From the IMG/VR virus record IMGVR_UViG_3300031555_005249: a stretch of 64,000 nucleotides of DNA; one strand, 5' to 3'. Source of the stretch: a virus. Below the pieces are notes generated by a model, which saw nothing but the letters and a program-made list of their open reading frames with translations, was not told the origin of the DNA and ran no database searches. The position numbers and the translations under genes are program-made. The stretch's first letter is position 1; each line of letters begins with the position of its first letter. Of the stretch, positions 1-64,000 are shown piece after piece.

Positions 1-506
1 AGACGTGCCAAAGAATTAGCAATTCTTGCAGTATTCATAAGTTTCTTAAGGTCAGCTGGATCTTGTTTAATAGTATGAATAGCCTGATGCGCCATAGAGC
101 GAATAGCTTGGCGCAAATCATAGCGCGCAACTTTTTCTCTCTCGGCAAGAGGAAATAGCTCTTCCCACATATCTTTATAAAGAGGATTGATAATGCAATA
201 GTCAGTAAACATAATCTCAAGAAAGTTGATATTCTGCTTTTTCCAGTTACTTACCATATGCATAATGGTCATACACTCACATACTTCAAAGTCTTTTCCT
301 TCTTCTGTAAAGATATGAAGATGTTTTACATCATAAGGCTTCAGCGCCAAATGATAAAGGTCAGGAATAACAATGCACTTGGTGTCGACATCAGAATCAG
401 GTGTATTAGTATTATAATTCCAAGAACCGTAAAGAAAGACACCAAGAACTGCTTCCTTACCATAGTATTCAATAGCACGAGAATAGTGCTGGTCTAATCT
501 TGACAT
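1..506 (-). CDS. nucleotidyltransferase-fold protein (partial, runs off window start)
   Basis: Own minus-strand translation from ATG at 506-504 (MSRLDQHYSRAIEYYGKEAVLGVFLYGSWNYNTNTPDSDVDTKCIV...) stays open to position 1. Contains the GS-x(n)-DxD nucleotidyltransferase signature (LYGS...DSDVD). Absent from the ORF track because no stop falls inside the window. Confidence 0.55.
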   Translation of the reverse strand, partial: MSRLDQHYSRAIEYYGKEAVLGVFLYGSWNYNTNTPDSDVDTKCIVIPDLYHLALKPYDVKHLHIFTEEGKDFEVCECMTIMHMVSNWKKQNINFLEIMFTDYCIINPLYKDMWEELFPLAEREKVARYDLRQAIRSMAHQAIHTIKQDPADLKKLMNTARIANSLAR

Positions 507-514
507 TACATCTG

Positions 515-811
515 TCATTCTTGTTCTCTCTTTGTAATAGCTATTGCTTCTTCAAGAGCTGCAATAAGTTGCGGACCAAGTTCGGAGCGTTCTTCCTTTT
601 CATCTATCCTTAGAAATTCAAGAAGATCACCCAAGTCAAATACTTCATAGCAATCAGTGCTAATGATAGTCATATCACTAACATTATCATAGTTTTTATC
701 AACTTTGCCAGCTGCTTCTGCGAAAGATTCTGCGCAAACTATTCCTTGATTTTGACGCGTTTCGCCATCAATAAACCAAGTAACTTTATAAAGCCAAAAA
801 TTATCTGTCAT
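515..811 (-). CDS. hypothetical acidic early protein
   Basis: ORF-track ORF, TGA stop, no internal TAG. Consensus promoter immediately upstream at 848-880. Confidence 0.55.
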   Translation of the reverse strand: MTDNFWLYKVTWFIDGETRQNQGIVCAESFAEAAGKVDKNYDNVSDMTIISTDCYEVFDLGDLLEFLRIDEKEERSELGPQLIAALEEAIAITKREQE

Positions 812-847
812 TTCTTTTTTCTCTCTTTCTTTCTTTTGTGTATATAT

Positions 848-880
848 ATATTATATCATAATTTTTTATAAAAATCAATT
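848..880 (-). promoter_or_regulatory. sigma-70-type promoter, TTGATT-17-TATAAT
   Basis: Read on the minus strand: -35 TTGATT (plus aatcaa at 873-878), 17-nt spacer, -10 TATAAT (plus attata at 850-855). AT-rich upstream tract. Confidence 0.6.
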
Positions 881-894
881 AAGAAAGAGAGTTT

Positions 895-1212
895 TTAATC
901 TTCTTTTTTTAACTGGCTATATCTGTTTACAATATAATCATACAAATCAGAGGCAGTAGGACAAAGTTTCTCAAATTCACCTTCATTAAAAAGCCAATGA
1001 CAAATATAATCTCCACAATCTACGACGTTTTCATCTAATCTTGCCAATCCAAGTGGATCAACTTCATTACTTAGCGCCATCGTGAAAGCATCCATCATAT
1101 TATCAATAACAGTTTCGTTAATGCCAAGAATATCAAATGCTTTTGGCACGTCTCCTGTAAAATACTGTTTGATAGTATCTGCCATCGTTATAAAATTTTT
1201 CTTTTCAATCAT
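895..1212 (-). CDS. hypothetical protein
   Basis: ORF-track ORF with TAA stop. Confidence 0.55.
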   Translation of the reverse strand: MIEKKNFITMADTIKQYFTGDVPKAFDILGINETVIDNMMDAFTMALSNEVDPLGLARLDENVVDCGDYICHWLFNEGEFEKLCPTASDLYDYIVNRYSQLKKED

Positions 1213-1224
1213 TTTTCTTACTCC

Positions 1225-1518
1225 TTATACTATAAAGTTATGCTTTCGCGCTTCAGCATTGAGCCAATTTTTAAACTTACGACAATCGCTTATGTTCTTC
1301 CAACAATAGACGAGTACATTACGTTCTTCATTATATTTAATTCTATCTGGTTTAAACTTTTCGATTATCAGTTTAACATAATCAGCAGGAGAGATACCTA
1401 ACATGCGCGCAGGTACCCACCATTCAAAGCGAACACTTGTTACATCAGAGGTATCATTACAATACCACATTCCATTATTTTCCCACTCAGTATAGCGGAG
1501 TAATTGTGCTTTTGCCAT
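1225..1518 (-). CDS. hypothetical protein
   Basis: ORF-track ORF with TAA stop. RBS upstream. Confidence 0.55.
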   Translation of the reverse strand: MAKAQLLRYTEWENNGMWYCNDTSDVTSVRFEWWVPARMLGISPADYVKLIIEKFKPDRIKYNEERNVLVYCWKNISDCRKFKNWLNAEARKHNFIV

Positions 1519-1601
1519 ATAGTATCTCTCCTTTTAAAAATAAATTACAGACCTAAAGCTTTTAGCAAACCTGCAACCTTTTGTTTTTCCCATTCAGAAA
1601 C

Positions 1602-1853
1602 CTAAACTGGTTCTATACGCTCAGGGGTCGGCGCCGTCATCTTTGGCGCGGGAAAATCTCCAGGCATTGCATTATCTGCGCCGCACGTAACGTTTTCTTT
1701 GGCACACGTTAAAACGCATTTAACTTGTAGTGATTGACCATCTTCAATACCACATATTCTTATCTCCTTGGCATCGTTATATAAAAAACTTCCAGGAAAC
1801 ACCTCTAAAATCTTCGCTTGAATTTCTTTTTTTAACTGTTGTCCTTTTGCCAT
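1602..1853 (-). CDS. hypothetical small early protein (MAKGQQLKKEIQAKILEV...)
   Basis: Internal ATG of ORF 1602..1913 preceded by an AGGAG RBS. The stop is TAG and is followed by 19 in-frame sense codons (VSEWEKQKVAGLLKALGL) before a TAA. Confidence 0.5.
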   Translation of the reverse strand: MAKGQQLKKEIQAKILEVFPGSFLYNDAKEIRICGIEDGQSLQVKCVLTCAKENVTCGADNAMPGDFPAPKMTAPTPERIEPV

Positions 1854-1882
1854 ATTATAATTCTCCTTTATTTTTTGTATAA

Positions 1883-1915
1883 TTATTATATCATATTTTT
1901 TATAAAAAATCAATC
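1883..1915 (-). promoter_or_regulatory. sigma-70-type promoter, TTGATT-17-TATAAT
   Basis: Minus strand: -35 from plus aatcaa at 1908-1913, -10 from plus attata at 1885-1890, spacer 17 nt. Confidence 0.6.
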
Positions 1916-2740
1916 AATATTTTTCCAATGAAGTTTTTCTCCTGTAATAGGATGTTTTCCTGCGCTCTTTTTTCTACCTGCTAAATAATCTAAGATACCT
2001 GTTGAAGTTTTGAGTCCCGCCCATGCAGCTGCTTCTTTTCGAGAAGAAAATATTTCTCCAGTTTCAACACACTAAATCTTTTTACTTTGGCACTCTTTAG
2101 CTCTTTGCTTTTGATAATCAGAAGTAGTTTTTCCATACATTGGATTTTTTTCTCCAAGTTTAGCTTGTCGAATTTTTTCTTTAGCTTCTTCGCTATGTCC
2201 TTTTCCTTGTGTAGGAGTTCCATGTTTAGTAATATAGGCTTTACGAGTTTCACTGATACTTTTTCTCCCCTCTTCTGACATTTCCCAGTGTCTAGTTTCC
2301 CGAGCAACTCTTTGTTTTTCAATATACTCCGGATCCTACCACTTATTTTTCATTAATTGTGACATCTTTTCACGATGAGAATCTTCTTGCCAAAGAGCTT
2401 TAGCATGCTCACTTAGTTTTTGTCTAGTGTCATTTGAAACATTTCTATTTAAACCGCCTGCTTGAATATTATATCCTTTTTCTTTATTAGTTGAATTATA
2501 ATGTTTTATCCAATAAGCTTCTCGTTCATTAGCCTAGTTTAAAGTTAAATTTGTTTCTAAAATAATATGCTCAAACTAGTCCCAGCCATATTTATTAATT
2601 GCGTGAAAAAAATGAGGACAGTTTTCATATCGTTTTCCATTGTCTCCCCAACGATATTCAGGTTTCTAATTTGTCTATCCAATATAAACCTTACCATTAA
2701 CCTTATTTTTGTGCATATAAATACAATAATTATTTGTCAT
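1910..2740 (-). CDS. GIY-YIG homing endonuclease (with NUMOD3-like repeat and C-terminal HTH), TAG-recoded
   Basis: Own minus-strand translation from ATG at 2740-2738 (RBS AAAGGAG): MTNNYCIYMHKNKVNGKVYIG[TAG]TN[TAG]KPEYRWGDNGKRYENCPHFFHAINKYGWD[TAG]FEHIILETNLTLN[TAG]ANEREAYWIKHYNSTNKEKGYNIQAGG...KNKW[TAG]DPEY...GKGHSEEAKEKIRQAKLGEKNPMYGKT...SKKI[TAG]CVETGEIFSSRKEAAAWAG...WKNID then TGA. Six in-frame TAG and no TAA/TGA across 276 codons. GIY-YIG catalytic motif, NUMOD3-like GHSEEAKEKI and an I-TevI-like C-terminal DNA-binding region are all present. ORF-track piece 2072..2281 lies in this frame. Confidence 0.7.
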
Positions 2741-2858
2741 AAATTTTCTCCTTTAATATGTTTATTTAAGCCTTATTGACTTCATTAATATATTATTTTT
2801 GTATTAAATAATTTATATAACTTTAACCTGAATTTTTTCACTATTCAACTACTTTAAA

Positions 2859-3680
2859 TCAATTATTCTTTTTCTTTTTAATGACAAGATTCTTTTGTTT
2901 TAGCTTTTCACTGATATTAAGAACTCGATCACAGATAGAACAATGTTCGCCTTTCATACATTTTCGTCCACAACTTTTACGCAATTGCGCAAACCCTGGT
3001 ACGATGCGACTAGAGTCAAAAGATAAATCAAAATCAAGAATAATTTGATTTAAATCTCCAAGCCAAACTCCTTTTTTATAGATTCTATATAAAATCTCTT
3101 GTCTATTGGTTGGGCCCCAGAATTCAAGAGTCGAAATGCAATCTTCATATTCTACTACATCTTCTGGACGAATAAAGAATTTTTTGAGCGCCGGTCCAGA
3201 TTGAATGCTTCCTTGAGCTACATTTGGAAATGCTCTAATCTGCACCCCATAATTGTCACATACCTTCTTTGCGCGCTTCAGATCAAAGCAAATATCTTCT
3301 GCAAGATAAACTTCCGAAACACCTTGTTCTACAAGATAATGTAGTTGGTCAAAATTGACTACTGTATCTCCAGTAAAATAAGGTATCTCTAAACTTTGTA
3401 TACATTCTACCATCATTTCAGACATTACAGTAAAATATCCTACTTCTTTAAAACATACTGTAAAACCTAGCTCAGGATATTTTTGATGAATTGCATTAAG
3501 TTTTTTCCATTCTTTTGCTTCATAGAAATCTTGAAGATTTGTTATCCTTAAAATAATTTTCTTGTTTGAATACTTTTGCATAAAAGGAACAAGCTCTTTA
3601 TCTTGTCTATCATAAAGAATCGCAATTTCATCAAAGGCATTTAAGTTTATTTTATTGGAAAATAAAGCACAATATTTCAT
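2859..3680 (-). CDS. hypothetical protein with C-terminal Cys cluster (CGRKCMKGEHCSICDR)
   Basis: 273-codon ORF, TGA stop, no internal TAG. C-terminal Cx3Cx5Cx2C putative metal site. Confidence 0.55.
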   Translation of the reverse strand: MKYCALFSNKINLNAFDEIAILYDRQDKELVPFMQKYSNKKIILRITNLQDFYEAKEWKKLNAIHQKYPELGFTVCFKEVGYFTVMSEMMVECIQSLEIPYFTGDTVVNFDQLHYLVEQGVSEVYLAEDICFDLKRAKKVCDNYGVQIRAFPNVAQGSIQSGPALKKFFIRPEDVVEYEDCISTLEFWGPTNRQEILYRIYKKGVWLGDLNQIILDFDLSFDSSRIVPGFAQLRKSCGRKCMKGEHCSICDRVLNISEKLKQKNLVIKKKKNN

Positions 3681-3703
3681 ATTATTAATCTCCTTTTACG
3701 AGT

Positions 3704-3742
3704 AAAAAACAGGCGGCGATAATCAATCCCGCCGCCTGTTTT
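3704..3742 (-). terminator. rho-independent terminator for gene 3777..4166
   Basis: Hairpin AACAGGCGGCG...CGCCGCCTGTT followed on the minus strand by a T-tract. Confidence 0.5.
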
Positions 3743-3776
3743 AAGTCTTAAGTTCAAATATTACGTTCTATTGCTA

Positions 3777-4166
3777 TTACTCAGCATCAGTATCAACGGG
3801 AAGAGTGTAAGCTGTCTTTGTCTTACCATCCTCAGTCTTTACCTTGCACTTTGCAATTGCGCCAGACTCAACAAGGTTGTTAAGCTTAGCCTGAATCTTA
3901 TGAACAGTAAGCTCGCCGCTCTCGTCATTCATTGCAACAAGAATGTCGTCTCTTGTCTGAGGCTCGTTAGTAATTACTGCAAAGACGTTGCCTTGAAGCT
4001 CGTCGCCTTCAGCTCTCTTAGCGGCTGCGCGCTCTCTGTTCTTTGCATTTTTCTTGTCAAGCTTTGCAAGCTCGTTCTCTGCGTACTCTACGAATTCTGC
4101 GTTGTCTGCATAAAGCTCCTTCCACTCGGTGAGCTTCATAGCTGTTGTTCTCTTTGTGTCTGCCAT
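3777..4166 (-). CDS. small early protein, member of a 3-paralog family (with 12369..12779 and 13351..13755)
   Basis: ORF-track ORF with TAA stop. Shares length (~130 aa) and layout with two other early proteins: N-terminal helix, central K/R/A-rich segment, C-terminal KV.T..K.YTL-like motif. Confidence 0.55.
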   Translation of the reverse strand: MADTKRTTAMKLTEWKELYADNAEFVEYAENELAKLDKKNAKNRERAAAKRAEGDELQGNVFAVITNEPQTRDDILVAMNDESGELTVHKIQAKLNNLVESGAIAKCKVKTEDGKTKTAYTLPVDTDAE

Positions 4167-4213
4167 TGTTTTTTTCTCCTTAAAAATTAAATTATTTTTT
4201 TTATTTGGTGTTA

Positions 4214-4246
4214 TTATTATACCAAAAATTTTTTATTTTTTCAACT
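4214..4246 (-). promoter_or_regulatory. sigma-70-type promoter, TTGAAA-17-TATAAT
   Basis: Minus strand: -35 from plus tttcaa at 4239-4244, -10 from plus attata at 4216-4221, spacer 17. Confidence 0.5.
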
Positions 4247-4278
4247 TTGGGTATATTGCCCACGAATAATTTTTATTA

Positions 4279-4539
4279 TTACTCGTTTCTGCTTTTCCCA
4301 TTCTTTACATTTATATTATACCAAAAATTTTTGGATTTTTCAAGTGAAGCCTTTGAACTAACTTTAAATCCTCGTAATACAAGAAATATGAATCCTGTAA
4401 TTAAACAGCTTGTGATAGTACCTAGAACTGCGATCCCTATACCTGCGGCTATTGGCGCAGTAGGAACAGCTATGATACATGCTGCTAGTCCAAGCCAAAA
4501 CATTGCGATAGTTATTAAATAGATAATTGCAACTGCCAT
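4279..4539 (-). CDS. small membrane protein (2 predicted TM helices)
   Basis: ORF-track ORF with strong RBS GGAGG. Hydrophobic N-terminal 60 aa. The C-terminal coding overlaps the tandem promoter region. Confidence 0.45.
   Translation of the reverse strand: MAVAIIYLITIAMFWLGLAACIIAVPTAPIAAGIGIAVLGTITSCLITGFIFLVLRGFKVSSKASLEKSKNFWYNINVKNGKSRNE
4313..4345 (-). promoter_or_regulatory. second (tandem) promoter, TTGAAA-17-TATAAT
   Basis: Same architecture ~100 bp upstream of the previous promoter: plus tttcaa at 4338-4343 and attata at 4315-4320. Confidence 0.45.
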
Positions 4540-4556
4540 TTTTTAACCTCCTTTCT

Positions 4557-5423
4557 TTACCATTCTCTATATCCAGAGTAATCGAAAAGGATTGGCGCCC
4601 CATTAAGATATCCTATATTTGCGGCTCTTAAATCTCCTATTCGATATTCATCAAGGAAGTCATATAGTCTTTTTAGTTCCTCTTGTCCATAACAAGCAAT
4701 AAAATCTGCTACCCATATATCGTTAAAAGCGATAATATCTAGCTCCTGACAAACTTTATCTGATATTTTCTTTTTCTTTTTATAGTCATCACTATTGTAA
4801 TCAATTCCCATTTCATCAAGAGGAATACATCTTTGCTGATAATAAATAGGTGTTTCATCTATCATACCAAGGAAACCTTCTTCAGCGAAATAGGCGCCCA
4901 AACCTGCCTCAAGCGCGTGTTCATAAAGTATAGTTTCCAGCGCGCAATAGTTCCAAGGTTCAATATATTGTTCTTCATCATGAGGCAGTTCGATATCATT
5001 TGCGTATTCAAGATCTGTATACCATATCCTATCTCCTTCATCTGGCTCAGGATATTTGGTATCATAGTCTTTCATTTTTTCGTCCATTTTTTGACGAGCA
5101 AGTTGTATATCACCGTTACATTTGATAAGCATTTGTTGCGCCCATTCTTCATAATAGTCATCTCTTGCTGATTCCCAATCACAATAGGCATCGTCATAAC
5201 TATCCTGCTCAAATACGCAATGAAAAGGAATTTTAATAACATAAGGCTCACCTTTAATAAGCAATACAGCTTTCGATATTCCTCCATCAAGAGAAAATTC
5301 AAAAGGCGGTTGAGCTTCACGTATAGGATCTTCAAGATAAGCCTCTGTATCTTTTAAGTTAAATCCAGAATCAAGTACTGGGATTGTATTTTTTAAGAAA
5401 TTTAGTATTTCTTGTTTTGTCAT
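4557..5423 (-). CDS. hypothetical acidic early protein (288 aa)
   Basis: ORF-track ORF with TAA stop, no TAG, D/E-rich. Promoter at 5461-5493. Confidence 0.55.
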   Translation of the reverse strand: MTKQEILNFLKNTIPVLDSGFNLKDTEAYLEDPIREAQPPFEFSLDGGISKAVLLIKGEPYVIKIPFHCVFEQDSYDDAYCDWESARDDYYEEWAQQMLIKCNGDIQLARQKMDEKMKDYDTKYPEPDEGDRIWYTDLEYANDIELPHDEEQYIEPWNYCALETILYEHALEAGLGAYFAEEGFLGMIDETPIYYQQRCIPLDEMGIDYNSDDYKKKKKISDKVCQELDIIAFNDIWVADFIACYGQEELKRLYDFLDEYRIGDLRAANIGYLNGAPILFDYSGYREW

Positions 5424-5460
5424 TTATATATTTATTTCCTCTCTGATTTTTTCTTATACT

Positions 5461-5493
5461 TAATTATAACATAAATTAAATAAAAAATCAATA
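5461..5493 (-). promoter_or_regulatory. sigma-70-type promoter, TTGATT-17-TATAAT
   Basis: Plus aatcaa at 5486-5491 and attata at 5463-5468, spacer 17. Confidence 0.55.
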
Positions 5494-5524
5494 AAAAACA
5501 GAGCGGCGCGAATGCGTCGCTCTG
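5493..5524 (-). terminator. rho-independent terminator after gene 5563..5781
   Basis: Hairpin CAGAGCG-N12-CGCTCTG with an A-tract on plus, which reads as a T-tract after the hairpin on minus. Confidence 0.5.
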
Positions 5525-5562
5525 AGAGGCGTAAAGTGATTATTCGGCGCCGTCATAAACTG

Positions 5563-5781
5563 TTATCGTTGGTTTATCTTTTTCGATACCTGTTGAATAA
5601 TATATTCCTGTTCTGATTCAAATCCATCATCGAGCAATCCATACTGCTTCATAACCTCGTCAAAAATTTTTTTATCTGCAATATCGACATCATCGTAATA
5701 TAAATCTACAAGATAATTAATTGCTTTTTCAACATTTTCATAATGCTGAGCTATTGCTATATTTAAAGGATTAAAGTTCAT
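5563..5781 (-). CDS. hypothetical small protein
   Basis: ORF-track ORF with TAA stop. Its start overlaps the stop of the upstream gene (ATGAACTTTAA). Confidence 0.5.
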   Translation of the reverse strand: MNFNPLNIAIAQHYENVEKAINYLVDLYYDDVDIADKKIFDEVMKQYGLLDDGFESEQEYIIQQVSKKINQR

Positions 5782-6013
5782 TAGGCGTAACCTCCTCTAT
5801 GGTATAATAACAAGCATCATAGATTTCGTCTGAATTCACGTCGGGAAGTTTAGCAAAAATGACATCTGCGTGCATATCAAGATAAGCTCCAACACACTCT
5901 TCTGCGCAGTATTCCATTTCCTCTTTATTTGTAATATCGACGCGGTCACAGATAAATTCTTCGATAAGTCCATGTAGATAAGAATTTCCAATAGTAACTT
6001 TAATAGCGTTCAT
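5771..6013 (-). CDS. hypothetical small protein (MNAIKVTIGNSYLHG...)
   Basis: Internal ATG of ORF 5771..6058 with a GAGAGGAAA RBS. TAA stop. Confidence 0.5.
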   Translation of the reverse strand: MNAIKVTIGNSYLHGLIEEFICDRVDITNKEEMEYCAEECVGAYLDMHADVIFAKLPDVNSDEIYDACYYTIEEVTPNEL

Positions 6014-6046
6014 TTTATTTCCTCTCTTTTCTTTTTTATTACATAT

Positions 6047-6079
6047 ATATTTTATCATATTTTTTGAAAAAAATCAATT
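6047..6079 (-). promoter_or_regulatory. sigma-70-type promoter (TTGATT-17-TAAAAT, weaker -10)
   Basis: Same sequence family as the other early promoters (atatattttatcatattttttgaaaaaaatcaatta). Confidence 0.4.
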
Positions 6080-6121
6080 AGAAAGCAAAAGGTGGTGATA
6101 ATATAGCAGATAAGAAGTTAA

Positions 6122-6154
6122 ATTTGACTTTATTTTAATTTTATATTATAATTA
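6122..6154 (+). promoter_or_regulatory. plus-strand sigma-70-type promoter, TTGACT-17-TATAAT (divergent from 6047-6079)
   Basis: ttgact at 6124-6129, tataat at 6147-6152, spacer 17. Drives the nested plus-strand gene block. Confidence 0.55.
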
Positions 6155-6187
6155 ATATGAATAAAAGAAATAAAAGGAGAAAGATAC

Positions 6188-6667
6188 GTGGAAATAATTG
6201 GATTAATTATTTTAATAGCTGGATTAATATTTATTGGATTTGACTATGGACGTATGTTAATTAAGAATCGGCGCCTATAGGCAAAATTAGGTGATGATTC
6301 GGCGCCTTACACACCTACAAGGAATATTATGGTAATGGATGAATATTGCCCTTATTTAGTTAAATTAACGACACTATGTATTAAAGCTCATGGAGATGCT
6401 AATATTAAAATTACAAAATATGATAGTAGTCAAGAGAATGTTGGTGTGATTAAAGTGTATTTTGATAATGATGATGAACTATTGGTTTATTAGTATGGTA
6501 AAGCAAAGATTAAAGAGTTAACAAATAGAGAAAAGAAGAATTATGCTAATAAAATTTTTCTTGACTATAAGTTACCAGAGGGTGCGGCCGGCGCAGTAAT
6601 AAAAGATTTAGGATTAATGAATCACATGGTTTATTTCGGCTTTTGTGATGAAAGGAGTGTAAAATGA
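6188..6667 (+). CDS. hypothetical protein with N-terminal TM segment, TAG-recoded (2 in-frame TAG)
   Basis: GTG start after an AAAAGGAGA RBS. Frame stays open across 159 codons with only two TAG codons, no TAA/TGA. Terminal TGA overlaps the ATG of 6664 (ATGA). Confidence 0.4.
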
Positions 6668-7071
6668 GTAATTGGGCAAAAACAGGTGAAGCTTATTTTG
6701 GAGATTCTTTTGATAGAAAAATAACTCTTGGACCTGGGGAATTGAGTTTTAGCGCTAATAATTGCGTGATAGATCAAGATGCTTTATCTTCTATAGTAGG
6801 ATATGATAGTGCTAATACTTATGCAATGGCAACTAGTTATGAAAAGCCAATAAGTATAGGCTACTGTGGAGATATAAGTGCTAAGGCAGATTCTGTTAGC
6901 GCTTTACAAGTGGATATTTCAGCAAGAGTAGATCAGCTTGAAGAGAAGCTTGATACAGTAATGGCGCGCATTGATGAGTTAAAGCAGTCTGTTTCACGTA
7001 CTTCAAGATTGCGTTCGTTATTAAGAACGTTGCATTATAATAGCGAAGTTGAAAGTGGCGCCAACTTTTGA
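6664..7071 (+). CDS. hypothetical protein
   Basis: ORF-track ORF, RBS GAAAGGAG, no TAG. Confidence 0.55.
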   Translation: MSNWAKTGEAYFGDSFDRKITLGPGELSFSANNCVIDQDALSSIVGYDSANTYAMATSYEKPISIGYCGDISAKADSVSALQVDISARVDQLEEKLDTVMARIDELKQSVSRTSRLRSLLRTLHYNSEVESGANF

Positions 7072-7328
7072 TGTAAGCTGCTAAGGGTGCAGATTGGCGC
7101 ATGAACCAACACGATTTTGCTACGATTTTAATTGAACTTGCTTTTGATAAAAGGCGGCATGACAACAGATTGTTGCAAAACTATTAAAGATGATGCGATA
7201 AGGAAAATATAGAAAAGAGTATATCGTCGAAAAATTGGCAAATTAAGGTAGTATTATGGAAAAAATTTTGGACAAAAATAGATACAATTACTACCTTAAT
7301 TTTTATATAATAGTGAAAGGAGTTAGTA

Positions 7329-7526
7329 ATGACTCGTGAAGAAATAATATTTTAGTTAAAGGAGATGCGCGCAAAAGGTTATACGTATAAGTTGATTGCG
7401 AAAGAGGCAAAATTAGATAATCCTGATTAGCTTTATAAGTTTATCAATAGAGATGCTCCTGCTATTTGGGTGAAGCAGCAATTAGAGAACTATTTGCGCC
7501 GAGTAAACGGAAATGGGTCAAATTAA
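7329..7526 (+). CDS. small HTH-like protein, TAG-recoded (2 TAG)
   Basis: RBS AAAGGAG. Translation MTREEIIF[TAG]LKEMRAKGYTYKLIAKEAKLDNPD[TAG]LYKFINRDAPAIWVKQQLENYLRRVNGNGSN, TAA stop. Confidence 0.4.
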
Positions 7527-7551
7527 AGAAAGAGTGATTTACACTCGAAAA

Positions 7552-7689
7552 ATGGCGTACGAATTACGCAAGTTGGGTTTTAAGATTATTAGAGTGATAC
7601 CTGATGAGAAGAAACCTTATTTTGATAATTATGTATTTGAAGATAGTCTTGAGTTACAAGAGGCTATGCGCAAATTATCTTAGGTTTAA
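7552..7689 (+). CDS. small hypothetical protein (1 TAG before TAA)
   Basis: Translation MAYELRKLGFKIIRVIPDEKKPYFDNYVFEDSLELQEAMRKLS[TAG]V then TAA. Weak RBS, so tentative. Confidence 0.3.
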
Positions 7690-7714
7690 AATAAGGAATC
7701 GGAGGTATCGGATA

Positions 7715-8398
7715 ATGATTAAAGAATTTAAGAATAATCCTGTAAGAGATTTTGGTAACGTATATCAGACTATGTTGTCACAGATAAAAAAGAGATATGA
7801 GAAAGATCCTGTACAAGCTGGAGAATTAGCTATTAGTTTTATTGAATATGTATTAACAGGTGATATTAGTAGTGACGATGATATTATTGAAGGCTTTGTT
7901 GAAGGATATAAGGTTACGACTAAAAAGAATCAAGATAAATATGATGCTAAGGTCGCTGCAACAAGAGACGCGCTAAAGCCAATTGCAGATATGTATAATA
8001 GGGGTATGACACAGGCGGCGATTGCGCGTGAGCTAGGTGTTCAGCCGCCCGCTATTTCAAAGAAAATGTCTACCATTCGTACACAGTTTCCAGAGTTGTT
8101 AGATAATGAAGGAAAATTAAAGAAAGTTTCCGAAAATTCTGGAAATAATGGAAAGTTTCCAAAAAATGAGGAAAGTATAGAAAAAGTTTCTGAAAATTCT
8201 GGAAATATTAAGAAAGAAGAAGAAAGTTTAGAAACGTTTCCAAGTTTCCAAAGTTTCCACAATAATAATAACTATAATAACAATAATAACTAGAATAATA
8301 ATAATGAAGTTTCCATTTCGCCTCGCGGCGAGTCAGGGCTTCGCCCCGACACCCCTGCGGCTTCGCCGATAAAGAAGATTGGAGGGTTTGAGTTTTGA
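7715..8398 (+). CDS. HTH DNA-binding protein (sigma-region-4-like motif GMTQAAIARELGVQPPAISKKM) with repeat-rich C-terminus; 1 in-frame TAG
   Basis: RBS GGAGGT. Internal ATG of ORF 7604..8293, continuing through the TAG at 8291 to a TGA at 8396-8398. Contains GTTTCC iteron-like repeats at the DNA level (see repeat feature). Confidence 0.5.
8120..8260. repeat. iteron-like array, 6 copies of GTTTCC(A/T) followed by an AT-rich AATAATAAC tract
   Basis: GTTTCC at about 8126, 8155, 8186 (GTTTCT), 8236, 8244 and 8253. The last three are tandem with ~8.5-bp periodicity. The AT-rich low-complexity stretch spans 8261-8310. Confidence 0.4.
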
Positions 8399-8790
8399 GG
8401 GGAGTATATGTAATTGCTGATGATATGGGAAGAGTTTACTATGTGGGACAGAGTGAATAGTTGGAAAATAGAACATGGGGACATTTAGCTAAAATAAAAC
8501 AAGATGAGAATAAATATAAGAAAAATAAATTATATTGGATATTGGGTAGATTGAATGATTTAAAAGTTGGGCTTCATTGTTATTTATTAGAAGAGTATCC
8601 GTCATGGAATAGAATCGATATTAAGACAAGAGAAAAAGAAAATATTCGATTGTTAAAACCTGTATTAAATACTTAGGTTCCTACTGATTGCATTTGTTAT
8701 ATGAAGAATATTTGGAATGCGGTAACAGCGGCAGTTCAGGCAGATGAAAATGGAAGATGGGATTTTAAAGGATGTAGGAAAATATGGTGA
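8395..8790 (+). CDS. small GIY-YIG nuclease-family protein, TAG-recoded (2 TAG)
   Basis: TTG start overlapping the upstream TGA. Translation ..RGVYVIADDMGRVYYVGQSE[TAG]LENRTWGHLAKIKQDENKYKKNKLYWILGRL... carries the GIY-YIG signature (GVYVI...VYYVGQS...R...H). ORF-track piece 8461..8676 lies in this frame. TGA stop. Confidence 0.5.
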
Positions 8791-8877
8791 AGATGTGGAG
8801 AAATTATAGTAGAGTGGAGAGTTGTCCTGCGACCGAATCCAGAACCACTTCCACTCATCTCTCGTCTTCGTTATCCC

Positions 8878-8910
8878 TATTGATTTATAATAAAATATAT
8901 GATATAATAA
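8878..8910 (+). promoter_or_regulatory. plus-strand sigma-70-type promoter, TTGATT-17-TATAAT
   Basis: ttgatt at 8880-8885, tataat at 8903-8908, spacer 17. Confidence 0.55.
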
Positions 8911-8942
8911 TTATAGAAAATATAAGAAAGGAAATAATACCA

Positions 8943-9314
8943 ATGAATATTGAAGATATGATCATGAATGGTGCATCTGAAGAAGAGATTGCAGAAGCTA
9001 TAGACCAGATTCGCGCCAAGAGAACCTTGAAAATGGAAGAAGAGCGTCAGGCGCGCGAATCTCAAAAGAAGAAAGATGAAGAGCAGACCGCGAAAGAGGC
9101 GCTTAAGGCAGAGGCTCGCGCGCATTTCATCAATGCTGTACTTGCATATAGTGAGGCTTTTGACCTTTTGGAAGAGGGAGAGAGCTGGACTGAAGAAGAT
9201 CTAAAAGAGGTGGAAGAGTACCTTATTCAGATTGAAGGAATAATTCCTATGTATGCTAAGATGATGAAGAAGAAAAAGGAATTCGGATTTGGAGATCTTT
9301 TTGGATTGATATAA
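8943..9314 (+). CDS. hypothetical E/K-rich coiled-coil protein
   Basis: Internal ATG (MNIEDMIMNGASEEE...) of ORF 8784..9314 with RBS AAGGAAATAATACCAATG. TAA stop, no TAG. Confidence 0.5.
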   Translation: MNIEDMIMNGASEEEIAEAIDQIRAKRTLKMEEERQARESQKKKDEEQTAKEALKAEARAHFINAVLAYSEAFDLLEEGESWTEEDLKEVEEYLIQIEGIIPMYAKMMKKKKEFGFGDLFGLI

Positions 9315-9606
9315 GCGCCGGTCCAGGTTATAGAAGTATAAATATAGAGAATAGAGCGTTGGGTAAAACCCGGCGCTCTTATTGTTTTACCTCTTGACGC
9401 GACGAAGGCGCATTGGCGCCGAGGAGCGAAAGTTAAAAATTTTTCAAAAGTAGATAATTGTATTACCTTAATTTTAATATAACAATGACAAAGAAATACA
9501 TTGTCACTAAGAAAGATTGTAACGAATTATTAAACTACTTAATTTTATAGTCATTATAAAAGTCATTACAATCTTTCCAATACTAAAAGAAAGGAGATGA
9601 ATTATA

Positions 9607-10314
9607 GTGAAACTTGTTGAAGGTAAAATAACTTTAGCTAATTTGGCTACTTGGCTAGGAGTATCTGCAGGCACCCTGCGCAATAATAAAAGTAAGTATT
9701 TAAATATTTTAGCTCGCTATTGCCGATATCATGAAGAAGGAACTACCAAAAAGACTCTTTATATTGATGAAGTATACGAAGCAGAATATTCGGCGCTATA
9801 GGGTCCAAAACCTTATCAAAGAGTAAAAGAGTTAACAAGAGAGGGTTGGAGCGCAGAAGGGCTAGATAGTTGTGCTCTTGTTGCAAGTCGTAATTTTCCT
9901 ATTCTATAGCAAGAGGGATACACAATTACAGAAAATACCAATTATAATTATACTTGTTAGAGCAGAACGGAACTTTGGGGCAGTCCTATGAAGCGCACAA
10001 ATGGTGAGCTTGGCTATTGTCGTTATGAGTATTGTAAAATTGGACCTTAGGGCAAGCTTGTTCCGCTTAATGAGGAAGAATAGAAGATTAAGCGCTAGAT
10101 CACAGAGAAATACTTTGGTAATTTAGAAGATTTTACTCTTGGGATAGCTGATGATATTAAAACTGGTAAGATTACTGCGGAAGAGGCTGGTATTGCATTA
10201 GCTAATTTAGGTAGTCATGGAGAATATTTAGCTTGGAAGAATGAACTTGAGGCTAGACTAGGTTGTAAGATTTATAAAGGAACAAGAATACATAATGAAG
10301 AGAGTGCGTTTTAA
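9607..10314 (+). CDS. HTH-domain protein (N-terminal ITLANLATWLGVSAGTL), TAG-recoded (about 7 TAG)
   Basis: GTG start after an AAGGAG RBS. ORF-track piece 9607..9801 continues in frame through TAG codons to a TAA at 10312-10314. No TAA/TGA inside the 236 codons. Confidence 0.45.
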
Positions 10315-10335
10315 TGCGCACTCTTTTTGCCGTGT
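10300..10335 (+). terminator. rho-independent terminator
   Basis: Hairpin AGAGTGCG-TTTTAAT-GCGCACTCT followed by TTTTTGCC. Confidence 0.5.
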
Positions 10336-10484
10336 ATTTATTTTTACTATGCATTTCTAGCAAAAGTACTACACGTAGTAAAATCAATACACGATGAATG
10401 TGGTAATTTGCTAAGTTTTTTAATCATACTCAGCCTATACTTCGCTTGATAATAAATAATATTAGGTACATTTGCAACCTTTCT

Positions 10485-10565
10485 GCGTTACCCTTTTTTA
10501 AGGCAACGGCAACTATAAGTAAGGAGTATGAGAAGTTGTTGCCTTGTTTTAAGGTAACAGAAGCG
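10485..10565. other. long imperfect palindrome in a ~550-bp non-coding region
   Basis: cgttaccctttttt-aaggcaacggcaact...agttgttgccttg-ttttaaggtaacag. No convincing ORF between 10335 and 10900. Confidence 0.3.
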
Positions 10566-10914
10566 CCTTTCCATTTTATTACATTTTTACCAAATTTTGG
10601 TAATACGCATCTATACTACCCTCAAGTCACGGCCTCCCCTTAACTCATTAACCAATAGTAGCTCCTTTCTTCTTTACTATTGTCATCTTTTATTCTTTTC
10701 ACTATAATTATACCATAATTTTCACTAAAATTCAACTTTTTCTCTTGGATCTAGGCGGCAATCATCATATTTTTCATTTCTGCGACCAAATTTTAGCATT
10801 ATTGAAAGAACAAAAACAAGGAAAATACATTAGAAATATGAGTTTTTGATAAAATATTCATATATTATGCGAAAAAATTGATAAAAATGCTAATTATAGG
10901 AAAAAATAATGAAA

Positions 10915-11160
10915 ATGAAACAACCAAAAATCGCGGGCGTTATAGTGGAAAGCACTGGACTAGAGCGATGACGGCTCTTTGCGATTGTCCGCGGCCCGAG
11001 CATATGCGCGTGCGCGCTATAGAGGTAGAATTAAGGGAAAACAGTGACTGCGCCAAACAACTATTTTTCGGTCGGTATAATATGGAAGAGATGGTAGATT
11101 CTGGAAACGGGGCTAGCCGGTGGCTAGCGACCCGCGCAATTATGAACAAAGTGTGAACAA
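10915..11160 (+). ncRNA. GC-rich structured element, candidate ncRNA of unknown family
   Basis: About 245-nt island of ~60% GC in a ~30% GC context. It holds several perfect local hairpins (AGAGC-gatgacg-GCTCT; TATGCGCG-tg-CGCGCTATA; GGCTAGCC-ggt-GGCTAGC) and long-range complementarity (CGCGGG at ~10922 with CCCGCG at ~11135). A bidirectional terminator follows at 11180-11215. Overlapping ORFs on both strands (10878..11156 and 10940..11149) translate to Arg/Ser-rich low-complexity sequence. Confidence 0.3.
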
Positions 11161-11179
11161 GGGCGCAGATAAAAAAAAC

Positions 11180-11215
11180 AGAAGGCTTTACCCTCTGTTT
11201 TCTTTTAGTGACATT
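11180..11215. terminator. bidirectional rho-independent terminator
   Basis: Hairpin AACAGAAGG-ctttac-CCTCTGTT flanked by an A8 tract upstream and TTCTTTT downstream. Terminates the plus-strand element and minus gene 11222..11464. Confidence 0.5.
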
Positions 11216-11221
11216 TGGCGC

Positions 11222-11464
11222 TCAATCCTCTGTCACCTCTTCCTCTCCGTTTTTATCATACAATTTTCCGTCTGTACAACAGCCGTCATAGGTCAGGCGC
11301 ATATATTCTATCCAATGATGACCGCAGTTATGACATCTGCGCTCTATTGAGATTATCTCGTATAAGTCACCATTCTGTTCGGTGACATCTATCTCGGGGT
11401 CACTTGAATTATAGACCTTTTCAAACTCGCCGCATTTCGGACATTCGTATTCTCTTGTTTTCAT
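11222..11464 (-). CDS. zinc-ribbon protein (CPKC...CHNC)
   Basis: ORF-track ORF with TGA stop. Two CxxC pairs. Confidence 0.55.
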   Translation of the reverse strand: MKTREYECPKCGEFEKVYNSSDPEIDVTEQNGDLYEIISIERRCHNCGHHWIEYMRLTYDGCCTDGKLYDKNGEEEVTED

Positions 11465-11748
11465 TCTTCTTCCTCGCTTTCTTCGGGAATATCATAAGAT
11501 AGGATTGTTCCATAGTATATGGCAGTATACAAATTGCGCCATCGTTTTTCGCAATTAAGACATTGATAAGTTTCCTCAACGAAGCCGTTGTTGTCATTTG
11601 GATATTCAAATGGATTTACTCCACTTCCATCATTCCAAACGATATTATCAGATTTGCAAAAAGGACACACAATCCCTGCTTTGGGAAGTCTTACCATAGT
11701 ATTATTGGCGGTATAGTTTCCTGTTTGTAATTTCTTATATATATTCAT
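11461..11748 (-). CDS. zinc-ribbon protein (CPFC...CLNC), acidic C-terminal tail
   Basis: ORF-track ORF. Its TGA overlaps the next start (ATGA). Confidence 0.55.
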   Translation of the reverse strand: MNIYKKLQTGNYTANNTMVRLPKAGIVCPFCKSDNIVWNDGSGVNPFEYPNDNNGFVEETYQCLNCEKRWRNLYTAIYYGTILSYDIPEESEEEE

Positions 11749-11784
11749 TCCTCTTCCTCGCTTTCGTAGTGGGGGTGACTTTCG

Positions 11785-12255
11785 TCACCCCTCGGTAAAG
11801 TAGGTGTCAAATTCGCCTTTAGTTTTAAGCGATTCAAGACCTTTCTTCGTGTATCTCGTCAAGTCAAGCTTAAAGTATTCACCGCCTTGCTTGAACACTA
11901 TCATTTTACCCGCCTTGACGATTTTACAGTAGTCTGCATTTTCCGATATAGCGGTTTCGATTGCTTGGATAATTCCGTTCTTAGTTTTATCCTCTTTCAC
12001 TACCCTCTCGCGCTGTGTCTTTTGCTTATACTCGGTTGATTTAGCTTTATGAACCGTTGCGCTAACTCGATTCTCTTTAGCTTTTGCGGTGAGTGCTTGT
12101 TCTTCTTCGTTGTCGATATAATCGTTATCAAAGAGCCAAAGGTCAACCGCCTCTTGCCGTGAGCATTTAAGCATACGCATATTCAGCTCTATTGCCTCAT
12201 TCGGTACTCGCACTGTGCGCCCGTTCTCAAGGGTATAAAGGCTATAATCTGCCAT
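11785..12255 (-). CDS. hypothetical protein
   Basis: ORF-track ORF with TGA stop. Promoter at 12290-12322. Confidence 0.55.
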   Translation of the reverse strand: MADYSLYTLENGRTVRVPNEAIELNMRMLKCSRQEAVDLWLFDNDYIDNEEEQALTAKAKENRVSATVHKAKSTEYKQKTQRERVVKEDKTKNGIIQAIETAISENADYCKIVKAGKMIVFKQGGEYFKLDLTRYTKKGLESLKTKGEFDTYFTEG

Positions 12256-12289
12256 TGGTTTTTACCTCTCTTTCTGTCCTCTTGACATA

Positions 12290-12322
12290 TATATTATACC
12301 ACACTCTTGGTCATTTGTCAAG
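12290..12322 (-). promoter_or_regulatory. sigma-70 consensus promoter, TTGACA-17-TATAAT, with AT-rich UP-like tract
   Basis: Plus tgtcaa at 12316-12321 and attata at 12293-12298. Upstream (minus sense) AAAAAATTTTTCAAAAAC tract. Confidence 0.65.
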
Positions 12323-12368
12323 AGGTTTGGTAAAAGTTTTTGAAAAATTTTTTTGGTATGAGGGAGAA

Positions 12369-12779
12369 TTACTCTCCCTCTACCTCGTCTACTACCCCGT
12401 AATTAAGGGAGTAGTATGCAACTTTCTTTTCAAGGGTGCGCTTAAAGTCTGCGCTCTTGGACACGATAGCGGTAATCATCTGTGACGATACGTTATCTCC
12501 GTTAGCTCTCTTATACTCTTTGATAGAATCGACCTTGAGGAGTGAGCCAACGGTCATTCCCTTTTCATCTACACACTCGGCGAGAGCGTCCTTGATAAGT
12601 TCGGTTACTGCGAGAGCGTCTTTCTGCGCAGGAGTGAGAGAAGCGGACTTTGAGTTCTTACGGGAGAGAAGCTCTATCTCGTGAGCCATAACATCTGCCC
12701 ACTCGGTTTTGCCGTTCTCTATGAGGAACGCTTTGATGTTCTCAAAATTCTCTCTCTTGGTGATTTTCTTTTCTGCCAT
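12369..12779 (-). CDS. small early protein, paralog family member
   Basis: ORF-track ORF with TAA stop inside the hairpin loop. Paralog of 3777..4166 and 13351..13755. Confidence 0.55.
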   Translation of the reverse strand: MAEKKITKRENFENIKAFLIENGKTEWADVMAHEIELLSRKNSKSASLTPAQKDALAVTELIKDALAECVDEKGMTVGSLLKVDSIKEYKRANGDNVSSQMITAIVSKSADFKRTLEKKVAYYSLNYGVVDEVEGE

Positions 12780-12856
12780 AGTTTTCTACCTTTGCGATCT
12801 GTGACCGCCCTTTCAAAATTTTTTATTTCAAGAGGATTTTCCTCTTGATTACATAT

Positions 12857-12889
12857 ATATTATATCACAAGTTTGTGATTTTGTCAAGG
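12857..12889 (-). promoter_or_regulatory. P1 promoter, TTGACA-17-TATAAT
   Basis: Plus tgtcaa at 12882-12887 and attata at 12859-12864. Confidence 0.65.
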
Positions 12890-12996
12890 GGTTTTTGAAA
12901 AGTTTTTCAAAAATTTTTTATTTTTTTCAGTGGTTGCAACTACGGGACGATGCCTCGCAAGGTCGTTCTATCCGTCACCGCCCCTTGACTACGATA

Positions 12997-13029
12997 ATAT
13001 TATATCATAAAAAGATAAATTTGTCAATA
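12997..13029 (-). promoter_or_regulatory. P2 promoter, TTGACA-17-TATAAT, ~130 bp upstream of P1, with conserved leader ATTATCGTAGTCAAGGGG
   Basis: Plus tgtcaa at 13022-13027 and attata at 12999-13004. The 25-nt block ccccttgactacgataatattata recurs at 15301-15325. Confidence 0.55.
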
Positions 13030-13080
13030 GAAAATGGGAAAATAATTTGCACAAATTTGAGAGGAATTTTGGTGAGAAAA

Positions 13081-13097
13081 TTGTGCAACTTGCACAA
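13081..13097. promoter_or_regulatory. palindromic operator-like site TTGTGCAAcTTGCACAA
   Basis: Perfect 8-1-8 palindrome, with an additional half-site TTTGCACAAA at 13047-13056. The same motif occurs at 15409-15425 and 19508-19525, and half-sites at ~15375, ~16819, ~18296 and ~19079. Confidence 0.45.
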
Positions 13098-13140
13098 AAA
13101 CGCACAAATCGGCCCAGCGGCGGCCGCCGTTGGGCCGGTC

Positions 13141-13169
13141 AAAAAAAGACCTCTGCCGTCGCAGAGGTC
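13141..13169 (-). terminator. rho-independent terminator (minus) plus adjacent GC hairpin 13111-13136
   Basis: Plus A7 then hairpin GACCTCTGC-cgtc-GCAGAGGTC, which reads on minus as hairpin followed by a U-tract. Second hairpin GGCCCAGCGGCGGCCGCCGTTGGGCC. Confidence 0.5.
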
Positions 13170-13350
13170 TATCCTCGAGGTTGACCATTCTCGCTTTCTC
13201 GCCACTCCTTGCGCATAGGGGACTTTGGTTTTAATGGTCTGCAAAGGCGTGTGATTTGAACACACATCTGTTGGAAACGAAACCAACTGTTCTTCCATTA
13301 AACTACCCTTTGTTATGTATGAGGGGCGCATTTGCGCCCCTGTGCCTCAC

Positions 13351-13755
13351 TCACGCAAGGCGAAAGTAAGTGACCTTTTTGTCAATGGTCTTGACTACAT
13401 CACCGCAGTCAACGAGCTTTTTAAGCATAGAGGAAACTCGCTGTGAAGATGTTTCCTTACCATCTGCCCACTCAAACTCTGCGATACGAGAATCCTTTGC
13501 TATCGCACCGCACTGCATACCCTTTACATCGGTTGCTTCTGCGAGAACATCATGAATGAGGTCAAGGAAAGTATCAACTTCCTCTGCGCGCTTTGCGCTG
13601 ACCTTACCACTCTTGCTTTCAAGCTGACCGAGCTTCTTTTCGGCAAACTCGATTACTTTATCCATAGGGATTGTGGTCGGCTCTCCGCTTGCCATCTTGA
13701 TGATTTCCTCATACATCTGCTTCTGTGTGTACTTGATTTCCTTGATTTCTGCCAT
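13351..13755 (-). CDS. small early protein, paralog family member
   Basis: ORF-track ORF with TGA stop. Paralog of 3777 and 12369. Confidence 0.55.
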   Translation of the reverse strand: MAEIKEIKYTQKQMYEEIIKMASGEPTTIPMDKVIEFAEKKLGQLESKSGKVSAKRAEEVDTFLDLIHDVLAEATDVKGMQCGAIAKDSRIAEFEWADGKETSSQRVSSMLKKLVDCGDVVKTIDKKVTYFRLA

Positions 13756-13832
13756 AATTTTTTTCCTCTCTTGCTATTAGGTTGCAACCCTTTAATTTTA
13801 TTTATCAGAGGTATTCCCTCTTGATTACATAT

Positions 13833-13865
13833 ATATTATACCATACTTTTTGGTATTTGTCAATA
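13833..13865 (-). promoter_or_regulatory. sigma-70 consensus promoter, TTGACA-17-TATAAT
   Basis: Plus tgtcaa at 13858-13863 and attata at 13835-13840. Confidence 0.65.
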
Positions 13866-13906
13866 GGTTTTTGAAAAATTTTTTATTTTTTTTCTTGGGT
13901 AGAGGG

Positions 13907-14626
13907 TTATTCACCCTCTACCTCTTTGCGCTTATGAAAGGGATATACCCATTCACCCTCTGGAGTTAAGCAACCGAGTTTCGTGCGCTCTTGGAAGATA
14001 TTACAACCTCTTTTTCCAAGTTCACAAAGAATACGGAGTTCCCATTGAACATCGGAAAGTGCGGTATGTTCCTCAACAAAATCTTTATCTTGGTTAAGAA
14101 ATGCGGTTACACCCTCAACAGAGGTCGGTATATATTTACCACTTGGAGTGCGGAGTTCGTGTTCGTTGCAAAATGCGATATAATCTGCGGTAGAGCATAT
14201 GTCGTATTGTGCATTACACCATATATCTATAACCTCGATTTTGTCAAGTGGATTCAAAATACCGAGCGCAGTTGCGGTTCTGCGGAATTTGTCCTCGTCA
14301 AACTCGGAGTTATAGGCAAAGCCATACTGTATGCCATATCGGTCAATATCTCTTGCTATTTGCTCAAATATCTGTTTTTCGGTACGGAGTATTGCCGTTC
14401 CGTTCTCAACATTCAAGTCAAACTTTGCGAGTTTTTCTGCTTTGACGAACATATCATTCAAGAGCCAAATGCGGTTGTGATAATGTTTGCCTACAAGATA
14501 GTCTTTGCCTTTGAGTATCTTATACTTAAAGGTTGTTAAGTCAACATCTGCTATACAATAGCCTATGTTAAGTAGTGTTTGGGTACAACACCCTGCGGTT
14601 TCGGTATCAAATACCATAATGTTCAT
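13907..14626 (-). CDS. DEDDh-type 3'-5' exonuclease (DnaQ-like)
   Basis: MVFDTETAG (Exo I D-x-E motif) and HTALSDV (Exo III). 239 codons with no TAG, TAA stop. Confidence 0.65.
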   Translation of the reverse strand: MNIMVFDTETAGCCTQTLLNIGYCIADVDLTTFKYKILKGKDYLVGKHYHNRIWLLNDMFVKAEKLAKFDLNVENGTAILRTEKQIFEQIARDIDRYGIQYGFAYNSEFDEDKFRRTATALGILNPLDKIEVIDIWCNAQYDICSTADYIAFCNEHELRTPSGKYIPTSVEGVTAFLNQDKDFVEEHTALSDVQWELRILCELGKRGCNIFQERTKLGCLTPEGEWVYPFHKRKEVEGE

Positions 14627-14683
14627 TTTTTCTTTTCCTCTCTTTCTGTCATAGGGAGTAGCCCTCGCTCTCCACTCGACATA

Positions 14684-14716
14684 TATATTATATCACATCT
14701 TGACGAATTTGTCAAG
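14684..14716 (-). promoter_or_regulatory. sigma-70 consensus promoter, TTGACA-17-TATAAT
   Basis: Plus tgtcaa at 14709-14714 and attata at 14686-14691. Overlaps the 3' end of upstream gene 14712..15158. Confidence 0.6.
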
Positions 14717-15158
14717 AGGTTTTACAAAATTTTTTCAAAATTTCAAAAATTTTTTCGGGCGGAAATGCGTCACCCTTAGTCCACTCAAGGCGGTTGCGCT
14801 CTTCATCGTCAAACAGTATGCCCTCACTCTTGGCTACGGACGATTTGGGTGTGCCATATGGAACGATATGCAATTCATCAAAAATAACGGACTTCAAGTG
14901 CTTTTTGAGCCATTTGCGCTTGGCTTTAGTGACCGCCTTGTTATAGTCCTCAGTTGCGGCTTTAGACAGCCACGATATAACACCTATATGAACGCCATTG
15001 CGCTGAGCCTTATTCAATGCTCTTGCAAGTGCAGACATATTGTGCATAGGTCTTGCTTCTTCATATGGGCGCGTTCGCTTGGCTTCAAGGTCATCGAGCC
15101 AGCCTTCGACCGCATAAAGGTCAGCAACGGTGCCGTCAAGGTCTAAATAAATTGTCAT
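14712..15158 (-). CDS. HAD-superfamily 5'(3')-deoxyribonucleotidase-like protein
   Basis: N-terminal IYLDLDGTVADL (DxDGT HAD motif I). ORF-track ORF with no TAG. Confidence 0.6.
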   Translation of the reverse strand: MTIYLDLDGTVADLYAVEGWLDDLEAKRTRPYEEARPMHNMSALARALNKAQRNGVHIGVISWLSKAATEDYNKAVTKAKRKWLKKHLKSVIFDELHIVPYGTPKSSVAKSEGILFDDEERNRLEWTKGDAFPPEKIFEILKKFCKTS

Positions 15159-15190
15159 TTGGTTTAGTTCCTTTCTTCCTTACTGCTCTT

Positions 15191-15223
15191 ATATTATACC
15201 ATACTTTGAGCGATTTGTCAAGG
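15191..15223 (-). promoter_or_regulatory. P1 promoter, TTGACA-17-TATAAT
   Basis: Plus tgtcaa at 15216-15221 and attata at 15193-15198. Confidence 0.6.
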
Positions 15224-15315
15224 GGTTTTTGAAAAATTTTTTCAAAAATTTTTGAGTGTCCACTGATTAGCAAGTCCATTTCACTGCTTTTGTTTCTCAC
15301 CCCTTGACTACGATA

Positions 15316-15348
15316 ATATTATACCACAAAGGGCGCAAAAAGTCAAGC
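15316..15348 (-). promoter_or_regulatory. P2 promoter, TTGACT-17-TATAAT, with conserved leader
   Basis: Plus agtcaa at 15341-15346 and attata at 15318-15323. Same conserved block as at 12981-13005. Confidence 0.55.
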
Positions 15349-15408
15349 GGTTTTGGGAATTTTCTTTTCGTCAATTTGCACAAACTTTTGGCGAAAAAAT
15401 GCGTGGAA

Positions 15409-15425
15409 TTGTGCAATTTGCACAA
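15409..15425. promoter_or_regulatory. palindromic operator-like site TTGTGCAAtTTGCACAA
   Basis: Second copy of the 8-1-8 palindrome, with half-site TTTGCACAAA at ~15375-15384. Confidence 0.45.
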
Positions 15426-15459
15426 AAACGGCGCCACACCGATCGGTGGCGCGCCGACC

Positions 15460-15486
15460 AAAAAGAGGGAGATTAATCTCCCTCTA
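15460..15486 (-). terminator. rho-independent terminator overlapping stop of 15473..15682; GC hairpin 15431-15452
   Basis: AAAAAG then hairpin AGAGGGAGAT-TA-ATCTCCCTCT. The TAA stop sits in the loop. Confidence 0.5.
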
Positions 15487-15682
15487 TTATGATTTTATTG
15501 ATAACTTTTGCATAGTCTTCTTGCGCTCTTCGGAATGCTTGTGCCGCAGTATGCAAAGGGCATTCTTCGCAATCAATTTCGCCGCACTGTATATGAATGC
15601 AGGGGTCAATCATTATAGCTTCAAGAGTGTCGTGCTGTTCTGTTGCGGTTATTGTGACTATGATTTTCATATTTACCTCCAA
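15473..15682 (-). CDS. hypothetical small Cys-rich protein
   Basis: ORF-track ORF with TAA stop. Confidence 0.5.
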   Translation of the reverse strand: MEVNMKIIVTITATEQHDTLEAIMIDPCIHIQCGEIDCEECPLHTAAQAFRRAQEDYAKVINKIIIEGD

Positions 15683-15933
15683 ATTAAATTGATAAGATAA
15701 TAAGTATTCATCGCAAATAATGCGACATTAAGTATTACAAGATTTATGCGCCTTGCGCTAAAGCAAAATGCGGTTGCGATTGCCGAGCCGATGAAGAATA
15801 ATACTGTCATATCGGCGCCACACATAACACCTATTGCGCAAGCGGTATAGATTAGTGCGGTGATATCGGTGATATCAAATTCATAGGGGCGGTCAAGGCT
15901 GAAATAGGTTTTTAGTTTACCAATCAAAGTCAT
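15673..15933 (-). CDS. small membrane protein
   Basis: ORF-track ORF, hydrophobic throughout. Confidence 0.5.
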   Translation of the reverse strand: MTLIGKLKTYFSLDRPYEFDITDITALIYTACAIGVMCGADMTVLFFIGSAIATAFCFSARRINLVILNVALFAMNTYYLINLIWR

Positions 15934-16105
15934 CTACCTCTTCTTCCTCATAATCATTAGTATAATAATATTGCGTGGTTTTGAACTCTTTACCACAACC
16001 GCATTTATATTTGCGACTTGCGACAATTTGCTCTCCGTCCTCTTCATATTTTGCCGATAAATATTTAACTTGGGCGGTGCTACCGCAATTTGGACATTTA
16101 ATCAT
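15917..16105 (-). CDS. zinc-ribbon protein (CPNC...CGC)
   Basis: ORF-track ORF with acidic C-terminal tail. Confidence 0.5.
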   Translation of the reverse strand: MIKCPNCGSTAQVKYLSAKYEEDGEQIVASRKYKCGCGKEFKTTQYYYTNDYEEEEVDDFDW

Positions 16106-16305
16106 TTTAATTTAAGCTCCTTTCTAATATTGATAATTCCACGAAATTCTGCGGTATAGATTGCTTCACAGTGAGGGCAACAAACTTTAGCCTCAAAATC
16201 TGCTTCATACCCGTCAAAATTCCATATCTTTGCATCCACATCTCCACAGAACAAGTCATCTCTGGTTATAAGTTTATCGCAATTTGGGCATTTAATCATT
16301 TTCAA
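16102..16305 (-). CDS. zinc-ribbon protein (CPNC...CPHC)
   Basis: ORF-track ORF. Confidence 0.5.
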   Translation of the reverse strand: MKMIKCPNCDKLITRDDLFCGDVDAKIWNFDGYEADFEAKVCCPHCEAIYTAEFRGIINIRKELKLK

Positions 16306-16489
16306 ATTCTCCTTGATATTCTCTTATTGTGCAATATCCACTCCAACGCCATTCAAGGCATTGTTGATTGATATATTCTTGTGCCTGTTCTTGACTATCA
16401 AAGATAGGCGGTTTATTATCTCCTATGAATCCTTTATGCAAGAAGCCGTTTGGACAAGAGCGAGTATGAATATAAATTACATATTGCAT
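16292..16489 (-). CDS. hypothetical protein (MQYVIYIHTRSCPNGF...)
   Basis: Internal ATG of ORF 16292..16825. The upstream part of that ORF overlaps the tRNA and promoter, so it is discounted. Confidence 0.45.
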   Translation of the reverse strand: MQYVIYIHTRSCPNGFLHKGFIGDNKPPIFDSQEQAQEYINQQCLEWRWSGYCTIREYQGEFEND

Positions 16490-16509
16490 AAGTATTACCT
16501 CTCTTTTTT

Positions 16510-16584
16510 TGGTGAAGCGAATGGGAATTGAACCCACAACGCAGTTGAATAGTGTCAACCTCATTACCTTTGTGATACCGCTTC
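16510..16584 (-). tRNA. candidate amber-suppressor tRNA (anticodon loop contains CUA), CCA encoded
   Basis: Minus-strand read GAAGCGGTATCACAAAGGTAATGAGGTTGACACTATTCAACTGCGTTGTGGGTTCAATTCCCATTCGCTTCACCA. Hand fold gives a 7-bp acceptor stem (GAAGCGG/TCGCTTC, one GU) with discriminator A + CCA, a T-arm GTGGG-TTCAATT-CCCAT with canonical TTCAA T-loop, and an anticodon arm GTTGA-CACTAT-TCAAC whose loop centre is CTA. The D-arm is short (3 bp) and the anticodon loop is 6 nt by hand, so it is non-canonical or my fold is imperfect. Sits between genes under a consensus promoter ~7 nt upstream. Confidence 0.55.
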
Positions 16585-16595
16585 TTATTACATTT

Positions 16596-16628
16596 ATATT
16601 ATACCATATAATCTTGCTTTTGTCAAGA
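16596..16628 (-). promoter_or_regulatory. sigma-70 consensus promoter driving the tRNA, TTGACA-17-TATAAT
   Basis: Plus tgtcaa at 16621-16626 and attata at 16598-16603. The predicted TSS falls a few nt upstream of the tRNA 5' end. Confidence 0.6.
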
Positions 16629-16779
16629 GGTTTTCGAAAAATATTTGCAACTATTTTTCTTATCTCCGATACTTTCCTACTCAAAGCTTTCGTGTCCGTT
16701 CTCTTGTTGTACACCAAGTTTCTGATTTCCATTCCTTGCAAGTTAATTTCTCCGCACGAGGTTCCCCCTCTTGACATTA

Positions 16780-16812
16780 TTATTATATCATACAATCGGG
16801 AAAATGTCAAGT
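16780..16812 (-). promoter_or_regulatory. second upstream promoter (P2-type), TTGACA-17-TATAAT
   Basis: Plus tgtcaa at 16805-16810 and attata at 16782-16787. TGCACAA half-sites at ~16819 and ~16860. Confidence 0.5.
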
Positions 16813-17013
16813 GGTAATGTTGCACAAAGTTTCAACAAAAAAATGGCGGGAAGTGTACAAAATGCACAAAACGGAACGCGCCGGCCGGGCTCGTTCCGCT
16901 CGGATTTCAGGCAAAAAAGAAAAAACCCAGAACTCATGAAAAGCTCTGGAAATTTGTTGAGAGGTCTACTTCGTGGAAATTCGGACTTGGCGCGACCGCC
17001 TTCGTCCGTCAGC

Positions 17014-17316
17014 TTAATGGCTGAAGTGTTTCAACACGTCTTGTACATTGTACTCATTTTCATCATCACTCATAATTATAATTTTATTTTCCCATTCAGC
17101 AGGAATGCTTAAAATTTTAAATGTTTCCTTTAAGAATGAAATCATATTCGTACAATCATTTTTTTGATTGTCAGAATGAAAGAGAAGGGCGCCCAACTCT
17201 TCACAATAAAGTGCATGAAGTGGATAGTCTTGCGCCGAGAGGGTTTCCCAATCAAGGGGAGTAAGTGATGATTCAAAAGAAGTGATGACAAGAGCGTGGA
17301 TGAAGTGATACTTCAT
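17014..17316 (-). CDS. hypothetical protein
   Basis: ORF-track ORF with TAA stop. Confidence 0.5.
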   Translation of the reverse strand: MKYHFIHALVITSFESSLTPLDWETLSAQDYPLHALYCEELGALLFHSDNQKNDCTNMISFLKETFKILSIPAEWENKIIIMSDDENEYNVQDVLKHFSH

Positions 17317-17357
17317 ACCGCGTGACCTCCTTGTATCTCTTATTTCTTTTTACATTT

Positions 17358-17390
17358 ATATTATAATATAAAATTTTATAAAAATCAATG
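17358..17390 (-). promoter_or_regulatory. sigma-70-type promoter, TTGATT-17-TATAAT
   Basis: Plus aatcaa at 17383-17388 and attata at 17360-17365. Confidence 0.55.
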
Positions 17391-17398
17391 GGTGTGGA

Positions 17399-17605
17399 TT
17401 ATTCCACACCCAAGAGTTCCTTTATTTTATTGACTACTTGCTCTTGTGCTTGTTTCAGAATGTAATAATCACAATTATCAAGTGTTGCAATATAATCATC
17501 TACCGCTATGCGGATTTCAATTTCATTACTATTATGATTAAGATCATACTCCTTAATGATTTCTTTTTCATTGATTTCTACGCCCGTAGTAATCTCTATA
17601 TACAT
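17399..17605 (-). CDS. hypothetical small protein (MYIEITTGVEINEKE...)
   Basis: Internal ATG of ORF 17399..17725 with an AAAAGGAGAAAACAAT RBS. The stop lies in a hairpin loop. Confidence 0.45.
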   Translation of the reverse strand: MYIEITTGVEINEKEIIKEYDLNHNSNEIEIRIAVDDYIATLDNCDYYILKQAQEQVVNKIKELLGVE

Positions 17606-17648
17606 ATTGTTTTCTCCTTTTGCGAATTTCCAAATTTTTCCAATGCGC

Positions 17649-17906
17649 CTACCAAGCGACTCGGATATGATATCTACCTTCAAAAAGGTTTTTTTCAATC
17701 TCAGCCTTGTAGCCAAATTTTTCAAGATTCGCTCTTATGAGTTCGACCTCATCTTTGGAAACCTCTTTTACTCCACTGAAATAACCTTGTGAAGCCCTTT
17801 TTTTGATGAAGCGCAACATCTCTTTCATTGCCCACGAATGCATGAATTGGTTTTGATTATTTTCTGCCATCTCTCTTGCTTCCTTTGCGGTCATAGGGTT
17901 TTTCAT
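17649..17906 (-). CDS. hypothetical protein; stop is TAG with a 22-codon in-frame extension to TGA
   Basis: ORF-track ORF. Stop codon is TAG (plus cta at 17649-17651), followed in frame by AHWKNLEIRKRRKQYVYRDYYGRRNQ then TGA. Confidence 0.5.
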   Translation of the reverse strand: MKNPMTAKEAREMAENNQNQFMHSWAMKEMLRFIKKRASQGYFSGVKEVSKDEVELIRANLEKFGYKAEIEKNLFEGRYHIRVAW

Positions 17907-17935
17907 AAGTATTTCCTCTCTTTCTTTTAGTATAT

Positions 17936-17968
17936 ATATTATACCATACTTTTATATATTTGTCAAGT
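17936..17968 (-). promoter_or_regulatory. sigma-70 consensus promoter, TTGACA-17-TATAAT
   Basis: Plus tgtcaa at 17961-17966 and attata at 17938-17943. Confidence 0.6.
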
Positions 17969-17980
17969 AGTTTTTGAAAA

Positions 17981-18205
17981 TTATTTGAAAAAAATTTCAA
18001 GCACAATTACATCGTCGCAACAACCCTCAATAGTTATTTCCATACTATCTATCTTGCGGTTAGCATACTCTTTAATATGCTCACATTCTTTAACATACCA
18101 ATCGATTGATTGAGCACCAAGCCATTGTTCTGCTTTGAGTAAGAAGTTGTCATAAATGCGGATTTTATCTATGTTGTAGATAAGCGGAAGTTGTGCAAGT
18201 GTCAT
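17981..18205 (-). CDS. hypothetical small protein
   Basis: ORF-track ORF. Confidence 0.5.
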   Translation of the reverse strand: MTLAQLPLIYNIDKIRIYDNFLLKAEQWLGAQSIDWYVKECEHIKEYANRKIDSMEITIEGCCDDVIVLEIFFK

Positions 18206-18235
18206 AAGTCATTTTCCTCTCTTTCTTTTACACTT

Positions 18236-18268
18236 ATATTATACCACAAATATCGGGAATTGTCAATA
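18236..18268 (-). promoter_or_regulatory. sigma-70 consensus promoter, TTGACA-17-TATAAT
   Basis: Plus tgtcaa at 18261-18266 and attata at 18238-18243. TTTGTGCAAA half-site at ~18296. Confidence 0.6.
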
Positions 18269-18384
18269 GGTAATAATCAACAAAGTTTTGCGCCGATTTT
18301 TGTGCAAAATGCCAGCCCACAGATAAAACGGCTCGGCGCGCCCGATGCCGAGCCGCCAAAAAACAAAAGAGGGCAATCGCCCTC

Positions 18385-18765
18385 TTAGGTTTGATATTTA
18401 GTTATCTCTGTGGAAGAGCTTTGCGCCACCATTAGCGAAATACACCTTTGCATTGTATCGAGTTCAACCACTCTGATGACTTTGCCTTTAGCATACGCAT
18501 ATCCGCACTCCCAAGCTGATCCAAGGTCACCATTGGCGCCTTCGCAAAAATAGAGAATTTCATCACATTCATCTATTGCTTGAACGTCGTGTTGGAATAC
18601 CTTGCGCGCCCATTCGGAGTTAGGTAAAGCTTTAGCATTAGGTATCTCTAATTCGTGGGGAACGTAAACTTTATATCCTAACTGTCGTAAGAGTTTTGCG
18701 TGCTTGTTTATTCTGTCCTTTTGGCTTTCGGTAAACATAGCACTTGCTATATAAAACTTTTTCAT
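18385..18765 (-). CDS. nucleoside 2-deoxyribosyltransferase-like protein
   Basis: N-terminal FYIASAMF plus GSAWECGYAYAKGK resemble the Nuc_deoxyrib_tr family signature. TAA stop. Confidence 0.5.
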   Translation of the reverse strand: MKKFYIASAMFTESQKDRINKHAKLLRQLGYKVYVPHELEIPNAKALPNSEWARKVFQHDVQAIDECDEILYFCEGANGDLGSAWECGYAYAKGKVIRVVELDTMQRCISLMVAQSSSTEITKYQT

Positions 18766-18790
18766 ATCTCACCTCTTGATAGTGGATAGA

Positions 18791-19009
18791 TTATTCATCT
18801 ATCCACTCTTTTACTTTATAGGCTGTAACCTCGACAATATCAGCGGTGAATTTTATCTCTCCCGTAAAGTTATAGATTACGTAAGTATTACCTCTGTTAT
18901 TTGTCGTAAACTCTCTTGCAAACTGAATTGCCATACTAAGATCGTCAAAATCAGCAATATGTTTGCCGTCCGCATAGACGCCATAGTCAAGAATGTCAAA
19001 TTTTACCAT
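18791..19009 (-). CDS. hypothetical small protein
   Basis: ORF-track ORF. The stop lies in a hairpin loop (AGTGGATAGAT-tattc-ATCTATCCACT). Confidence 0.5.
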   Translation of the reverse strand: MVKFDILDYGVYADGKHIADFDDLSMAIQFAREFTTNNRGNTYVIYNFTGEIKFTADIVEVTAYKVKEWIDE

Positions 19010-19041
19010 AATATTAATACCTTCCTTCCTTTACTGTGCCT

Positions 19042-19074
19042 ATATTATATCATATTACTTGCCTCTTGTCAATA
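19042..19074 (-). promoter_or_regulatory. sigma-70 consensus promoter, TTGACA-17-TATAAT
   Basis: Plus tgtcaa at 19067-19072 and attata at 19044-19049. TTTGCACAAA half-site immediately upstream. Confidence 0.6.
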
Positions 19075-19107
19075 GGCATTTTGCACAAAATTTTGCGGCG
19101 GGTCTTG

Positions 19108-19416
19108 TTAACAATATACAAGACCCATATCACGCCAACGGAGAATAGAAATTTGAGAGCAGGCGCGCCCGACCTCAAGCGCTTTTTTCAAGGTACTTTC
19201 GCGATGGCTCTTGTCTATGTAATAAACTCCAGAACTATACCATATACCACAGTTGCCTTCGTATGCCTTAACGGCGTTGATTGCTTCGCGCGGGTCACGG
19301 GTTTCGATACCTTCGGTGGCTACTTGGTAGCCTGTTTTGAACGTGACGCGCTGACCCTTTTTGAGAGTTAAGCCGTCATTATCTTTAAGTTTGAGAATCG
19401 AGCGAATGTTAATCAT
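19108..19416 (-). CDS. hypothetical protein
   Basis: ORF-track ORF. Confidence 0.5.
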   Translation of the reverse strand: MINIRSILKLKDNDGLTLKKGQRVTFKTGYQVATEGIETRDPREAINAVKAYEGNCGIWYSSGVYYIDKSHRESTLKKALEVGRACSQISILRWRDMGLVYC

Positions 19417-19446
19417 AGGTGTTTCCCCTTCCTTTATCTTACGTAC

Positions 19447-19479
19447 TTATTATACCATAAAAGCGGGAATTTGTCAATA
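19447..19479 (-). promoter_or_regulatory. sigma-70 consensus promoter, TTGACA-17-TATAAT, with upstream palindrome 19508-19525
   Basis: Plus tgtcaa at 19472-19477 and attata at 19449-19454. TTTGTGCAAcTTGCACAA sits ~30 bp upstream of the -35. Confidence 0.6.
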
Positions 19480-19593
19480 GGCAAAAGTAACAAAGTTTTG
19501 ATAGTAAATTTGTGCAACTTGCACAACTATGCGTAAAGCGTCACGCCGCGGCCCTTGGCGTGACGGCGAAAAAAAAAGAGGGCGCAAGCGCCC

Positions 19594-19794
19594 TCATATG
19601 AAGTCGGCAAATTGGTCTTCCACCCAAGCCATTATAAGAGGATTAAAGGTTTGTATCTCAACCTCTACGCATGAGGGATGGACTTGGAGAAGAATTGCCT
19701 CTCCTGCGTTATTAGCGGCGAGGAATGAGCAGACTTTTTGCACCGCCATACCGCTTTCAAAAGTTTTATTAAGCATAAAATTCTTATACTGCAT
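19594..19794 (-). CDS. hypothetical small protein (MQYKNFMLNK...)
   Basis: Internal ATG of ORF 19594..19995 with an AGGAGA RBS. The TGA stop lies inside terminator hairpin AGAGGGCGC-aa-GCGCCCTC, which is preceded by A9. Confidence 0.4.
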   Translation of the reverse strand: MQYKNFMLNKTFESGMAVQKVCSFLAANNAGEAILLQVHPSCVEVEIQTFNPLIMAWVEDQFADFI

Positions 19795-19822
19795 ATATAT
19801 CTCCTTTCTTATGGGGATTGCC

Positions 19823-20110
19823 TTAGCAATCCCCCGTATAGCAACCCATATAGGGGTCAAAGCCGTTTTCATCAGGCTCTTCTTCCTCATAGTCATACCA
19901 GTCGTCATTATAATAGAGGGTCTCAGAGCCGTGATGGTAAATGATGCGCGCCATATCTGTCGCCTCTGCTTCAGTAAGATAGCCATTAGCAACAAGCTCT
20001 ATAAGTCTGCCTATTGCAAGAGAATGAGTATCTTCAAGTCCAAATTCCGTACAAGCAAGATTGAAGCAAGTCTGCAAGTCGAGTTTTGTGTAATCCATAA
20101 TGCACCTCAT
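19823..20110 (-). CDS. hypothetical acidic protein
   Basis: ORF-track ORF. The stop lies in a hairpin loop (GGGGATTGC-ctta-GCAATCCCC). Confidence 0.5.
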   Translation of the reverse strand: MRCIMDYTKLDLQTCFNLACTEFGLEDTHSLAIGRLIELVANGYLTEAEATDMARIIYHHGSETLYYNDDWYDYEEEEPDENGFDPYMGCYTGDC

Positions 20111-20148
20111 AGTATTTATTTGAGAGTCTATTCCCTCTCTTCTTGCCT

Positions 20149-20181
20149 ATATTATATCATATATTCTTGCATTTGTCAATG
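20149..20181 (-). promoter_or_regulatory. sigma-70 consensus promoter, TTGACA-17-TATAAT
   Basis: Plus tgtcaa at 20174-20179 and attata at 20151-20156. Confidence 0.6.
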
Positions 20182-20384
20182 AATAAAATGTAAACAATAT
20201 ATGAATTATGGGACGGGATCCAATCATAGTTTATTCAATCAATTGAAATAAAAAATTTACAAATTGTTCACAAATTGCTTTAACGGTGCGCGCCGACCGT
20301 GCCCGCACCGAGCGATATAAAAAGGCGCGCCAAAGGTCACCCTAAGGCGCGTTATAGTGTTGATATGAGATGCTAAGGGCGCGC

Positions 20385-20678
20385 TCAGGCGCCCTCATCA
20401 TCAAGCTGACTCTCTATAAATGGTATGATGATATTGAATATTTCAACTTCTTTATTGGTTAAGCCTATAATATCGCAATATGCTATTGGCTCTGCTATAT
20501 CTTTATATACCGTGCGTACTGAGGGGCTTAAATGGTATGGGTCAATATAAGGGTCGCTATCACTATCACCCCACATTCTGTCACCTTTGACATCGTATAT
20601 TGCCAATACATCGCCGAAGTAGCGGGCAAGATATTCTGCCCATTGTGTAAACTCATTTTGTATGCTTATTCTTTTCAT
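20385..20678 (-). CDS. hypothetical protein
   Basis: ORF-track ORF. Confidence 0.5.
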   Translation of the reverse strand: MKRISIQNEFTQWAEYLARYFGDVLAIYDVKGDRMWGDSDSDPYIDPYHLSPSVRTVYKDIAEPIAYCDIIGLTNKEVEIFNIIIPFIESQLDDEGA

Positions 20679-20682
20679 TATA

Positions 20683-20898
20683 TTATTCCCCCATTATCTC
20701 CGCTATTGTGTTATCATATATTCTTTTTGCTTTAGTAACGCCATATTGAAACGATATAATACCCTTACGATAGTCATCTAATATATGCCCTATGGCGATA
20801 GTTGTAGGGTGTTCAAGTCCTAACTCTTTACACGCTTTATTAAAGTATCTTCTTATGCTCATAATATTCTCCCTTCTTGAGAGGTGGATTATCTCCAC
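20683..20898 (-). CDS. hypothetical small protein
   Basis: ORF-track ORF. Confidence 0.5.
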   Translation of the reverse strand: MEIIHLSRRENIMSIRRYFNKACKELGLEHPTTIAIGHILDDYRKGIISFQYGVTKAKRIYDNTIAEIMGE

Positions 20899-21233
20899 CT
20901 CTCACCTCTCTCTATATCAAAGTAATATATAATTTCATCAGCGTCAATGAATTTATTTAAGTCAAGACCGCTATTGTAAAACAAGTCATTTAATTCATCA
21001 AGATTATTATAGTCATAAGGGTCAAACTCATAAAGTTCATCTTCATTATTGCAAAATGGGCAAGGGTCATTGTATTCCATAGCATACTGAGGAAGAGTCA
21101 CTTTATGACACTTGCTACAATAAAGTAAATCTGTTAAACGGGCAGGGCGAGTAACTATTTTGTTATTAAGATAAAACGTCGCAAGATATTTGTTATTGTA
21201 TTCATTGTGCTTTGTGTTAATAGTAATTTTCAT
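20889..21233 (-). CDS. zinc-ribbon-containing hypothetical protein (CSKC...CPFC)
   Basis: ORF-track ORF. The stop lies in a hairpin loop (GAGAGGTGGA-ttatc-TCCACCTCTC). Confidence 0.5.
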   Translation of the reverse strand: MKITINTKHNEYNNKYLATFYLNNKIVTRPARLTDLLYCSKCHKVTLPQYAMEYNDPCPFCNNEDELYEFDPYDYNNLDELNDLFYNSGLDLNKFIDADEIIYYFDIERGERWR

Positions 21234-21275
21234 TATTATATACCTCTCTTTTCTTTATCTTGACGGGGCTATTAT

Positions 21276-21440
21276 ATAGCCCCGTATAATTTCATAGGGT
21301 TACTTATATTGATTTTCTCTTGAGTGTTTTCTAACTGTTGTATTAAAGCTTTTTCCTCTAACTCTTGTAAAGCAAGTTCAAACTCATACTCTCGACGGTT
21401 ATCAATGTGCTTGTCGACCACTATTTTATTTTTCATTATC
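21276..21440 (-). CDS. small hypothetical protein (MKNKIVVDKHIDNRREYEFELALQELEEK...)
   Basis: Own translation with RBS AAAGGGGGTG. The TAA stop lies inside the palindrome GGGGCTAT-TAT-ATAGCCCC. Confidence 0.35.
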
Positions 21441-21540
21441 TTCACCCCCTTTGTCTATAATGGTAATAGCAATTTTTGCAACAAGTGCAATTAAACCTAT
21501 TACTAACCAAGTGCCAATAAATTCACCTAACATTTTTTTA
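21427..21540 (-). CDS. small TM peptide (MLGEFIGTWLVIGLIALVAKIAITIIDKGGEDNEK)
   Basis: Own translation with RBS GAGAGGTAAAAAAATG. Stop overlaps the next start. Confidence 0.3.
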
Positions 21541-21833
21541 CCTCTCTGTTTTGATTTTTTGTTTGCGCTCTCTCTCTTGGAGCATACTCATTGTATCACT
21601 TCTTTTTGAACTCCAAGTTTCGAAATTATGAACTTTTTGTAAATCCGACGGGATTTTTCAAATTTTTTTTGTTAACAACTACACAACAATCTCGACATCT
21701 TTTGTTCATAATTTATTCATAACTTTTTTAGTTATTTTCGGGAAAAAAATTATTCACAATTTGTTCACAATTCCGCTCACGACATCTCCCTCCTAGAATA
21801 TTTCTTTTATTTCAAAAAACGAACTTCTAACAA

Positions 21834-21866
21834 CAAAAGAGGGATTTTAACAAATCCCTCTTTGCT
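21834..21866 (-). terminator. rho-independent terminator after lipase gene
   Basis: Hairpin AAGAGGGATT-tgttaaa-ATCCCTCTT followed on minus by TTGTTGTT. Confidence 0.45.
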
Positions 21867-21898
21867 TCTCATATTCAATTGAAAATTACGCACACGTA

Positions 21899-22558
21899 TT
21901 ATAGTTCCTTAAAACGCTCGTTTTCTATTTCTCCTAGACTCTTTCGAATCTCTTCAGGATAATGATGTTTTACGCATTTAAAAATATTCTTTTTACCCAT
22001 TGGATATAATTCGCCAACATGGCGGAAAAAGAAGCATATAGGCGGCAAATGTGTAACTATATCACTTCCATTTCTAAACATGGTGAAATGTGCCCAGCGC
22101 TCTCTTAATTCTTTCTTAACGCGCCAGCCGCCATAGATTCTAGGTCCATCAAATCCAATACCGGTTAACCCCTCTGCGCGCAAGTCTTCTCTATGAAACC
22201 ACACAGCTTCATGACATAATGCGGCAAGAGCTGCGCCATGACTATAACCAACTACTACAATACGTTTCCACCTATAATCGCCGCTAAATCCTTTCTCGGT
22301 TGCGCGCCTAATAACAATATCTTCTATTGTTTTCCAGCACTTTAAGAAGCCTCCATGTACCCTATATTTTATCTTCATATCTTTATAGGGGCGGCGCCAG
22401 TAGGCGAAGTTAGCGCACCAATCTAGCTTACCGCGACTTGGCTAGAAAAAGATGTAAAGTGTCTTATCGCTCTCCAAAAATGCATAATTTACTTTGCCCT
22501 CTGCCTCTTGGTACTCAATCCAATTATTGCACCAATTAAATAACTATACTAAATTCAT
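21899..22558 (-). CDS. class-3 (Lipase_3 / alpha-beta hydrolase) lipase-like protein, TAG-recoded (2 TAG)
   Basis: ORF-track piece 21899..22378 has the GxSxG nucleophile elbow (VVVGYSHGAALAALC). Own upstream extension in frame gives MNLV[TAG]LFNWCNNWIEYQEAEGKVNYAFLESDKTLYIFF[TAG]PSRGKLDWCANFAYWRRPYKDMKIKYRVHGGF..., matching the Lipase_3 N-terminal region (..FRG(T)...W..N...VH.GF). Upstream in-frame TAA at ~22580. Confidence 0.6.
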
Positions 22559-22717
22559 GGCGCGCCCACCCTTAGCCGCTTAAGGTAACTGTCTAAGGAA
22601 GATATAACCTAGACCGGCGCTCTCTTAAAATAATAATCATCTCTTTTCTCCTTTCATATGATGATACTATTATTATAACAGATTTTTTTATAAAGTCAAG
22701 TACTTATTTCATTAACC

Positions 22718-22750
22718 TCTTGACATAGTAAAAATTTTTTGGTATAATTT
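22718..22750 (+). promoter_or_regulatory. plus-strand sigma-70 consensus promoter at start of morphogenesis block, TTGACA-17-TATAAT
   Basis: ttgaca at 22720-22725, tataat at 22743-22748, spacer 17. Confidence 0.6.
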
Positions 22751-22778
22751 ATTTAAAGATAGATGAAAGGAGTTTTGA

Positions 22779-23951
22779 ATGGATACATTACAAACTTTAG
22801 ACGACCTTTTGTCTGATGAGGATTTAGATATTGAAGACTCTTCTGAACAAGAGGAAGAAAATATAGAAGAGAAAATTATCACTGAAGATATTGCGCAAAC
22901 TATAAAATTAGATTATAAGTTAGCTACCTGCGAAGAGCGCTCGGCGTTGGTTAATAAGATTATAGCCCAAACCCCTGCCGCCTCTTTAACAAATCGTTAT
23001 TTAGAAATTTTAGGCGATTATATTATGGGAGGTATCACAAAAGAAGAACGTAAATCGCACCTATACCTTACTGACAATAGAATGATTACTGTTGCAAGGC
23101 GCGAAACGTCTTTTGAAGGTTTGGCAGAAAAATTTGAAAATGGAGAAGATGGTATTTATAATTTAATGACAAATGATAAAAATATTATCTTTGCACCAAA
23201 AAATACAATCACTGAAGAAGATATAGAAAATGTTCCTGGTCTTAAGCAATTGCGCGAGGCTATTATTCAAATTGAAGAGGAGGGGAAACGTGCTATAGGA
23301 AAGCGCAAATACCTTCTCAAAAAGCAACTCATAGAAATGCGTAAAGACCAATATATCTTAAAGAATTCATATTAGGCCCCCATGGTTTGCACTCCTTGTG
23401 CAAAAGGAGCAAATAAAATTGATTTAAGTGAAAAAAAATATGTAGATGAAAATGGAGATCCACAAAGCACAGGTTTAATTTCTTTTTTTAAACCAGAGCA
23501 TATTCAAGCAATTTTAAATAATTATAATGCTTTAAAAATAGAGACTAAAGGTAAATATTCTAGTGACTTTTTTTATTTGATGGAAGATTTTGATAAATTA
23601 TTACATAAGGCATTAGATAATTATCCTATGTATTTTGATATTGTAAAAATGAAAGTAAATGGAAAAACAAATATTGAAATTCAAAAAATGTTAAAAGAAA
23701 AACATAATACAAGTTTTACTGTGTAGTACATTTCCAGTCTATGGTGTAAAAAAATTCCTAAAATTATAGCTGAGAAAGAACAGCATGACTTCTTAATCTG
23801 GTATTATCGTAATGAACAAAAAGGCCCATGGAAGCGTTGCTCTTGTTGTAAAGAATTTAAACCAGCTAATTCGCGCTTTTTCTCTAAGAATCGCACAAGT
23901 AAAGATGGATTTTATAGCATTTGCAAAATGTGCCGCAATAAGAAAAAATAA
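22779..23951 (+). CDS. hypothetical protein with C-terminal zinc ribbon (CSCC...CKMC), TAG-recoded (2 TAG)
   Basis: ORF-track ORFs 22779..23375 and 23382..23726 share a frame and are separated only by TAG. The frame continues past a second TAG (23724) to a TAA at 23949. RBS GAAAGGAG. Confidence 0.55.
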
Positions 23952-24032
23952 GGACAAAAATAATTATATATATACGCTTAATTTTATAAATCAATAAAGG
24001 CAAGCAAAATATAATTAAGAAAGGAGATTCTA

Positions 24033-25244
24033 ATGGCTAAATATCATTGTAATAAATGCAATAAAGAATTAGAAGAAATTAATTTTTATAAGTATAGAGA
24101 TGGTAGTTATGTAGAACTTTGTAAAAAATGTTTGACAATGCATGTTGATGTTTTTGATCCTAGCACTTTTACATGGCTATTAGAAAAATTAGACGTTCCT
24201 TATATCCCTCAAGAGTGGAACGCAGTAATTGAAAATAAAATGGCGAAAAAGCCAGATAAGCCTATTTCACATTCTGCTGTATTTGGATCTTATTTATCGA
24301 AGACTAAATTAAAACAGTGGAAGGATTATTATTGGGCAGATAATGAGCGTATTCAAGAATTATATTATCAACAAAGCGCGCAGGCTTCTGCGGAAAAGGC
24401 TGAACTTGATGCGATGTATCAGGAGTAGTTTGAAGCGGGTCAGATTTCAGAAGCATAGTATAAAACTCTTACCTCCCCAAAGGCGCGCAATGATTCTATG
24501 ATGGCGGCGCTTAGCGCAGGTGGCCCTTATTTAGGAGAAAATAACTCTTTTAATGAGAATGATTTTATTGATGACTCTGCATTACCCGATTTATCTGCGC
24601 AAATGACACAAGAAGAAAAGATTACCTATGCAATGAAATGGGGTAAGTTATATAAGCCTAGTGAATGGATAGAGCTTGAAACAGATTATCAAAAGATGAA
24701 AAAATCATTTGATATTCAAGATGCAGACTCTGAAAATACATTAATTCTTTTATGTAAAACAAATTTAAAAGCTAACCAAGCTATTGACTGTGGCGATATC
24801 GAAGGCTTTTAGAAATTATCAAAAGTATCTGAATCATTGCGTAAATCAGCTAAGTTTACAGCAGCGCAAAATAAAGAACAAAAAGATGATTATGTAGATT
24901 CTATTGGATAGCTTATCGCTATTTGCGAAAAAGATGGTTTTATTCCAAGGTTTGCGACAGATATACCTCAAGATAAAGTTGATATGACTTTACGAGATAT
25001 GAATGAATATGTGCGTAAGCTAGTTACCCAAGATTTAGGCTTTGGACAACAAATTGAAGACTCTTTAAAGAAAATTATGATTCAAAATGAAATGAATCGT
25101 GAGGCGGAAGCGCGCCAGGCAGAAGAGGGTGATGACTTTGACCCTTATGCGCCAACGGAACTCGAGGATGAAGATATTGTTGCGCATTATGACAATTTAC
25201 TAGAGATGAGACAAAAAGATCGAGATTTACTCGAGAAAGAGTGA
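24033..25244 (+). CDS. hypothetical protein with N-terminal zinc ribbon (CNKC...CKKC), TAG-recoded (about 4 TAG)
   Basis: ORFs 24033..24428, 24498..24812 and 24984..25244 share a frame and are separated only by TAG codons. TGA stop at 25242-25244. Position upstream of the large terminase suggests a possible small terminase or packaging accessory, but this is unverified. Confidence 0.5.
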
Positions 25245-25248
25245 AGCT

Positions 25249-26997
25249 ATGGCAGTTCAAGATCTAATTAATCTCGCCCTTTGTGGAGACCAGAAAAAAA
25301 TAGGGTTGTCAAAAGAACGCATTATGAAATAGATACCAATAGTGCGGTAGTATGTTGCCTATTGGCGCGAATATCCTGATATGTTTGTAGAATTCTTATG
25401 CGGTCCAGAGAACAAAGAAAATTTTTAGTTATTTTTTTATTAGCGTTTATTTTTACGCGCAGTTATGCGTCATAGATATGCCTATGCAACGTTTCCTCGT
25501 GCGTATTCAAAAAGTTTTCTCTCAGTACTTGTATTAATGCTAAGATGTATACTATATCCTGGTAGCCATTTATTCGTTACCACAGGGGGTAAAGAGCAAG
25601 CGGCAGGTATTGCTAAAGAAAAATCAGACGAGCTTTGCAAATTAATACCTGGATTAAAGAATGAGCTCGATATGACAAGAGGTAAGACTAAAACAAGTAA
25701 AGATAATATTGAATTAATATTTAAAAATGGTTCAAAATTAGATATTATGGCGGCGCGCCAGTCGTCTCGTGGTAAACGTGCTACCGGTGGTCTAATGGAA
25801 GAGTGTATTCTTATAGACTAGACCTTGCTGAACGAAGTTATTATTCCTACAATGAACGTAGATCGAAGATTATCAGACGGTTCCCGCGTAGAGGAGGAAA
25901 CTGTTAACAAGAGTCAGATTTATGTGACGACCGCAGGATGGAAGAATAGCTTTGCTTATGAAAAACTTATAGAGTTGCTAATTCGTCAAATTATTTATCC
26001 TGATGAAGCAGTTGTTATGGGTGGAACCTGGCGTATTCCAGTTATGGAAAAATTACTAAAAAAGAGCTTTATTGAAGAACTAAAATTAGACGGAACTTAC
26101 AATGATGCTTCCTTTAGTCGAGAATATGAATCAGAATGGAGTGGAGATGCTGAAAATGCCTTCTTCTCTGCTGAAAAATTTGATAAGCATCGTCAATTAT
26201 TACAACCAGAATACGAGTATTCCGGACGTACGTCAAAGAGTGGATATTACGTACTTGGCGTCGATGTGGGTCGTCTTAAGTGTACAACTGAAGTTTGTAT
26301 TTTCAAAGTCACTCCTTAGGCGCAAGGCGCAGCTTTAAAATCTTTAGTCAATCTCTATTCCTATGAAGCCGAGGACTTTGAAGCACAAGCTATTAAAATT
26401 AAAAAGTTATTTTATAAATACAAGGCTCGTATGATCGCAATTGACGCCAATGGACTTGGAGTTGGTTTAATAGACTTCATGACCAAAGGACAAGAGGATC
26501 CAGAAACAGGTGAATATTTGCCGCCTTTTGGAGTTGATGGAGGCACATCTGATGAGTTTAATGAGCAGTATAAGAAAGTTAAAGGCGCCGGAGTGGAAGA
26601 AAATGCAATGTATTTAATTAAAGCTAATGCGCCTATTAATACAGAAGCTCATACTTACGTACAAACTCAATTGGTTGGAGGTAAAATTAAACTTTTAATT
26701 GATGAAACTTAGGCTAAAACAAAATTAATGGCAACAAAGATGGGACAAGAAATGGATGCGTCCAAGCGCGCCGATTATTTAATGCCATTTACACAAACTA
26801 CAATTTTGCGTGAGTAGCTTTTGAATCTTGTAGAAGATAACGAAGGTACAAATATTATTCTTAAGCAATCATCTCGCGGGATTCCAAAAGATAAGTTTTC
26901 TGCTTTTGAATATGGATTATATTATATTAAGCAAGAAGAAGACCGTAGTCGAAAACGTAAAAAGAGAAATATATCAGAGATGATGTTCTTCTCTTGA
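25249..26997 (+). CDS. terL: terminase large subunit, TAG-recoded (about 7 TAG)
   Basis: Single frame from ATG 25249 through ORF-track pieces 25465..25821, 25825..26319 and 26431..26712 to TGA at 26995. Carries ATPase-like FPRAYSKSF / ILID motifs, YVTTAGW coupling motif, and C-terminal RNaseH-like nuclease Asp motifs (YYVLGVDVGR; IAIDANGLGVG). Confidence 0.7.
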
Positions 26998-27070
26998 TAA
27001 AAATTAGGACAATTTTAAATAAATTATAACTTATAATTTTTATATAACAATAGTAAAGGAGTGAAGAGAT

Positions 27071-27427
27071 ATGAAAGCAAGTCGAGGCGAAATTAAAATT
27101 TGTGATATTTTAACCGAGGCTGGCGTCTCTTTTACAGAAGAGTATTCATTTTCCGATCTTGTTGGTTATACTAAAACCCCTTTAAGATTTGATTTTGCAG
27201 TATTAGACGATGATGGAGAGGTTGATTTTTTAATTGAATATTAGGGTATTCAACATTATGAACCTAAGTCTAAATTTGGCGGAGTGGCTGGATTGCGCCA
27301 ATAGCAATACTACGATATGTTAAAAAGGGAGTATTGTAAAAAACATAATATTCCCTTGGTTTTAATTCCTTATTATGATGAAGGAAGAATAAACTACGAT
27401 TATATCTTTAAGGCCGCTGGCTATTGA
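27071..27427 (+). CDS. small PD-(D/E)XK / DUF559-like endonuclease (homing-endonuclease-like), 3 TAG
   Basis: MKASRGEIKICDILTEAGVSFTEEYSFSDLVGYTKTPLRFDFAVLDDDGEVDFLIEY[TAG]GIQHYEPKS... resembles the D..(D/E)xK core of Vsr/DUF559-type endonucleases. Inserted between terminase and portal genes. TGA stop. Confidence 0.45.
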
Positions 27428-27454
27428 CAAGATTGAAAATTTTGAATATAATAT
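27422..27454 (+). promoter_or_regulatory. plus-strand sigma-70 consensus promoter, TTGACA-17-TATAAT
   Basis: ttgaca at 27424-27429, tataat at 27447-27452. Confidence 0.55.
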
Positions 27455-27469
27455 TTAGAGAAAGAAGAG

Positions 27470-29074
27470 GTGCTTAGTTTGGACGAAAGAATAGAGCAAA
27501 TTCATAAAAAAGGCTTTAACATGAGCACCCCAAGAAGTATCCCAACAGAAGGGAATGTAATTCCTGAATTAGATTATTCACGAATAAAAATAGGAATTAA
27601 GGCGCTTGATGATGCAGTTATAAATCTAGGAGCATATAAAAAACTAAATCCTAATATGACAAAAGAAAGGATTTAGAAGGCAATTGTAACTGGAGATATA
27701 GAATTTATGCGTGAAGCATCTAATTTTTATTTTAAAATAAGTGGTATCTATTCAAGACTATGTAAACACTTAGCTAATTTTTATAGATATGATTGGTTTA
27801 TTACTCCTTATGTTAAAAATGCTACTCCAGAAAAGGTTATTGATGGCTTTAATAAATGGAATGAGTATTTAGATAATTTTGGAGTAAAAGAGAATTTAGG
27901 CGATATAGCTTTGAAAGTATTGCGTAATGGATGCTATTATGGATATATTATAAAAACAGACAATGGCGCTTACCTTTAGGAGCTATTACCAAAGTATTGC
28001 CGCAGCCGCTTTAGTGTCAAAGGGCGCCCGGCGGTTGAATTTAATATGAAATTCTTTAATGACTATTATAGAGATGAAGATTATCGTATTCAAGTGTTGA
28101 AAATGTTCCCTAAGGACTTTCAAAAAGGTTATACTGCTTTTATAAATGGAAAGCTGCCACCTGTTGAGCCGGGGGATACTGCGGGATGGTATCTACTTGA
28201 TCCAGAATGTGCTATTAAGTTTAATATTAATGGCGAAGATTATCCTCCTTTTATTTCAGTTATTCCACATATTATTGATTTGGATGCTGCGCAAGAGTTG
28301 GATAGAAAGAAAATGGCGCAAAAACTTCTAAAAATTATTATTTAGAAAATGCCATTAGACAAAAATGGTGATTTAATATTTGATGTTGAGGAAGCACAAG
28401 AGCTTCACAATAATGCAGTTAAAATGTTGGGCAAGGCTATTGGTATTGATGTATTAACGACTTTTGCAGATGTAGAAGTCGCTGACATGGCTGATAAAAA
28501 TACTGCTACTACTATTGATGAATTAGAAAAGGTTGAAAGAACCGTGTATAATGAGTCAGGTACGGCATAGAATTTATTTAATACTGATGGTAATATTGCT
28601 CTTGAAAAAAGTATTCTTGATGACGAAGCTAATTTATATAATCTTATTCTTTAGTTTCAATCATTTTTGAATTAGCTTATTGAAGATAAGAAAAATAAAA
28701 AATTGTATTATAAAGTTCAAATATTACCAACTACAATTTATAATTATAAAGATATGTCAAAAATTTATAGAGAGCAAAGCGCGCAAGGAGGTTGTTCTAA
28801 GGTTCTTGCAAGTGTTGCACTTGGGCAATCTTATGCTTCAGTAATAGCCACAGCGAAATTTGAAAATGAAATTCTTGATGTATCTAACCTTTTCCAATCG
28901 AAATAGTAGAGGGAAGAGGCAAAAGCAAAAATGAAAACAGATAATAACAAAACTACTAATCCTGCAAATAAACAGGAAGAAGTTGTTGTTGAAAAGAAAA
29001 AAGTCGGGCGCCAAGAGAAGCCTGATGATCAAAAGTCAGAAAAGACAATTAAAAATCGCGAAGCCATGAGCTGA
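27470..29074 (+). CDS. portal protein, TAG-recoded (about 8 TAG incl. tandem TAG-TAG)
   Basis: ORF-track pieces 27470..27676, 27707..27979, 28046..28345, 28349..28570 and 28703..28906 all lie in one frame, separated only by TAG. The frame continues to a TGA at 29072. Size (~530 aa) and position between terminase and prohead protease fit a portal. The start (GTG 27470 versus ATG 27518) is uncertain. Confidence 0.55.
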
Positions 29075-29091
29075 GGAGAGGAGAAACGGAA

Positions 29092-30453
29092 ATGCACAAA
29101 TCAGTTGCTACGATAAACTCTCCTGAGTTTATCAATTTAAAACCACTTGATATTAATCCTTTAATGTCTGCATGTGAAATTAAAGTTTTGTATGTTGGCG
29201 AAAATCGTAATAGGTCATATATAACCAAGGATGTTGCAACCGAAATGGCTAAGACATTACGAGGTGCGCCTATTGTAGGTTATTATAAAGAAGACATTGG
29301 AGACTTTAGAGACCACGGACAAGAAGTTATTATTGATAACGATGGGATTAAATTTAATTGCAAAACTGTTCCTTATGGTTTTGTAGCTCCAGATGCAAAG
29401 GTATGGTTTAAAGAATTTGAAGATACTAATGACTTTGGAGAAACTATTTTGAGAGAATATCTTATGACTACAGGATATTTGTGGACTGGCCAATTTGAGG
29501 AATGTAAATCTGCTGTTGAGGGCGATGGCAAGCCGCACTCGATGGAATTAGATGAAGCAACCGTTAAAGGACATTGGGAAACAAATACCAAAGGCATGGA
29601 TTTCTTTATTATAAATGACGCAATTTTTTCAAAACTTTGCATTTTGGGCGACGATGTTGAACCTTGTTTTGAAGGCTCAAGCATAAAAGCACCAAATGTT
29701 AGTGCGTCTTTTACGAAAGTAGATGATACTTTCAGACAAACATTATTTACTATGATGCAGGATTTAAAGACTGCATTAGGAGGAGGTCAGCAAATGATAG
29801 ACGCTATCGTCGATAATGCTGTAGTTGAAGAGCCTATTGTAGCGCCTGCGGCAGAACCTGCTGCGGAACCTATTATCGAGCCTGAAACTCCAGTAGAACC
29901 TTCTTTTGCTGCATCACAAGAGCCAGCTGTTGATACACCTGCAGTGGTTGAAGAGCCTGCGGCAGAACCTGTCGTAAATCCTGAAGACCCTGCTCCTGTA
30001 GATCCTGAACCGGCGCCCGCGCCTTCAATAGAAGAGCAGTTTACTGCACTTCAGCAGGAACTTGAGGAAGAAAGAACTGCACACTCTGCGCTTGCAGAAC
30101 AGTATGCGCTACTTCAATCTCAGTATAATACCCTTTCAGCTGAGCACCTAGAACTTGTTGAATTTAAAAGACAAAGTGACGATGCAAAGAAAGACGAAAT
30201 GATTGGAAAATTCTATATGCTTAGCGATGAAGATAAGGCAGAGGTCTTATTTAATAAAGCTAATTACACTGTAGAAGAAATTGAAGAAAAACTTTCTGTA
30301 ATTTGTTTCAGAAAAAAGGTCAATTTTGAATTAGAGGATAACTCTAAAAATAATAATAAAGTAGAGCAACCACCTGTGACATTTAATATGTCCAACCCTG
30401 GTGCTTCAATGCCTGCTTGGTTACAAGCAGTTGAAAATGCAAAAAATAAATAA
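29092..30453 (+). CDS. prohead protease (HK97-family) fused to scaffold domain
   Basis: N-terminal region is HK97-type prohead-protease-like. The C-terminal half is Pro/Ala/Glu-rich followed by a coiled coil (EEQFTALQQELEEERTAHSALAEQYALLQSQYNTLSAEHLELVEF). No TAG across 453 codons. RBS GAGGAGAGGAG. Confidence 0.6.
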   Translation: MHKSVATINSPEFINLKPLDINPLMSACEIKVLYVGENRNRSYITKDVATEMAKTLRGAPIVGYYKEDIGDFRDHGQEVIIDNDGIKFNCKTVPYGFVAPDAKVWFKEFEDTNDFGETILREYLMTTGYLWTGQFEECKSAVEGDGKPHSMELDEATVKGHWETNTKGMDFFIINDAIFSKLCILGDDVEPCFEGSSIKAPNVSASFTKVDDTFRQTLFTMMQDLKTALGGGQQMIDAIVDNAVVEEPIVAPAAEPAAEPIIEPETPVEPSFAASQEPAVDTPAVVEEPAAEPVVNPEDPAPVDPEPAPAPSIEEQFTALQQELEEERTAHSALAEQYALLQSQYNTLSAEHLELVEFKRQSDDAKKDEMIGKFYMLSDEDKAEVLFNKANYTVEEIEEKLSVICFRKKVNFELEDNSKNNNKVEQPPVTFNMSNPGASMPAWLQAVENAKNK

Positions 30454-30473
30454 TTTTAAGGAGGACATATAAC

Positions 30474-30971
30474 ATGGCTACTATTAAGCGTGTTGGATTT
30501 GGTCAAGTCGAGCCTAATCATCTTTCCGCTCAAAGAAATGGTCAAGTTTACGCTTCTCTTCCTTGCAATAAGGATATTGCAATCCTTGAAAATGGTCAGT
30601 TTGTAAAATATGACTATGCAAAGAATGAAGTTAACTTTACTGGCGAAGGCGAGTGGATGCTCGTTATGAATGAAGTCAAGCTTTATGATGACTTCTGGAG
30701 AGAGTCTTACAAAGATTTTGCTCTTATTAAAGATAATTATAATAATGGTGTTATGGCGCCTAGAGTTTTAAAGACTATGCCTGGCGACATTTACACAACA
30801 AACTGCCTTGAGGACGCTAATACCTCTGGCAAAGCTACTTTCACTGGCACAGAGGAAATTGAGGTTGGCACTGAGCTCAAGATCAATGCTAAAGGTTTCC
30901 TTTCTACTAATGGAACTAGCGATATTGTATTCCAAGTTGTAAAAGTTTACACAATGCCTGATGGCCAATAG
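30474..30971 (+). CDS. head decoration / minor capsid protein
   Basis: 165-codon ORF between the protease-scaffold and major capsid genes. No TAG. RBS AAGGAGG. Confidence 0.45.
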   Translation: MATIKRVGFGQVEPNHLSAQRNGQVYASLPCNKDIAILENGQFVKYDYAKNEVNFTGEGEWMLVMNEVKLYDDFWRESYKDFALIKDNYNNGVMAPRVLKTMPGDIYTTNCLEDANTSGKATFTGTEEIEVGTELKINAKGFLSTNGTSDIVFQVVKVYTMPDGQ

Positions 30972-31016
30972 GGCGTCAAGGTTATGCGTATTAAATAATA
31001 AGGGAGGGATATAGTA

Positions 31017-32069
31017 ATGGCATTAGATAGAAATAGTTTATTTACATTAGGTCACCGCGTTGCTGACGCTAATCCTTCTGCTCCCGTTGCTTATTCTTTT
31101 GAGGATAAGAGTTATAGCTATGCAGATTTAAATAATGCTTTCCGTGCAGAGCTTAAGGATCTTATTGGTACATATGCTCTTTGGAGAGAGAACCATAATA
31201 CAGTTTATACTCTTATGGAGGAAATTATCACTGATAAGCTTCCTGCTAAAGTAATGCAACAATATGGCGCATTTGCTGAAGTTAAGACATATCGTCAAGG
31301 CGAAAAGCCTGTATTCGTTCAGAGAATTACCGAGGCTTCCAAGAGACGTGCAAAGCAGTTTATTGCAATGCCTGCAGGTCTTGCTGGTCGTTATGAGGTC
31401 TTTAAGCTTGATGGACGTAGCTACGAAGTAAAGACTTCTGCAATGGGTGCAGCATGTCAGATCGCTATTGAGGAATTCCTTGATGGTAGAATTGATATGG
31501 CTACAGTTCTTGATATTGTTATGGAAGGTATGGATGATAAGATCTATGCTGAAATCGCAAATGTTCTTATCGCTGCTGTTGAGAATATTCAAGATGCTAA
31601 CAAGGTTCTTGCTGATAGCTTCGTTGAGGCTGAAATGGACGCTCTTCTTGCAGTTGCGGACACTTATGGAAACGGTAGATCGACGATTTATTGTACATTT
31701 GAGTTTGCTTCTCAAATGCTTCCTGACAATGCTTGGGATCAAGGAAGAATGTCTGATAGTATGAAGGATGAGTACTGGAGAAATGGTCGTCTTGCAAACT
31801 ACAAGAACCATCAAGTCATCGTTCTTCGTCAATCTTTTGTTGATGAAACAAATACTGAAAAGGTTATCGATCCTTCATATGCTTGGATTATTCCTGGCGG
31901 CGCTGAGAAGCCAATCAAGATCGCTTTCGAAGGTGATACAATGATTAAAGAAGAAGATAATGAAGACTGGTCTAAGAGCATCCACTTCTATAAGAAGGTT
32001 GGCGTTGCGGCTATGATCAACAATGATATCTGTGTTTATAAGAACAGATCTCTTAAGAAAACCAGATAA
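31017..32069 (+). CDS. major capsid protein (HK97-fold candidate)
   Basis: 350-codon ORF directly after protease/scaffold and decoration genes. No TAG. RBS AAGGGAGGGA. A terminator hairpin follows. Confidence 0.6.
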   Translation: MALDRNSLFTLGHRVADANPSAPVAYSFEDKSYSYADLNNAFRAELKDLIGTYALWRENHNTVYTLMEEIITDKLPAKVMQQYGAFAEVKTYRQGEKPVFVQRITEASKRRAKQFIAMPAGLAGRYEVFKLDGRSYEVKTSAMGAACQIAIEEFLDGRIDMATVLDIVMEGMDDKIYAEIANVLIAAVENIQDANKVLADSFVEAEMDALLAVADTYGNGRSTIYCTFEFASQMLPDNAWDQGRMSDSMKDEYWRNGRLANYKNHQVIVLRQSFVDETNTEKVIDPSYAWIIPGGAEKPIKIAFEGDTMIKEEDNEDWSKSIHFYKKVGVAAMINNDICVYKNRSLKKTR

Positions 32070-32085
32070 TTAAACTTGAACTTTC

Positions 32086-32121
32086 AGAGGGAAGAGAAGA
32101 AGGTGGGTCTTCCTTCCCTCT
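32086..32121 (+). terminator. terminator / attenuator hairpin after capsid gene
   Basis: AGAGGGAAG...CTTCCCTCT 9-bp stem with a weak T-tract. Confidence 0.4.
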
Positions 32122-32155
32122 TAAATTCTAAATGGAGATAAAAGGAGATATAATT

Positions 32156-32734
32156 ATGTTAAATAATACTGATAAAATCAGAGTAGAAAATCGCGCAAAT
32201 GCGATTGTTTGTTACAGAGTACCAGAATCTAAGGTTATTAGACGTTTTGAGCCAAAAGAAACAAAAGAAATTCCTATGGGCGAATTGCGTCAAGCAGTAC
32301 AAATCCCAGGTACTTATAATCTAATAGCTAGTGATTTGATTCTGCATAGTAAAGAAGCTGTTGAAGAACTAATTCCAGATGCAGAACCTGAGTATTTTTA
32401 TGATAAAAATGATGTTCTTTTTCTTCTTGAAAAAGGCACTTTAGATCAACTTAAAGATGCATTAGATTTTGCGCCTGAGGGTGTTATTGATCTAATTAAA
32501 GAAGAGGCTGTTCTTACAGAACTTAACGACATGAAGAAAAGAACTGCAATTTTTGAAGCTACTAATTTTAATGTAACTAAAGCAATTGAGCTTAGACATG
32601 AAGCGCAAAAGGAAACTAAAGTTGAAACTAAGACCAGACGTGCGGCGCCAATCGGTGAAGCAGAGACTGAAGAAACAACTCAAGCGCCTGTGCGCAGAAC
32701 GGCTATGCCCAATAAATACACTATTGTAAAGTAA
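32156..32734 (+). CDS. hypothetical structural protein (head-tail region)
   Basis: Internal ATG (MLNNTDKIRVEN...) with RBS AAAAGGAGATA. No TAG, TAA stop. Confidence 0.5.
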   Translation: MLNNTDKIRVENRANAIVCYRVPESKVIRRFEPKETKEIPMGELRQAVQIPGTYNLIASDLILHSKEAVEELIPDAEPEYFYDKNDVLFLLEKGTLDQLKDALDFAPEGVIDLIKEEAVLTELNDMKKRTAIFEATNFNVTKAIELRHEAQKETKVETKTRRAAPIGEAETEETTQAPVRRTAMPNKYTIVK

Positions 32735-32752
32735 TATTAAGGAGGTGTTCGT

Positions 32753-33229
32753 ATGCCAGTAACATCAACACCTTTTTCCGTAGTGCATGATAGATTTTTA
32801 TCGAAAATAACTGACGATATGTATATGGAAATTACTCCAGAAGAAACCGCCGCAGCATTGAATGAGCTTCTTGATAGCGCAATACCGTGGTTTGAATTTC
32901 CTAGGGTTAATTTAAACGATAAAACAAATGAAGTATTTAATGCTTCATTAAGTGATGAAGAAATTAATATTCTTGCTATATATATGATAGTCGAATGGAT
33001 TGGATATCAATTGGCTAATATTGAATTGATTCGTATGAAGTATAGTGGAAGTGATTTTAAATTTACTTCTCAAGCTAATCATATGCACAAGCTTAAAGAT
33101 ATGCAAAAGGAATATGAAAGAAAAGGATTCCATTTGCAAAGACTTTATAAACGGAGAAAAGCAGATAGTAAAGGTATTATGAAATCTACTTTTGGAAGTA
33201 TTATGGAATCTTCTTTTAAGGAGGACTAA
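32753..33229 (+). CDS. hypothetical head-tail connector-region protein
   Basis: ORF-track ORF, RBS AAGGAGG, no TAG. Confidence 0.5.
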   Translation: MPVTSTPFSVVHDRFLSKITDDMYMEITPEETAAALNELLDSAIPWFEFPRVNLNDKTNEVFNASLSDEEINILAIYMIVEWIGYQLANIELIRMKYSGSDFKFTSQANHMHKLKDMQKEYERKGFHLQRLYKRRKADSKGIMKSTFGSIMESSFKED

Positions 33230-33231
33230 AT

Positions 33232-33543
33232 ATGCTTTTAAAGTATGATTATAATATAGGTAAAGAAGCAATAAAAATTAGTTTTACTCGATTAACTAAT
33301 TAGATATATAAGCTTCTCCCATTGCGTGAAGAAGGGAGCGATTGGCGCAAACCTTTAATCACAATTATGGAAGAGCTTTAGGGTATGAATAGGTTATTTC
33401 TCGATCAATAGCCTAATCTATATAAATTACTTTGTAAATTAGAAGGACTATTTACTCTTGATTCTGAAGAAGATTTTATGACTTATCGTGGAATCATTTT
33501 TGAGTGTCTGAGTATTTTAAGTGAATTACAACAATGTCTTTAA
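33232..33543 (+). CDS. hypothetical protein, TAG-recoded (3 TAG)
   Basis: Own translation MLLKYDYNIGKEAIKISFTRLTN[TAG]IYKLLPLREEGSDWRKPLITIMEEL[TAG]GMNRLFLD[TAG]QPNLYKLLCKLEGLFTLDSEEDFMTYRGIIFECLSILSELQQCL then TAA. Confidence 0.4.
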
Positions 33544-33596
33544 ATAATTTAAAAACAAGATTACAATATCATGGCGGCGCCAAGTAGATTGATCGA

Positions 33597-34523
33597 ATGA
33601 CGGAAGATAAGAAAAGAAGTTTGAATAAAGCTTTATTATATTCTTATTAGTCAGCTACTGCAATCCTTGAAGATGGGCGCGAATTTAGATGTCTTATTAA
33701 TCCAAATAAAATTAGTATGGAAGCAGATGATAAAATGTTATCTATTCCATTTGAAGATATTTGTTTAAATAAAGAAAGGCCAGAAGGAGAAAAAACTTCT
33801 GAAGGAAAAGAGATTATTGGAGTTAAAAGTGGAAGTCTTATTCAATGGAAAGAGAATGGAACCTATTGGTTAGTATATTCACAGTATCTCCAAGAAACTG
33901 CTTATTTTAGAGGCTTGATGCGCCAATGTGATGCCGAAGTAGAATGGGAAGATGATAATGGTAATAAACATCGTCGTCGAGTATATCTTAAAGGCCCTGA
34001 TGAAAAAGGTATCGATTGGCAAAAAACTAAGAATTTTATTTTTAACGATTTAAATTATACTGTAGAAATTTATATTTCTAATATATAGGAAACAAATGAG
34101 TTCTTTCATAGATTTAAAAAAGTAAAAATTCAAGGAAGACCATTTGAAGTACAAGCAGTCGATGATTTATCAACAGATGGTATCTTGACTGTTTATCTAA
34201 AAGAAGACTATACGAATGTCTGGGAAGAGGTTGCGCCCGAGGCTAAAGAAGAAAATGCTGATGCCTTAAAGGGAAATGATGTAACAACTCCCGTAATCGA
34301 AGGTCCTACTGAGGTATATCCATACGATATTGTTGAATATAAGGTGCGCAATAGTGCGCCTGGCGCGTGGGTATTGAGTAATCATAGGGCGCAGATTATC
34401 GAATCGAATGAGTCTTCTGTTAAAGTTGAAATCACTACAGGTAAAAGTGGTAGTGTTAGTTTAATATATAAAATTGATGGTATTAATGATATTATTCACA
34501 ATATCGAGATATTGTCATTATGA
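33597..34523 (+). CDS. hypothetical head-tail / tail-completion region protein, TAG-recoded (2 TAG)
   Basis: ATG at 33597 is in frame with ORF-track ORFs 33717..34088 and 34185..34523 across two TAG codons. TGA stop. Confidence 0.45.
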
Positions 34524-34540
34524 GATAAAAGGAGTACACT

Positions 34541-35131
34541 ATGAAGAGAGATACAATTGCTAAACCTTTAGAATCATCCTTTCTTTCATGTGAACGTGAT
34601 ACGGAAACTATATTAAAAAAATTATTTATTGATAGCCGCCAGCACAGTAAGATTTTAAAACGATTACTTGTTGTTACAAATAACGATTGCTTAATTGATA
34701 CGAGTGCAAAATATCAAGATGCTGAAAATATGAGTATTAAATAGCTTATTGATCAAGGATATATTATTACGTCTCCAGTAATAAAGCAAAATGAGCATGA
34801 ATAGTTAAAGGCGGCATTGGTGATTAGTTTTGACAATTTCTTGCCAAATGGAACTAATCCAGAGTTTAGAGATTGCTCAGTAAATATTGATGTATTATGT
34901 CCTCTTGATTGTTGGGATTTAACTGATTATCAACAGCGACCTTTTAAAATTGCGGGTTATGTTGATGGTATTTTAAATAAGGCAAAATTATCTGGAATAG
35001 GAGAACTAAATTTCTTGGGCGGCAATGGGCCAATTATAGATGGAAACGTAGGGATGTTTTCTTTAATCTATCGTGCTGTGCATGGAACCGATGATATCCT
35101 TCCAGATGATGAATATCATGGCACTGAATAA
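34541..35131 (+). CDS. hypothetical protein, TAG-recoded (2 TAG)
   Basis: ORFs 34541..34744 and 34817..35131 are in one frame across TAG codons. TAA stop. Confidence 0.45.
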
Positions 35132-35879
35132 TGAGTTGCTCTTACTCTCTGGAGCAGATATTCCTTTTGTCGAAGGCACGGTAACAATTCATTAGCCTAC
35201 GATATATGAAATCTCTTTAATTGGAGAGGAAACATTATTTACTGGTTGTGAGTTGTTGAGGTTTTCAAAAGATATGTTAAATTCTGAGGACAAAATTAAA
35301 TTATCTAATTATACTGATTTTAATATATTAATGTCAATAATGAATGATAAAAGTGGGTCAATGATATTTAATATATCTTGTGCTAAATAGGTGTTAGATT
35401 TAATCTTTCCCTTTTATACTGTTGAATTGGCGCCCAATGCGATACTGCTTGTTGACGCTAATGATAAATTTACACAATGCGGTGAAATTAATGATACTAA
35501 TTTCCTTGTATTTAAAGATGTTCTGACTCAAATGTTTTGTTTGAAAAGGGCATCGTCTACACAAGATTATAATGTGTAGGGTGAGTTAGCGAAGAAAATT
35601 GCAGACAAATTTAAACGCAGACAAAAATAGCTTGCCGAACTATCTGCGAAACCAAACAAGATTGCAATTTTTAGTAGATATATTTCAATATTAACAGTTG
35701 GAGAGCATAAAGATATGAATTCTTTTATGAAATACACTGTTTATCAATTATTTGATGAGTTTTAGCGCTATGAACTTAAAACGGGATATGATATTTATTT
35801 CAAAGCTCGTACGGCTGGCGCTAAAGACATAAAAGAGCCTGAAGATTGGATGAAAGATCTCCATAATGAAGGCGCTTAA
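35118..35879 (+). CDS. hypothetical tail-region protein, TAG-recoded (about 5 TAG)
   Basis: Own translation from ATG 35118 (MALNNELLLLSGADIPFVEGTVTIH[TAG]PTIYEISLIGEETLF...) passes through ORF 35391..35579 to a TAA at 35877. The start overlaps the upstream gene. Confidence 0.4.
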
Positions 35880-35914
35880 TAAAAAACTTAAAATATTTTA
35901 AGGAGGACAACTCT

Positions 35915-36838
35915 ATGCAATTTGGTATTAGAGAAATATGCGACGTCGTATTTAAGGCTAAAAATGCTGGAAACCTTGGTTCCTTTAAGTATGTTGCAGG
36001 ACAGCCTGTTCTTTATATTGACAGCGCAAAAACTTCCACAATGGAAGGCGCAGCTACCACTGTTTATGCTCAGGGTGGTAAGGGTAATGCGCGTTTGATC
36101 GCTTGGGAAGGTGAGAGAACTCTTACTTTCACGGTTGAAGACGCACTTCTTTCTGAGCTTGGATTTGCTATTCTTTCTGGCGCTGGTCTTTTAAAGGCTG
36201 GTGAAAAAGTTGGAGAGAATACTCATGTTGCTCATGTTCATTCTACTTCTAGAACTGTTATTGGTACAGATGGAAAAATCGATCTTAGTGATGTTCTCGG
36301 TGAGAATGAAACTATCGATGAAGCTTCTCCTGTTTTTGTTATGCTAATGGAGCATGGTTCGCTTAAGAATATTCTTACTGGTTGCACTATTGCAGAAGAT
36401 GGTAAATCAATTACTGGACCCATCCAAATGGACGGTGAGACGGCGGTTGAAGCAGATGTCTTTGTTGACTTCTATATTCAAAAGACAGCTGGTGTTACAG
36501 AAATGACTATTGATATGGAGAACTTTGCAGGTTATTATTATGTTGAAGCATCTACTCTCTTTAGACGTCAATCTGACGGTAGAGACTTACCTGCTGAGCT
36601 TATTTTCCCGAACGTTAAAATTCAATCTAACTTCACATTCTCAATGGCTTCTACTGGTGATCCTTCTACATTTACATTCACAATGGATGCAATGCCTGGA
36701 TACACTCGTTTTGATCGTTCTAAGAAAGTTCTTTGCGCAATGCAAGTTGTTGACGAAGATACTAGCGATGACAAGGATCCTGATAAAGATTCTGCTGATT
36801 TGATAGCAGATGCAGAAAAACTTTATCCTATTGCTTAA
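35915..36838 (+). CDS. major tail protein (candidate)
   Basis: 307-codon ORF, no TAG, strong RBS AAGGAGG, acidic C-terminus. A strong terminator follows. Position upstream of chaperone and tape-measure genes. Confidence 0.5.
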   Translation: MQFGIREICDVVFKAKNAGNLGSFKYVAGQPVLYIDSAKTSTMEGAATTVYAQGGKGNARLIAWEGERTLTFTVEDALLSELGFAILSGAGLLKAGEKVGENTHVAHVHSTSRTVIGTDGKIDLSDVLGENETIDEASPVFVMLMEHGSLKNILTGCTIAEDGKSITGPIQMDGETAVEADVFVDFYIQKTAGVTEMTIDMENFAGYYYVEASTLFRRQSDGRDLPAELIFPNVKIQSNFTFSMASTGDPSTFTFTMDAMPGYTRFDRSKKVLCAMQVVDEDTSDDKDPDKDSADLIADAEKLYPIA

Positions 36839-36864
36839 GCAGTAAGTAATTAAATAGTATTTAA

Positions 36865-36895
36865 AAGGCGGTGGGTGGTCCACCGCCTTTTTATT
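36865..36895 (+). terminator. rho-independent terminator
   Basis: Hairpin GGCGGTGG-gtggt-CCACCGCC followed by TTTTTATT. Confidence 0.6.
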
Positions 36896-36915
36896 ATGAG
36901 TAAAAGGAGGTATGT

Positions 36916-38676
36916 ATGAGTAAGCTTGGAGATTATATTCATGTTAGCTGGAAAAATTATCGATTATATGGTACTACTAAACAAGGCCCTAGTAATTTTG
37001 ATCCTATGATTTTTGCTCATCATAGAACAGAGGTTGCGCGCGAAATTTTAAAAACTAAAGAAATAAATAATATTGCAAAATTAGAATAGCAATACAATAG
37101 TGGAGCAAAAAAGTTAAATTCATTTATATCTAATGTTATTGCACATAAAAATGATAATAAAGATTTTTTAACTTAGCTTTTAAGTATTATTAGTAAAAAT
37201 TATAAATCTATTTCAGATTATATTATAAAAGGATTAAAATGGGATCCTCATAGAGAATGCATTATTTATGATCCTGAAATTACTACTGAAGCATTAAAAG
37301 CGGATGAAGTAAATGCGCAAAAAACAATGCAAAATTTTCAACGACAATCTGGTATACATATCGACCCATTGGTAACGCATCTATAGTCAATAAAAAGTAA
37401 ATTATCAAAATTAAATGAAAGTTCTTTAAAAATTGGATTATTAGCTACTTGTCAAAGTTACATTTTATCTTTGCAACAAGCGAAAGGTGAAGATAGTTTA
37501 TTAGCAGATTCAATTAGGGTAATTACTCGTGGTAAGGTACAAGGCGGTTTTTTATCAATAGCAGAAGAAACAAAATAGGGGAAAAAAGGTTTTTTAAATG
37601 GATTTTTAGCTGATATTTAGAAGCTAACTGCATAGTCATTGAGCGCAATTAGAATTTAGAATAATATTGGAGCAGAATTAGCAGAAATTATGGGTACTGT
37701 TATTAGTGAAAATCTTAATAATCTTTCTAGAACTGCGCTGGAAGAATATTTTAAGTCATTCGTTAATTCTAATAAAACTACTATGGGGCGCGCAATGACG
37801 AAAGCTTGGACAAAAAAAGTAAATGGAAATATGACGGGCGCAGGTATTGGATCTATTGAATTAAATTTAGATAATATTGATTTAGGAACTTTATTTGATG
37901 ATAAAAACTCTCATAGAAAAGCTATTCAAAAATATGAGTCTAAAAAAACGGGAGAAATTAGTTACTCAATTGAATCTTTTTCTGATACAGTTTAGCAAAA
38001 AGCGGATTTCATTGTTACTTTAAAAGATAATACACAATTTGGAGTGTCTATGAAAAATTATGATATGTCTGATATTTCAGCTATTGAAACAAAAGTTGGA
38101 ACAAAAATTCCTAATAGCATTGCTTTACAGGATTCTAGTTTAGCTTTATATCTAGGAGCATTAGAATTGAAACACAAACCTGGAAACTTAGGCAATCATT
38201 ATTTATAGATTTTAAGCCAATAGAGAGGATATGAGAATGGAAAATATGCGGCTGAAATATAGCGAATGCGTACGTAGGCTAATCAAGCTTTATCTTTATA
38301 TATTTTATGGAGCGCAATGACTGGGCGCGGTCAGGGTAGAGGTTTTAGTAATTAGTTTGCTGATATTTTAGCTATTTATGATAAAGCAGATAAATTTGCT
38401 GCTATAACTGGTTTTAGAAGAATTCGTTTATATAGCATGAGAGATATTTTAAAAGATATTATGACTATGACTCAGGATTCTTTTAATTAGGTGGCAATAT
38501 TTACACCTCGTATTTCTCAAATTCTATTAGATAATAAAAGGGTAGGTGATAAACCTGATTTTGCATTGGCAAAAGAGCGTATTTCTAAATTAGTTATTCA
38601 TGCAAAATCATAGAATATAGCGGTTTCTTTATCTAAAATATATCTTAATACTATTGCAGGTATTTCTTATAAATAA
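36916..38676 (+). CDS. large hypothetical tail-region protein (~586 aa), TAG-recoded (about 17 TAG)
   Basis: ATG 36916 (RBS AAAAGGAGG) is in frame with ORF-track ORF 37690..37995 and continues to a TAA at 38674. Only TAG interrupts the frame. Confidence 0.45.
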
Positions 38677-38683
38677 TATTTAA

Positions 38684-38716
38684 ACTTGACTTTTTAAAAA
38701 TTTTTTCTTATAATAT
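38684..38716 (+). promoter_or_regulatory. plus-strand sigma-70 consensus promoter, TTGACT-17-TATAAT
   Basis: ttgact at 38686-38691, tataat at 38709-38714. Confidence 0.55.
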
Positions 38717-38757
38717 ATATGTAAGAACTAAGTAAGAGTAAAAGGAGATTAAAGAAT

Positions 38758-39285
38758 ATGAATTATTCTAATTTTAATATTCATCTTAATAAAGATGTAA
38801 AAACTATTGAATATAATAATAATACTATTAATATATTATAGTATCTTCCTATTGAAGAAAAAAATAGTATTATTCAACTCGCACTTCAAAATAGTGAAGA
38901 AAATGGTATTTATAATGTATTAATGTTAGATATGTATTTTAAACTTTATATTGTATATTCTTATACAGATATTGAATTTACAGAAGATGAAAAAGATAAT
39001 CCTGTTAAGCTATATGATGAGTTGTATAGCGAGGGATTAATACAAGCAATTATATCGGCGATTCCTATTCATGAATATGAATATCTTTGCGATAACCTTA
39101 AACATATGATGGATCTTAAACTTCAATATCGCAATACTATTGCATCTGTAATTAATAATTTTGTAGAGAATCTACCTATTAATGCAAATGCGGCAAAGGA
39201 CATTATTGAGAAGTTTAATCCTGAGGATTTTCAAGAGGTATTAAAGTTTGCACAAGCTGCAAATGGCAATCGTCCAATTAATTAA
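38758..39285 (+). CDS. tail assembly chaperone (candidate), 1 TAG
   Basis: RBS AAAAGGAGA. ORF 38923..39285 extends upstream in frame across one TAG to an ATG at 38758. Acidic protein immediately upstream of the tape-measure gene. Confidence 0.45.
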
Positions 39286-39307
39286 GGTCAAAATAAGATA
39301 AATTTAA

Positions 39308-39352
39308 TACCCTAACTATTATATATTAGTAGTATAGGGTATTTTATTTTAC
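39308..39352 (+). terminator. terminator-like hairpin between chaperone and tape-measure genes
   Basis: ATACCCTA-N19-TAGGGTAT 8-bp stem followed by TTTTATTTT. Confidence 0.35.
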
Positions 39353-39380
39353 CTAAAACGAGAAACAAGGAGGATATATA

Positions 39381-42300
39381 ATGGCTAATTAGGAAAGAAT
39401 TAATTTCTAGGTTGGTTTTAATGTAGATTAGTCTGGTTTAAATTAGTTAAAAACAAGTTTATCTAATTTATAGAATATGAAACCAGCGGACTTAACTAAT
39501 ATTAAAAATTTGGCTGAGGCTAAAAAAGAATTATCTATTATTCAACAAGAGGCTAAGAAAGTATAGAATGCACTTGAAGCTAGTTTTAATCCTACGTTAG
39601 GCACGCATAACATTGATATTTTTAAACAAAAATTAATAGAAAATGGTGCTTCTATTTAGGATATAAAAAATAAATTTGCATCTGCGGGTGCCGAAGGTAC
39701 AACTGCATTTAGAAATTTAGCAACAGCAATTTCATCAACTAAATTACCGCTTCAAGAGACACATAATTTATTGCGCTCTATGGGCACTACATTGATGAAT
39801 ACTATTAAATGGTCTATTGCATCTTCAGCTTTATAGACGATCACTTCTTCTGTTCAATAGGCATGGAATTATACTAAATAGCTAGATAAATCATTAAACA
39901 ATATTATGCTTGTTACTGATAAAAGCGCAGAGTCAATGGAGAAATTTGCGCGTCAAGCAAATAAAGCGGCTAGGGAATTAGGTAAAAGTACTAAAGATTA
40001 TGCCAATGCTGCTTTAATATATTACCAACAAGGTTTATCTGAAGAAGAGGTAAGAGCTAGAACAGAAACAACGCTGAAAGTTGCAAATGTTACGAAACAA
40101 AGCACAGAAATGGTTTCTGAACAATTAACCGCGGTTTGGAATGGTTATAAGGTATAGGCGCAAGAAGCTGAAGCTTATATCGATAAAATTGCAGTTGTAG
40201 CAGCAACAACCGCAGCCGACTTAGAAGAGCTCTCTACTGGTATGTCTAAAGTTGCTTCTGCGGCTAGCAATATGGGAGTTAATATTGATTAGTTAAATGC
40301 AATGTTAGCAACTGTTATTTCCGTTACGCGCCAGGCGCCTGAGTCTGTTGGTACAGCATTTAAAACCATTTTTGCTCGTATTAGTGATATTGAAGCGGGC
40401 TTAGATGCAGAAGCTACTCTTGGAGAATACACAAAACAAATGTCGCAATTGGGCTTTGATGTTTTAGATGCGAATAATAAACTACGCGATATGGGTAGCG
40501 TTGTTGAGGAAATTGGTAGTAAATGGAATACATTGTCGCGTGAACAATAGATTTCATTGGCATAGACAATGGCTGGTACTCGTCAGTATAATAATCTTTT
40601 AGCGTTATTTGAAAACTGGAGTATGTATGAGAAGTCTGTACGAGATTCTGCTACTGCAACCGGATTTTTACAAGAACAACAAGAAAAATATTTAGATTCT
40701 GTTGAAGCTCATTTAGAACAATTAAGCGCGGCAGGTGAGCGTGTATATGATGCTTTGTTTGATTCAAAAAGTACTAATAATCTTATTGATATTTTAACTG
40801 ATTTTGTTACATTTTTTGGTAATGCTATTGAATCAATAGGGGGCGGCGGTACTTTATTAATGGCTATTTTACCAGTAATGACTAAATTATTTTCTGGTAG
40901 TTTAGCATCTGGCATGGCTACATTTGTTACTAACATTCAAAATGCATAGCAGTCTGCTCAATCGCTGCGTGGATTATTAGAGAATATTAAAGAAATTCGT
41001 TTAAATGGGGATACTTTGACTTCTGATTATGATGAAAAAATTAGCGCTTTAAGAGAAAATTTAGTATTATTAAAGCAATAGGGTATTATTACAAATGAAA
41101 CTTTTAATAATTTAACAGATACTATTAATGCTTTTGCAAATGCAGCTAATGAATACGAGAAATCTATAGAAGCTTATGATCCTACTACAATAGGAGATTA
41201 GTATACAAAAATTTTATAGCGTGGCTTTAATATGCCTCCTGCTGGAAGTAAATCCTCTGTCACAGAAGAGTCTGCATAGCTTTATATAAATCGTTTATCT
41301 GAATATGCTCGTGAAAATCCATTTTCAAATGAAGATTTTATAAGAATGGAAAATTCAAGTGTTGAATATATGGATGCTTCTGCTGAAAATTCTTATAAGA
41401 GATTATATTTTGAGTTAGAGAATGTTTAGGCTGCATATAACGAAACTATAAAACGTGCATAGAATTTAACAAAAATTATTAACAATACATCATGGGATAA
41501 ATTTAAGCAAGAAGGAAGCCCTGCGGTTAAAAAGTTTAATGACGAACTTCAGCATACGTTAAATGATGTTAATAAAATTTCATAGTCTGGATTACTTTCT
41601 GGATAGGACTTAACTCATTTTAATAAATATGCGTCAGTATTAAAAGGATTTAATAAAGATACAAAAATTACTCAAGAATAGTTTGATCAAATATAGACAG
41701 CCGTGTCTGAAATTGAGCGTTTAACTAAACGCGCAATGGGCAAGGGCAATACAGAAGCTAAAAAGATGTAGCAATCTTTACGTGAGCTTGGCGCAGCGGG
41801 GGTTGAGGCAAAATCTACTATGGATTAGTTTGGTGTGGCTGCTGAAATGGCATTGCGTAAAGCTAACCTTGAAAAGCAAATTAATTCATTTATTCAATTA
41901 ACATCTAATATTAGTATGGCAATTTCTGCGTTGACAATATTGTCTAATTTAGGTTCTATTTGGAAAAATGAAGATTTAACTGTTGGAGAAAAACTGTTAT
42001 AGACATTATAGAATACTGTTACTACAATATCATTATTAAGTCCATTGATTACAGGTCTAATTAAATTATATAGTACCCATAATGCTAAACTTGCAGAAAA
42101 AAATATTTAGACTGCTCAAGAAATTGCTTTAACACAAATTTTAACAACATTAAAAGATAAAGAAGCTAATGCAGAAACTAAACTGTGGGCAGCCAAATGT
42201 TTAGTAGATTTAGCCGGGGATGAAATAAATGATGAACTACGCGAAGAAATTAATAATCATATTTTAAACGGTGAAGCATTAGATAATGAAACTATAGCAA

Positions 42301-45300
42301 TTTTAAAAAATGCTGCTGCTAAAAAAATTGCTAATAATACTGATAATCCTTCTTTTAAAGATACAACGAAAGATATTTTTGATAGTGGGAAAAATAAATT
42401 TAAAGATTTTGGTAGTGGATTCAAAGAAGGCTGGAAAGGCACTGATTTAAAAGGCGTTAAAGGATGGAAAGCAGGTGGCGCAGGAGCCAAGGCAGGCGCA
42501 GCAAAAGGTGGCGCTGCTGGTATTGGACAAGCTATTGGAGCGGTGGCGCCTTATATTGCAGCATTTGCAGCAGTGGCCGCGATTATTACAGGAACTGCAG
42601 CAATCGGCATTGCTGTTTAGAATAAAGAGCAAAAAGCTTTTGAGCAAGCAACAGAAGCTGCAAAAGCTCAATAGGCACAATTACAAGCCACACAACAAGA
42701 ATGGGATAATTTATAGTCTTCTATTTCAAATCTAGAAAATGCTAAAACTGCTTTAGAAGATTTAACTGAAGGAACGGTTGAATGGAATAAGGCTTTAACA
42801 GATATTAATAATCAAGTCTTAGATTTATTAACTAAATATCCTGAATTAGCATCATATATGGAGCGCGATCCTATTACTGGAGAATTATCTATTGATCCAG
42901 AAGGCTTAGAGCTAATATAGCAGAAATAGTATGAAGAACTACAACGTGCTACATCTCGTACCTTACTTACAGATATGGCTGCCGATCGCAAGGAATATGA
43001 GTATGCTCGTAAAGAATATGTAGAAGGTTCTAGTTTTGGAGGTCAAGCAGGTGCAGATTTAGCAGCGGGAGCAGGTGCCATTGGCGCCACAGCAGGAGCT
43101 GGTATTGGCGCAATTTTTGGACCGTTAGGTATGGTTATCGGCGCAGCTATTGGTGGAGTTGGCGGCTTAATTGTTACAGCGATTACGGATGCAAATGAAG
43201 ATACTAAAGCTCAAAACTTAGAATCTGATGAATCTTATCGCAAAGCTATGGATGCCTATACCGCTGGTAACACAGCTGTTTTTAATTCTTATGAAACATT
43301 AGCAAAGGTTTTAGGTAAAACAACGAATGAGTTAACGGATACTGAAAGAGCATTGGTTGATAATACTGCAGAGACTAAGGCTTTAGCTGAAGCTTATCGT
43401 GCAAATGAAGCAGGAAAATAGGATAAATATATTGAGCTTGGTAAATCTATATTAGGAGAAGGCTATTCTTTAGGTGAGTATTATGCAGCAGGAGAAAAGG
43501 CTGATACAGAATACTAGGCCTCATTAGAATAGGTTAAATCTCAATATGCTGGTTTTGATCAAGCAGACAAAAAAGCAGGAATAGATTATTTAAAAACATT
43601 AGGGTTAGATGAGAGTAATTTTGTAGGCACTAAAGGTTCTAATAGATTTTAGTATATCGATGCGGAAGGCAATGAACAAGATATATCGATGACTTAGATA
43701 TATGCGGCTTTAGCTTCAGATATGGCTTCAGATTTAGCCAAATCGACTAAAGGCATTACGACAATGGCATTGGCGCCAATTGTAAATAAATTTCAAGATG
43801 AAACTGCAAAATCTGCTGTATCATTATTAAGATCTGGTAATGCAAATTATGAAAAGTTAAATAAGGCTGCCTTAAAAGAATTAACATCAGTTACATTAAC
43901 CGCCGAAGAATTAACTAAATTAAGTGAAGCAACTGGTAAATCTGCAGATGATTTATTGAGTGTTCATGAGGCTGCTGTGACGGCAGCTAACGCCTCATGG
44001 GATAAAGTAACTTTAGATATGCCTATTCATATGCAAGCTGCTTTTACTACATTAGAAAACTCAATTACAACTGATTTATTAAGTCCTGAGCAGTGGGCTG
44101 CATTTAGTGGATATTTTACTGAATTATGGGAGCGCTATGGCGCAGAATCAGCTAATAAATTTGCTGCCGTATTTACTTCTATGGGTGAAGCATCAGATGA
44201 TGTTATCGTAGCAATATAGGAAATAGATTGGTCTTCTATTGATAATGTTGAAAATGAAATTAAGAGAATTTTTACAGATTTAAATGTTACAGTTCCTAAT
44301 GATGTTTTTGATGATTTTACGGCACAATGGCGTGCTTTGTGGGGCCAGGCCATTACTCTTGAAGAGCTTCAAGATAGTTATGCTAATTTTCAATCTATTA
44401 TGCAAAAAGTTGCAAAAGAGAGTAAGATTGCATAGGATGAATATGATAAGTTATCAGATAAACAAAAAGAGTATTTTACCGTTTTAGCTGACGGTACAGC
44501 ATTATTAATTGGTAATGCTAATGAATTATACTAGCAAGGTAAAAAAGACGAGAGAGAAAAGTTTTTTAATAGTTTAAATATTAGTCAAGGTAATTTACAA
44601 AATTATACATAGAAAAATATTGAAGCAAATAAAGCAAGAGATGACCTAAATAACCTTGATAGAGTATCAAAGTTTATTGATGTATCAAATTTAAATATTC
44701 CAAACACAATAACAGTTTCAAATATACCTAATTTGACAAGTGGAGAGGCTTCTTTTGATACAATTGTTGCTGCATTTACAGGAAATAAAACTGGAGATCT
44801 AACATGGTCTAAAAATTAGACACAAATTATAAATGCAGCTTGGGAAAAAATAAATAATGCTTCAGCATCAGATTTATATTATAATAAGGATAAATTTTTA
44901 CTTTCTGGAGGTTTTGGCCATTGGGGGTAGAGCCGAGTAAAGGAACAAAATGCCTTACAAGGGTTTAATACTTTATTTTCAGATTATATAGATATATTAA
45001 TAAAGAAAAAAGTAGCAGCCGGAGATTTAATTGAAAATAAAGATTATGACACTTATGAAAAAGAATATAATGAGCTGCAAGGTAAAATTGAAAGTGAAGT
45101 AAGTAACACGACTATAAATGAAGAACAAAGAAAGTATGATGGTGTAATGCATCAGCTGCTTACTACTTATGATTCTGTCACAGAGCTTGAAAATGCATTA
45201 ATTAATGGAACAGCAATTAAAGATTTTGTAAAGGGAGATATTTATACTGTTACAGAAGACTAGAAAAAATAGGCTATTGAAGCTATTGAACTTCGTACTG

Positions 45301-48300
45301 TCATTAATTCGTTATAGGGACAAGAAAATGAATTAAATTTAGATAGTTTTAATATTTTTAAAAAGAATTTTTCATCTCAGGAAGAAGCTTTAAAACAGCT
45401 AATTTTAGGACATAAAGATTTATCGCATTTAATTACTGATAATACTAATGAACTTGAATATTTATAGAAAGCTTATGAGTCTTTAGGTAAAAGTGAATAG
45501 CTTGATAATTTAATAAAATAGTCATCTTTATTGTCAAAAAATATTAATTTAACTCGGTAGTCATTAGGACGTGATGTTCAGCTTGATAAGACAATTATTG
45601 AAGCTAATTTACAAAATGTTGCTACAAATATGCAAGCAACTGGCATTAAAGTTGACGCAGCTTTGTTTAGAAAAATGTTTGCTGCAGATGGAACTTTTGA
45701 TGCGAGTAGTTTAGTAGCGTTAGAAACATATTATGCTGAAAATGTATCAGAAATTATAAATAATCCTATTTTAAAAGAGAGTTGGAATAATTTATTTGAA
45801 GCGATAGAAAAATCATAGTCTAATTATGAAGAAAACTATAATGCATGGCTTGATAGTATTTATAATTCATTTGATAAAAATCTTGAAGTATTAGAAATAA
45901 AACTAGAATTAGCTTTTGATAAAACAGATTTTGAAAGAGCTTATAATGATTATATTAAAACTATTTATGATGATGATTATGTAAAAATAGGAGAAGTTTT
46001 ATTAGGAGATATTAATACTTATGCAGATGATATTAACAATATTAACGAAGCAATTAAGGGCCTCAATGAGGGATTAATAATTTCAGAGGAGACTTTTGAG
46101 AAATTTTCATAGCTACCTGCTGAAATTACTTAGGCTACTTATGATGCTATGGATGACAGTGCCAAAAAGTTTTATGATGAAGATACCTTAAAACTTCGTA
46201 CAGACATTTATACGTTAAAAGGTGCTGAAGAGAAAAAATAGGAACTTTTAAACCAGTTAATGGAAAAAGGTCTGTCCCTTGAAGAGGCGCGCGCCGCAGT
46301 TTATGACCATATTAATTCGTACTTAGATGATGTATCTAGTGCATATGAAACTTATATTGGATACCTTGAAGATATTTCAGAGATATTGGAACAATAGGTT
46401 TCTTTAAATGAATTACTTTATGGAGATAAAGCATTTAAATATTTAGATGGTTATTATAAATCTGCTTTAAGCAATCAAACGAAAATAACAGAAAAGCGTA
46501 GAGAAGATTATGAGACTTAGCTTAAAGAATATGAATTAGTAAAAGATAGCGAAGAATTGAGCCCAGAATAGGCTGAAAGATATTTAACTGCTCGCTCTAA
46601 TTATTTAAGTGAATTGGTTAATAAAGCTACTCTTATTACTGAACAATTTGCAAATGATGTCAAAGTAACCATTGCAAACTTTGAAGAAGAGGTATTTGGT
46701 AATACTGTTGCATCTCTTAAAGAAGAGTGGGAATGGTTCAAAGATATGAGTGATGATTATCTGGATTAGATTGATGCTGGCTATGGTATTGATGCTATTG
46801 AAATAGCTTTTGAAAAGGCATTATAGTCTACTAAATTATCTGTTAATGCGCAACAAAAACTAAATGATTTAAGAAATCTTGAATTAAAGGCTTTGCGCAA
46901 AAAGGATAAATTAACTCAATATGATTTAGATAGGGCGCAAAAGCGTTTAGACTTATTACAAGCAGAAATTGCTCTTCAAGAAGCTCAAGAAAACAAAACT
47001 CAAATGCGCCTAATGCGCGGAGCAGATGGTACTTATAGTTATCAATATGTTGCTGATTAGAGTAAAATTTTAGAATAGCAAGAAGCTTTAAATAAGGCGC
47101 AATAGGAACTAGTTAACTTAGACGAGGAAGAGTTGAAAAAGACTTTGGACAATGTAGCTTCTCTTTGGGAAGATTGGCAATAGACTGTCTCTGAAAAGAT
47201 TACTAGTGGCGAATGGGATAAGGAAGAAGATGCTCAAGAGTATACAGATAAATAGTTAGCGCGATTTAAAGATAGTTAGCTTCGAACAAAAGAGTTACTC
47301 GATAAGCTTGGCTGGAGTGCAGAAGATGCATAGATTAATTTAGGTTTAGATTATGAGTTAAGTGAAATTTTTACCTGGTTATAGTCAGATTGGGCCGAAA
47401 GTATGACCACTGCAGAAAGTACTTTTGCAGATAAGTCGCAAGAGATTATAGCTGAAATTTTTGCATCTAAAAAAGAAGCCGATGAACAACTAAATAATAT
47501 AAATATGGCTTTTAAAGGTATTTCGGATAATTTATTATCTGACACAGATGGTATTTTATCAAAATAGGAATAGGTTATTGAAAAATTAGAGGCAATACGT
47601 AAGGGTATATTAGGAGACGGAGAAGAAAAAACTGAAAGTCTACTATCTAGTATAAAAGGGTTAGAAGGTGCAATTTCAGAATACACTGGTACAATCGCTC
47701 AGACGGTTCAAGGGGCTATTAATAATGGATTAGGACTTTAGGGCGGTGGATCTCCTGATACCAATCTTAGTCTTAGTAAAAGTGATATTGAAGATGCTCA
47801 ATATTTTCTTAATAATAAAGGATTTACAGTTACAGATACAGTATCGACTTCTGGTGGTGCAAAACCTGGAGACACTAGCTTAACAATAACTGGAGAATTG
47901 GACTCAGGTACCGAAGAAGCGATTAAAGAGTATTAGCTCCGAATGGGATTAGCTCCTACTGGTAAATTAGACGCTCAAACTTGGGAGGCAATGAAGAAAG
48001 ATCCAGAATGGGAAAAATCCAGTGGAATTAATGATGCAGGTTCCGATCATCTTGATTTTATTGACAATGAATAGAATATAAAAGATTTGGCGCGTACTTT
48101 AACTGAGATGGGTCATGGTTTGTTTTACGAGGATTTAACAACATATACGGGCGCTCTTAGAGACATGGTGGCAAAGATTCAAGAAAGAGCTGGTTTACCT
48201 GTCACTGGTTTAATGGATAAAAATACCTAGTAGTTAATTGAAAGAATAGGCTCTTATTAGACTGCTACTAGATTAAAATAGTATAATGAAATGTTTAATA

Positions 48301-48809
48301 AGAATTATTCATCATGGGCAGCTCTCAATCAAAGTGGAGATTTATCTAAAAACATAACGCAAAACCAAAACTCAAATGATAGAAGTGGAGTATATTTAGA
48401 TAATGCTGAAGAGGTTCTCAATTTTACAGAACTTTATAATAATTATAGACGATTATCTAAGTTTGATACTGGTGGTTACACAGGAGACTGGGGCGCCGAG
48501 GGCCGACTTGCGATGCTTCATGAGAAAGAAATAGTTCTCAATAAACAAGACTCTTCGAATTTCCTTGATGCACTTGATATTCTCCGCACTTTAAATCTTT
48601 CGATGGTTGATTAGATGGCGAATTACAATTTTGGTTTTACGCATTCTCAAGCGGCATGGGAAGCGCTTAATAGTTCGACTATTGAATAGATTGTTAATAT
48701 TAATGCGGAGTTCCCGAATGCTACTGACAAGGACGAAATTAAAGAAGCTTTTGAAGACTTGGTTAATTTAGCATTGTAGTATACAGGTAAGAATTCTCGA
48801 GTTAAATAA
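39381..48809 (+). CDS. tail tape-measure protein (3142 codons), heavily TAG-recoded (on the order of 100 TAG)
   Basis: ATG 39381 with RBS AAGGAGG. All ORF-track pieces 39906..40157, 40302..40550, 40569..40949, 42975..43421, 43722..44219, 45630..45818 and 48291..48614 lie in frame 0. Stretches I translated between them contain only TAG, with no TAA/TGA. Contains a TP901-family tape-measure core (ELSTGMSKVASAASNMGVNID[TAG]LNAMLATVISVTRQAPESVGTAFKTIFARI), Gly/Ala-rich putative TM segments, a peptidoglycan-binding-like repeat (EEAIKEY[TAG]LRMGLAPTGKLDAQTWEAM) and the C-terminal tape-measure motif (FDTGGYTGDWGAEGRLAMLHEKEIVLN). TAA stop at 48807-48809. Confidence 0.75.
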
Positions 48810-48811
48810 AA

Positions 48812-48850
48812 TAAGGCGGCTAAGGGCAACTTTAGCCGCCTTTGGGCATT
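48812..48850 (+). terminator. terminator hairpin after tape-measure gene
   Basis: GGCGGCTAA-gggcaacttt-TTAGCCGCC. Confidence 0.45.
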
Positions 48851-48915
48851 TCTATTTAATTTATTTATTATAATTTTTATATTTTTAGAAGAGAAAAAAG
48901 GAGGTATAATAATTT

Positions 48916-51900
48916 ATGAGTAATAAATATGCTGATAATTTATTTCAAGCTATTGAAAAAATAGCCAATACTAATTCAACTTGGAGAGTTGTTACTGGTG
49001 AAATCGTAAATTGCACTGCATATATTGATGGACAATACGTTTATAAAGTGCGGTATGAAGGAAATATAAGAACCGTTAATACTCCTTTGAGTTTGGCAGA
49101 AGGCGATTTAGTTAGACTAGGAGTAGATAATACTAATACAATAAGCGGAGAGCAATGTTTTATTTTAGAGAAAATTATTTCTAATACATTGACAGAAACT
49201 CAAAAAATATCAAAATCATATACTAGAAAAGGAACTGTGCTTTCTATTGATGAAGAATTTGATTATTCCCCGCAAGAATTAGTATTATATGATATAGAGG
49301 TGCCTGATGATTCGATTATTTCTAAAGAAGAAATAAATAATTTAAATGTTAGTTTAAACGAAGAAGATTTTGACCATATAGTTTTAAGTTTAAATTATAC
49401 TTCGGCAATAGCTTCTACGAAAAATAGAGCATTGGTGGTTACTATAAAAGATGACTCAAAGCCCGCGAAAGAGATTCTAATAACTCTATCATTTTTATAG
49501 ACTTCTTTAATTCAAAAAGAAGTTGCTTAGGTTAGTGAATTTATAAAAACAGAAGGTAGAATCTATACTATTACCAAAGTTGTGTTAAAGGGTCTTGAGG
49601 AAGGAGACAAAGTATCTAATATCAACATTTATTGCGCCAAAAAGAAAGAAACTTCTGATTTGTTTGAGGTTATTATCAAGGCGCGTGATGGGTTAACTTT
49701 TGTCTAGAATGATGTTGATTCAATCTAGGTCAGCGCCTATTTATAGTTTAAAGATGCAGGTTTTAGCTAGGCTTTTGATAATAGTAATGTAACGTATGCA
49801 CTTTATGCATATAATGGTGCAGACACTTGGATTCAAAAAATAGCTCCAGGTACAGAAACTACATTTAGTATTCAACGCGATTGGATTTTTAATCAAACAA
49901 GAAAATTTAAAGTTGTTATTAGATACAATGGAGAGGATTTCGAAAAAGAGTTTACTGTTCGTAATTTAGCGGCGTCAAAGATTGACGTTATTGTTAGCTC
50001 TTCTCAATAGAATAAGGATTATTATCTTGATGATAATGTTATATTAATAGGTAGTCCTGGAGAGGGTTATACTTACTCTTGGTATAAAGCCGATACATTA
50101 GGTGGAGAATGGAGCGAATAGTTTGGTAAGACGGATGCTTCACTTATAGTTCAGAATGCAGATATTGTGGATCAAGATGAGTATTTATTTGTCGTTTATA
50201 AGAATGTTGAATATGTGGGTGAAGCTTCGATATCAGTCTTTAACAAGTAGGCGCTTGAAAAAAGTATGATTTCTTTTAGTATTTAGTATTTATCTTCAAA
50301 AAAAGAGCCTAAAGAAGATACTGACGGTTGGCAAAATGAAATGCCAGAAAAAGAAAATGATAAATATATTTGGCAAAAAATAGAGCGAATTTATATTAAC
50401 GGATTAAAGTTGGTTTCTATTATTAATATAAGTGGCGCAGACGGAACACCTGGCGCGCCGGCGATTTCAATACAATCTAATGTTGAGACTTTAACTTTTA
50501 TTAAGTCAAGCATTGGCAATATAAGTCCTGCCTCAATAGGCTCTATTATAATTACAGTCAATAAAGGCGGGGTTGCAGATACAGTCACAAATTATTTTTG
50601 TAAATGGTATAAAGGTACTGATTCTAATATAATAAATTCTAATTTATCTTCTAATAAGAATATTGAAAATGGTATATTTACTTTGGATATTGAAAATATG
50701 GCTATTGGATAGGTTGTTTATAAAGTTGAGGTTTATCAAGGTGAAACCACCGCTACAGATCCTCCATTGATAGGAACTAAAACTATTACAATAATTTGTA
50801 ATGCAGCTCAAGTTAGTTATACTTTAGTTCCTGATAAGAAATAGATTACTATTACTTCTGAAATGCTAATTGATTCGTCTAAACTTCCAAAAGTGCGTTT
50901 AGACGTTTATAAAAATGAAGCCGGAATATCAACTCCTATTTTAATACAAGATATCAATAACTCAAAGATAGCGCCTAGTATCGAAATAAATGGTAGTAGA
51001 ACAATAACATCATTAGTCGAGGGTGAAACAGACTAGACTAAAATACGTTATTTTCAATACTCTATTACAGAAAATGATTTGAAAACTGCCGAAAATATAA
51101 TCTTTACTTTAAAAGTAGCTGACCAATTAAATACAACTGCTAAAGAATGGGATACCGAAACTTTAAGTTTTATTATTACAGTTGATAAAATAGAGCCATA
51201 GTACGCAGGAACTTTAACTTCAGCTTAGCCGGATATAGAATCAGATGCTATTGAGAACAGTGAGACAGAAAAGAGTTTAGTTCCAGGTGGTTGGTCTACA
51301 TCTCTTGATAAAGTCGTTCAACTTTCAGGTATTTTATATATTTGGTATCGAGAAAAAATATATTTTAGTAATGGAACATATGATTTTACCGATCCAAGAG
51401 TTGATAGTTCTGAAATGGCTTTAAGAGACTGGGCAGTAAGTGAAAATAAAACTTTAATTGATGGTTCAAAAATTTATACTGGATCCATTAGCGCTGATAA
51501 AATAAATGTTGATAATCTTAATGCGCTTGCCGCCGAAATTGGCGGTTGGAGTATAAATGACTATGGCATTTACAAAGACGATGGAGATAGTAAATCAGCA
51601 ATGGTTTCTACCTCTGGAGAATAGCGTTTTGCTTCTGGAGGTACTATAGCTTGGGAAAATATTATAAGTGGAATAGAGTGGGATAGCGATAGGGAAAATG
51701 TTATTATTACAACAGACGATACTCATAAATTTAAATTTTCTTTTAGATTTAAAGGTAGACCATATTCAATGCCTTATGAAGGTAAAATTGGAGAATAGGT
51801 GTTTTCTTATACTAATTTTCAAACTTGGTTATCTAACGTGTTTAATCCATAGTTAACACTATATTATAAATAGATTAATATTAATAATGGTGAACAAGAA

Positions 51901-53880
51901 GCTTCTTGGTAGTTATTAAATAAAAATGTATATAGCTTTGAATGGAAAGAGCCAAAACAAAATAAAATTGAATGCACTGGTTAGATAAATAATACAGCTG
52001 GTTTAAGCGGCGGTCTGATTTTAAAAGTAGTAGTCATATATAAGAATTATGATTTCTCTGGAATGACAAAGCCTACGTATGAAGTAACAGCAGATGGTAG
52101 TATGTCAGCAAAGTTAGGCTATATTGGTGGTTGGAAAATTGATGAAAATAGTATTAGTGTTGAGAATGAGAGTTTCTCCCTTATATCAGACGATAGTAGT
52201 ATGGGAATATCACTTTTAGGTGGAGGAAACTCACCGCACCGTATAGTTGTAGGCGGAAGCGGTGGAGGTGGCAGCGGTGATGGTGATAATAGCGGTGGCG
52301 ATGATAATGGTGGTAGTGGAGATTCTACTACTATAACAGTTTTAGTTTCGAAAGAGAAAAGCATAACTCTGTCAGCTTAGAAGACTGAAGCAAAACAATT
52401 TTTACATGAAGGTGTAGATAGTACGTTTATATTAAACTCAATAGAAGGAGAAGGGGGTTCTTATATTACTTCTATTGAATATAATCCTGATACTAAGTAG
52501 ATTACTGTCTATTATAGTAATCCAACCTCTTCAGATGCTTAGATAACTATTGGATATACTGTTCATACTTATTAGACTATACCAAATACAACTACGAGTA
52601 GTGCTAATTTAACTGCAAGTAGTAGTACTAGCTCAAGCAACTATACTTTTTAGTTATTAGCAGACGGTAGCCTGTATGCGAGCGCCGTAGATATTAAAGG
52701 TACTATTACTACAGAAAATGGATATATTGGTGGTTGGAATATCGGTCCAAATGGATTATACAGTCCCAAATTAGCATCTGGCTCAATATTTAGTTTAAAT
52801 AGTACTGGCATTGGTAGTTATGATTATCCTTTATTATAGTTACTTAGCTCTTTTAATATTCCTTCAGATATTAAAGATAGCATAAAATTAGAAGATTTGG
52901 GAGTACTTATAGAAAAGGAAGAATATATGTTAAAAGCATCAGCAAGATTTTCGTTCAATGGTCTTTCGGTAGACGAGTTTAATGCGCAGTATGGTTACAA
53001 TTTTACAGTTAGTATACGTAATGAAGGAGATTTTTAGTATATAACATTTACATATGGAGCGGAACTAAATGTTAAAACAGTAAAAATTGACATATTTGTT
53101 GATAATGTTTTTTCTACTTATTCTTTTGCCGTACTTCCTCGACATTTATATTATTCTACTGGAAATTTATCTGGTGACATCTACTATGGTGACTGGATTA
53201 TATTCGATGGCTTATATTTTCAAAACGGTTCTGACAATGGCGCGACTCCCTTTGGTACAAGTTTAAAATATATTGAAAGTGGTTATCCAACCATATTTTC
53301 TACAGCTACTGCTTTAAAAGAAGATCCTAACAGTGGAAATATAATAATATAGCCAGGGGAATATTTTACAGTTATTCTTAATCAAACAGTTTATTCTTCA
53401 TGGTCATGGACGCTTATTAAAAGGAAAGCTGATGAAAAGACAGTTTTTTTACTTACAGGTTCAAATGGCGATCCTCTTGCCTTTTTAGACTATAATGGTA
53501 ATTTATTTGCTCAAACTGTAAATTCAACAGGTAGTGACTAGAGAATAAAAAATTCGATTCAAGCTATTCCTTTTTAGTACGAAGAAGCTTATGATAATTT
53601 TGAACCTGTTATTTATAAATATAATGATGGAACCTCAGACAGATATCATACTGGTTTTATTGCACAACCAATGGCACAGGCGATCGAAGATGCAGGCTTA
53701 ACATTGCAAGATTTTGCTGCAGTATGCAAGCCAGCCTATGACGGTGGTACTTGGGGTATTCGTTATGGAGAAATTGTTTCGCTGAATACATGGCAAATTC
53801 AAAAAGCTAAAAAACGTATCACGGCACTTGAACAAGAAGTTTAGAATTTAAAAGATATAATTACTTCATTGGTTAAATAA
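48916..53880 (+). CDS. tail fibre / receptor-binding protein with C-terminal S74-type intramolecular chaperone domain, TAG-recoded; may comprise more than one gene
   Basis: ORF-track pieces 48916..49500, 50341..50712, 51415..51624 and 52063..52380 are all in frame 1. The interval I translated (49501-50340) contains only TAG. C-terminus ...YHTGFIAQPMAQAIEDAGLTLQDFAAVCKPAYDGGTWGIRYGEIVSLNTWQIQKAKKRITALEQEV matches the auto-cleaving chaperone (peptidase S74) of tail fibres. Gly-rich linker GGSGGGGSGDGDNSGGDDNGGSGD. TAA at 53878. Confidence 0.55.
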
Positions 53881-53914
53881 CCAATGAAGTAATTATCTGA
53901 AAGGAGAATTAATA

Positions 53915-54202
53915 ATGGCTTTACAAAAACCAATAATTTAGCAGAATGGAGTAGTAACGCACTATCATCGTATTAGTAATTTGCATTTAAGCTCATAGGA
54001 AGAAAAACAGCATATTTTTTCTGTAGTTGTTGATTCCTATCTCTCAGAAGAGTCGCGTCGAGCAGATATTCATGATATATATGCAAGTGCTAGTTTTATT
54101 ATTTAGGCTGAATGGTATGAAGTTGACCATTATGGCGCCTTAATTCTCATTTATCAAAAGTTAAAAGAACTTAAATTCTTTGAAGGCGCTACAGATTGCT
54201 GA
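53915..54202 (+). CDS. small hypothetical protein, 3 TAG
   Basis: RBS AAAGGAGAA. MALQKPII[TAG]QNGVVTHYHRISNLHLSS[TAG]EEKQHIFSVVVDSYLSEESRRADIHDIYASASFII[TAG]AEWYEVDHYGALILIYQKLKELKFFEGATDC then TGA. Confidence 0.35.
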
Positions 54203-54317
54203 TTAAAATTCTTATCAAAATGATTTAATCGAATTATTTTAGTTTTTATATATTTATAGACAAAGAGAGAAATAATTTATTTCTCTCTTTGAATTTTAAG
54301 ATAGGAGGTTATTGAAT

Positions 54318-54650
54318 ATGGTTATTCAACAAAATTGTAATTTTATTGAAAATGCCAGTGCTCCTATTGTATCAAAAACATTTTCTAATGCGGCAAGCGA
54401 CACCTTAACGCTGCAAATAAGTGGCGCTAATGGTAAGTATTATCTTGAAGGACGCAATAATTCTATGGGTGACTGGTTTGCGCTCGCAGGTATTAGCTTA
54501 AGTGACTTCTCTGCCCACCGAGGAGTGTTTACAAAAGCTGGTATCTATGAGATTGGCGTAGTCGGTATTCGTGAAGTACGCGTACGAATAGAATCAGTAG
54601 AAGGAAATGTTTCTATTTTTGGACAAATGATAAGCACGGAGGAGACGTAA
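54318..54650 (+). CDS. hypothetical structural protein
   Basis: ATG 54318 with RBS TAGGAGG (the ORF track starts at the alternative TTG 54312). No TAG. Confidence 0.5.
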   Translation: MVIQQNCNFIENASAPIVSKTFSNAASDTLTLQISGANGKYYLEGRNNSMGDWFALAGISLSDFSAHRGVFTKAGIYEIGVVGIREVRVRIESVEGNVSIFGQMISTEET

Positions 54651-54651
54651 G

Positions 54652-55539
54652 ATGGCGATAGATATTATTGCAAGAGGTCTTGCGACTTCGCTTATTGGTT
54701 CAGATGGACGAATTTCTTCAGATAAACTACCTGTGATGGGCGCAGTCCCAGAAGGCGCGACATTTTATCCAGTTGGCGCCATTACGGACCCTAAGCAGCT
54801 TGAAGGCAAAACATCTGAAGAGATTCTTTTAATGATGCTTTACGGCGTAGTAAGTCCCACCCTTACGAATCCTAGTTTAGCAGTTGAAGTTACCTCAGGA
54901 TTAACAGCTGTTGCTGGAAAACCCGTTACTATTAATGGAACTCTAGTTTTTGATCGAGGCGCAATATCGCCTGCCTATGGTACCTCAGGGTATCGCGCGG
55001 GCGCCCCATTATCATATACAATAAATGATATTGAAGTCCCTTCTGCTACTTTCACCATTGATTTAATACCTATTGCAGGTGAAAATATAATAAACTGCAC
55101 TGTTTATTATGCAGAAGGAGAACAGCCATTAAACAGTATTGGATAGCCTTTTGATTTACCTTTATCTGCAGGTTATTTAACGACAAGCTTTACTATTGTC
55201 GGTACCCATCAAATATATACTGCTGATGGTAAAGAGTTAGATTTTACTTGGTTTGAAGATGAAAATGGCGCCGGATACGAAGTTGAATTATTAATAGAAA
55301 CAGGAAATACAAAGCAATCTTTTGCAGTTAATGCTAATTTAAAAGTTATTGGTATTAAACAATTTGAGACAATGACTCAAACATGGCAATGGATTGGAGG
55401 TAGTCCTGAAGCATCATTAGCTACTTTTGATACATCTTTAATTGAAGGAGACTCCTTAGATTAGTCTGATGACTATATGGTATATACTCATAATGGTTCT
55501 AAGACTGGTAATAGAGAATTGCGTATTTACGTAGAGTGA
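54652..55539 (+). CDS. hypothetical structural protein, 2 TAG
   Basis: ORF 54652..55146 continues in frame across TAG codons to a TGA at 55537. Confidence 0.45.
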
Positions 55540-55557
55540 AAGGGGTATAGATAAGAT

Positions 55558-56424
55558 ATGGCAAGAGAAAAAGGTACATTTCTAGTCTCAGCTAATTATG
55601 AGCCGCAAAAAGCTGCCCCATTCGATGCGCGGGCTTTGGTTGAAACTAAAGCAGATTTATTTGCGGCAAATACATGGGCTATAAATAACGAATTGTGGAT
55701 TTATAAAGGTATGATAGTTGCAGTTGCAACTGACATTGAGCCTAAAAACAATGGTATTTATATGCTCTTAGACGATGTAAATTATTTTAATGAAGATGCT
55801 TGGCTTAAAATGTCTGACTCAACCATGGACGGCGAGTCTGCTGGTGAGGTTCTAGGTCAATTAAATTCTTATAAAGAGACTAACGATGCGGTAGTTGCTG
55901 CTATCAATGGTAAGATTGGAACTCCTGGTGAGGGACAAAATGATGAAGGCGATACGCTTTATAGCTTAATTGCAGAAGCGCAAACTCAGGCTAATAAAGG
56001 TGTTGCCGATGCGAAGACAGCGAATGACGCAATTGCAGCGTTAACCAATGGCGCAATTGCTACTAATACATCTGACATTAGCGCAATTAAAGGTAGACTT
56101 ACTACTCTTGAGACAGAAGTTCTTCCTATTATCAATAAGCATAGTGATATTCTTGCAGGCATTGGCGGCGATGGTGAAAAAGCAACAGTTAAGGCATATG
56201 TTGATGATGCTATTGCAGCAATTCCTACTTATGAACTTCCTGCAGCTACTGCTGAAACTCTTGGTGGAGTTAAGTCTGCGGCTGATGTTGACGGGAAAGC
56301 AGTTACAAATGCAGTTTATGTTGATGCAACTAGCAATGTTGGTAGTGTAAAAACTATAAGCACAGATATATTAGTCCAAGGGGTCGAAGAGCTTATTCTT
56401 AATGGCGGTAGCGCCAAGGCTTAA
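55558..56424 (+). CDS. fibre-like structural protein (Ala-rich coiled segments)
   Basis: 288 codons, no TAG, TAA stop. RBS AAGGGGTATAGATAAGATATG. Confidence 0.5.
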   Translation: MAREKGTFLVSANYEPQKAAPFDARALVETKADLFAANTWAINNELWIYKGMIVAVATDIEPKNNGIYMLLDDVNYFNEDAWLKMSDSTMDGESAGEVLGQLNSYKETNDAVVAAINGKIGTPGEGQNDEGDTLYSLIAEAQTQANKGVADAKTANDAIAALTNGAIATNTSDISAIKGRLTTLETEVLPIINKHSDILAGIGGDGEKATVKAYVDDAIAAIPTYELPAATAETLGGVKSAADVDGKAVTNAVYVDATSNVGSVKTISTDILVQGVEELILNGGSAKA

Positions 56425-56518
56425 TTATAAGCCACTTAATATATAAAATATAAGACGCCTTAGGGTGACCTTTGGCGCCGATTAAATAAATTCATAATTT
56501 AAAGGAGATTTTAAAATT

Positions 56519-58033
56519 ATGGCGAAACAAATTAATACTCGTATCATGCTTAAGCATGATAGCTTAACTAATTGGAATGAATCCTCTATAGTTCTTAAGC
56601 CAGGTGAAGTTGGTATAGCATATGTAGATGTTACAACCACTGATGCCAAGGGCAATATTATTCATGTTCCTACTGCTCTTTTAAAAGTAGGTGAAAATGT
56701 AGAGAATTCTACCAAAACTTTTAAAGAGCTTCCCTTTATGTCTGCTATTGCAGCTGATGTTTATGCATGGGCAAAGAAGAGCGGAATTGAAGTAGTAGAC
56801 GAAGGAGAGGGAGAGGTTCTTTCTGATGTAACTTGGGAGAATGACAAACTCGTTCTTCATAGATTAGATGTTGTAACTCCAGCAGAACTTACAACGGCTC
56901 TTGGAAGTTACTATACAAAAGATGAAATTGATGGCAAGATTGAGGAAATCAGTCAGTCTATTTCGGACCTTGACGTATCTGCTCTTGAAGGTAGAGTTGA
57001 TGCAGTAGAGACTGCTGTCGAAACAACACTCCCTGGTCAAATCAGCGCAGTAGATGCAAAATTTGCAAGCTATACAACAACAGCTGCGCAACAAGCAATT
57101 GATGCGGAACAGGATCGTAGACTTGGCGTTATCGAGGGTGATTATGTAAAATCTGCTGATATTGCCAACTTTGAAACAAAAGAGAATGTTCAGAAGGTTG
57201 CAAACGATCTTGCAGGATATCAAACTTCTAATGACGCAGCTCTTGCAGCAGTAAAAGCAACAGCTGATGCGGCTGCAGTTAAGACTGAGGTTGAGACAGC
57301 TCTTGCTGATAGATATACTAAAACCGAGGCAGATGCTGCTTTTGATGCAAAAGGCAGTGCTGATCAAGCATTAACCGATGCTAAGGACTATACTGATACC
57401 CAAATTCAAGCTATCATGGGTGGAGAAGTCGATGAAGCTTATAACTCTTTCTTAGAGATTCAGAATTTCTTAAAGGCTGATGAAACTGCTACTGCTCAGC
57501 TTGTTGAAAAGGTAAATGCGAATGAGGCGGCCGCAGCTGCAGCTCAGGCAAAGGCTGATGCTGCACTTCCTACAGCTACCGCGGAGGCAGATTACTTAAA
57601 GAAAACAGATGCATCTACCATTTACGAGCCTATTGGTGCACAAGCTGCTGCAGAGGCTACTGCTAAAGGTTATACCGATACAGAGATTGCAAAGCTTAGC
57701 AATGTTTATGATGCTAAGGGTGCTGCTGCTGATGCACAGGCGGCTGCTATCGCAGATGCTGCGGGCAAGTATGAGACAAAAGGTACTGCTCAAGGTATTG
57801 TTGACGCTTTAAACCTTGCTCAAACTTATGAGCCTATTGGCGCAGAAGGTAGAGCTATTGCTGCGGCAAAGACTGAAACTGAGAACCAGATTGCAGCTCT
57901 TGGTATTGAAGATTATGCAAAGAGCGCAGATGTGGCTACTACATATCGCGCAAAGGCAGATAAGATTACTTCTGATGATCTCTCTGACGAAGTTTTCATC
58001 TTTAATTGCGGAACAGCATCTACTGTTATATAA
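56519..58033 (+). CDS. tail/head fibre protein with conserved N-terminal fibre domain (IMLKHDSLTNWNESSIVLKPGEVGIAYVD...) and long Ala-rich coiled coil
   Basis: 504 codons, no TAG, RBS AAAGGAG. A terminator follows. Confidence 0.55.
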   Translation: MAKQINTRIMLKHDSLTNWNESSIVLKPGEVGIAYVDVTTTDAKGNIIHVPTALLKVGENVENSTKTFKELPFMSAIAADVYAWAKKSGIEVVDEGEGEVLSDVTWENDKLVLHRLDVVTPAELTTALGSYYTKDEIDGKIEEISQSISDLDVSALEGRVDAVETAVETTLPGQISAVDAKFASYTTTAAQQAIDAEQDRRLGVIEGDYVKSADIANFETKENVQKVANDLAGYQTSNDAALAAVKATADAAAVKTEVETALADRYTKTEADAAFDAKGSADQALTDAKDYTDTQIQAIMGGEVDEAYNSFLEIQNFLKADETATAQLVEKVNANEAAAAAAQAKADAALPTATAEADYLKKTDASTIYEPIGAQAAAEATAKGYTDTEIAKLSNVYDAKGAAADAQAAAIADAAGKYETKGTAQGIVDALNLAQTYEPIGAEGRAIAAAKTETENQIAALGIEDYAKSADVATTYRAKADKITSDDLSDEVFIFNCGTASTVI

Positions 58034-58053
58034 TAAATTAAACAGATATTTGA

Positions 58054-58090
58054 AAGGCGCTAATAGTTAGCGCCTTTCTTTTTTTGGTCA
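58054..58090 (+). terminator. rho-independent terminator
   Basis: AAAGGCGCTAA-tagt-TAGCGCCTTT followed by CTTTTTTTGG. Confidence 0.55.
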
Positions 58091-58161
58091 TTTTAAGTTA
58101 ATCTCATTTAATGAATTTTAATATATAATTAGAGAATTACTGGGAAAGGAGGAATTCCTAC

Positions 58162-58668
58162 ATGGCTGAATTAATTGGAACATTTGGTGCTGGTACTGTA
58201 ATTATTATTTTATTAATTGCGATTCCAGCCATTGTTAATTTTATCTCTTGGTGTAAAAAAATATGGTCTACAAGAGAGAAGTTTAAAGAAGAAAATATCC
58301 AAAAAGGTAAAAAGATAGAAGCGGAAACTGAGCAAAAAGAGGCGCGTCTCGTGAAGCATGAAGACAGAATTAAGTTATTAGAAGATAACTTAATTGAAAT
58401 GAAAAAAATTAATGAAGCGCAAAGTAAAGAGTTAACTCGTTTGCGTAAATCTGATAGATTAGCAATCAAAACATGGATAAAAGAATAGCATGAAAAGTGG
58501 ATTAGATTAGGATGTATTGATAACTACACTTTAGATTTACTTGAAGAAAGATATGCTATTTATAAAGAAGAAGGCGGCAACAGTTGGGCTAAGAAGCTTA
58601 TGGACGAGCTTCGCGCCCTTCCCACAGTAACCGTAGTTGCTATATCAGATATTCATGAATAGGAATAA
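58162..58668 (+). CDS. membrane-anchored coiled-coil protein (holin-like candidate), 2 TAG
   Basis: N-terminal TM helix (GAGTVIIILLIAIPAIVNFISW) followed by a charged coiled coil. ORF 58162..58488 continues across a TAG to a TAA at 58666. RBS GAAAGGAGG. Confidence 0.4.
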
Positions 58669-58698
58669 GATATATGGAGATAAAAGGAGAAAAAGATT

Positions 58699-60054
58699 AT
58701 GGCAACACAAACACTTTATCCACCTATTATTGATACTGCAAAAGGAACAGTTTTCACTAATTAGGGTATAACTGTTTATTTTAATTTAATAAACAAAATA
58801 ATCTCTAACAAAGATAAAATTTTAATAAAACAAGAAGACATTGAAACTGGCAACATAGATTGGCAACTTTTAACCAGTTCTAATAATAGTATTAAAGCTA
58901 ATTATATAGATGGTTTTAAAGATATACTTATTTATCTATATTTAATAGACACTTCTGTTTCTACTACTCCTGTAGAAGGATGGAAGGATTGGTTAAAAAA
59001 TACTAATAATAAATCTTTACACTCAGAAGCGAGTACTGGAGTGAGATTTAATTATTTGACTCAAATTCCTAGTTTAGATATAAGTTGGACGAATATTGGT
59101 CGTAATAATACAATATCTATAACAGGACAAGATAGTTTATCTGAGGAAGATTTTATTACTTATTTTGCATTTACTTGTGCGGGAAAAACTTAGGAATTTT
59201 ATTCTTCTCTACCTACAGATTTTAAGTTTATTTTATCATATAATTTAGTTGGAACCGCTATTAATTATCAATATACTTATAAAACTTTTAAAGGATATGT
59301 ATATTCTGGATCTGGCTTAAGAGAATGGACGGCATCAAACGAATCTTTGGCGCCCATTACTTATTCTTTTGAAAAAGAATATAGTATTAAAATATCTAAT
59401 CCTAATGGTTATGAGATATATAAGAAAATAGACGAACAAGAACACAGTTTAGGCACTGATACTGATATAACCGATTATCTTTTAGAAGGTTCTCATGATG
59501 TTTATTACTATAATAACCCTGATGCCTCTGTTATAAATGAACCTCATATCGTGATAAATAAAGTCTTTGATGATATGTTTTTATTGTCTAAAAATAAAAC
59601 ATTACGTATTAGATTTAATCCAGATATATCTAGCTATAAACGCAACGTAGCAGATGTAATCACTGCCACATTAGGGGGCGCCTATCCATTTGTAAGACGC
59701 AACGGCGCACAAAAATATCGCACTTTTACTATTAATGGTATGATTTCCTACGAAGGCGAAGATTTAACTGATGATAGATCTTTACTTAATGAAATTACAT
59801 TATTATCCGATGATTCATATGATAATCATGTAATTAATGAACGTAAATATCGCGATAAGGTTTTAGACTTTCTTTATACACCAGATATTAAATTGTTTAA
59901 ATCAACTCAAGAGGGTAATATTTTTGTTTATTTATCTAACATTTCATTGACCCCTGAGAAGACGCTTTGGCGCTCAATTTACTCCTTTTCTTGCACTGCG
60001 ACAGAAGTTGCTCCTTAGTATGACATGTTTAAGTTGGAGTCAATAGGAGGTTGA
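58699..60054 (+). CDS. siphovirus tail component (Dit / Sipho_tail-like), 3 TAG
   Basis: ATG 58699 (RBS AAAAGGAGAAAAAG) is in frame with ORF-track ORF 59347..60018. Only TAG interrupts the frame, and the TGA stop is at 60052. Confidence 0.5.
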
Positions 60055-60056
60055 TT

Positions 60057-62267
60057 ATGGCAAAATATAGCTACTTATCTAATCCTTAGATATTAAGATA
60101 TGTTGATAATTTAATAGTAAAAGAACAATATGTTAAAATTATTTTATTCAACATGAATGACGAACCTCTTGAATCTATTGAAGGGTTTGCCACTACCGGT
60201 AGTATTTCAGTAAATGGTTAGTCTTCAATGCGTAGAACTGGCTCTTTAACAATGTTAACTTATACGGATAAAGATATTTGTAAAAATCCTAATTTTATAA
60301 TGAATAAAGTAACTGATATTAATAATAAATTATCAATGAATAAAAAGATTGAAATTGAAGTTGGTATTAAAAATACTGGCGCATAGTATTTAGAATATTC
60401 TATCTTTTGGTTCCCTGTTGGAGTTTATGGAATTACAGATGCTTCTGTGAGTTCAAATAATTCGGGTATTCAAATATCTTTAAAATTTAATGATAAAATG
60501 GCATTTTTGAATGGCTCTTTAGGAGGTACTTTTTCAGTTAAGACAACGCATTCTCCTATTTATGTAGAGGGCGGTGATCCTGAGCCTGTTTTAAATCGTA
60601 AATTAATTGAATCTCTGGTACATGATGCAGGTGGTATTCCTAAAGAAAAAATTATTATTGAAGATGTTCCCTTTTAGATTAAAAATGCAATTCGATGGAC
60701 ATCAAATTATCCAGCTTATTTAAAGCATATAGATGGTAACAAATATGAGTTAACATTAGGATAGGCGCCAAATGATGGAGCTATTGATGAATATATTTTT
60801 GGAGATGCTATTGGATATCAAATGACTAATTTTACTTATGGCGCAGGTGATAGTCAAGCAGAGTTAACTTCTAATGCAGGTGAAACTATTGAATCTGTCT
60901 TAAACAAGATAAAAAATACTATGGGTAATTATGAGTTTTTCTTTGATTTAGATGGGAACTTTAGATTTAGAGAAATTAAAAATTATCTTAATGAAGGTAG
61001 TGCTATTAACAATCTTGTAGATGCTATTAATGATAAATATTTTATTAATTAGTCGCGAGGTAAATCAATCTACTCTTTTGATAATACTAATTGTACTGTT
61101 TCCTATTCTAATAATCCACGTTATAGTGAAATTAAAAATGATATTATTGTATGGGGGTAGACTGCTAAAAATAAAACCCCAATTTGTTATCATTTAATTA
61201 TTGACACACCGCCTTAGTCTGGTAACGAATACTGGGTTGTGTTTTAGATGGATGCAGATGGTACATAGAGAGCTAAAGCAGTATGGGATGTGTAGCCTGA
61301 GAATGATAAACTTAGTGCAAAAAAAGTAAGGACTTAGGACTGGCGCCAAGAACTCTATATGTAGTATATTAGAGATGGAGTTCAAACTCCTTTGGCTAAA
61401 GAGTTAATTTAGAATTTGCCTTTGATTTATAATGTTCAATATGGAATAGAAGCCGATAATATTAAGCCTGGTGATAACGGCTTCTTTTATGATAATTAGC
61501 CTGATGCAACACCTTATTTTATAGATATGATAGACCCTAATCTTTTTGGCGGAGATAATATTATACCAATTTTAGCCAAAAAAACAGCAACGGTAATTAT
61601 ACCTGCCACATAGAGCGGAACGGAAAAAATTCCATATGAAGGGATGGATAGTATACTTAAATTACATTCTATTGAAGGCGAAGAAACAGCTTGCATTACT
61701 TCTATTGAACATGATGCTAATTATATTATTATAAAATATAACAACACAACCGATACATTACTTTCTATAATTATTAATTATTCTGTTGTTACTGGTTATT
61801 AGACTATACAATCAAATACAATAGGTGTTACAGGTTTAGAATCAATAAAATAGTTTGGAGTTTAGACTATAGGCCGCCGACAAAAAGTTATTAATGATTC
61901 AAAAGTAAACTGTGTCTTTGCGCCAGTGCTAAAAGATATTTTATATGTTGAAAAAGCAGAAGATGCATCTGCTAATCAAAAGTATATTATTGCAGATACT
62001 TCGATTCAATCAGCTATTGGAATAGGCGTAGCAACTAATTCAGCATATGATTTAGTACGCAGTGCATTACATTAGTACACTAGTTACAATAATAGTATTA
62101 GTTTATCTTGTATGCCTATTTATCATTTAGAGCCAAATACTCGTATTACAGTAAATGATGATGATAGTGATATTCATGGAGACTATATTATAAATAGTTT
62201 AACAGTTCCACTTACAGCGAATGGAACAATGAGTATAAGCGCAAGTCGTGCGATTGAAAGAATATAA
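60057..62267 (+). CDS. tail-associated (Tal / prophage-tail endopeptidase-like) protein, about 25 TAG
   Basis: ATG 60057 is in frame with ORF-track ORFs 60447..60677 and 60822..61052 and continues to a TAA at 62265. I translated the whole 737-codon frame and found only TAG interruptions. Confidence 0.5.
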
Positions 62268-62269
62268 TA

Positions 62270-62310
62270 AAAATAAAGGAACTCATTTTGAGTTCCTTTT
62301 TTATTGAAAG
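62270..62310 (+). terminator. rho-independent terminator
   Basis: AAGGAACTCA-tttt-GAGTTCCTT followed by TTTTTATTG. Confidence 0.6.
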
Positions 62311-62349
62311 AAATAATTTAATACGATTTTAATTGATTACTGTTAAAAT

Positions 62350-62385
62350 GATTTCCTCATCATATGGATGAGGATTTTTTTATTC
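62350..62385 (+). terminator. second tandem rho-independent terminator
   Basis: TCCTCATC-atatg-GATGAGGA followed by TTTTTTTATT. Confidence 0.55.
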
Positions 62386-62482
62386 TCCTGTTAAATTTCA
62401 AAATTTATATCAAAATTTATTAAAGCGATTAAGTAAATTTTAATATAAATTTGAACAAGAGTGAAAGGAGAAATAAACTCGA

Positions 62483-62968
62483 ATGAATATGTATAATAAT
62501 CTAACTCAACAGACACCCTATATGTATGGATATGGGATGCAACCACAGTATCAGAGAATGATGCAGACTCAACAGACAGATTAGAGTGCGCCTAGCGTTG
62601 CTCCATAGCAGCAATATACCGCGCCTATAATGATGTCACAAGGCAATTACATTAAAGGTCGTCCAGTAGTCTCGATTGATGAAGCAAGAGCTAGTCAAAT
62701 CGATTTAGATGGATCGCTCTATGTTTTCCCAGACTTAGGAAATAAGAAGATTTATACCAAACAGATTAACATGGATGGCACTGCCGCTTTTAATGTATTT
62801 GAATTAAGCACTCCAAGTGAAGCTGCGCCGGCGCCGGTGTATGTTACTAAGGATGAGCTTGATGAAATTTTGGCAAGTTTTAAGGCAAGTTTGGTTTAGG
62901 AAAAATCACAAGAACCTGGACCGGCGCGCAATGTAAAAGCGCAAGTAAATGCGCCATTTAATCTATAA
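62483..62968 (+). CDS. hypothetical Q-rich protein, 3 TAG
   Basis: RBS GAAAGGAGAAA. ORF 62630..62899 extends upstream in frame across TAG codons to an ATG at 62483. TAA stop. Confidence 0.4.
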
Positions 62969-62979
62969 GGAGGTAAAAT

Positions 62980-63228
62980 ATGGCTTACAATGTAGACCCC
63001 GCATATTTATTAATGCAAATGCGTTAGGGCAAAAATCCAGAACAATTAATGATTGATATTCTTGAAGGAGAAGCGTCACAAAATCCTATTATGGGTAATC
63101 TCTTGTCAATGGCAAAAGATAATCGTACAGCAGATATTGAAAAATTCGCACGTAATCTTGCCAAAGAACAAGGAATTGATTTTGATAAAGAGTTCAGTAG
63201 GTTCAAAAAGCAGTATTTTGGACTCTGA
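62980..63228 (+). CDS. small hypothetical protein, 1 TAG
   Basis: RBS AAGGAGGTAAAATATG. MAYNVDPAYLLMQMR[TAG]GKNPEQLMIDILEGEAS..., TGA stop. Confidence 0.4.
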
Positions 63229-63261
63229 ATCTAAATATATTTTTATAAAGGAGGACATAAT

Positions 63262-63711
63262 ATGTTCAACACTTCAAATGGATATTCTTTATCCGACATC
63301 GCCGCAGTAACAGGCGGCAACAGAGGAAATGGAGGTTTCGGTGACGGCTTTGGTGAGAACGGTTGGTGGATCATCTTATTGTTTCTTTTCACTGGATGGG
63401 GAAGAAATGGTTGGGGCAACAACGGAGGCTCTGAAGGAGGCGCAGGTTACATTTTAAATCCTTACTTCTATGGAGCTAACTTTGGTGGATCAGCTTGTGC
63501 AACTAAAGATGATGTTCGCGCTGCAGTCGATCAGCAAACTTTAATTTCTAAACTTGATAACCAAACTTATGGTTTAGCTGATAGCACATACGCATTAAGT
63601 AATGCTATCACAACAGGATTCCACGGAGTAGATAACGCTATCTGTACTCTTGGATATCAAAACCAAGCTGGATTTACAGCCCTTGGTAACCAGATCGCAG
63701 AATGCTGCTAA
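63262..63711 (+). CDS. Gly-rich protein with one TM helix (WWIILLFLFTGW) and C-terminal Cys pair
   Basis: ORF-track ORF, RBS AAAGGAGGAC, no TAG. Confidence 0.5.
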   Translation: MFNTSNGYSLSDIAAVTGGNRGNGGFGDGFGENGWWIILLFLFTGWGRNGWGNNGGSEGGAGYILNPYFYGANFGGSACATKDDVRAAVDQQTLISKLDNQTYGLADSTYALSNAITTGFHGVDNAICTLGYQNQAGFTALGNQIAECC

Positions 63712-63887
63712 AGTCATTGGCAGCCTAATAGGTAACTATTAGAAAACAATTCGGAGAATTGCTGGAAGGCTAATTTCACAAAATAAAAAATTAAGGACAA
63801 AAATTATTCATCCATTAAACTCAATTTTAAATATATATTGAACAATGAAGTTCATAATTCAATATAGAATAATAAAGGAGATTAAAA

Positions 63888-64000
63888 ATGGAAGAAAATA
63901 AGTTTTATGTATATGAATGGTATAATGTTGATACCAATTATGTCTTTTATGTAGGCAAAGGCTGCGGGAAACGATATCGAGAGATGGCGCGCAGAAATCA
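63888..64000 (+). CDS. GIY-YIG endonuclease N-terminus (partial, runs off window end)
   Basis: RBS AAAGGAGATTAAAAATG. MEENKFYVYEWYNVDTNYVFYVGKGCGKRYREMARRN fits the GIY..YIG..R signature. Confidence 0.4.
   Translation, partial: MEENKFYVYEWYNVDTNYVFYVGKGCGKRYREMARRN

Follow-up and report, generated by a model that had tools for sequence, protein, structure and literature searches.

The window analysed here, a 64,000-nucleotide stretch of viral DNA (IMG/VR record IMGVR_UViG_3300031555_005249), raises the question of whether the late genes on its plus strand, which fall into fragments under genetic code 11, are the remains of broken genes or intact genes in which the amber codon TAG is read as an amino acid, and if so which one.

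TAG as a sense codon in the late genes and beyond

When open reading frames were called from stop to stop with TAA and TGA alone as stops, they tiled the plus strand from 22779 to 63711 as 26 consecutive genes, whose 13,151 codons include 195 in-frame TAG and not a single in-frame TAA or TGA. The two off-frames of the same genes hold 1211 TAA, 915 TGA and 521 TAG, and at this rate (about 0.08 TAA/TGA per codon) chance would place some 255 TAA/TGA in the frame of the tape-measure gene alone. Nineteen of the genes end in TAA, seven in TGA and none in TAG, in keeping with the original prediction that the fragments are split by TAG only, that TAA and TGA are the true stops and that TGA is not reassigned. 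Re-calling the genes with TAG as sense, as had been suggested, raises the coding density of 22779-63711 to 93.5%, versus 41-52% under code 11, and yields full-length versions of the terminase, the portal, the tape-measure protein (3142 aa) and the S74 fibre.

The block opens at 22779-23951 (+, 2 TAG) with a gene previously counted among the morphogenesis genes, which its match to phrog_5767 (‘sigma factor’, E=1e-43) instead marks as a late regulator resembling sigma factors; its C-terminal tail is zinc-ribbon/HNH-like. It is followed, all on the plus strand, by a conserved phage protein with no assigned function (24033-25244, 4 TAG; phrog_3314), the terminase large subunit (25249-26997, 8 TAG; phrog_2, E=5e-18), whose N-terminal and C-terminal halves are each matched by one half-length PHROG, a small HNH/homing-endonuclease-like gene (27071-27427, 2 TAG; phrog_559 and phrog_9084) and the portal protein (27521-29074, alternative start 27470, 8 TAG; phrog_2739, E=5e-63). 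Next come a scaffold-like head protein (29092-30453, 0 TAG and 16 Gln codons; phrog_3313 and a weak scaffolding match) and the product of 31017-32069 (0 TAG, 11 Gln codons), which its predicted structure identifies as an HK97-fold major capsid protein: the best Foldseek PDB matches of the AlphaFold2 model (pLDDT 71.5) are all HK97-fold capsids or encapsulins at a probability of ~1.0, and there is a weak match to NCBIfam capsid_Caudo_2. Two small head-associated genes (32132-32734 and 32753-33229, both 0 TAG) lead to four head-tail joining or structural genes at 33220-33540, 33534-34523, 34541-35131 and 35082-35879 (3, 3, 2 and 5 TAG), and to a gene at 35915-36838 (0 TAG; phrog_2729 ‘virion structural protein’) that by its position probably encodes the major tail (tube) protein.

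The block continues with a 586-aa protein without family match (36916-38676, 15 TAG), a small gene in the chaperone position 5' of the tape measure (38758-39285, 1 TAG), and the tape-measure gene itself (39381-48809, 82 TAG), in which no TAG-free run exceeds 173 codons and PF10145 is matched over the full length of the model (residues 194-399), crossing a TAG. The 1654-aa fibre or tail-spike protein at 48916-53880 (32 TAG) carries a C-terminal S74 intramolecular chaperone (PF13884, E=5.5e-9). Beyond it lie three small genes (53888-54199, 54300-54647 and 54652-55539, with 3, 0 and 2 TAG), two Ala-rich fibrous proteins (55558-56424 and 56519-58033, 0 TAG against 25 Gln codons), then at 58162-62267 a membrane-anchored small protein (2 TAG), a 451-aa protein (3 TAG) and a 736-aa baseplate-region protein (20 TAG, or 65% of its Gln-type codons; intact product in ENA), and finally three more small genes (62483-62968, 62977-63225 and 63262-63711, with 3, 1 and 0 TAG). 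The boundaries first proposed for the sigma-like gene, the terminase, the end of the portal, the tape measure and the fibre were correct, as were the motifs NMGVNID-TAG-LNAMLATVISVTRQAP and KEY-TAG-LRMGL and the domains crossing TAG (PF10145, two copies of PG_binding_1 and Peptidase_S74); the number of fragments had been set too low, since the five genes hold 2, 8, 8, 82 and 32 in-frame TAGs. That the late genes are recoded also stands, but recoding is not confined to this block. An early-region homing endonuclease (1910-2740, minus strand, 276 aa in ENA calls) has 6 TAG crossed by its GIY-YIG and NUMOD3 domains (PF01541 and PF07460), a small GIY-YIG gene (8392-8790, +; PF01541) has 2, an ORF without family match (9601-10314, +) has 6, and a class-3 lipase-like gene that runs divergently from the late genes (21899-22558, minus strand) has 2, one of them within PF01764 (residues 36-174).

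Fragmentation under code 11 would also be seen if TAG were a real stop and the block a decaying phage remnant, or if the TAGs were sequencing or assembly artefacts. Both are extremely improbable: a remnant should not lack in-frame TAA, TGA and frameshifts, and frame, domains and the equivalence of TAG, CAA and CAG are kept in relatives at 50-85% identity, whose genome-length contigs are common. Many independent assemblies carry the same sequence. Eight independent contigs from several JGI/ENA samples match their overlaps with the window at 99.98-100% identity, which rules out assembly error as the source of the TAGs; these overlaps include the 20-TAG gene with its TAGs the same, and the ENA gene calls on these contigs already translate through TAG. 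At least 22 genes use TAG as a sense codon, and no confidently called gene has it as its terminator. Three short genes, at 1602-1913 (minus strand), 17649-17951 (minus strand) and 7604-8293 (+), stop at TAG under code 11 and gain 19-35 codons under code 15, which is compatible with TAG as stop or as sense.

Glutamine at TAG and the lineage of the phage

Aligned with orthologues from the standard-code relative L006, TAG lies opposite Gln at 17 of 36 sites (47%), compared with 41% for CAA and 39% for CAG, and the maximum-likelihood residue for TAG is Gln (log-likelihood -75.5; next best -103.4). In the terminase 6 of 8 TAGs are opposite Gln in this relative, and among recoded relatives TAG sites pair chiefly with TAG, CAA and CAG in both directions. 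By these alignments TAG behaves as an evolutionary synonym of CAA/CAG, and they pin the amino acid at TAG to Gln. The presence of E, K, N or Y opposite some TAG sites, and the label ‘Pyl’ that ARAGORN gives to CUA anticodons, would fit a residue such as Glu, Lys, Tyr or pyrrolysine. We consider this very improbable, as TAG meets Gln at the rate of genuine Gln codons, 28 log-likelihood units separate Gln from the next amino acid, CAA is the commonest exchange partner of TAG despite its two-mutation distance, and no pyl genes were seen.

The window very probably covers about half of a siphovirus-type genome of ~135 kb that uses code 15, with TAG as Gln and only TAA and TGA as stops, and sequence comparison places it in the phAss-1/Enterococcus EF1-like siphovirus group of the same genome size. 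Its relatives are Firmicutes siphoviruses of ~130-140 kb (phAss-1, Enterococcus phage EF1, Brevibacillus Sundance and Geobacillus E3), and they include recoded (L001-L004, L007, L031) and unrecoded (L005, L006) members; binning of relatives with Clostridia MAGs is the sole pointer to the host. The likeness to amber-recoded gut phages noted earlier holds, and TAG-to-Gln recoding in this lineage was already published for phAss-1, listed at NCBI under ‘Caudoviricetes code 15 clade’, together with its 3149-aa tape measure and tRNA array (Babkin et al. 2023, PMC10607447). In the phAss-1 group (the proposed genus Phassvirus and related metagenomic genomes) terminase, portal, tape measure and fibre likewise read TAG as Gln, and a genome of ~135 kb, a tape measure of ~3150 aa, a large minus-strand tRNA array, a probable Clostridia host and the side-by-side occurrence of recoded and unrecoded members are all shared. 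However, phAss-1 belongs to a different genus, with no megablast match and a homologous capsid protein of 46% identity, and where the window's fibre has an S74 chaperone the phAss-1 paper describes pectate-lyase domains (PMC10607447).

The standard-code relatives (IMG/VR L005 and L006, and EF1-like phages of 134-142 kb) have their genes in the same order as the window, beginning at the sigma-like gene and running through the tail genes, at 34-60% protein identity, and they have no in-frame TAG, carrying CAA/CAG at the window's TAG Gln sites. The earlier description of the phage as ‘TP901-like’ fits the PF10145 core domain alone. The window's tape measure contains this ‘TP901-family’ domain and its gene order is siphovirus-like, but Lactococcus phage TP901-1 uses the standard code, its genome is ~38 kb, and the window's tape measure is ~3x as long; neither TP901-1 nor lactococcal phages were among the capsid-protein matches. 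Code-15 crAss-like, Lak and other gut clades similarly show TAG to Gln, low GC, standard-code relatives close by, early genes that the standard code can read alongside recoded late or structural genes, and a suppressor tRNA that is often undetectable, although crAss-like and Lak phages are Crassvirales or Lak phages of Bacteroidota and ours is a siphovirus-type phage of Firmicutes. Ivanova 2014 is reportedly a further source on alternatively coded phages. For other phages, code 15 has been proven by proteomics (Peters et al. 2022, PMC9523058).

Candidate amber decoders and a proposed code switch

The array of phAss-1 includes a canonical Gln-type tRNA-Sup(CUA), whereas searches for a canonical tRNA(CUA), RF2 or GlnRS gene found none in the 64 kb window, in ~6 kb of left flank (with 17 tRNAs) or ~15 kb of right flank, or in the complete 31-tRNA array of one recoded relative; because of this the mechanism of the switch can only be inferred. 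We propose that the host uses the standard code and that early phage genes would be readable under both codes. Infection would then switch the cell to TAG as Gln by way of a suppressor tRNA, a loss of RF1 activity or both, with the factor either non-canonical or encoded in the half of the genome not covered here, and only afterwards could the late sigma factor (itself with 2 TAG) and the packaging and tail proteins be completed. With 82 TAGs a read-through of 0.99 per codon gives 0.44 full-length product and 0.95 gives 0.015, so that the tape measure requires ~99%+ per codon and the switch would be near-full reassignment and not leaky read-through.

Could a tRNA in the window itself be the suppressor? 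At 16510-16584 on the minus strand lies a non-canonical tRNA gene (Rfam tRNA, 38.9 bits), detected by ARAGORN at a relaxed threshold only, whose anticodon loop is either 6 nt (CACUAU) or 8 nt (ACACUAUU, with three bases 5' of CUA). It is the sole tRNA-like gene with CUA in the anticodon loop in all sequence examined, combines sound arms (acceptor, D and T) with an encoded CCA and its own promoter (an extended -10 box 14 nt upstream), from which it would be expressed early, and the same sequence occurs in five other independent contigs. Triplet decoding is possible with 8-nt loops, as in yeast mitochondrial tRNA-Thr(UAG), and non-canonical suppressors missed by standard tools are expected by Borges et al. 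(preprint 10.1101/2021.08.26.457843), who also describe the regulatory model proposed above and find suppressor tRNAs frequently undetectable. Nonetheless we judge this role unlikely: the tRNA is without U33 and a purine at position 37, has G1-C72 and A73 in place of the Gln-type U1-A72 and G73 of the canonical suppressor in phAss-1, and resembles no tRNA-Gln, and a CUA in a 6-8 nt loop arises by chance in ~6-9% of cases. It is also missing at the syntenic site in the closest recoded relatives (L009, L010), which must have another means of decoding TAG. Somewhat less likely still is that there is no dedicated suppressor and a near-cognate tRNA-Gln reads TAG while a phage factor inhibits or outcompetes RF1. 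The searches above would fit this, as would the lack of a suppressor in two of three other recoded genomes of the phAss-1 group and its presence in only 40% of TAG-recoded phages (10.1101/2021.08.26.457843), but the efficiency demanded by 82 TAGs is hard to reach by near-cognate decoding, the sequence examined leaves out ~50 kb of the ~135 kb genome, and phAss-1 does have a canonical suppressor. A second tRNA-like gene (13241-13312, minus strand) has an 8-nt anticodon loop, UUUCGUUU, and is not an amber decoder; its cloverleaf is preserved in relatives through compensatory changes, with a different anticodon arm.

Graded use of TAG

Since 8 of the 26 late genes hold no TAG, the view that TAG serves as sense throughout the block needs limiting, its sense reading being upheld. 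Together these eight genes have 75 CAA/CAG codons, and with an even overall TAG share of 34% the chance that all would be TAG-free is ~3e-14. The same late genes lack TAG in recoded relatives too, including the capsid orthologue and, in L001 and L004, the probable tube protein. TAG is also absent from the DNA polymerase III alpha of the same phage (55 Gln codons) and from ~21 small early genes under extended -10 promoters of host type, a motif found at 850-20161 only, whereas in four late genes, those for the tape measure, fibre, baseplate-region protein and 586-aa protein, it reaches 1.9-2.7 per 100 codons. Use of TAG is graded, from none in these small early genes, DNA polymerase and some structural proteins to dense in tape measure and fibre. 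With roles partly assigned by position, the TAG-free capsid, scaffold-like and probable tube proteins would be those of high copy number and the TAG-dense ones those of low copy number. C-to-T drift of CAG probably lets TAG build up in AT-rich genes of weak expression, and highly expressed genes are probably purged of it; TAG share falls with higher gene GC (rho = -0.56, p = 0.003). In the code-15 phage literature examined, neither TAG-free capsid, scaffold-like and probable tube proteins nor recoded homing endonucleases were found stated. In the window all three homing-endonuclease-type genes, two GIY-YIG and one HNH-like, carry TAG.

TAG as a sense codon in the late genes

With TAA and TGA as the only stops, an ORF scan resolves the late block of the window (GC content of the window, 35%) into 26 tightly packed plus-strand genes at 22779-63711, with three or four more small genes in the gaps between them. 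Across the 13,151 codons of these 26 genes we found 195 in-frame TAG and not a single TAA or TGA, and in their other two frames 1211 TAA, 915 TGA and 521 TAG. The genes end in TAA (19) or TGA (7), and TAG terminates none of them, nor any of the 21 confident early genes. When TAG is read as sense, coding density across the block is 93.5%, compared with 41-52% under the standard bacterial code (code 11). These counts bear out the original prediction, which took TAG as a sense codon in these genes and TAA and TGA as the true stops; both its observation and its core interpretation, amber recoding, stand.

Reassignment of TGA or TAA was rejected because both serve as terminators and are missing in frame, and pseudogenisation because the frame, the domains and the equivalence of TAG with CAA and CAG are kept in relatives. 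Nor are the in-frame TAGs errors of assembly, since eight contigs from independent assemblies of several JGI and ENA samples match the window at 99.98-100% identity over their overlaps, which take in a gene with 20 TAGs. A test for read-through context showed no strong bias in the base following in-frame TAG, and TAG positions are evenly spread along the genes, with no clustering. In the ENA gene calls of the same contigs TAG is already read through, for example in products of 736 and 276 aa.

Comparison with PHROGs identifies a sigma-factor-like protein (22779-23951(+)), the large terminase (25249-26997(+), 8 TAG), a small HNH-type endonuclease (27071-27427(+)) and the portal (27521-29074(+), 8 TAG). 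Pfam gave no match for the first ten late proteins, so that PHROGs were needed, together with structure prediction for the capsid, and PDB sequence searches with the capsid and tube proteins also gave no match. The product of 31017-32069(+) is, on the strength of an AlphaFold2 model (pLDDT 71.5), an HK97-fold major capsid protein, all top Foldseek matches of the model in the PDB being capsids or encapsulins. Across TAGs, Pfam recovers the complete PF10145 core, which spans several of them, and two peptidoglycan-binding repeats in the tape measure (3142 aa, 82 TAG), as well as an S74 chaperone at the C-terminal end of the fibre (1654 aa, 32 TAG), as expected from the claim that reading TAG as sense restores contiguous domains. 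The coordinates and peptide motifs first reported (such as NMGVNID-TAG-LNAMLATVISVTR in the tape measure) are correct, but the numbers of fragments given, as for the terminase, portal and tape measure, fall short of what the TAG counts require.

Code 11 breaks more than half of the late region into wrongly annotated fragments, and the right code restores the proteins. The terminase is matched by two PHROG families annotated 'unknown function', each over one half only, 15503 (245 positions) over the N-terminal and 24618 (230 positions) over the C-terminal half; both look as if they had been built from code-11 terminase fragments of recoded phages. Flagging the code is therefore of practical value, since code 11 leaves late proteins fragmented, apparently including these terminase halves in PHROGs. 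In the window the terminase gene is intact; in some relatives (the standard-code contig L006 at 2992-5662, and the terminase region of the recoded contigs L003 and L004) an inserted ORF of ~0.9 kb, perhaps an intron or the insertion of a homing endonuclease, divides it into two parts.

Lineage of the phage and the meaning of TAG

Among GenBank phages, the capsid is 46% identical to that of phAss-1, a human gut phage of 135,976 bp listed by NCBI under 'Caudoviricetes code 15 clade', and 37% identical to those of Enterococcus phages EF1, EF5, H1 and VRE9, with more distant relatives in 113-141 kb phages of Clostridioides, Mammaliicoccus, Brevibacillus and Geobacillus. A contig of 135,217 bp is on record with an identical capsid protein and with the NrdG protein. 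Capsid homology, the 3142-aa tape measure (3149 aa in phAss-1) and an adjoining tRNA array place the phage with the phAss-1-like siphoviruses of ~135 kb, of which it is, judging by its sequence, a new and fairly distant member. It falls outside the genus Phassvirus sensu stricto, whose members share 80-86% nucleotide identity (PMC10607447): besides the low capsid identity, megablast with 12 kb of the window gave no phAss-1 match and no close GenBank phage genome. The original prediction had also described the phage as TP901-like. PF10145 is indeed present, yet the capsid relatives are found in phages of 113-142 kb that infect Enterococcus, Clostridioides, Brevibacillus, Geobacillus and Mammaliicoccus, and we reject a TP901-1-like (P335-type) siphovirus, the only link to TP901 being the Pfam name of this tape-measure domain.

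In phAss-1, TAG-to-Gln recoding affects 41 ORFs, including the terminase, portal, tape measure and fibre, and the genome encodes 36 tRNAs, among them tRNA-Sup(CTA); its host probably belongs to the Clostridia, and recoded and unrecoded members stand side by side in its group (PMC10607447). Amber recoding, which the original prediction likened to that of gut phages, has thus already been published for the lineage of the window itself. TAG recoding being known, what is new is one more member of the group, and the decoder and graded usage of TAG are the parts worth following up.

The family is very abundant in gut and rumen, with more than 7000 capsid clusters. Genome-length contigs of relatives (L051-L059, 105-140 kb, from GTDB) are binned into MAGs, mostly of Clostridia, Lachnospiraceae and Eubacteriales from rumen and other herbivore guts, and this binning points weakly to a Clostridia-type host. 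For some relatives the bin is one of Methanobrevibacter, Endomicrobiaceae or Succinivibrio, which suggests a mistake of binning and not a host.

Relatives collected through the capsid protein form two classes by in-frame TAG: the contigs L001-L004 and L007 share the in-frame TAGs of the window, and L005 and L006 (capsid identity 56%) are free of them and follow the standard code. Such recoded and standard-code relatives within one well-sampled family offer a natural series for studying the origin of a code change. In alignments with the standard-code L006, Gln stands opposite window TAG at 17 of 36 sites (47%), compared with 41% opposite window CAA and 39% opposite window CAG, and with substitution frequencies derived from these alignments the maximum-likelihood meaning of TAG is Gln, by 28 log units. 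Against recoded relatives, window TAG is found chiefly opposite TAG, CAA and CAG, and the same holds in the reverse direction. This interchange also argues for Gln, as CAA and TAG replace one another although they are two mutations apart. Taken together, the alignments indicate that TAG is a Gln codon (genetic code 15), and Gln is predicted to be inserted at these positions in the protein. Proteomics has proven Gln at TAG in other phages, all of them crAss-like (PMC9523058).

Uneven use of TAG across the genome

In the late block 34% of the Gln-type codons are TAG, and the use of TAG differs strongly from gene to gene. Eight late genes, jointly holding 75 CAA/CAG codons, have no TAG at all (P ~3e-14): the scaffold-like and capsid genes, two small head genes, the probable tube gene (assigned by gene position only), two Ala-rich fibrous genes and one small gene. 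Orthologues of the capsid, scaffold-like and tube genes are TAG-free in recoded relatives as well. At the other extreme are the tape measure, the fibre, a 736-aa baseplate-region gene and a 586-aa protein of no known function, in which TAG accounts for 44-65% of Gln codons (1.9-2.7 per 100 codons). Genes of higher GC have a lower TAG share (rho -0.56). We infer that codon choice depends on expression: in AT-rich genes C-to-T drift would turn CAG into TAG, and the genes with the highest expression would be purged of it. Avoidance of TAG in the capsid, scaffold-like and probable tube genes, together with its heavy use in the tape measure, constrains both the efficiency and the cost of suppression.

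The bias extends beyond the late block, with TAG-rich late genes and TAG-free early genes. About 21 small minus-strand genes at 500-22400 show zero TAG as either sense or stop, and can be read in the standard code as well. Beyond the right edge of the window, a minus-strand replication and nucleotide-metabolism module of the same phage (contig L045, 246-4220) encodes DNA polymerase III alpha, guanylate kinase, glutaredoxin, NrdD with an intein, NrdG and dUTPase; the polymerase (1324 aa) has 0 TAG among its 55 Gln codons, and the intein-bearing NrdD and an HNH-like gene have 2 TAG each. In the window, four more genes outside the block have in-frame TAG: a GIY-YIG/NUMOD3 homing endonuclease (1910-2740(-), 6 TAG), a second GIY-YIG gene (8392-8790(+), 2 TAG), an ORF of no assigned function (9601-10314, 6 TAG) and a lipase-like gene (21899-22558(-), 2 TAG). 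The homing endonucleases and the lipase are thus exceptions to the early/late bias. Every homing-endonuclease-type gene contains TAG, even beside TAG-free neighbours: the two GIY-YIG genes, the HNH-like gene at 27071-27427(+) and the HNH-like gene adjoining the intein-bearing NrdD (L045 5299-9037). On this ground the mobile elements seem to have adapted to the code of the phage.

Three short genes, 7604-8398(+), 1602-1913(-) and 17649-17951(-), are ambiguous, with TAG equally readable as stop or sense. The one at 7604-8398(+) encodes a helix-turn-helix-like protein with a long poly-Asn tract, which ends at TAG in code 11 and gains 35 codons in code 15. Also among the early genes, 18385-18765(-) encodes a member of the nucleoside 2-deoxyribosyltransferase family (PF05014, E=2e-19), with a possible role in nucleotide salvage or in DNA modification.

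The extended -10 motif TATGNTATAAT has 23 matches in the window against 6.9 expected, 18 of them in the early region at 850-20161 and nearly all on the minus strand, and the late block has no copy of comparable quality; this fits early transcription by a host sigma factor and late transcription by a phage sigma factor. In wrong-frame ORF translations the motif appears as a recurrent peptide, 'YDIIII'.

The decoder of TAG and two odd tRNA-like genes

We searched the window and all loci for tRNAs with ARAGORN (default and relaxed) and Rfam (gathering and E-value thresholds). No canonical CUA tRNA was found in the window or in ~21 kb of flanks (~6 kb left, ~15 kb right) of the ~135 kb genome. A tRNA array starts ~265 nt left of the window (L018 3246-6240, L029 and L042, contigs of the same phage), and none of the 17 tRNAs recovered from it (Arg, Leu, Trp, Ile, Glu, Tyr, Ser, Ala, Val and Asp) has a CUA anticodon; most assemblies break at this array. 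The array of a recoded relative likewise has no CUA anticodon among its 31 tRNAs. A canonical suppressor may lie in the remaining ~50 kb of the genome. Suppressor tRNAs have been found in only 40% of TAG-recoded phages (Borges et al., 10.1101/2021.08.26.457843), and none was found in two of the three other recoded genomes of the phAss-1 group (Babkin et al., PMC10607447). A phage in which no canonical suppressor was found offers a concrete test case for how most recoded phages switch code. The 31-tRNA array, on an ENA contig of 129,947 bp (L031), also holds a ROOL RNA (RF03087, 171 bits, 18367-18974) and a further tRNA whose anticodon loop has 8 nt ('ttgg', 7675-7752).

The presence of 82 TAGs in one essential gene implies read-through of ~99% or better per codon, which in turn implies that RF1 is effectively neutralised late in infection. 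The window itself has two tRNA-like genes, each non-standard. The one at 16510-16584(-) is missed by default ARAGORN and by the Rfam default filters, and scores 38.9 bits as a tRNA. Its CCA is encoded, an extended -10 box lies 14 nt upstream, and the same sequence occurs in five other assemblies. The anticodon loop can be drawn as 6 nt, CACUAU, or alternatively as 8 nt, with CUA within it in either case. The gene lacks U33, bears no likeness to any tRNA-Gln and has G1-C72 with A73, whereas the canonical suppressor of phAss-1 has the Gln-type U1-A72 with G73. It is missing from the closest recoded relatives, and no homologues were found in GenBank phages, IMG/VR, JGI metagenome contigs or GTDB genomes. 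We consider it improbable that this sub-lineage combines near-complete TAG-to-Gln decoding in the absence of a canonical tRNA(CUA), through this odd tRNA or an RF1-directed route, with a dial set by TAG density; in the latter part of this proposal, TAG density may inversely track the number of copies needed of each virion protein.

The second tRNA-like gene, at 13241-13312(-), has an anticodon loop of 8 nt, UUUCGUUU. Compensatory changes preserve its cloverleaf in the closest recoded relatives (L009 11322-11391 and L010 11294-11363), with both sides changed in five pairs among the three sequences. The anticodon arm and loop are wholly different among the three, the loops of the two relatives being GUAGGAA and GUAGUAA, and ARAGORN calls them '????' in the window, Pro(AGG) in L009 and Thr(AGU) in L010.

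Follow-up and report, generated by a model that had tools for sequence, protein, structure and literature searches.

The window (the whole 64,000-nucleotide stretch analyzed) is a piece of a ~135 kb SPbeta-like siphovirus, kin to phAss-1. Its late operon (22779..63711, plus strand) holds 30 genes and 13141 codons, with 202 in-frame TAG when TAG is read as Gln. For the recount of TAG in these genes, stops were limited to TAA and TGA, which end 21 and 9 genes, respectively. TAG encodes Gln in the late genes of this gut phage. By alignment to non-recoded relatives, window TAG positions fell on Gln at 14 of 27 (L005) and 21 of 50 (L006) positions, a profile approximating that of CAA/CAG positions against the same two relatives, and TAG exchanges with CAA/CAG among recoded relatives. 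The host hint was limited to one Eubacteriales MAG bin. Early-type genes at 11.7-21.2 kb were TAG-free as well.

A canonical tRNA(CUA) was not found in the window. A tRNA-like gene (16513..16584, minus strand) with CUA mid-loop in a non-canonical anticodon loop scored 38.9 bits against the Rfam tRNA model under permissive filters only, and ARAGORN made no call there. The gene carries a TGnTATAAT element of its own, encodes its CCA, and is possibly an amber suppressor, although it is unlike the canonical suppressors of phAss-1.

Genes of the late operon and their TAG codons

All genes described here lie on the plus strand. TAG was frequent in large terminase (TerL; 25249..26997, phrog_2), with 8 TAG in 26 Gln codons or one per 73 codons, in the portal gene (27521..29074, phrog_2739; 8 in 22, one per 65) and in the 36916 protein gene (36916..38676; 15 in 34, one per 39). 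The tape-measure protein (TMP; 39381..48809, 3142 codons, PF10145 PhageMin_Tail in orthologues) has 82 TAG in 184 Gln codons, one per 38 codons; about 100 had been estimated previously. The tail fibre with a C-terminal Peptidase_S74 chaperone domain (48916..53880; PF13884, 38.1 bits) has 32 in 68 (one per 52). Two baseplate-like (Dit/Tal-like) proteins follow (58699..62267, phrog_1887 tail protein), with 3 TAG in 12 Gln codons at 58699-60054 and 20 in 31 at 60057-62267. The preliminary description gave one TAG every 15-80 codons for low-copy proteins; this range accommodates TerL, portal, 36916, TMP, the S74 fibre and 60057 (one per 37), but not 58699 (one per 150) or 54652 (one per 148).

Nine genes had no in-frame TAG. 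The major capsid protein (MCP; 31017..32069, 350 codons, PF27364 YonB) belongs to the YonB family with the HK97 fold; its AlphaFold model (pLDDT 71) resembled phage capsids and encapsulins, with 198 PDB matches at E<=1e-3. None of its 11 Gln codons was TAG, and its codon bias was the strongest in the operon (CTT/Leu 0.81, AAG/Lys 0.88). Upstream, a YonD-like protein (29092..30453, 453 codons, PF27290 YonD_N, phrog_3313), a putative prohead protease or scaffold with a Pro/Ala/Glu-rich linker, had 0 TAG in 16 Gln codons. A perfect sigma-70 consensus (27424-27452) lies just upstream of the portal-to-tube block. Downstream of the capsid gene are the adjacent protein (32132/32156..32734, 200/192 codons; 0 in 5) and a small head-module protein (32753..33229, 158 codons; 0 in 4), the latter count being consistent with chance (P = 0.14). 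The tail tube protein of the YomU family (35915..36838, 307 codons, PF27173 YomU_Tube, phrog_2729) had 0 TAG in 8 Gln codons and strong codon bias; directly 3' of it, a consensus scan alone marked a terminator-like hairpin with a T run (36870..36888, plus strand). On re-reading, therefore, the capsid and major tail genes were confirmed to contain no TAG.

The remaining TAG-free genes encode an XepA-like small protein (54318..54650, 110 codons, PF27453 XepA; 0 TAG in 4 Gln codons), two Ala-rich fibre-like proteins and a Gly-rich membrane-like protein (63262..63711, 149 codons, phrog_16490; 0 in 6), whose orthologues are also TAG-free. The first fibre-like gene (55558..56424, 288 codons; 0 in 6) had moderate codon bias and a weak, sub-threshold Pfam match to Phage_head_fibr. 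The second (56519..58033, 504 codons; 0 in 19) had strong codon bias and is followed by a 12-bp terminator-like hairpin (58052-58078); in two non-recoded phages, homologous fibre genes rank with the most strongly codon-biased at their loci.

The putative decoration gene (30474..30998), so labeled because it lies between the YonD-like gene and the capsid gene, was strongly codon-biased and carried one TAG. It had been described as 165 codons with no TAG. However, codon 166 is a TAG at which a variant strain has CAA/CAG-Gln, and the sequence GVKVMRIK beyond it is conserved; the TAG was thus taken as read through, giving 174 codons to the TAA at 30998, and was counted as one TAG. The earlier zero-TAG list consequently stood for the eight other genes on it, lost the decoration gene, and had omitted 54318.

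TAG counts compared between gene sets

The nine TAG-free genes comprise 2519 codons and 79 CAA/CAG, while TAG/(TAG+CAA+CAG) was 0.39 in the remaining 21 genes. The difference (0 of 79 against 0.39) gave a pooled P = 7e-15, or P = 2e-12 with TMP excluded, and the maximum number of Gln codons landing in TAG-free genes in 20000 simulations was 53, where the real count is 79. The partition of TAG by gene that had been proposed was therefore borne out. Four genes were significant one by one: 56519 (P = 9e-5), 29092 (4e-4), 31017 (4e-3) and 35915 (0.02). The other five (32132, 32753, 54318, 55558 and 63262) were not, each having 4-6 Gln codons (P 0.05-0.14), and this, together with the TAG carried by 32753 orthologues, is what would be expected if TAG-free genes simply had few Gln codons or a base composition disfavoring TAG. 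As an account of the whole set, the likelihood of such chance is close to negligible. Canonical Gln density was alike (3.1% in the TAG-free set vs. 3.0% in the rest) with pooled P of the order of 1e-12 or lower, first-position T over C was intact at the Leu codons of the same genes, and the pattern was replicated across the family. Off-frame TAG were also similarly frequent (per 1000 codons, the TAG-free set had 18.3 and 17.1 and the rest 25.2 and 16.8), which indicates depletion specific to the reading frame. Chance was accordingly rejected for the nine genes together; it remains a valid account of 32753 and, considered one at a time, of 54318, 55558 and 63262.

Higher G+C in the TAG-free genes (0.39-0.44 vs. 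0.29-0.35 in the others), their different codon use and the coexistence of recoded and non-recoded members in the phage family would also fit recent acquisition from a standard-code phage, with TAG yet to accumulate. Such an origin is very hard to credit. The TAG-free genes occur at five separate places among TAG-rich genes. Synteny and divergence match those of the neighbors in all relatives (e.g., identity to L002 is 78-89% in TAG-free genes and 63-91% in neighbors), depletion was found in 43/43 lineages down to 46% MCP identity, and the interchange of TAG with CAA/CAG is fast at such divergence, so that old acquisitions would have equilibrated. Nor is protein-level constraint the cause: no protein of the module is more conserved than TerL (91% identity to L002), and TerL is rich in TAG.

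Relatives and synonymous codon use

The family set consisted of 43 dereplicated recoded lineages with <90% MCP identity to one another. In these, TAG/Gln codons were 9/565 for MCP, 6/424 for decoration and 11/229 for tube, and the ratio was 0.28-0.47 in most neighboring genes. Pooled, the three genes had 26/1218 against 1979/6430 in neighbors (odds ratio 0.049, P = 6e-134), and jointly they were under background TAG in every lineage. Depletion is graded rather than absolute: the rare TAG in these genes rose with background TAG use (rho 0.42, P = 0.005). Family-wide counts were 326/979 for TerL and 201/1172 for portal. The 32132 orthologues were TAG-poor (28/193, with zero TAG in 25/39 lineages), yet had no clear NNC bias. 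The contrast of abundant with low-copy proteins in the preliminary description was only partly right: it did not extend to 32753, whose orthologues carry TAG in most relatives (103/373), and the YonD-like gene was only moderately depleted (120/754). Only the capsid and tail tube proteins are established as abundant; for the fibre-like, 32132 and 63262 proteins abundance is presumed.

Synonymous use differed between TAG-poor genes and the rest at almost every amino acid (TTC 0.30 vs. 0.11, ATC 0.23 vs. 0.06, AAC 0.25 vs. 0.11, CAC 0.37 vs. 0.11, CTT 0.55 vs. 0.19, AAG 0.46 vs. 0.23), and ATA, GGG, AGG and CGA were rarer in the TAG-poor genes. This bias runs in the direction typical of translational selection. 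Per-gene TAG/Gln fell as NNC fraction rose (rho -0.57, P = 0.001) and likewise as CTT/Leu rose (rho -0.64, P = 1e-4), and the correlation with codon bias was repeated within relatives. For capsid, decoration and tube against other genes, NNC was 0.36 vs. 0.19 in non-recoded relatives (19/19) and 0.27 vs. 0.15 in recoded ones; the codon bias of these genes is therefore independent of recoding.

TTG:CTG, a synonymous pair that differs in the first position, was used as a neutral benchmark for TAG:CAG. In TAG-rich genes the two ratios agreed (201:47 for TAG:CAG vs. 102:20, Fisher P = 0.67), and in TAG-poor genes they did not (1:24 vs. 15:2, P = 2e-8). TAG in low-copy genes is thus at the level that neutral mutation balance predicts, leaving no excess to be explained by positive selection of TAG as an attenuator, where imperfect read-through would set virion stoichiometry or delay completion. 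TAG number does run inverse to expected copy number (TMP 82, S74 fibre 32, 60057 20, portal 8, capsid 0), 95% read-through would give a TMP yield of ~1.5%, near a plausible TMP-to-capsid ratio, and TAG/Gln in 60057 (0.65) exceeds the pooled 0.39. Nevertheless, TAG/Gln was roughly uniform (0.25-0.47) over low-copy genes differing widely in copy number, so TAG number mostly tracks gene length, and TAG positions swap freely with CAA/CAG between relatives. Attenuation is accordingly regarded as distinctly improbable.

Interpretation and known systems

The partition is best explained by expression-linked purifying selection against the suppressor-dependent codon, to which a probability of about three in four is assigned. 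In this explanation, TAG is a third synonymous Gln codon that only a suppressor tRNA can decode, in competition with the host release factor. Where expression is weak (terminase, tape measure, S74 fibre, baseplate and connectors), TAG would be nearly neutral and would have drifted to a frequency fixed by pressure of mutation from C to T. For the genes translated most (capsid, decoration and tail tube, and in the window phage also the YonD-like and 56519 fibre genes), each TAG would lead to truncated product or slower decoding, a cost scaled to expression, and TAG would therefore be purged like other poor codons. Codon bias probably mirrors expression level, and the cost may come from release-factor competition or from limiting suppressor tRNA; the label 'highly expressed' is drawn from function (capsid, tube) and from the codon bias itself. 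The 82 TAG in TMP imply very high per-codon read-through, as computed yields would be 0.44 at 99% (0.99^82) and 0.015 at 95% (0.95^82), and this weakens the argument that a few TAG are costly. Selection against suppressor-dependent decoding, one of two explanations offered before, is well supported by general codon bias, 43/43 recoded relatives, 19/19 non-recoded relatives and neutral TAG elsewhere. The partition looks real and family-wide, but like ordinary selection on a reassigned codon, with no new mechanism.

The other explanation offered was a two-tier or temporal programme, in which abundant structural proteins are TAG-free and made under the standard code before or without the suppressor, and those of low copy number await the code switch. 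Under the standard code, the capsid, YonD-like, tube and fibre genes of the window phage can indeed be translated, the sigma-70 consensus at 27424-27452 closely precedes the portal-to-tube block, and the TAG-free early-type block fits the published early/late partition model. As a strict rule the programme is not supported. Mid-gene capsid TAG were present in 8/43 lineages, including the close relative L114 at the invariant Gln148, and TAG occurred in the decoration gene in 5/43 lineages and in the tube gene in 8/27; the decoration gene of the window itself has a read-through TAG. TAG-free and TAG-bearing genes are interleaved on one strand with gaps of 18-77 nt, the portal, required to start head assembly, has 8 TAG, and non-recoded relatives, which have no code switch, show codon bias in the same genes. 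Such a programme is considered unlikely.

Gut phages with TAG-to-Gln reassignment (genetic code 15) have been described, together with a model in which a code switch regulates late genes (bioRxiv 10.1101/2021.08.26.457843; PMC9523058). As in those phages (Borges; Peters), in-frame TAG in the window encodes Gln and is concentrated in structural genes, an early-type block is TAG-free, recoded and standard-code members share one family, and preference for TAG or CAA/CAG varies by gene family. Unlike the code-switch model, the window phage depletes TAG in its most abundant late proteins, which would therefore not be gated by the switch. Borges et al. tested which families prefer TAG, among them lysis genes and, in crAss-like phages, a 'tail tube' family; the text of that preprint makes no mention of capsid genes (bioRxiv 10.1101/2021.08.26.457843). 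Tail tube TAG is depleted in the window phage but reportedly preferred in the crAss-like family, so the rule is not universal over gene names.

The phage resembles phAss-1 (proposed Phassvirus; PMC10607447) in its ~135 kb siphovirus-type gut genome and in having TAG in terminase, portal, tape measure and fibre genes. The phAss-1 MCP is 46% identical to that of the window, and its gene also has 0 TAG. However, phAss-1 is another genus-level lineage with other synteny, and has three canonical tRNA-Sup(CUA) beside nrdD, where none was found here. Babkin et al. (2023) list TAG-containing ORFs, without discussing which late genes lack TAG (PMC10607447).

A crAss-like phage whose capsid gene lacks TAG has already been noted: Ibrahim et al. 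(2026, preprint) state that the MCP gene of an amber-reassigned Crassvirales phage 'shows no alternative codon usage' and mention pressure on capsid genes toward host translational preferences (10.64898/2026.08.21.746148). That is a single sentence on one genome of an unrelated order, without statistics, other genes, relatives or a comparison with general codon bias. Lucks et al. (2008) reported a bias toward host-preferred codons in the head and tail genes of many phages (PMC2266997). Their phages used the standard code and had known hosts, with host-derived adaptation indices, whereas in the window phage it is a reassigned stop that is avoided. As in their phages, structural genes favor preferred codons, both in the window phage and in its non-recoded relatives.

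Recoded reading and gene content of the late operon

The window is AT-rich (G+C 35%), and under the standard code only short ORF fragments were obtained in its right two-thirds. With TAG treated as a sense codon, a continuous operon was recovered at 22779-63711 (+), ORFs of at least 150 aa summed to 17900 aa (vs. 7565 aa under the standard code), and the tape-measure gene became a single ORF of ~3150 codons (3142 when counted from the start codon). Late-operon genes terminated with TAA (21/30) or TGA (9/30), and none with TAG (0/30). In the non-recoded relatives L005 and L006, glutamine was by far the commonest partner of window TAG codons (14/27 and 21/50, respectively), and the alignment profile of the window TAG positions was that of the CAA/CAG positions. 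Free exchange between TAG and CAA/CAG was seen among recoded relatives, with fast turnover between close relatives. On these alignments, TAG in the late genes is assigned to glutamine. The capsid, YonD-like, tail tube, 32132, 32753, XepA-like, two fibre-like and 63262 genes (numbers are start coordinates) are compatible with the standard code, and the other 21 of the 30 late genes need TAG read-through. The nrdD gene of the same phage, just past the right end of the window (locus L026, 7057-7655), has at least one in-frame TAG; recoding therefore extends beyond the virion genes.

Pfam assignments were taken as precomputed hits on identical proteins of public assemblies, the families being named after proteins of the Bacillus prophage SPbeta. 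On the + strand these were YonG_N (24033), YonD_N (29092), YonB (31017), YomW (34541), YomV (35082), YomU_Tube (35915), YomO (38758) and XepA (54318), and the module order YonG, YonD, YonB, YomW, YomV, YomU, YomO (PF27269, PF27290, PF27364, PF27256, PF27211, PF27173, PF27287) was the same in relatives. Large terminase (TerL; 25249, +), HNH endonuclease (27071-27427, +; 2 TAG, inserted between terminase and portal) and portal (27521, +) were assigned with PHROGs, 39381-48809 (+) was identified as the tape-measure gene because its orthologues carry PhageMin_Tail, and 48916 (+) encodes a 1654-aa protein with a C-terminal Peptidase_S74 domain. A structure model of 31017 (mean pLDDT 71.1) gave 198 PDB matches at E<=1e-3 in Foldseek, and the top matches were all phage capsid proteins, virus-like-particle shells or encapsulins (probability 1.00). 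As the model matches HK97-fold capsids and encapsulins, 31017 was designated the major capsid protein (MCP), with a predicted HK97 fold. Pfam, NCBIfam and PDB sequence searches returned nothing for the TAG-free proteins, and their functions were taken from the precomputed Pfam hits on identical proteins and the one structure model.

Against GenBank phages, megablast of the head module gave a 261-bp match only. The 56519 fibre-like protein had no match by tblastn and recovered distant, non-recoded phages only in the IMG/VR scan; as queries of the same scan, 60057 (Dit/Tal-like) and 55558 (fibre-like) recovered no relatives. A literature search for 'YonB/YomU' returned unrelated papers only. An identical MCP is present on a 135217-bp contig and was also recorded in the JGI samples 3300018495 and 3300024268 and in ENA ERZ27248446. 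The sole hint at a host comes from a Eubacteriales MAG whose bin includes a contig of a relative.

The first late gene (22779-23951) encodes a sigma-factor-like protein (phrog_5767, E=1e-43) and has 2 TAG. It is preceded by a perfect TG-extended TTGACA-17-TATAAT consensus (22720-22748), and a second perfect consensus is located just upstream of the portal gene (27424-27452). Should the late genes be transcribed with the sigma-like factor, the code switch could exert an indirect gate on their transcription. By consensus scan only, hairpins resembling terminators and having T runs were located directly downstream of the tail tube gene (36870-36888) and the 56519 fibre gene (58052-58078), where they would fit ends of transcripts, or attenuators, of highly expressed genes. 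Besides the HNH gene, a second gene of homing-endonuclease type, GIY-YIG/NUMOD3 at 1910-2740 (-), has TAG/Gln of 6/16 in an otherwise TAG-poor region; in published work, an intron endonuclease is among the most strongly recoded families of another phage clade.

TAG depletion and codon bias within the window

The preliminary description had reported TAG to be absent from genes of abundant virion proteins and dense in those of low-copy proteins, and its counts were essentially right: no in-frame TAG was found in 29092, 31017, 32132, 32753, 35915, 55558, 56519 or 63262, and 54318 was found to be a ninth TAG-free gene. On recounting, the putative decoration gene 30474, which had been listed as TAG-free, was found to have a single TAG as codon 166, its TAA following nine codons later; this TAG is read through, because a variant strain has Gln there and GVKVMRIK downstream is conserved. 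The tape measure has 82 TAG instead of ~100, and the spacing of one TAG every 15-80 codons given for low-copy genes did not apply to 58699 (Dit/Tal-like) and 54652, with only ~1 per 150.

The nine TAG-free genes have 79 CAA/CAG and 0 TAG, and in the other 21 genes TAG makes up 202 of 519 Gln codons (39%). The probability of 0/79 was 7e-15 (2e-12 with the tape measure left out of the rate), and 0 of 20000 simulations came near the observed value for the TAG-free genes. Singly, significance was reached by 56519, 29092, 31017 and 35915 only; the five small TAG-free genes, with too few Gln codons, were not significant. Canonical Gln codon density was 3.1% in TAG-free and 3.0% in TAG-containing genes, off-frame TAG trinucleotides (two other frames) were equally common in both sets, and the first-position excess of T over C at Leu was intact in TAG-free genes (TTG:CTG = 15:2). 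Trivial causes were excluded on these grounds, and the controls and probabilities together led to the rejection of chance and base composition for the gene set as a whole. A context favouring read-through was sought in the nucleotide 3' of TAG, which did not differ significantly from CAA/CAG contexts (P=0.08). Total Gln was 4.9% in TAG-containing and 3.2% in TAG-free genes; as canonical Gln density is equal in both sets, TAG adds extra glutamine; acting as a mutational sink, it may enrich weakly constrained proteins in Gln.

For 15 of the 18 degenerate amino acids, synonymous usage differed significantly between TAG-poor and other window genes. C-ending two-fold codons were favoured in TAG-poor genes (TTC 0.30 vs. 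0.11, ATC 0.23 vs. 0.06, AAC 0.25 vs. 0.11, CAC 0.37 vs. 0.11, GAC 0.27 vs. 0.17), as were CTT (0.55 vs. 0.19) and AAG (0.46 vs. 0.23), and ATA, GGG, AGG and CGA were rarer; this direction of bias is typical of translational selection. The bias was strongest in the capsid gene, followed by decoration, tube and 56519. Per-gene TAG/Gln was negatively correlated with Gln-free indices (NNC rho -0.57, P=0.001; CTT/Leu rho -0.64, P=1e-4), and correlations of TAG/Gln with codon bias recurred within relatives.

As a neutral benchmark, CAG/TAG was compared with CTG/TTG, as each pair differs by a first-position C/T transition. In TAG-rich genes, TAG:CAG (201:47) and TTG:CTG (102:20) were indistinguishable (Fisher P=0.67), and in TAG-poor genes they were 1:24 and 15:2 (P=2e-8). 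The mutation pressure of an AT-rich genome suffices for the high TAG usage of terminase, tape-measure, fibre and baseplate genes, and the point needing explanation is the removal of TAG from a few genes, not its high usage elsewhere. Protein-level constraint was rejected, as no protein of the module is more conserved than TerL, which is TAG-rich.

The same benchmark bears on a role of TAG as a graded attenuator, setting virion stoichiometry by TAG count with the abundant proteins uncoupled from the suppressor, which we consider improbable. With slightly imperfect read-through, yield would fall exponentially with the number of TAG per gene, co-transcribed genes would give hundreds of capsid and tube copies and a handful of tape-measure and fibre copies, and shells and tubes would accumulate whatever the suppressor level. 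The one attraction of this model is arithmetic, in that very high read-through is needed for a gene with 82 TAG (0.99^82 = 0.44; 0.95^82 = 0.015), but nothing requires it because TAG usage is at the neutral level.

TAG usage in relatives and its explanation

An IMG/VR profile scan with the MCP alignment, with other assemblies added, gave 85 MCP-centred loci (up to 10 kb on each side). Loci were classed by in-frame TAG in orthologues of non-abundant genes, with 63 of the 82 classifiable loci recoded and 19 not, and dereplication at 90% MCP identity left 43 recoded lineages. TAG/Gln was 9/565 (1.6%) for the MCP, with zero TAG in 35/43 lineages; 6/424 (1.4%) for decoration, zero in 38/43; 11/229 (4.8%) for the tail tube, zero in 19/27; 23/180 (13%) for YomO, zero in 14/26; 28/193 (15%) for 32132, zero in 25/39; 120/754 (16%) for YonD-like, zero in 11/41; 201/1172 (17%) for portal, zero in 1/43; and 28-47% for all other genes. 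MCP, decoration and tube were jointly below the local background in 43/43 lineages, and pooled counts were 26/1218 vs. 1979/6430 (odds ratio 0.049, P=6e-134, lineages being not fully phylogenetically independent). The depletion is old, conserved and graded, and not absolute. Mid-gene TAG was found in the capsid gene of 8 lineages (in the close relative L114 at the invariant Gln148), and the frequency of such exceptions went up with background TAG usage (rho 0.42, P=0.005). TAG usage was not reduced in orthologues of 32753 (103/373), and the zero count of this gene in the window is therefore chance. Recent horizontal acquisition was rejected on the basis of synteny, divergence comparable to that of neighbours, and recurrence in all lineages.

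NNC usage of capsid, decoration and tube was above that of neighbouring genes in 19/19 non-recoded loci (0.36 vs. 0.19) and in 40/43 recoded lineages. Because it is present in all 19 non-recoded relatives, the bias of these genes is independent of recoding, which it probably predates. In two non-recoded phages, homologues of the 56519 fibre ranked with the most biased genes at their loci. Recoded and non-recoded loci (L114-L189, L002-L008, L107-L110) were intermingled over a similar range of MCP identity (46-60%), suggesting that recoding was gained or lost repeatedly within the YonB capsid family. In L107, TerL is split into two ORFs (206 + 381 aa, 3165-5951) by an HNH_3/NUMOD1 endonuclease ORF, and the insertion resembles an intron or intein.

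Expression-linked purifying selection against a suppressor-tRNA-dependent codon was the best-supported explanation. It corresponds to the first of two options in the preliminary description, selection against suppressor-dependent decoding in highly expressed genes, and is favoured by a depletion that tracks Gln-independent bias and recurs in 43/43 lineages. The cost of TAG would arise from competition with release factor 1 or from limiting suppressor tRNA. Capsid and tail tube proteins have a high copy number in tailed phages, and on this basis the biased genes would be those most highly expressed. As the depletion obeys ordinary codon-bias logic, it implies that even recoded phages that are well adapted pay a measurable fitness cost for suppressor-dependent TAG decoding; TAG is effectively neutral in low-copy genes. 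The second option, a strict two-tier programme in which abundant structural proteins are made without the suppressor, was disfavoured, as the capsid gene carries TAG in some relatives, genes with and without TAG are intermixed on a single strand, the portal requires read-through, and the same genes are biased in relatives without the code switch. A milder form, with abundant proteins less affected by the level of the suppressor, follows from expression-linked selection and is not a rival to it.

tRNA-like genes and comparison with known systems

No tRNA(CUA) was identified in the window by ARAGORN or by Rfam at gathering score, and no suppressor tRNA was found in the 10 kb past the right end, upstream of nrdD in close relatives, or in ~1 kb beyond the left end. 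Two tRNA-like genes are present in the window, both with abnormal anticodon loops, one of them with CUA at the loop centre. The latter (16513-16584, -) was missed by ARAGORN and found with permissive filters only, at 38.9 bits with the Rfam tRNA model (gathering score 29). Its loop, CACUAU, has CUA central in 6 nt (8 nt with the closing A-U pair open) and lacks both U33 and a purine at position 37; an extended -10 element, TGGTATAAT, is located ~17 nt upstream, and the gene encodes its own 3'-terminal CCA. It is a candidate that may represent an unusual amber suppressor. No exact copy of its anticodon arm was found in IMG/VR, and its loop is non-canonical, whereas the suppressors of the closest described phage, phAss-1 (OQ749652, 46% MCP identity), have canonical CUCUAAA loops. 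In the second tRNA (13241-13312, -; Rfam 44.6 bits), the anticodon loop, UUUCGUUU, is 8 nt long, the anticodon has four bases ('tcgt') according to ARAGORN, CCA is not encoded, and there is a G+C-rich hairpin just upstream; an 8-nt anticodon loop is a hallmark of +1 frameshift suppressor tRNAs. Both genes are housed in a block at ~11700-21300 of small genes, mostly (-), with G+C of 0.36-0.47 and a C-ending two-fold share of 0.33-0.65 (heuristic gene calls). In-frame TAG is essentially absent from it (one in a heuristic small ORF, 17568-17906), and its appearance is that of an early or host-like module compatible with the standard code. Throughout the left 22 kb genes were called heuristically, and no conclusion rests on these calls.

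Because the presumably most-made proteins stay standard-code compatible, the code switch is not the gate of the whole late programme; the Borges gate, in which structural and lysis genes all need read-through, holds for 21/30 late genes only. Read-through efficiency is open to testable predictions, with a lower bound set by 82 TAG in one gene. Standard-code gene callers give intact models of the capsid and tail tube genes of recoded phages, which explains their full-length recovery in databases while neighbours are fragmented, and per-gene TAG/Gln could be used as an expression proxy in uncultured recoded phages.

Uneven usage of recoded stops among phage genes is known, with emphasis on avoidance by early genes and preference by lysis-associated families; a 'tail tube' family of crAss-like phages was reported to prefer TAG, and capsid genes are not mentioned in that text (bioRxiv 10.1101/2021.08.26.457843). 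For phages with the standard code, head and tail genes are known to be under translational selection (PMC2266997). In one amber-reassigned Crassvirales genome, the MCP gene was described as without alternative codon usage, and host translational bias was alluded to (10.64898/2026.08.21.746148). For phAss-1, a gut phage with TAG-to-Gln recoding and three suppressor tRNAs, TAG-containing ORFs were listed, with no comment on late genes without TAG (PMC10607447). Given these precedents, the phenomenon and its likely cause were both anticipated; new here are the demonstration in an SPbeta-like family, the gradation of TAG usage between gene families over 43 lineages, its association with Gln-independent bias, and the comparison with a neutral benchmark.
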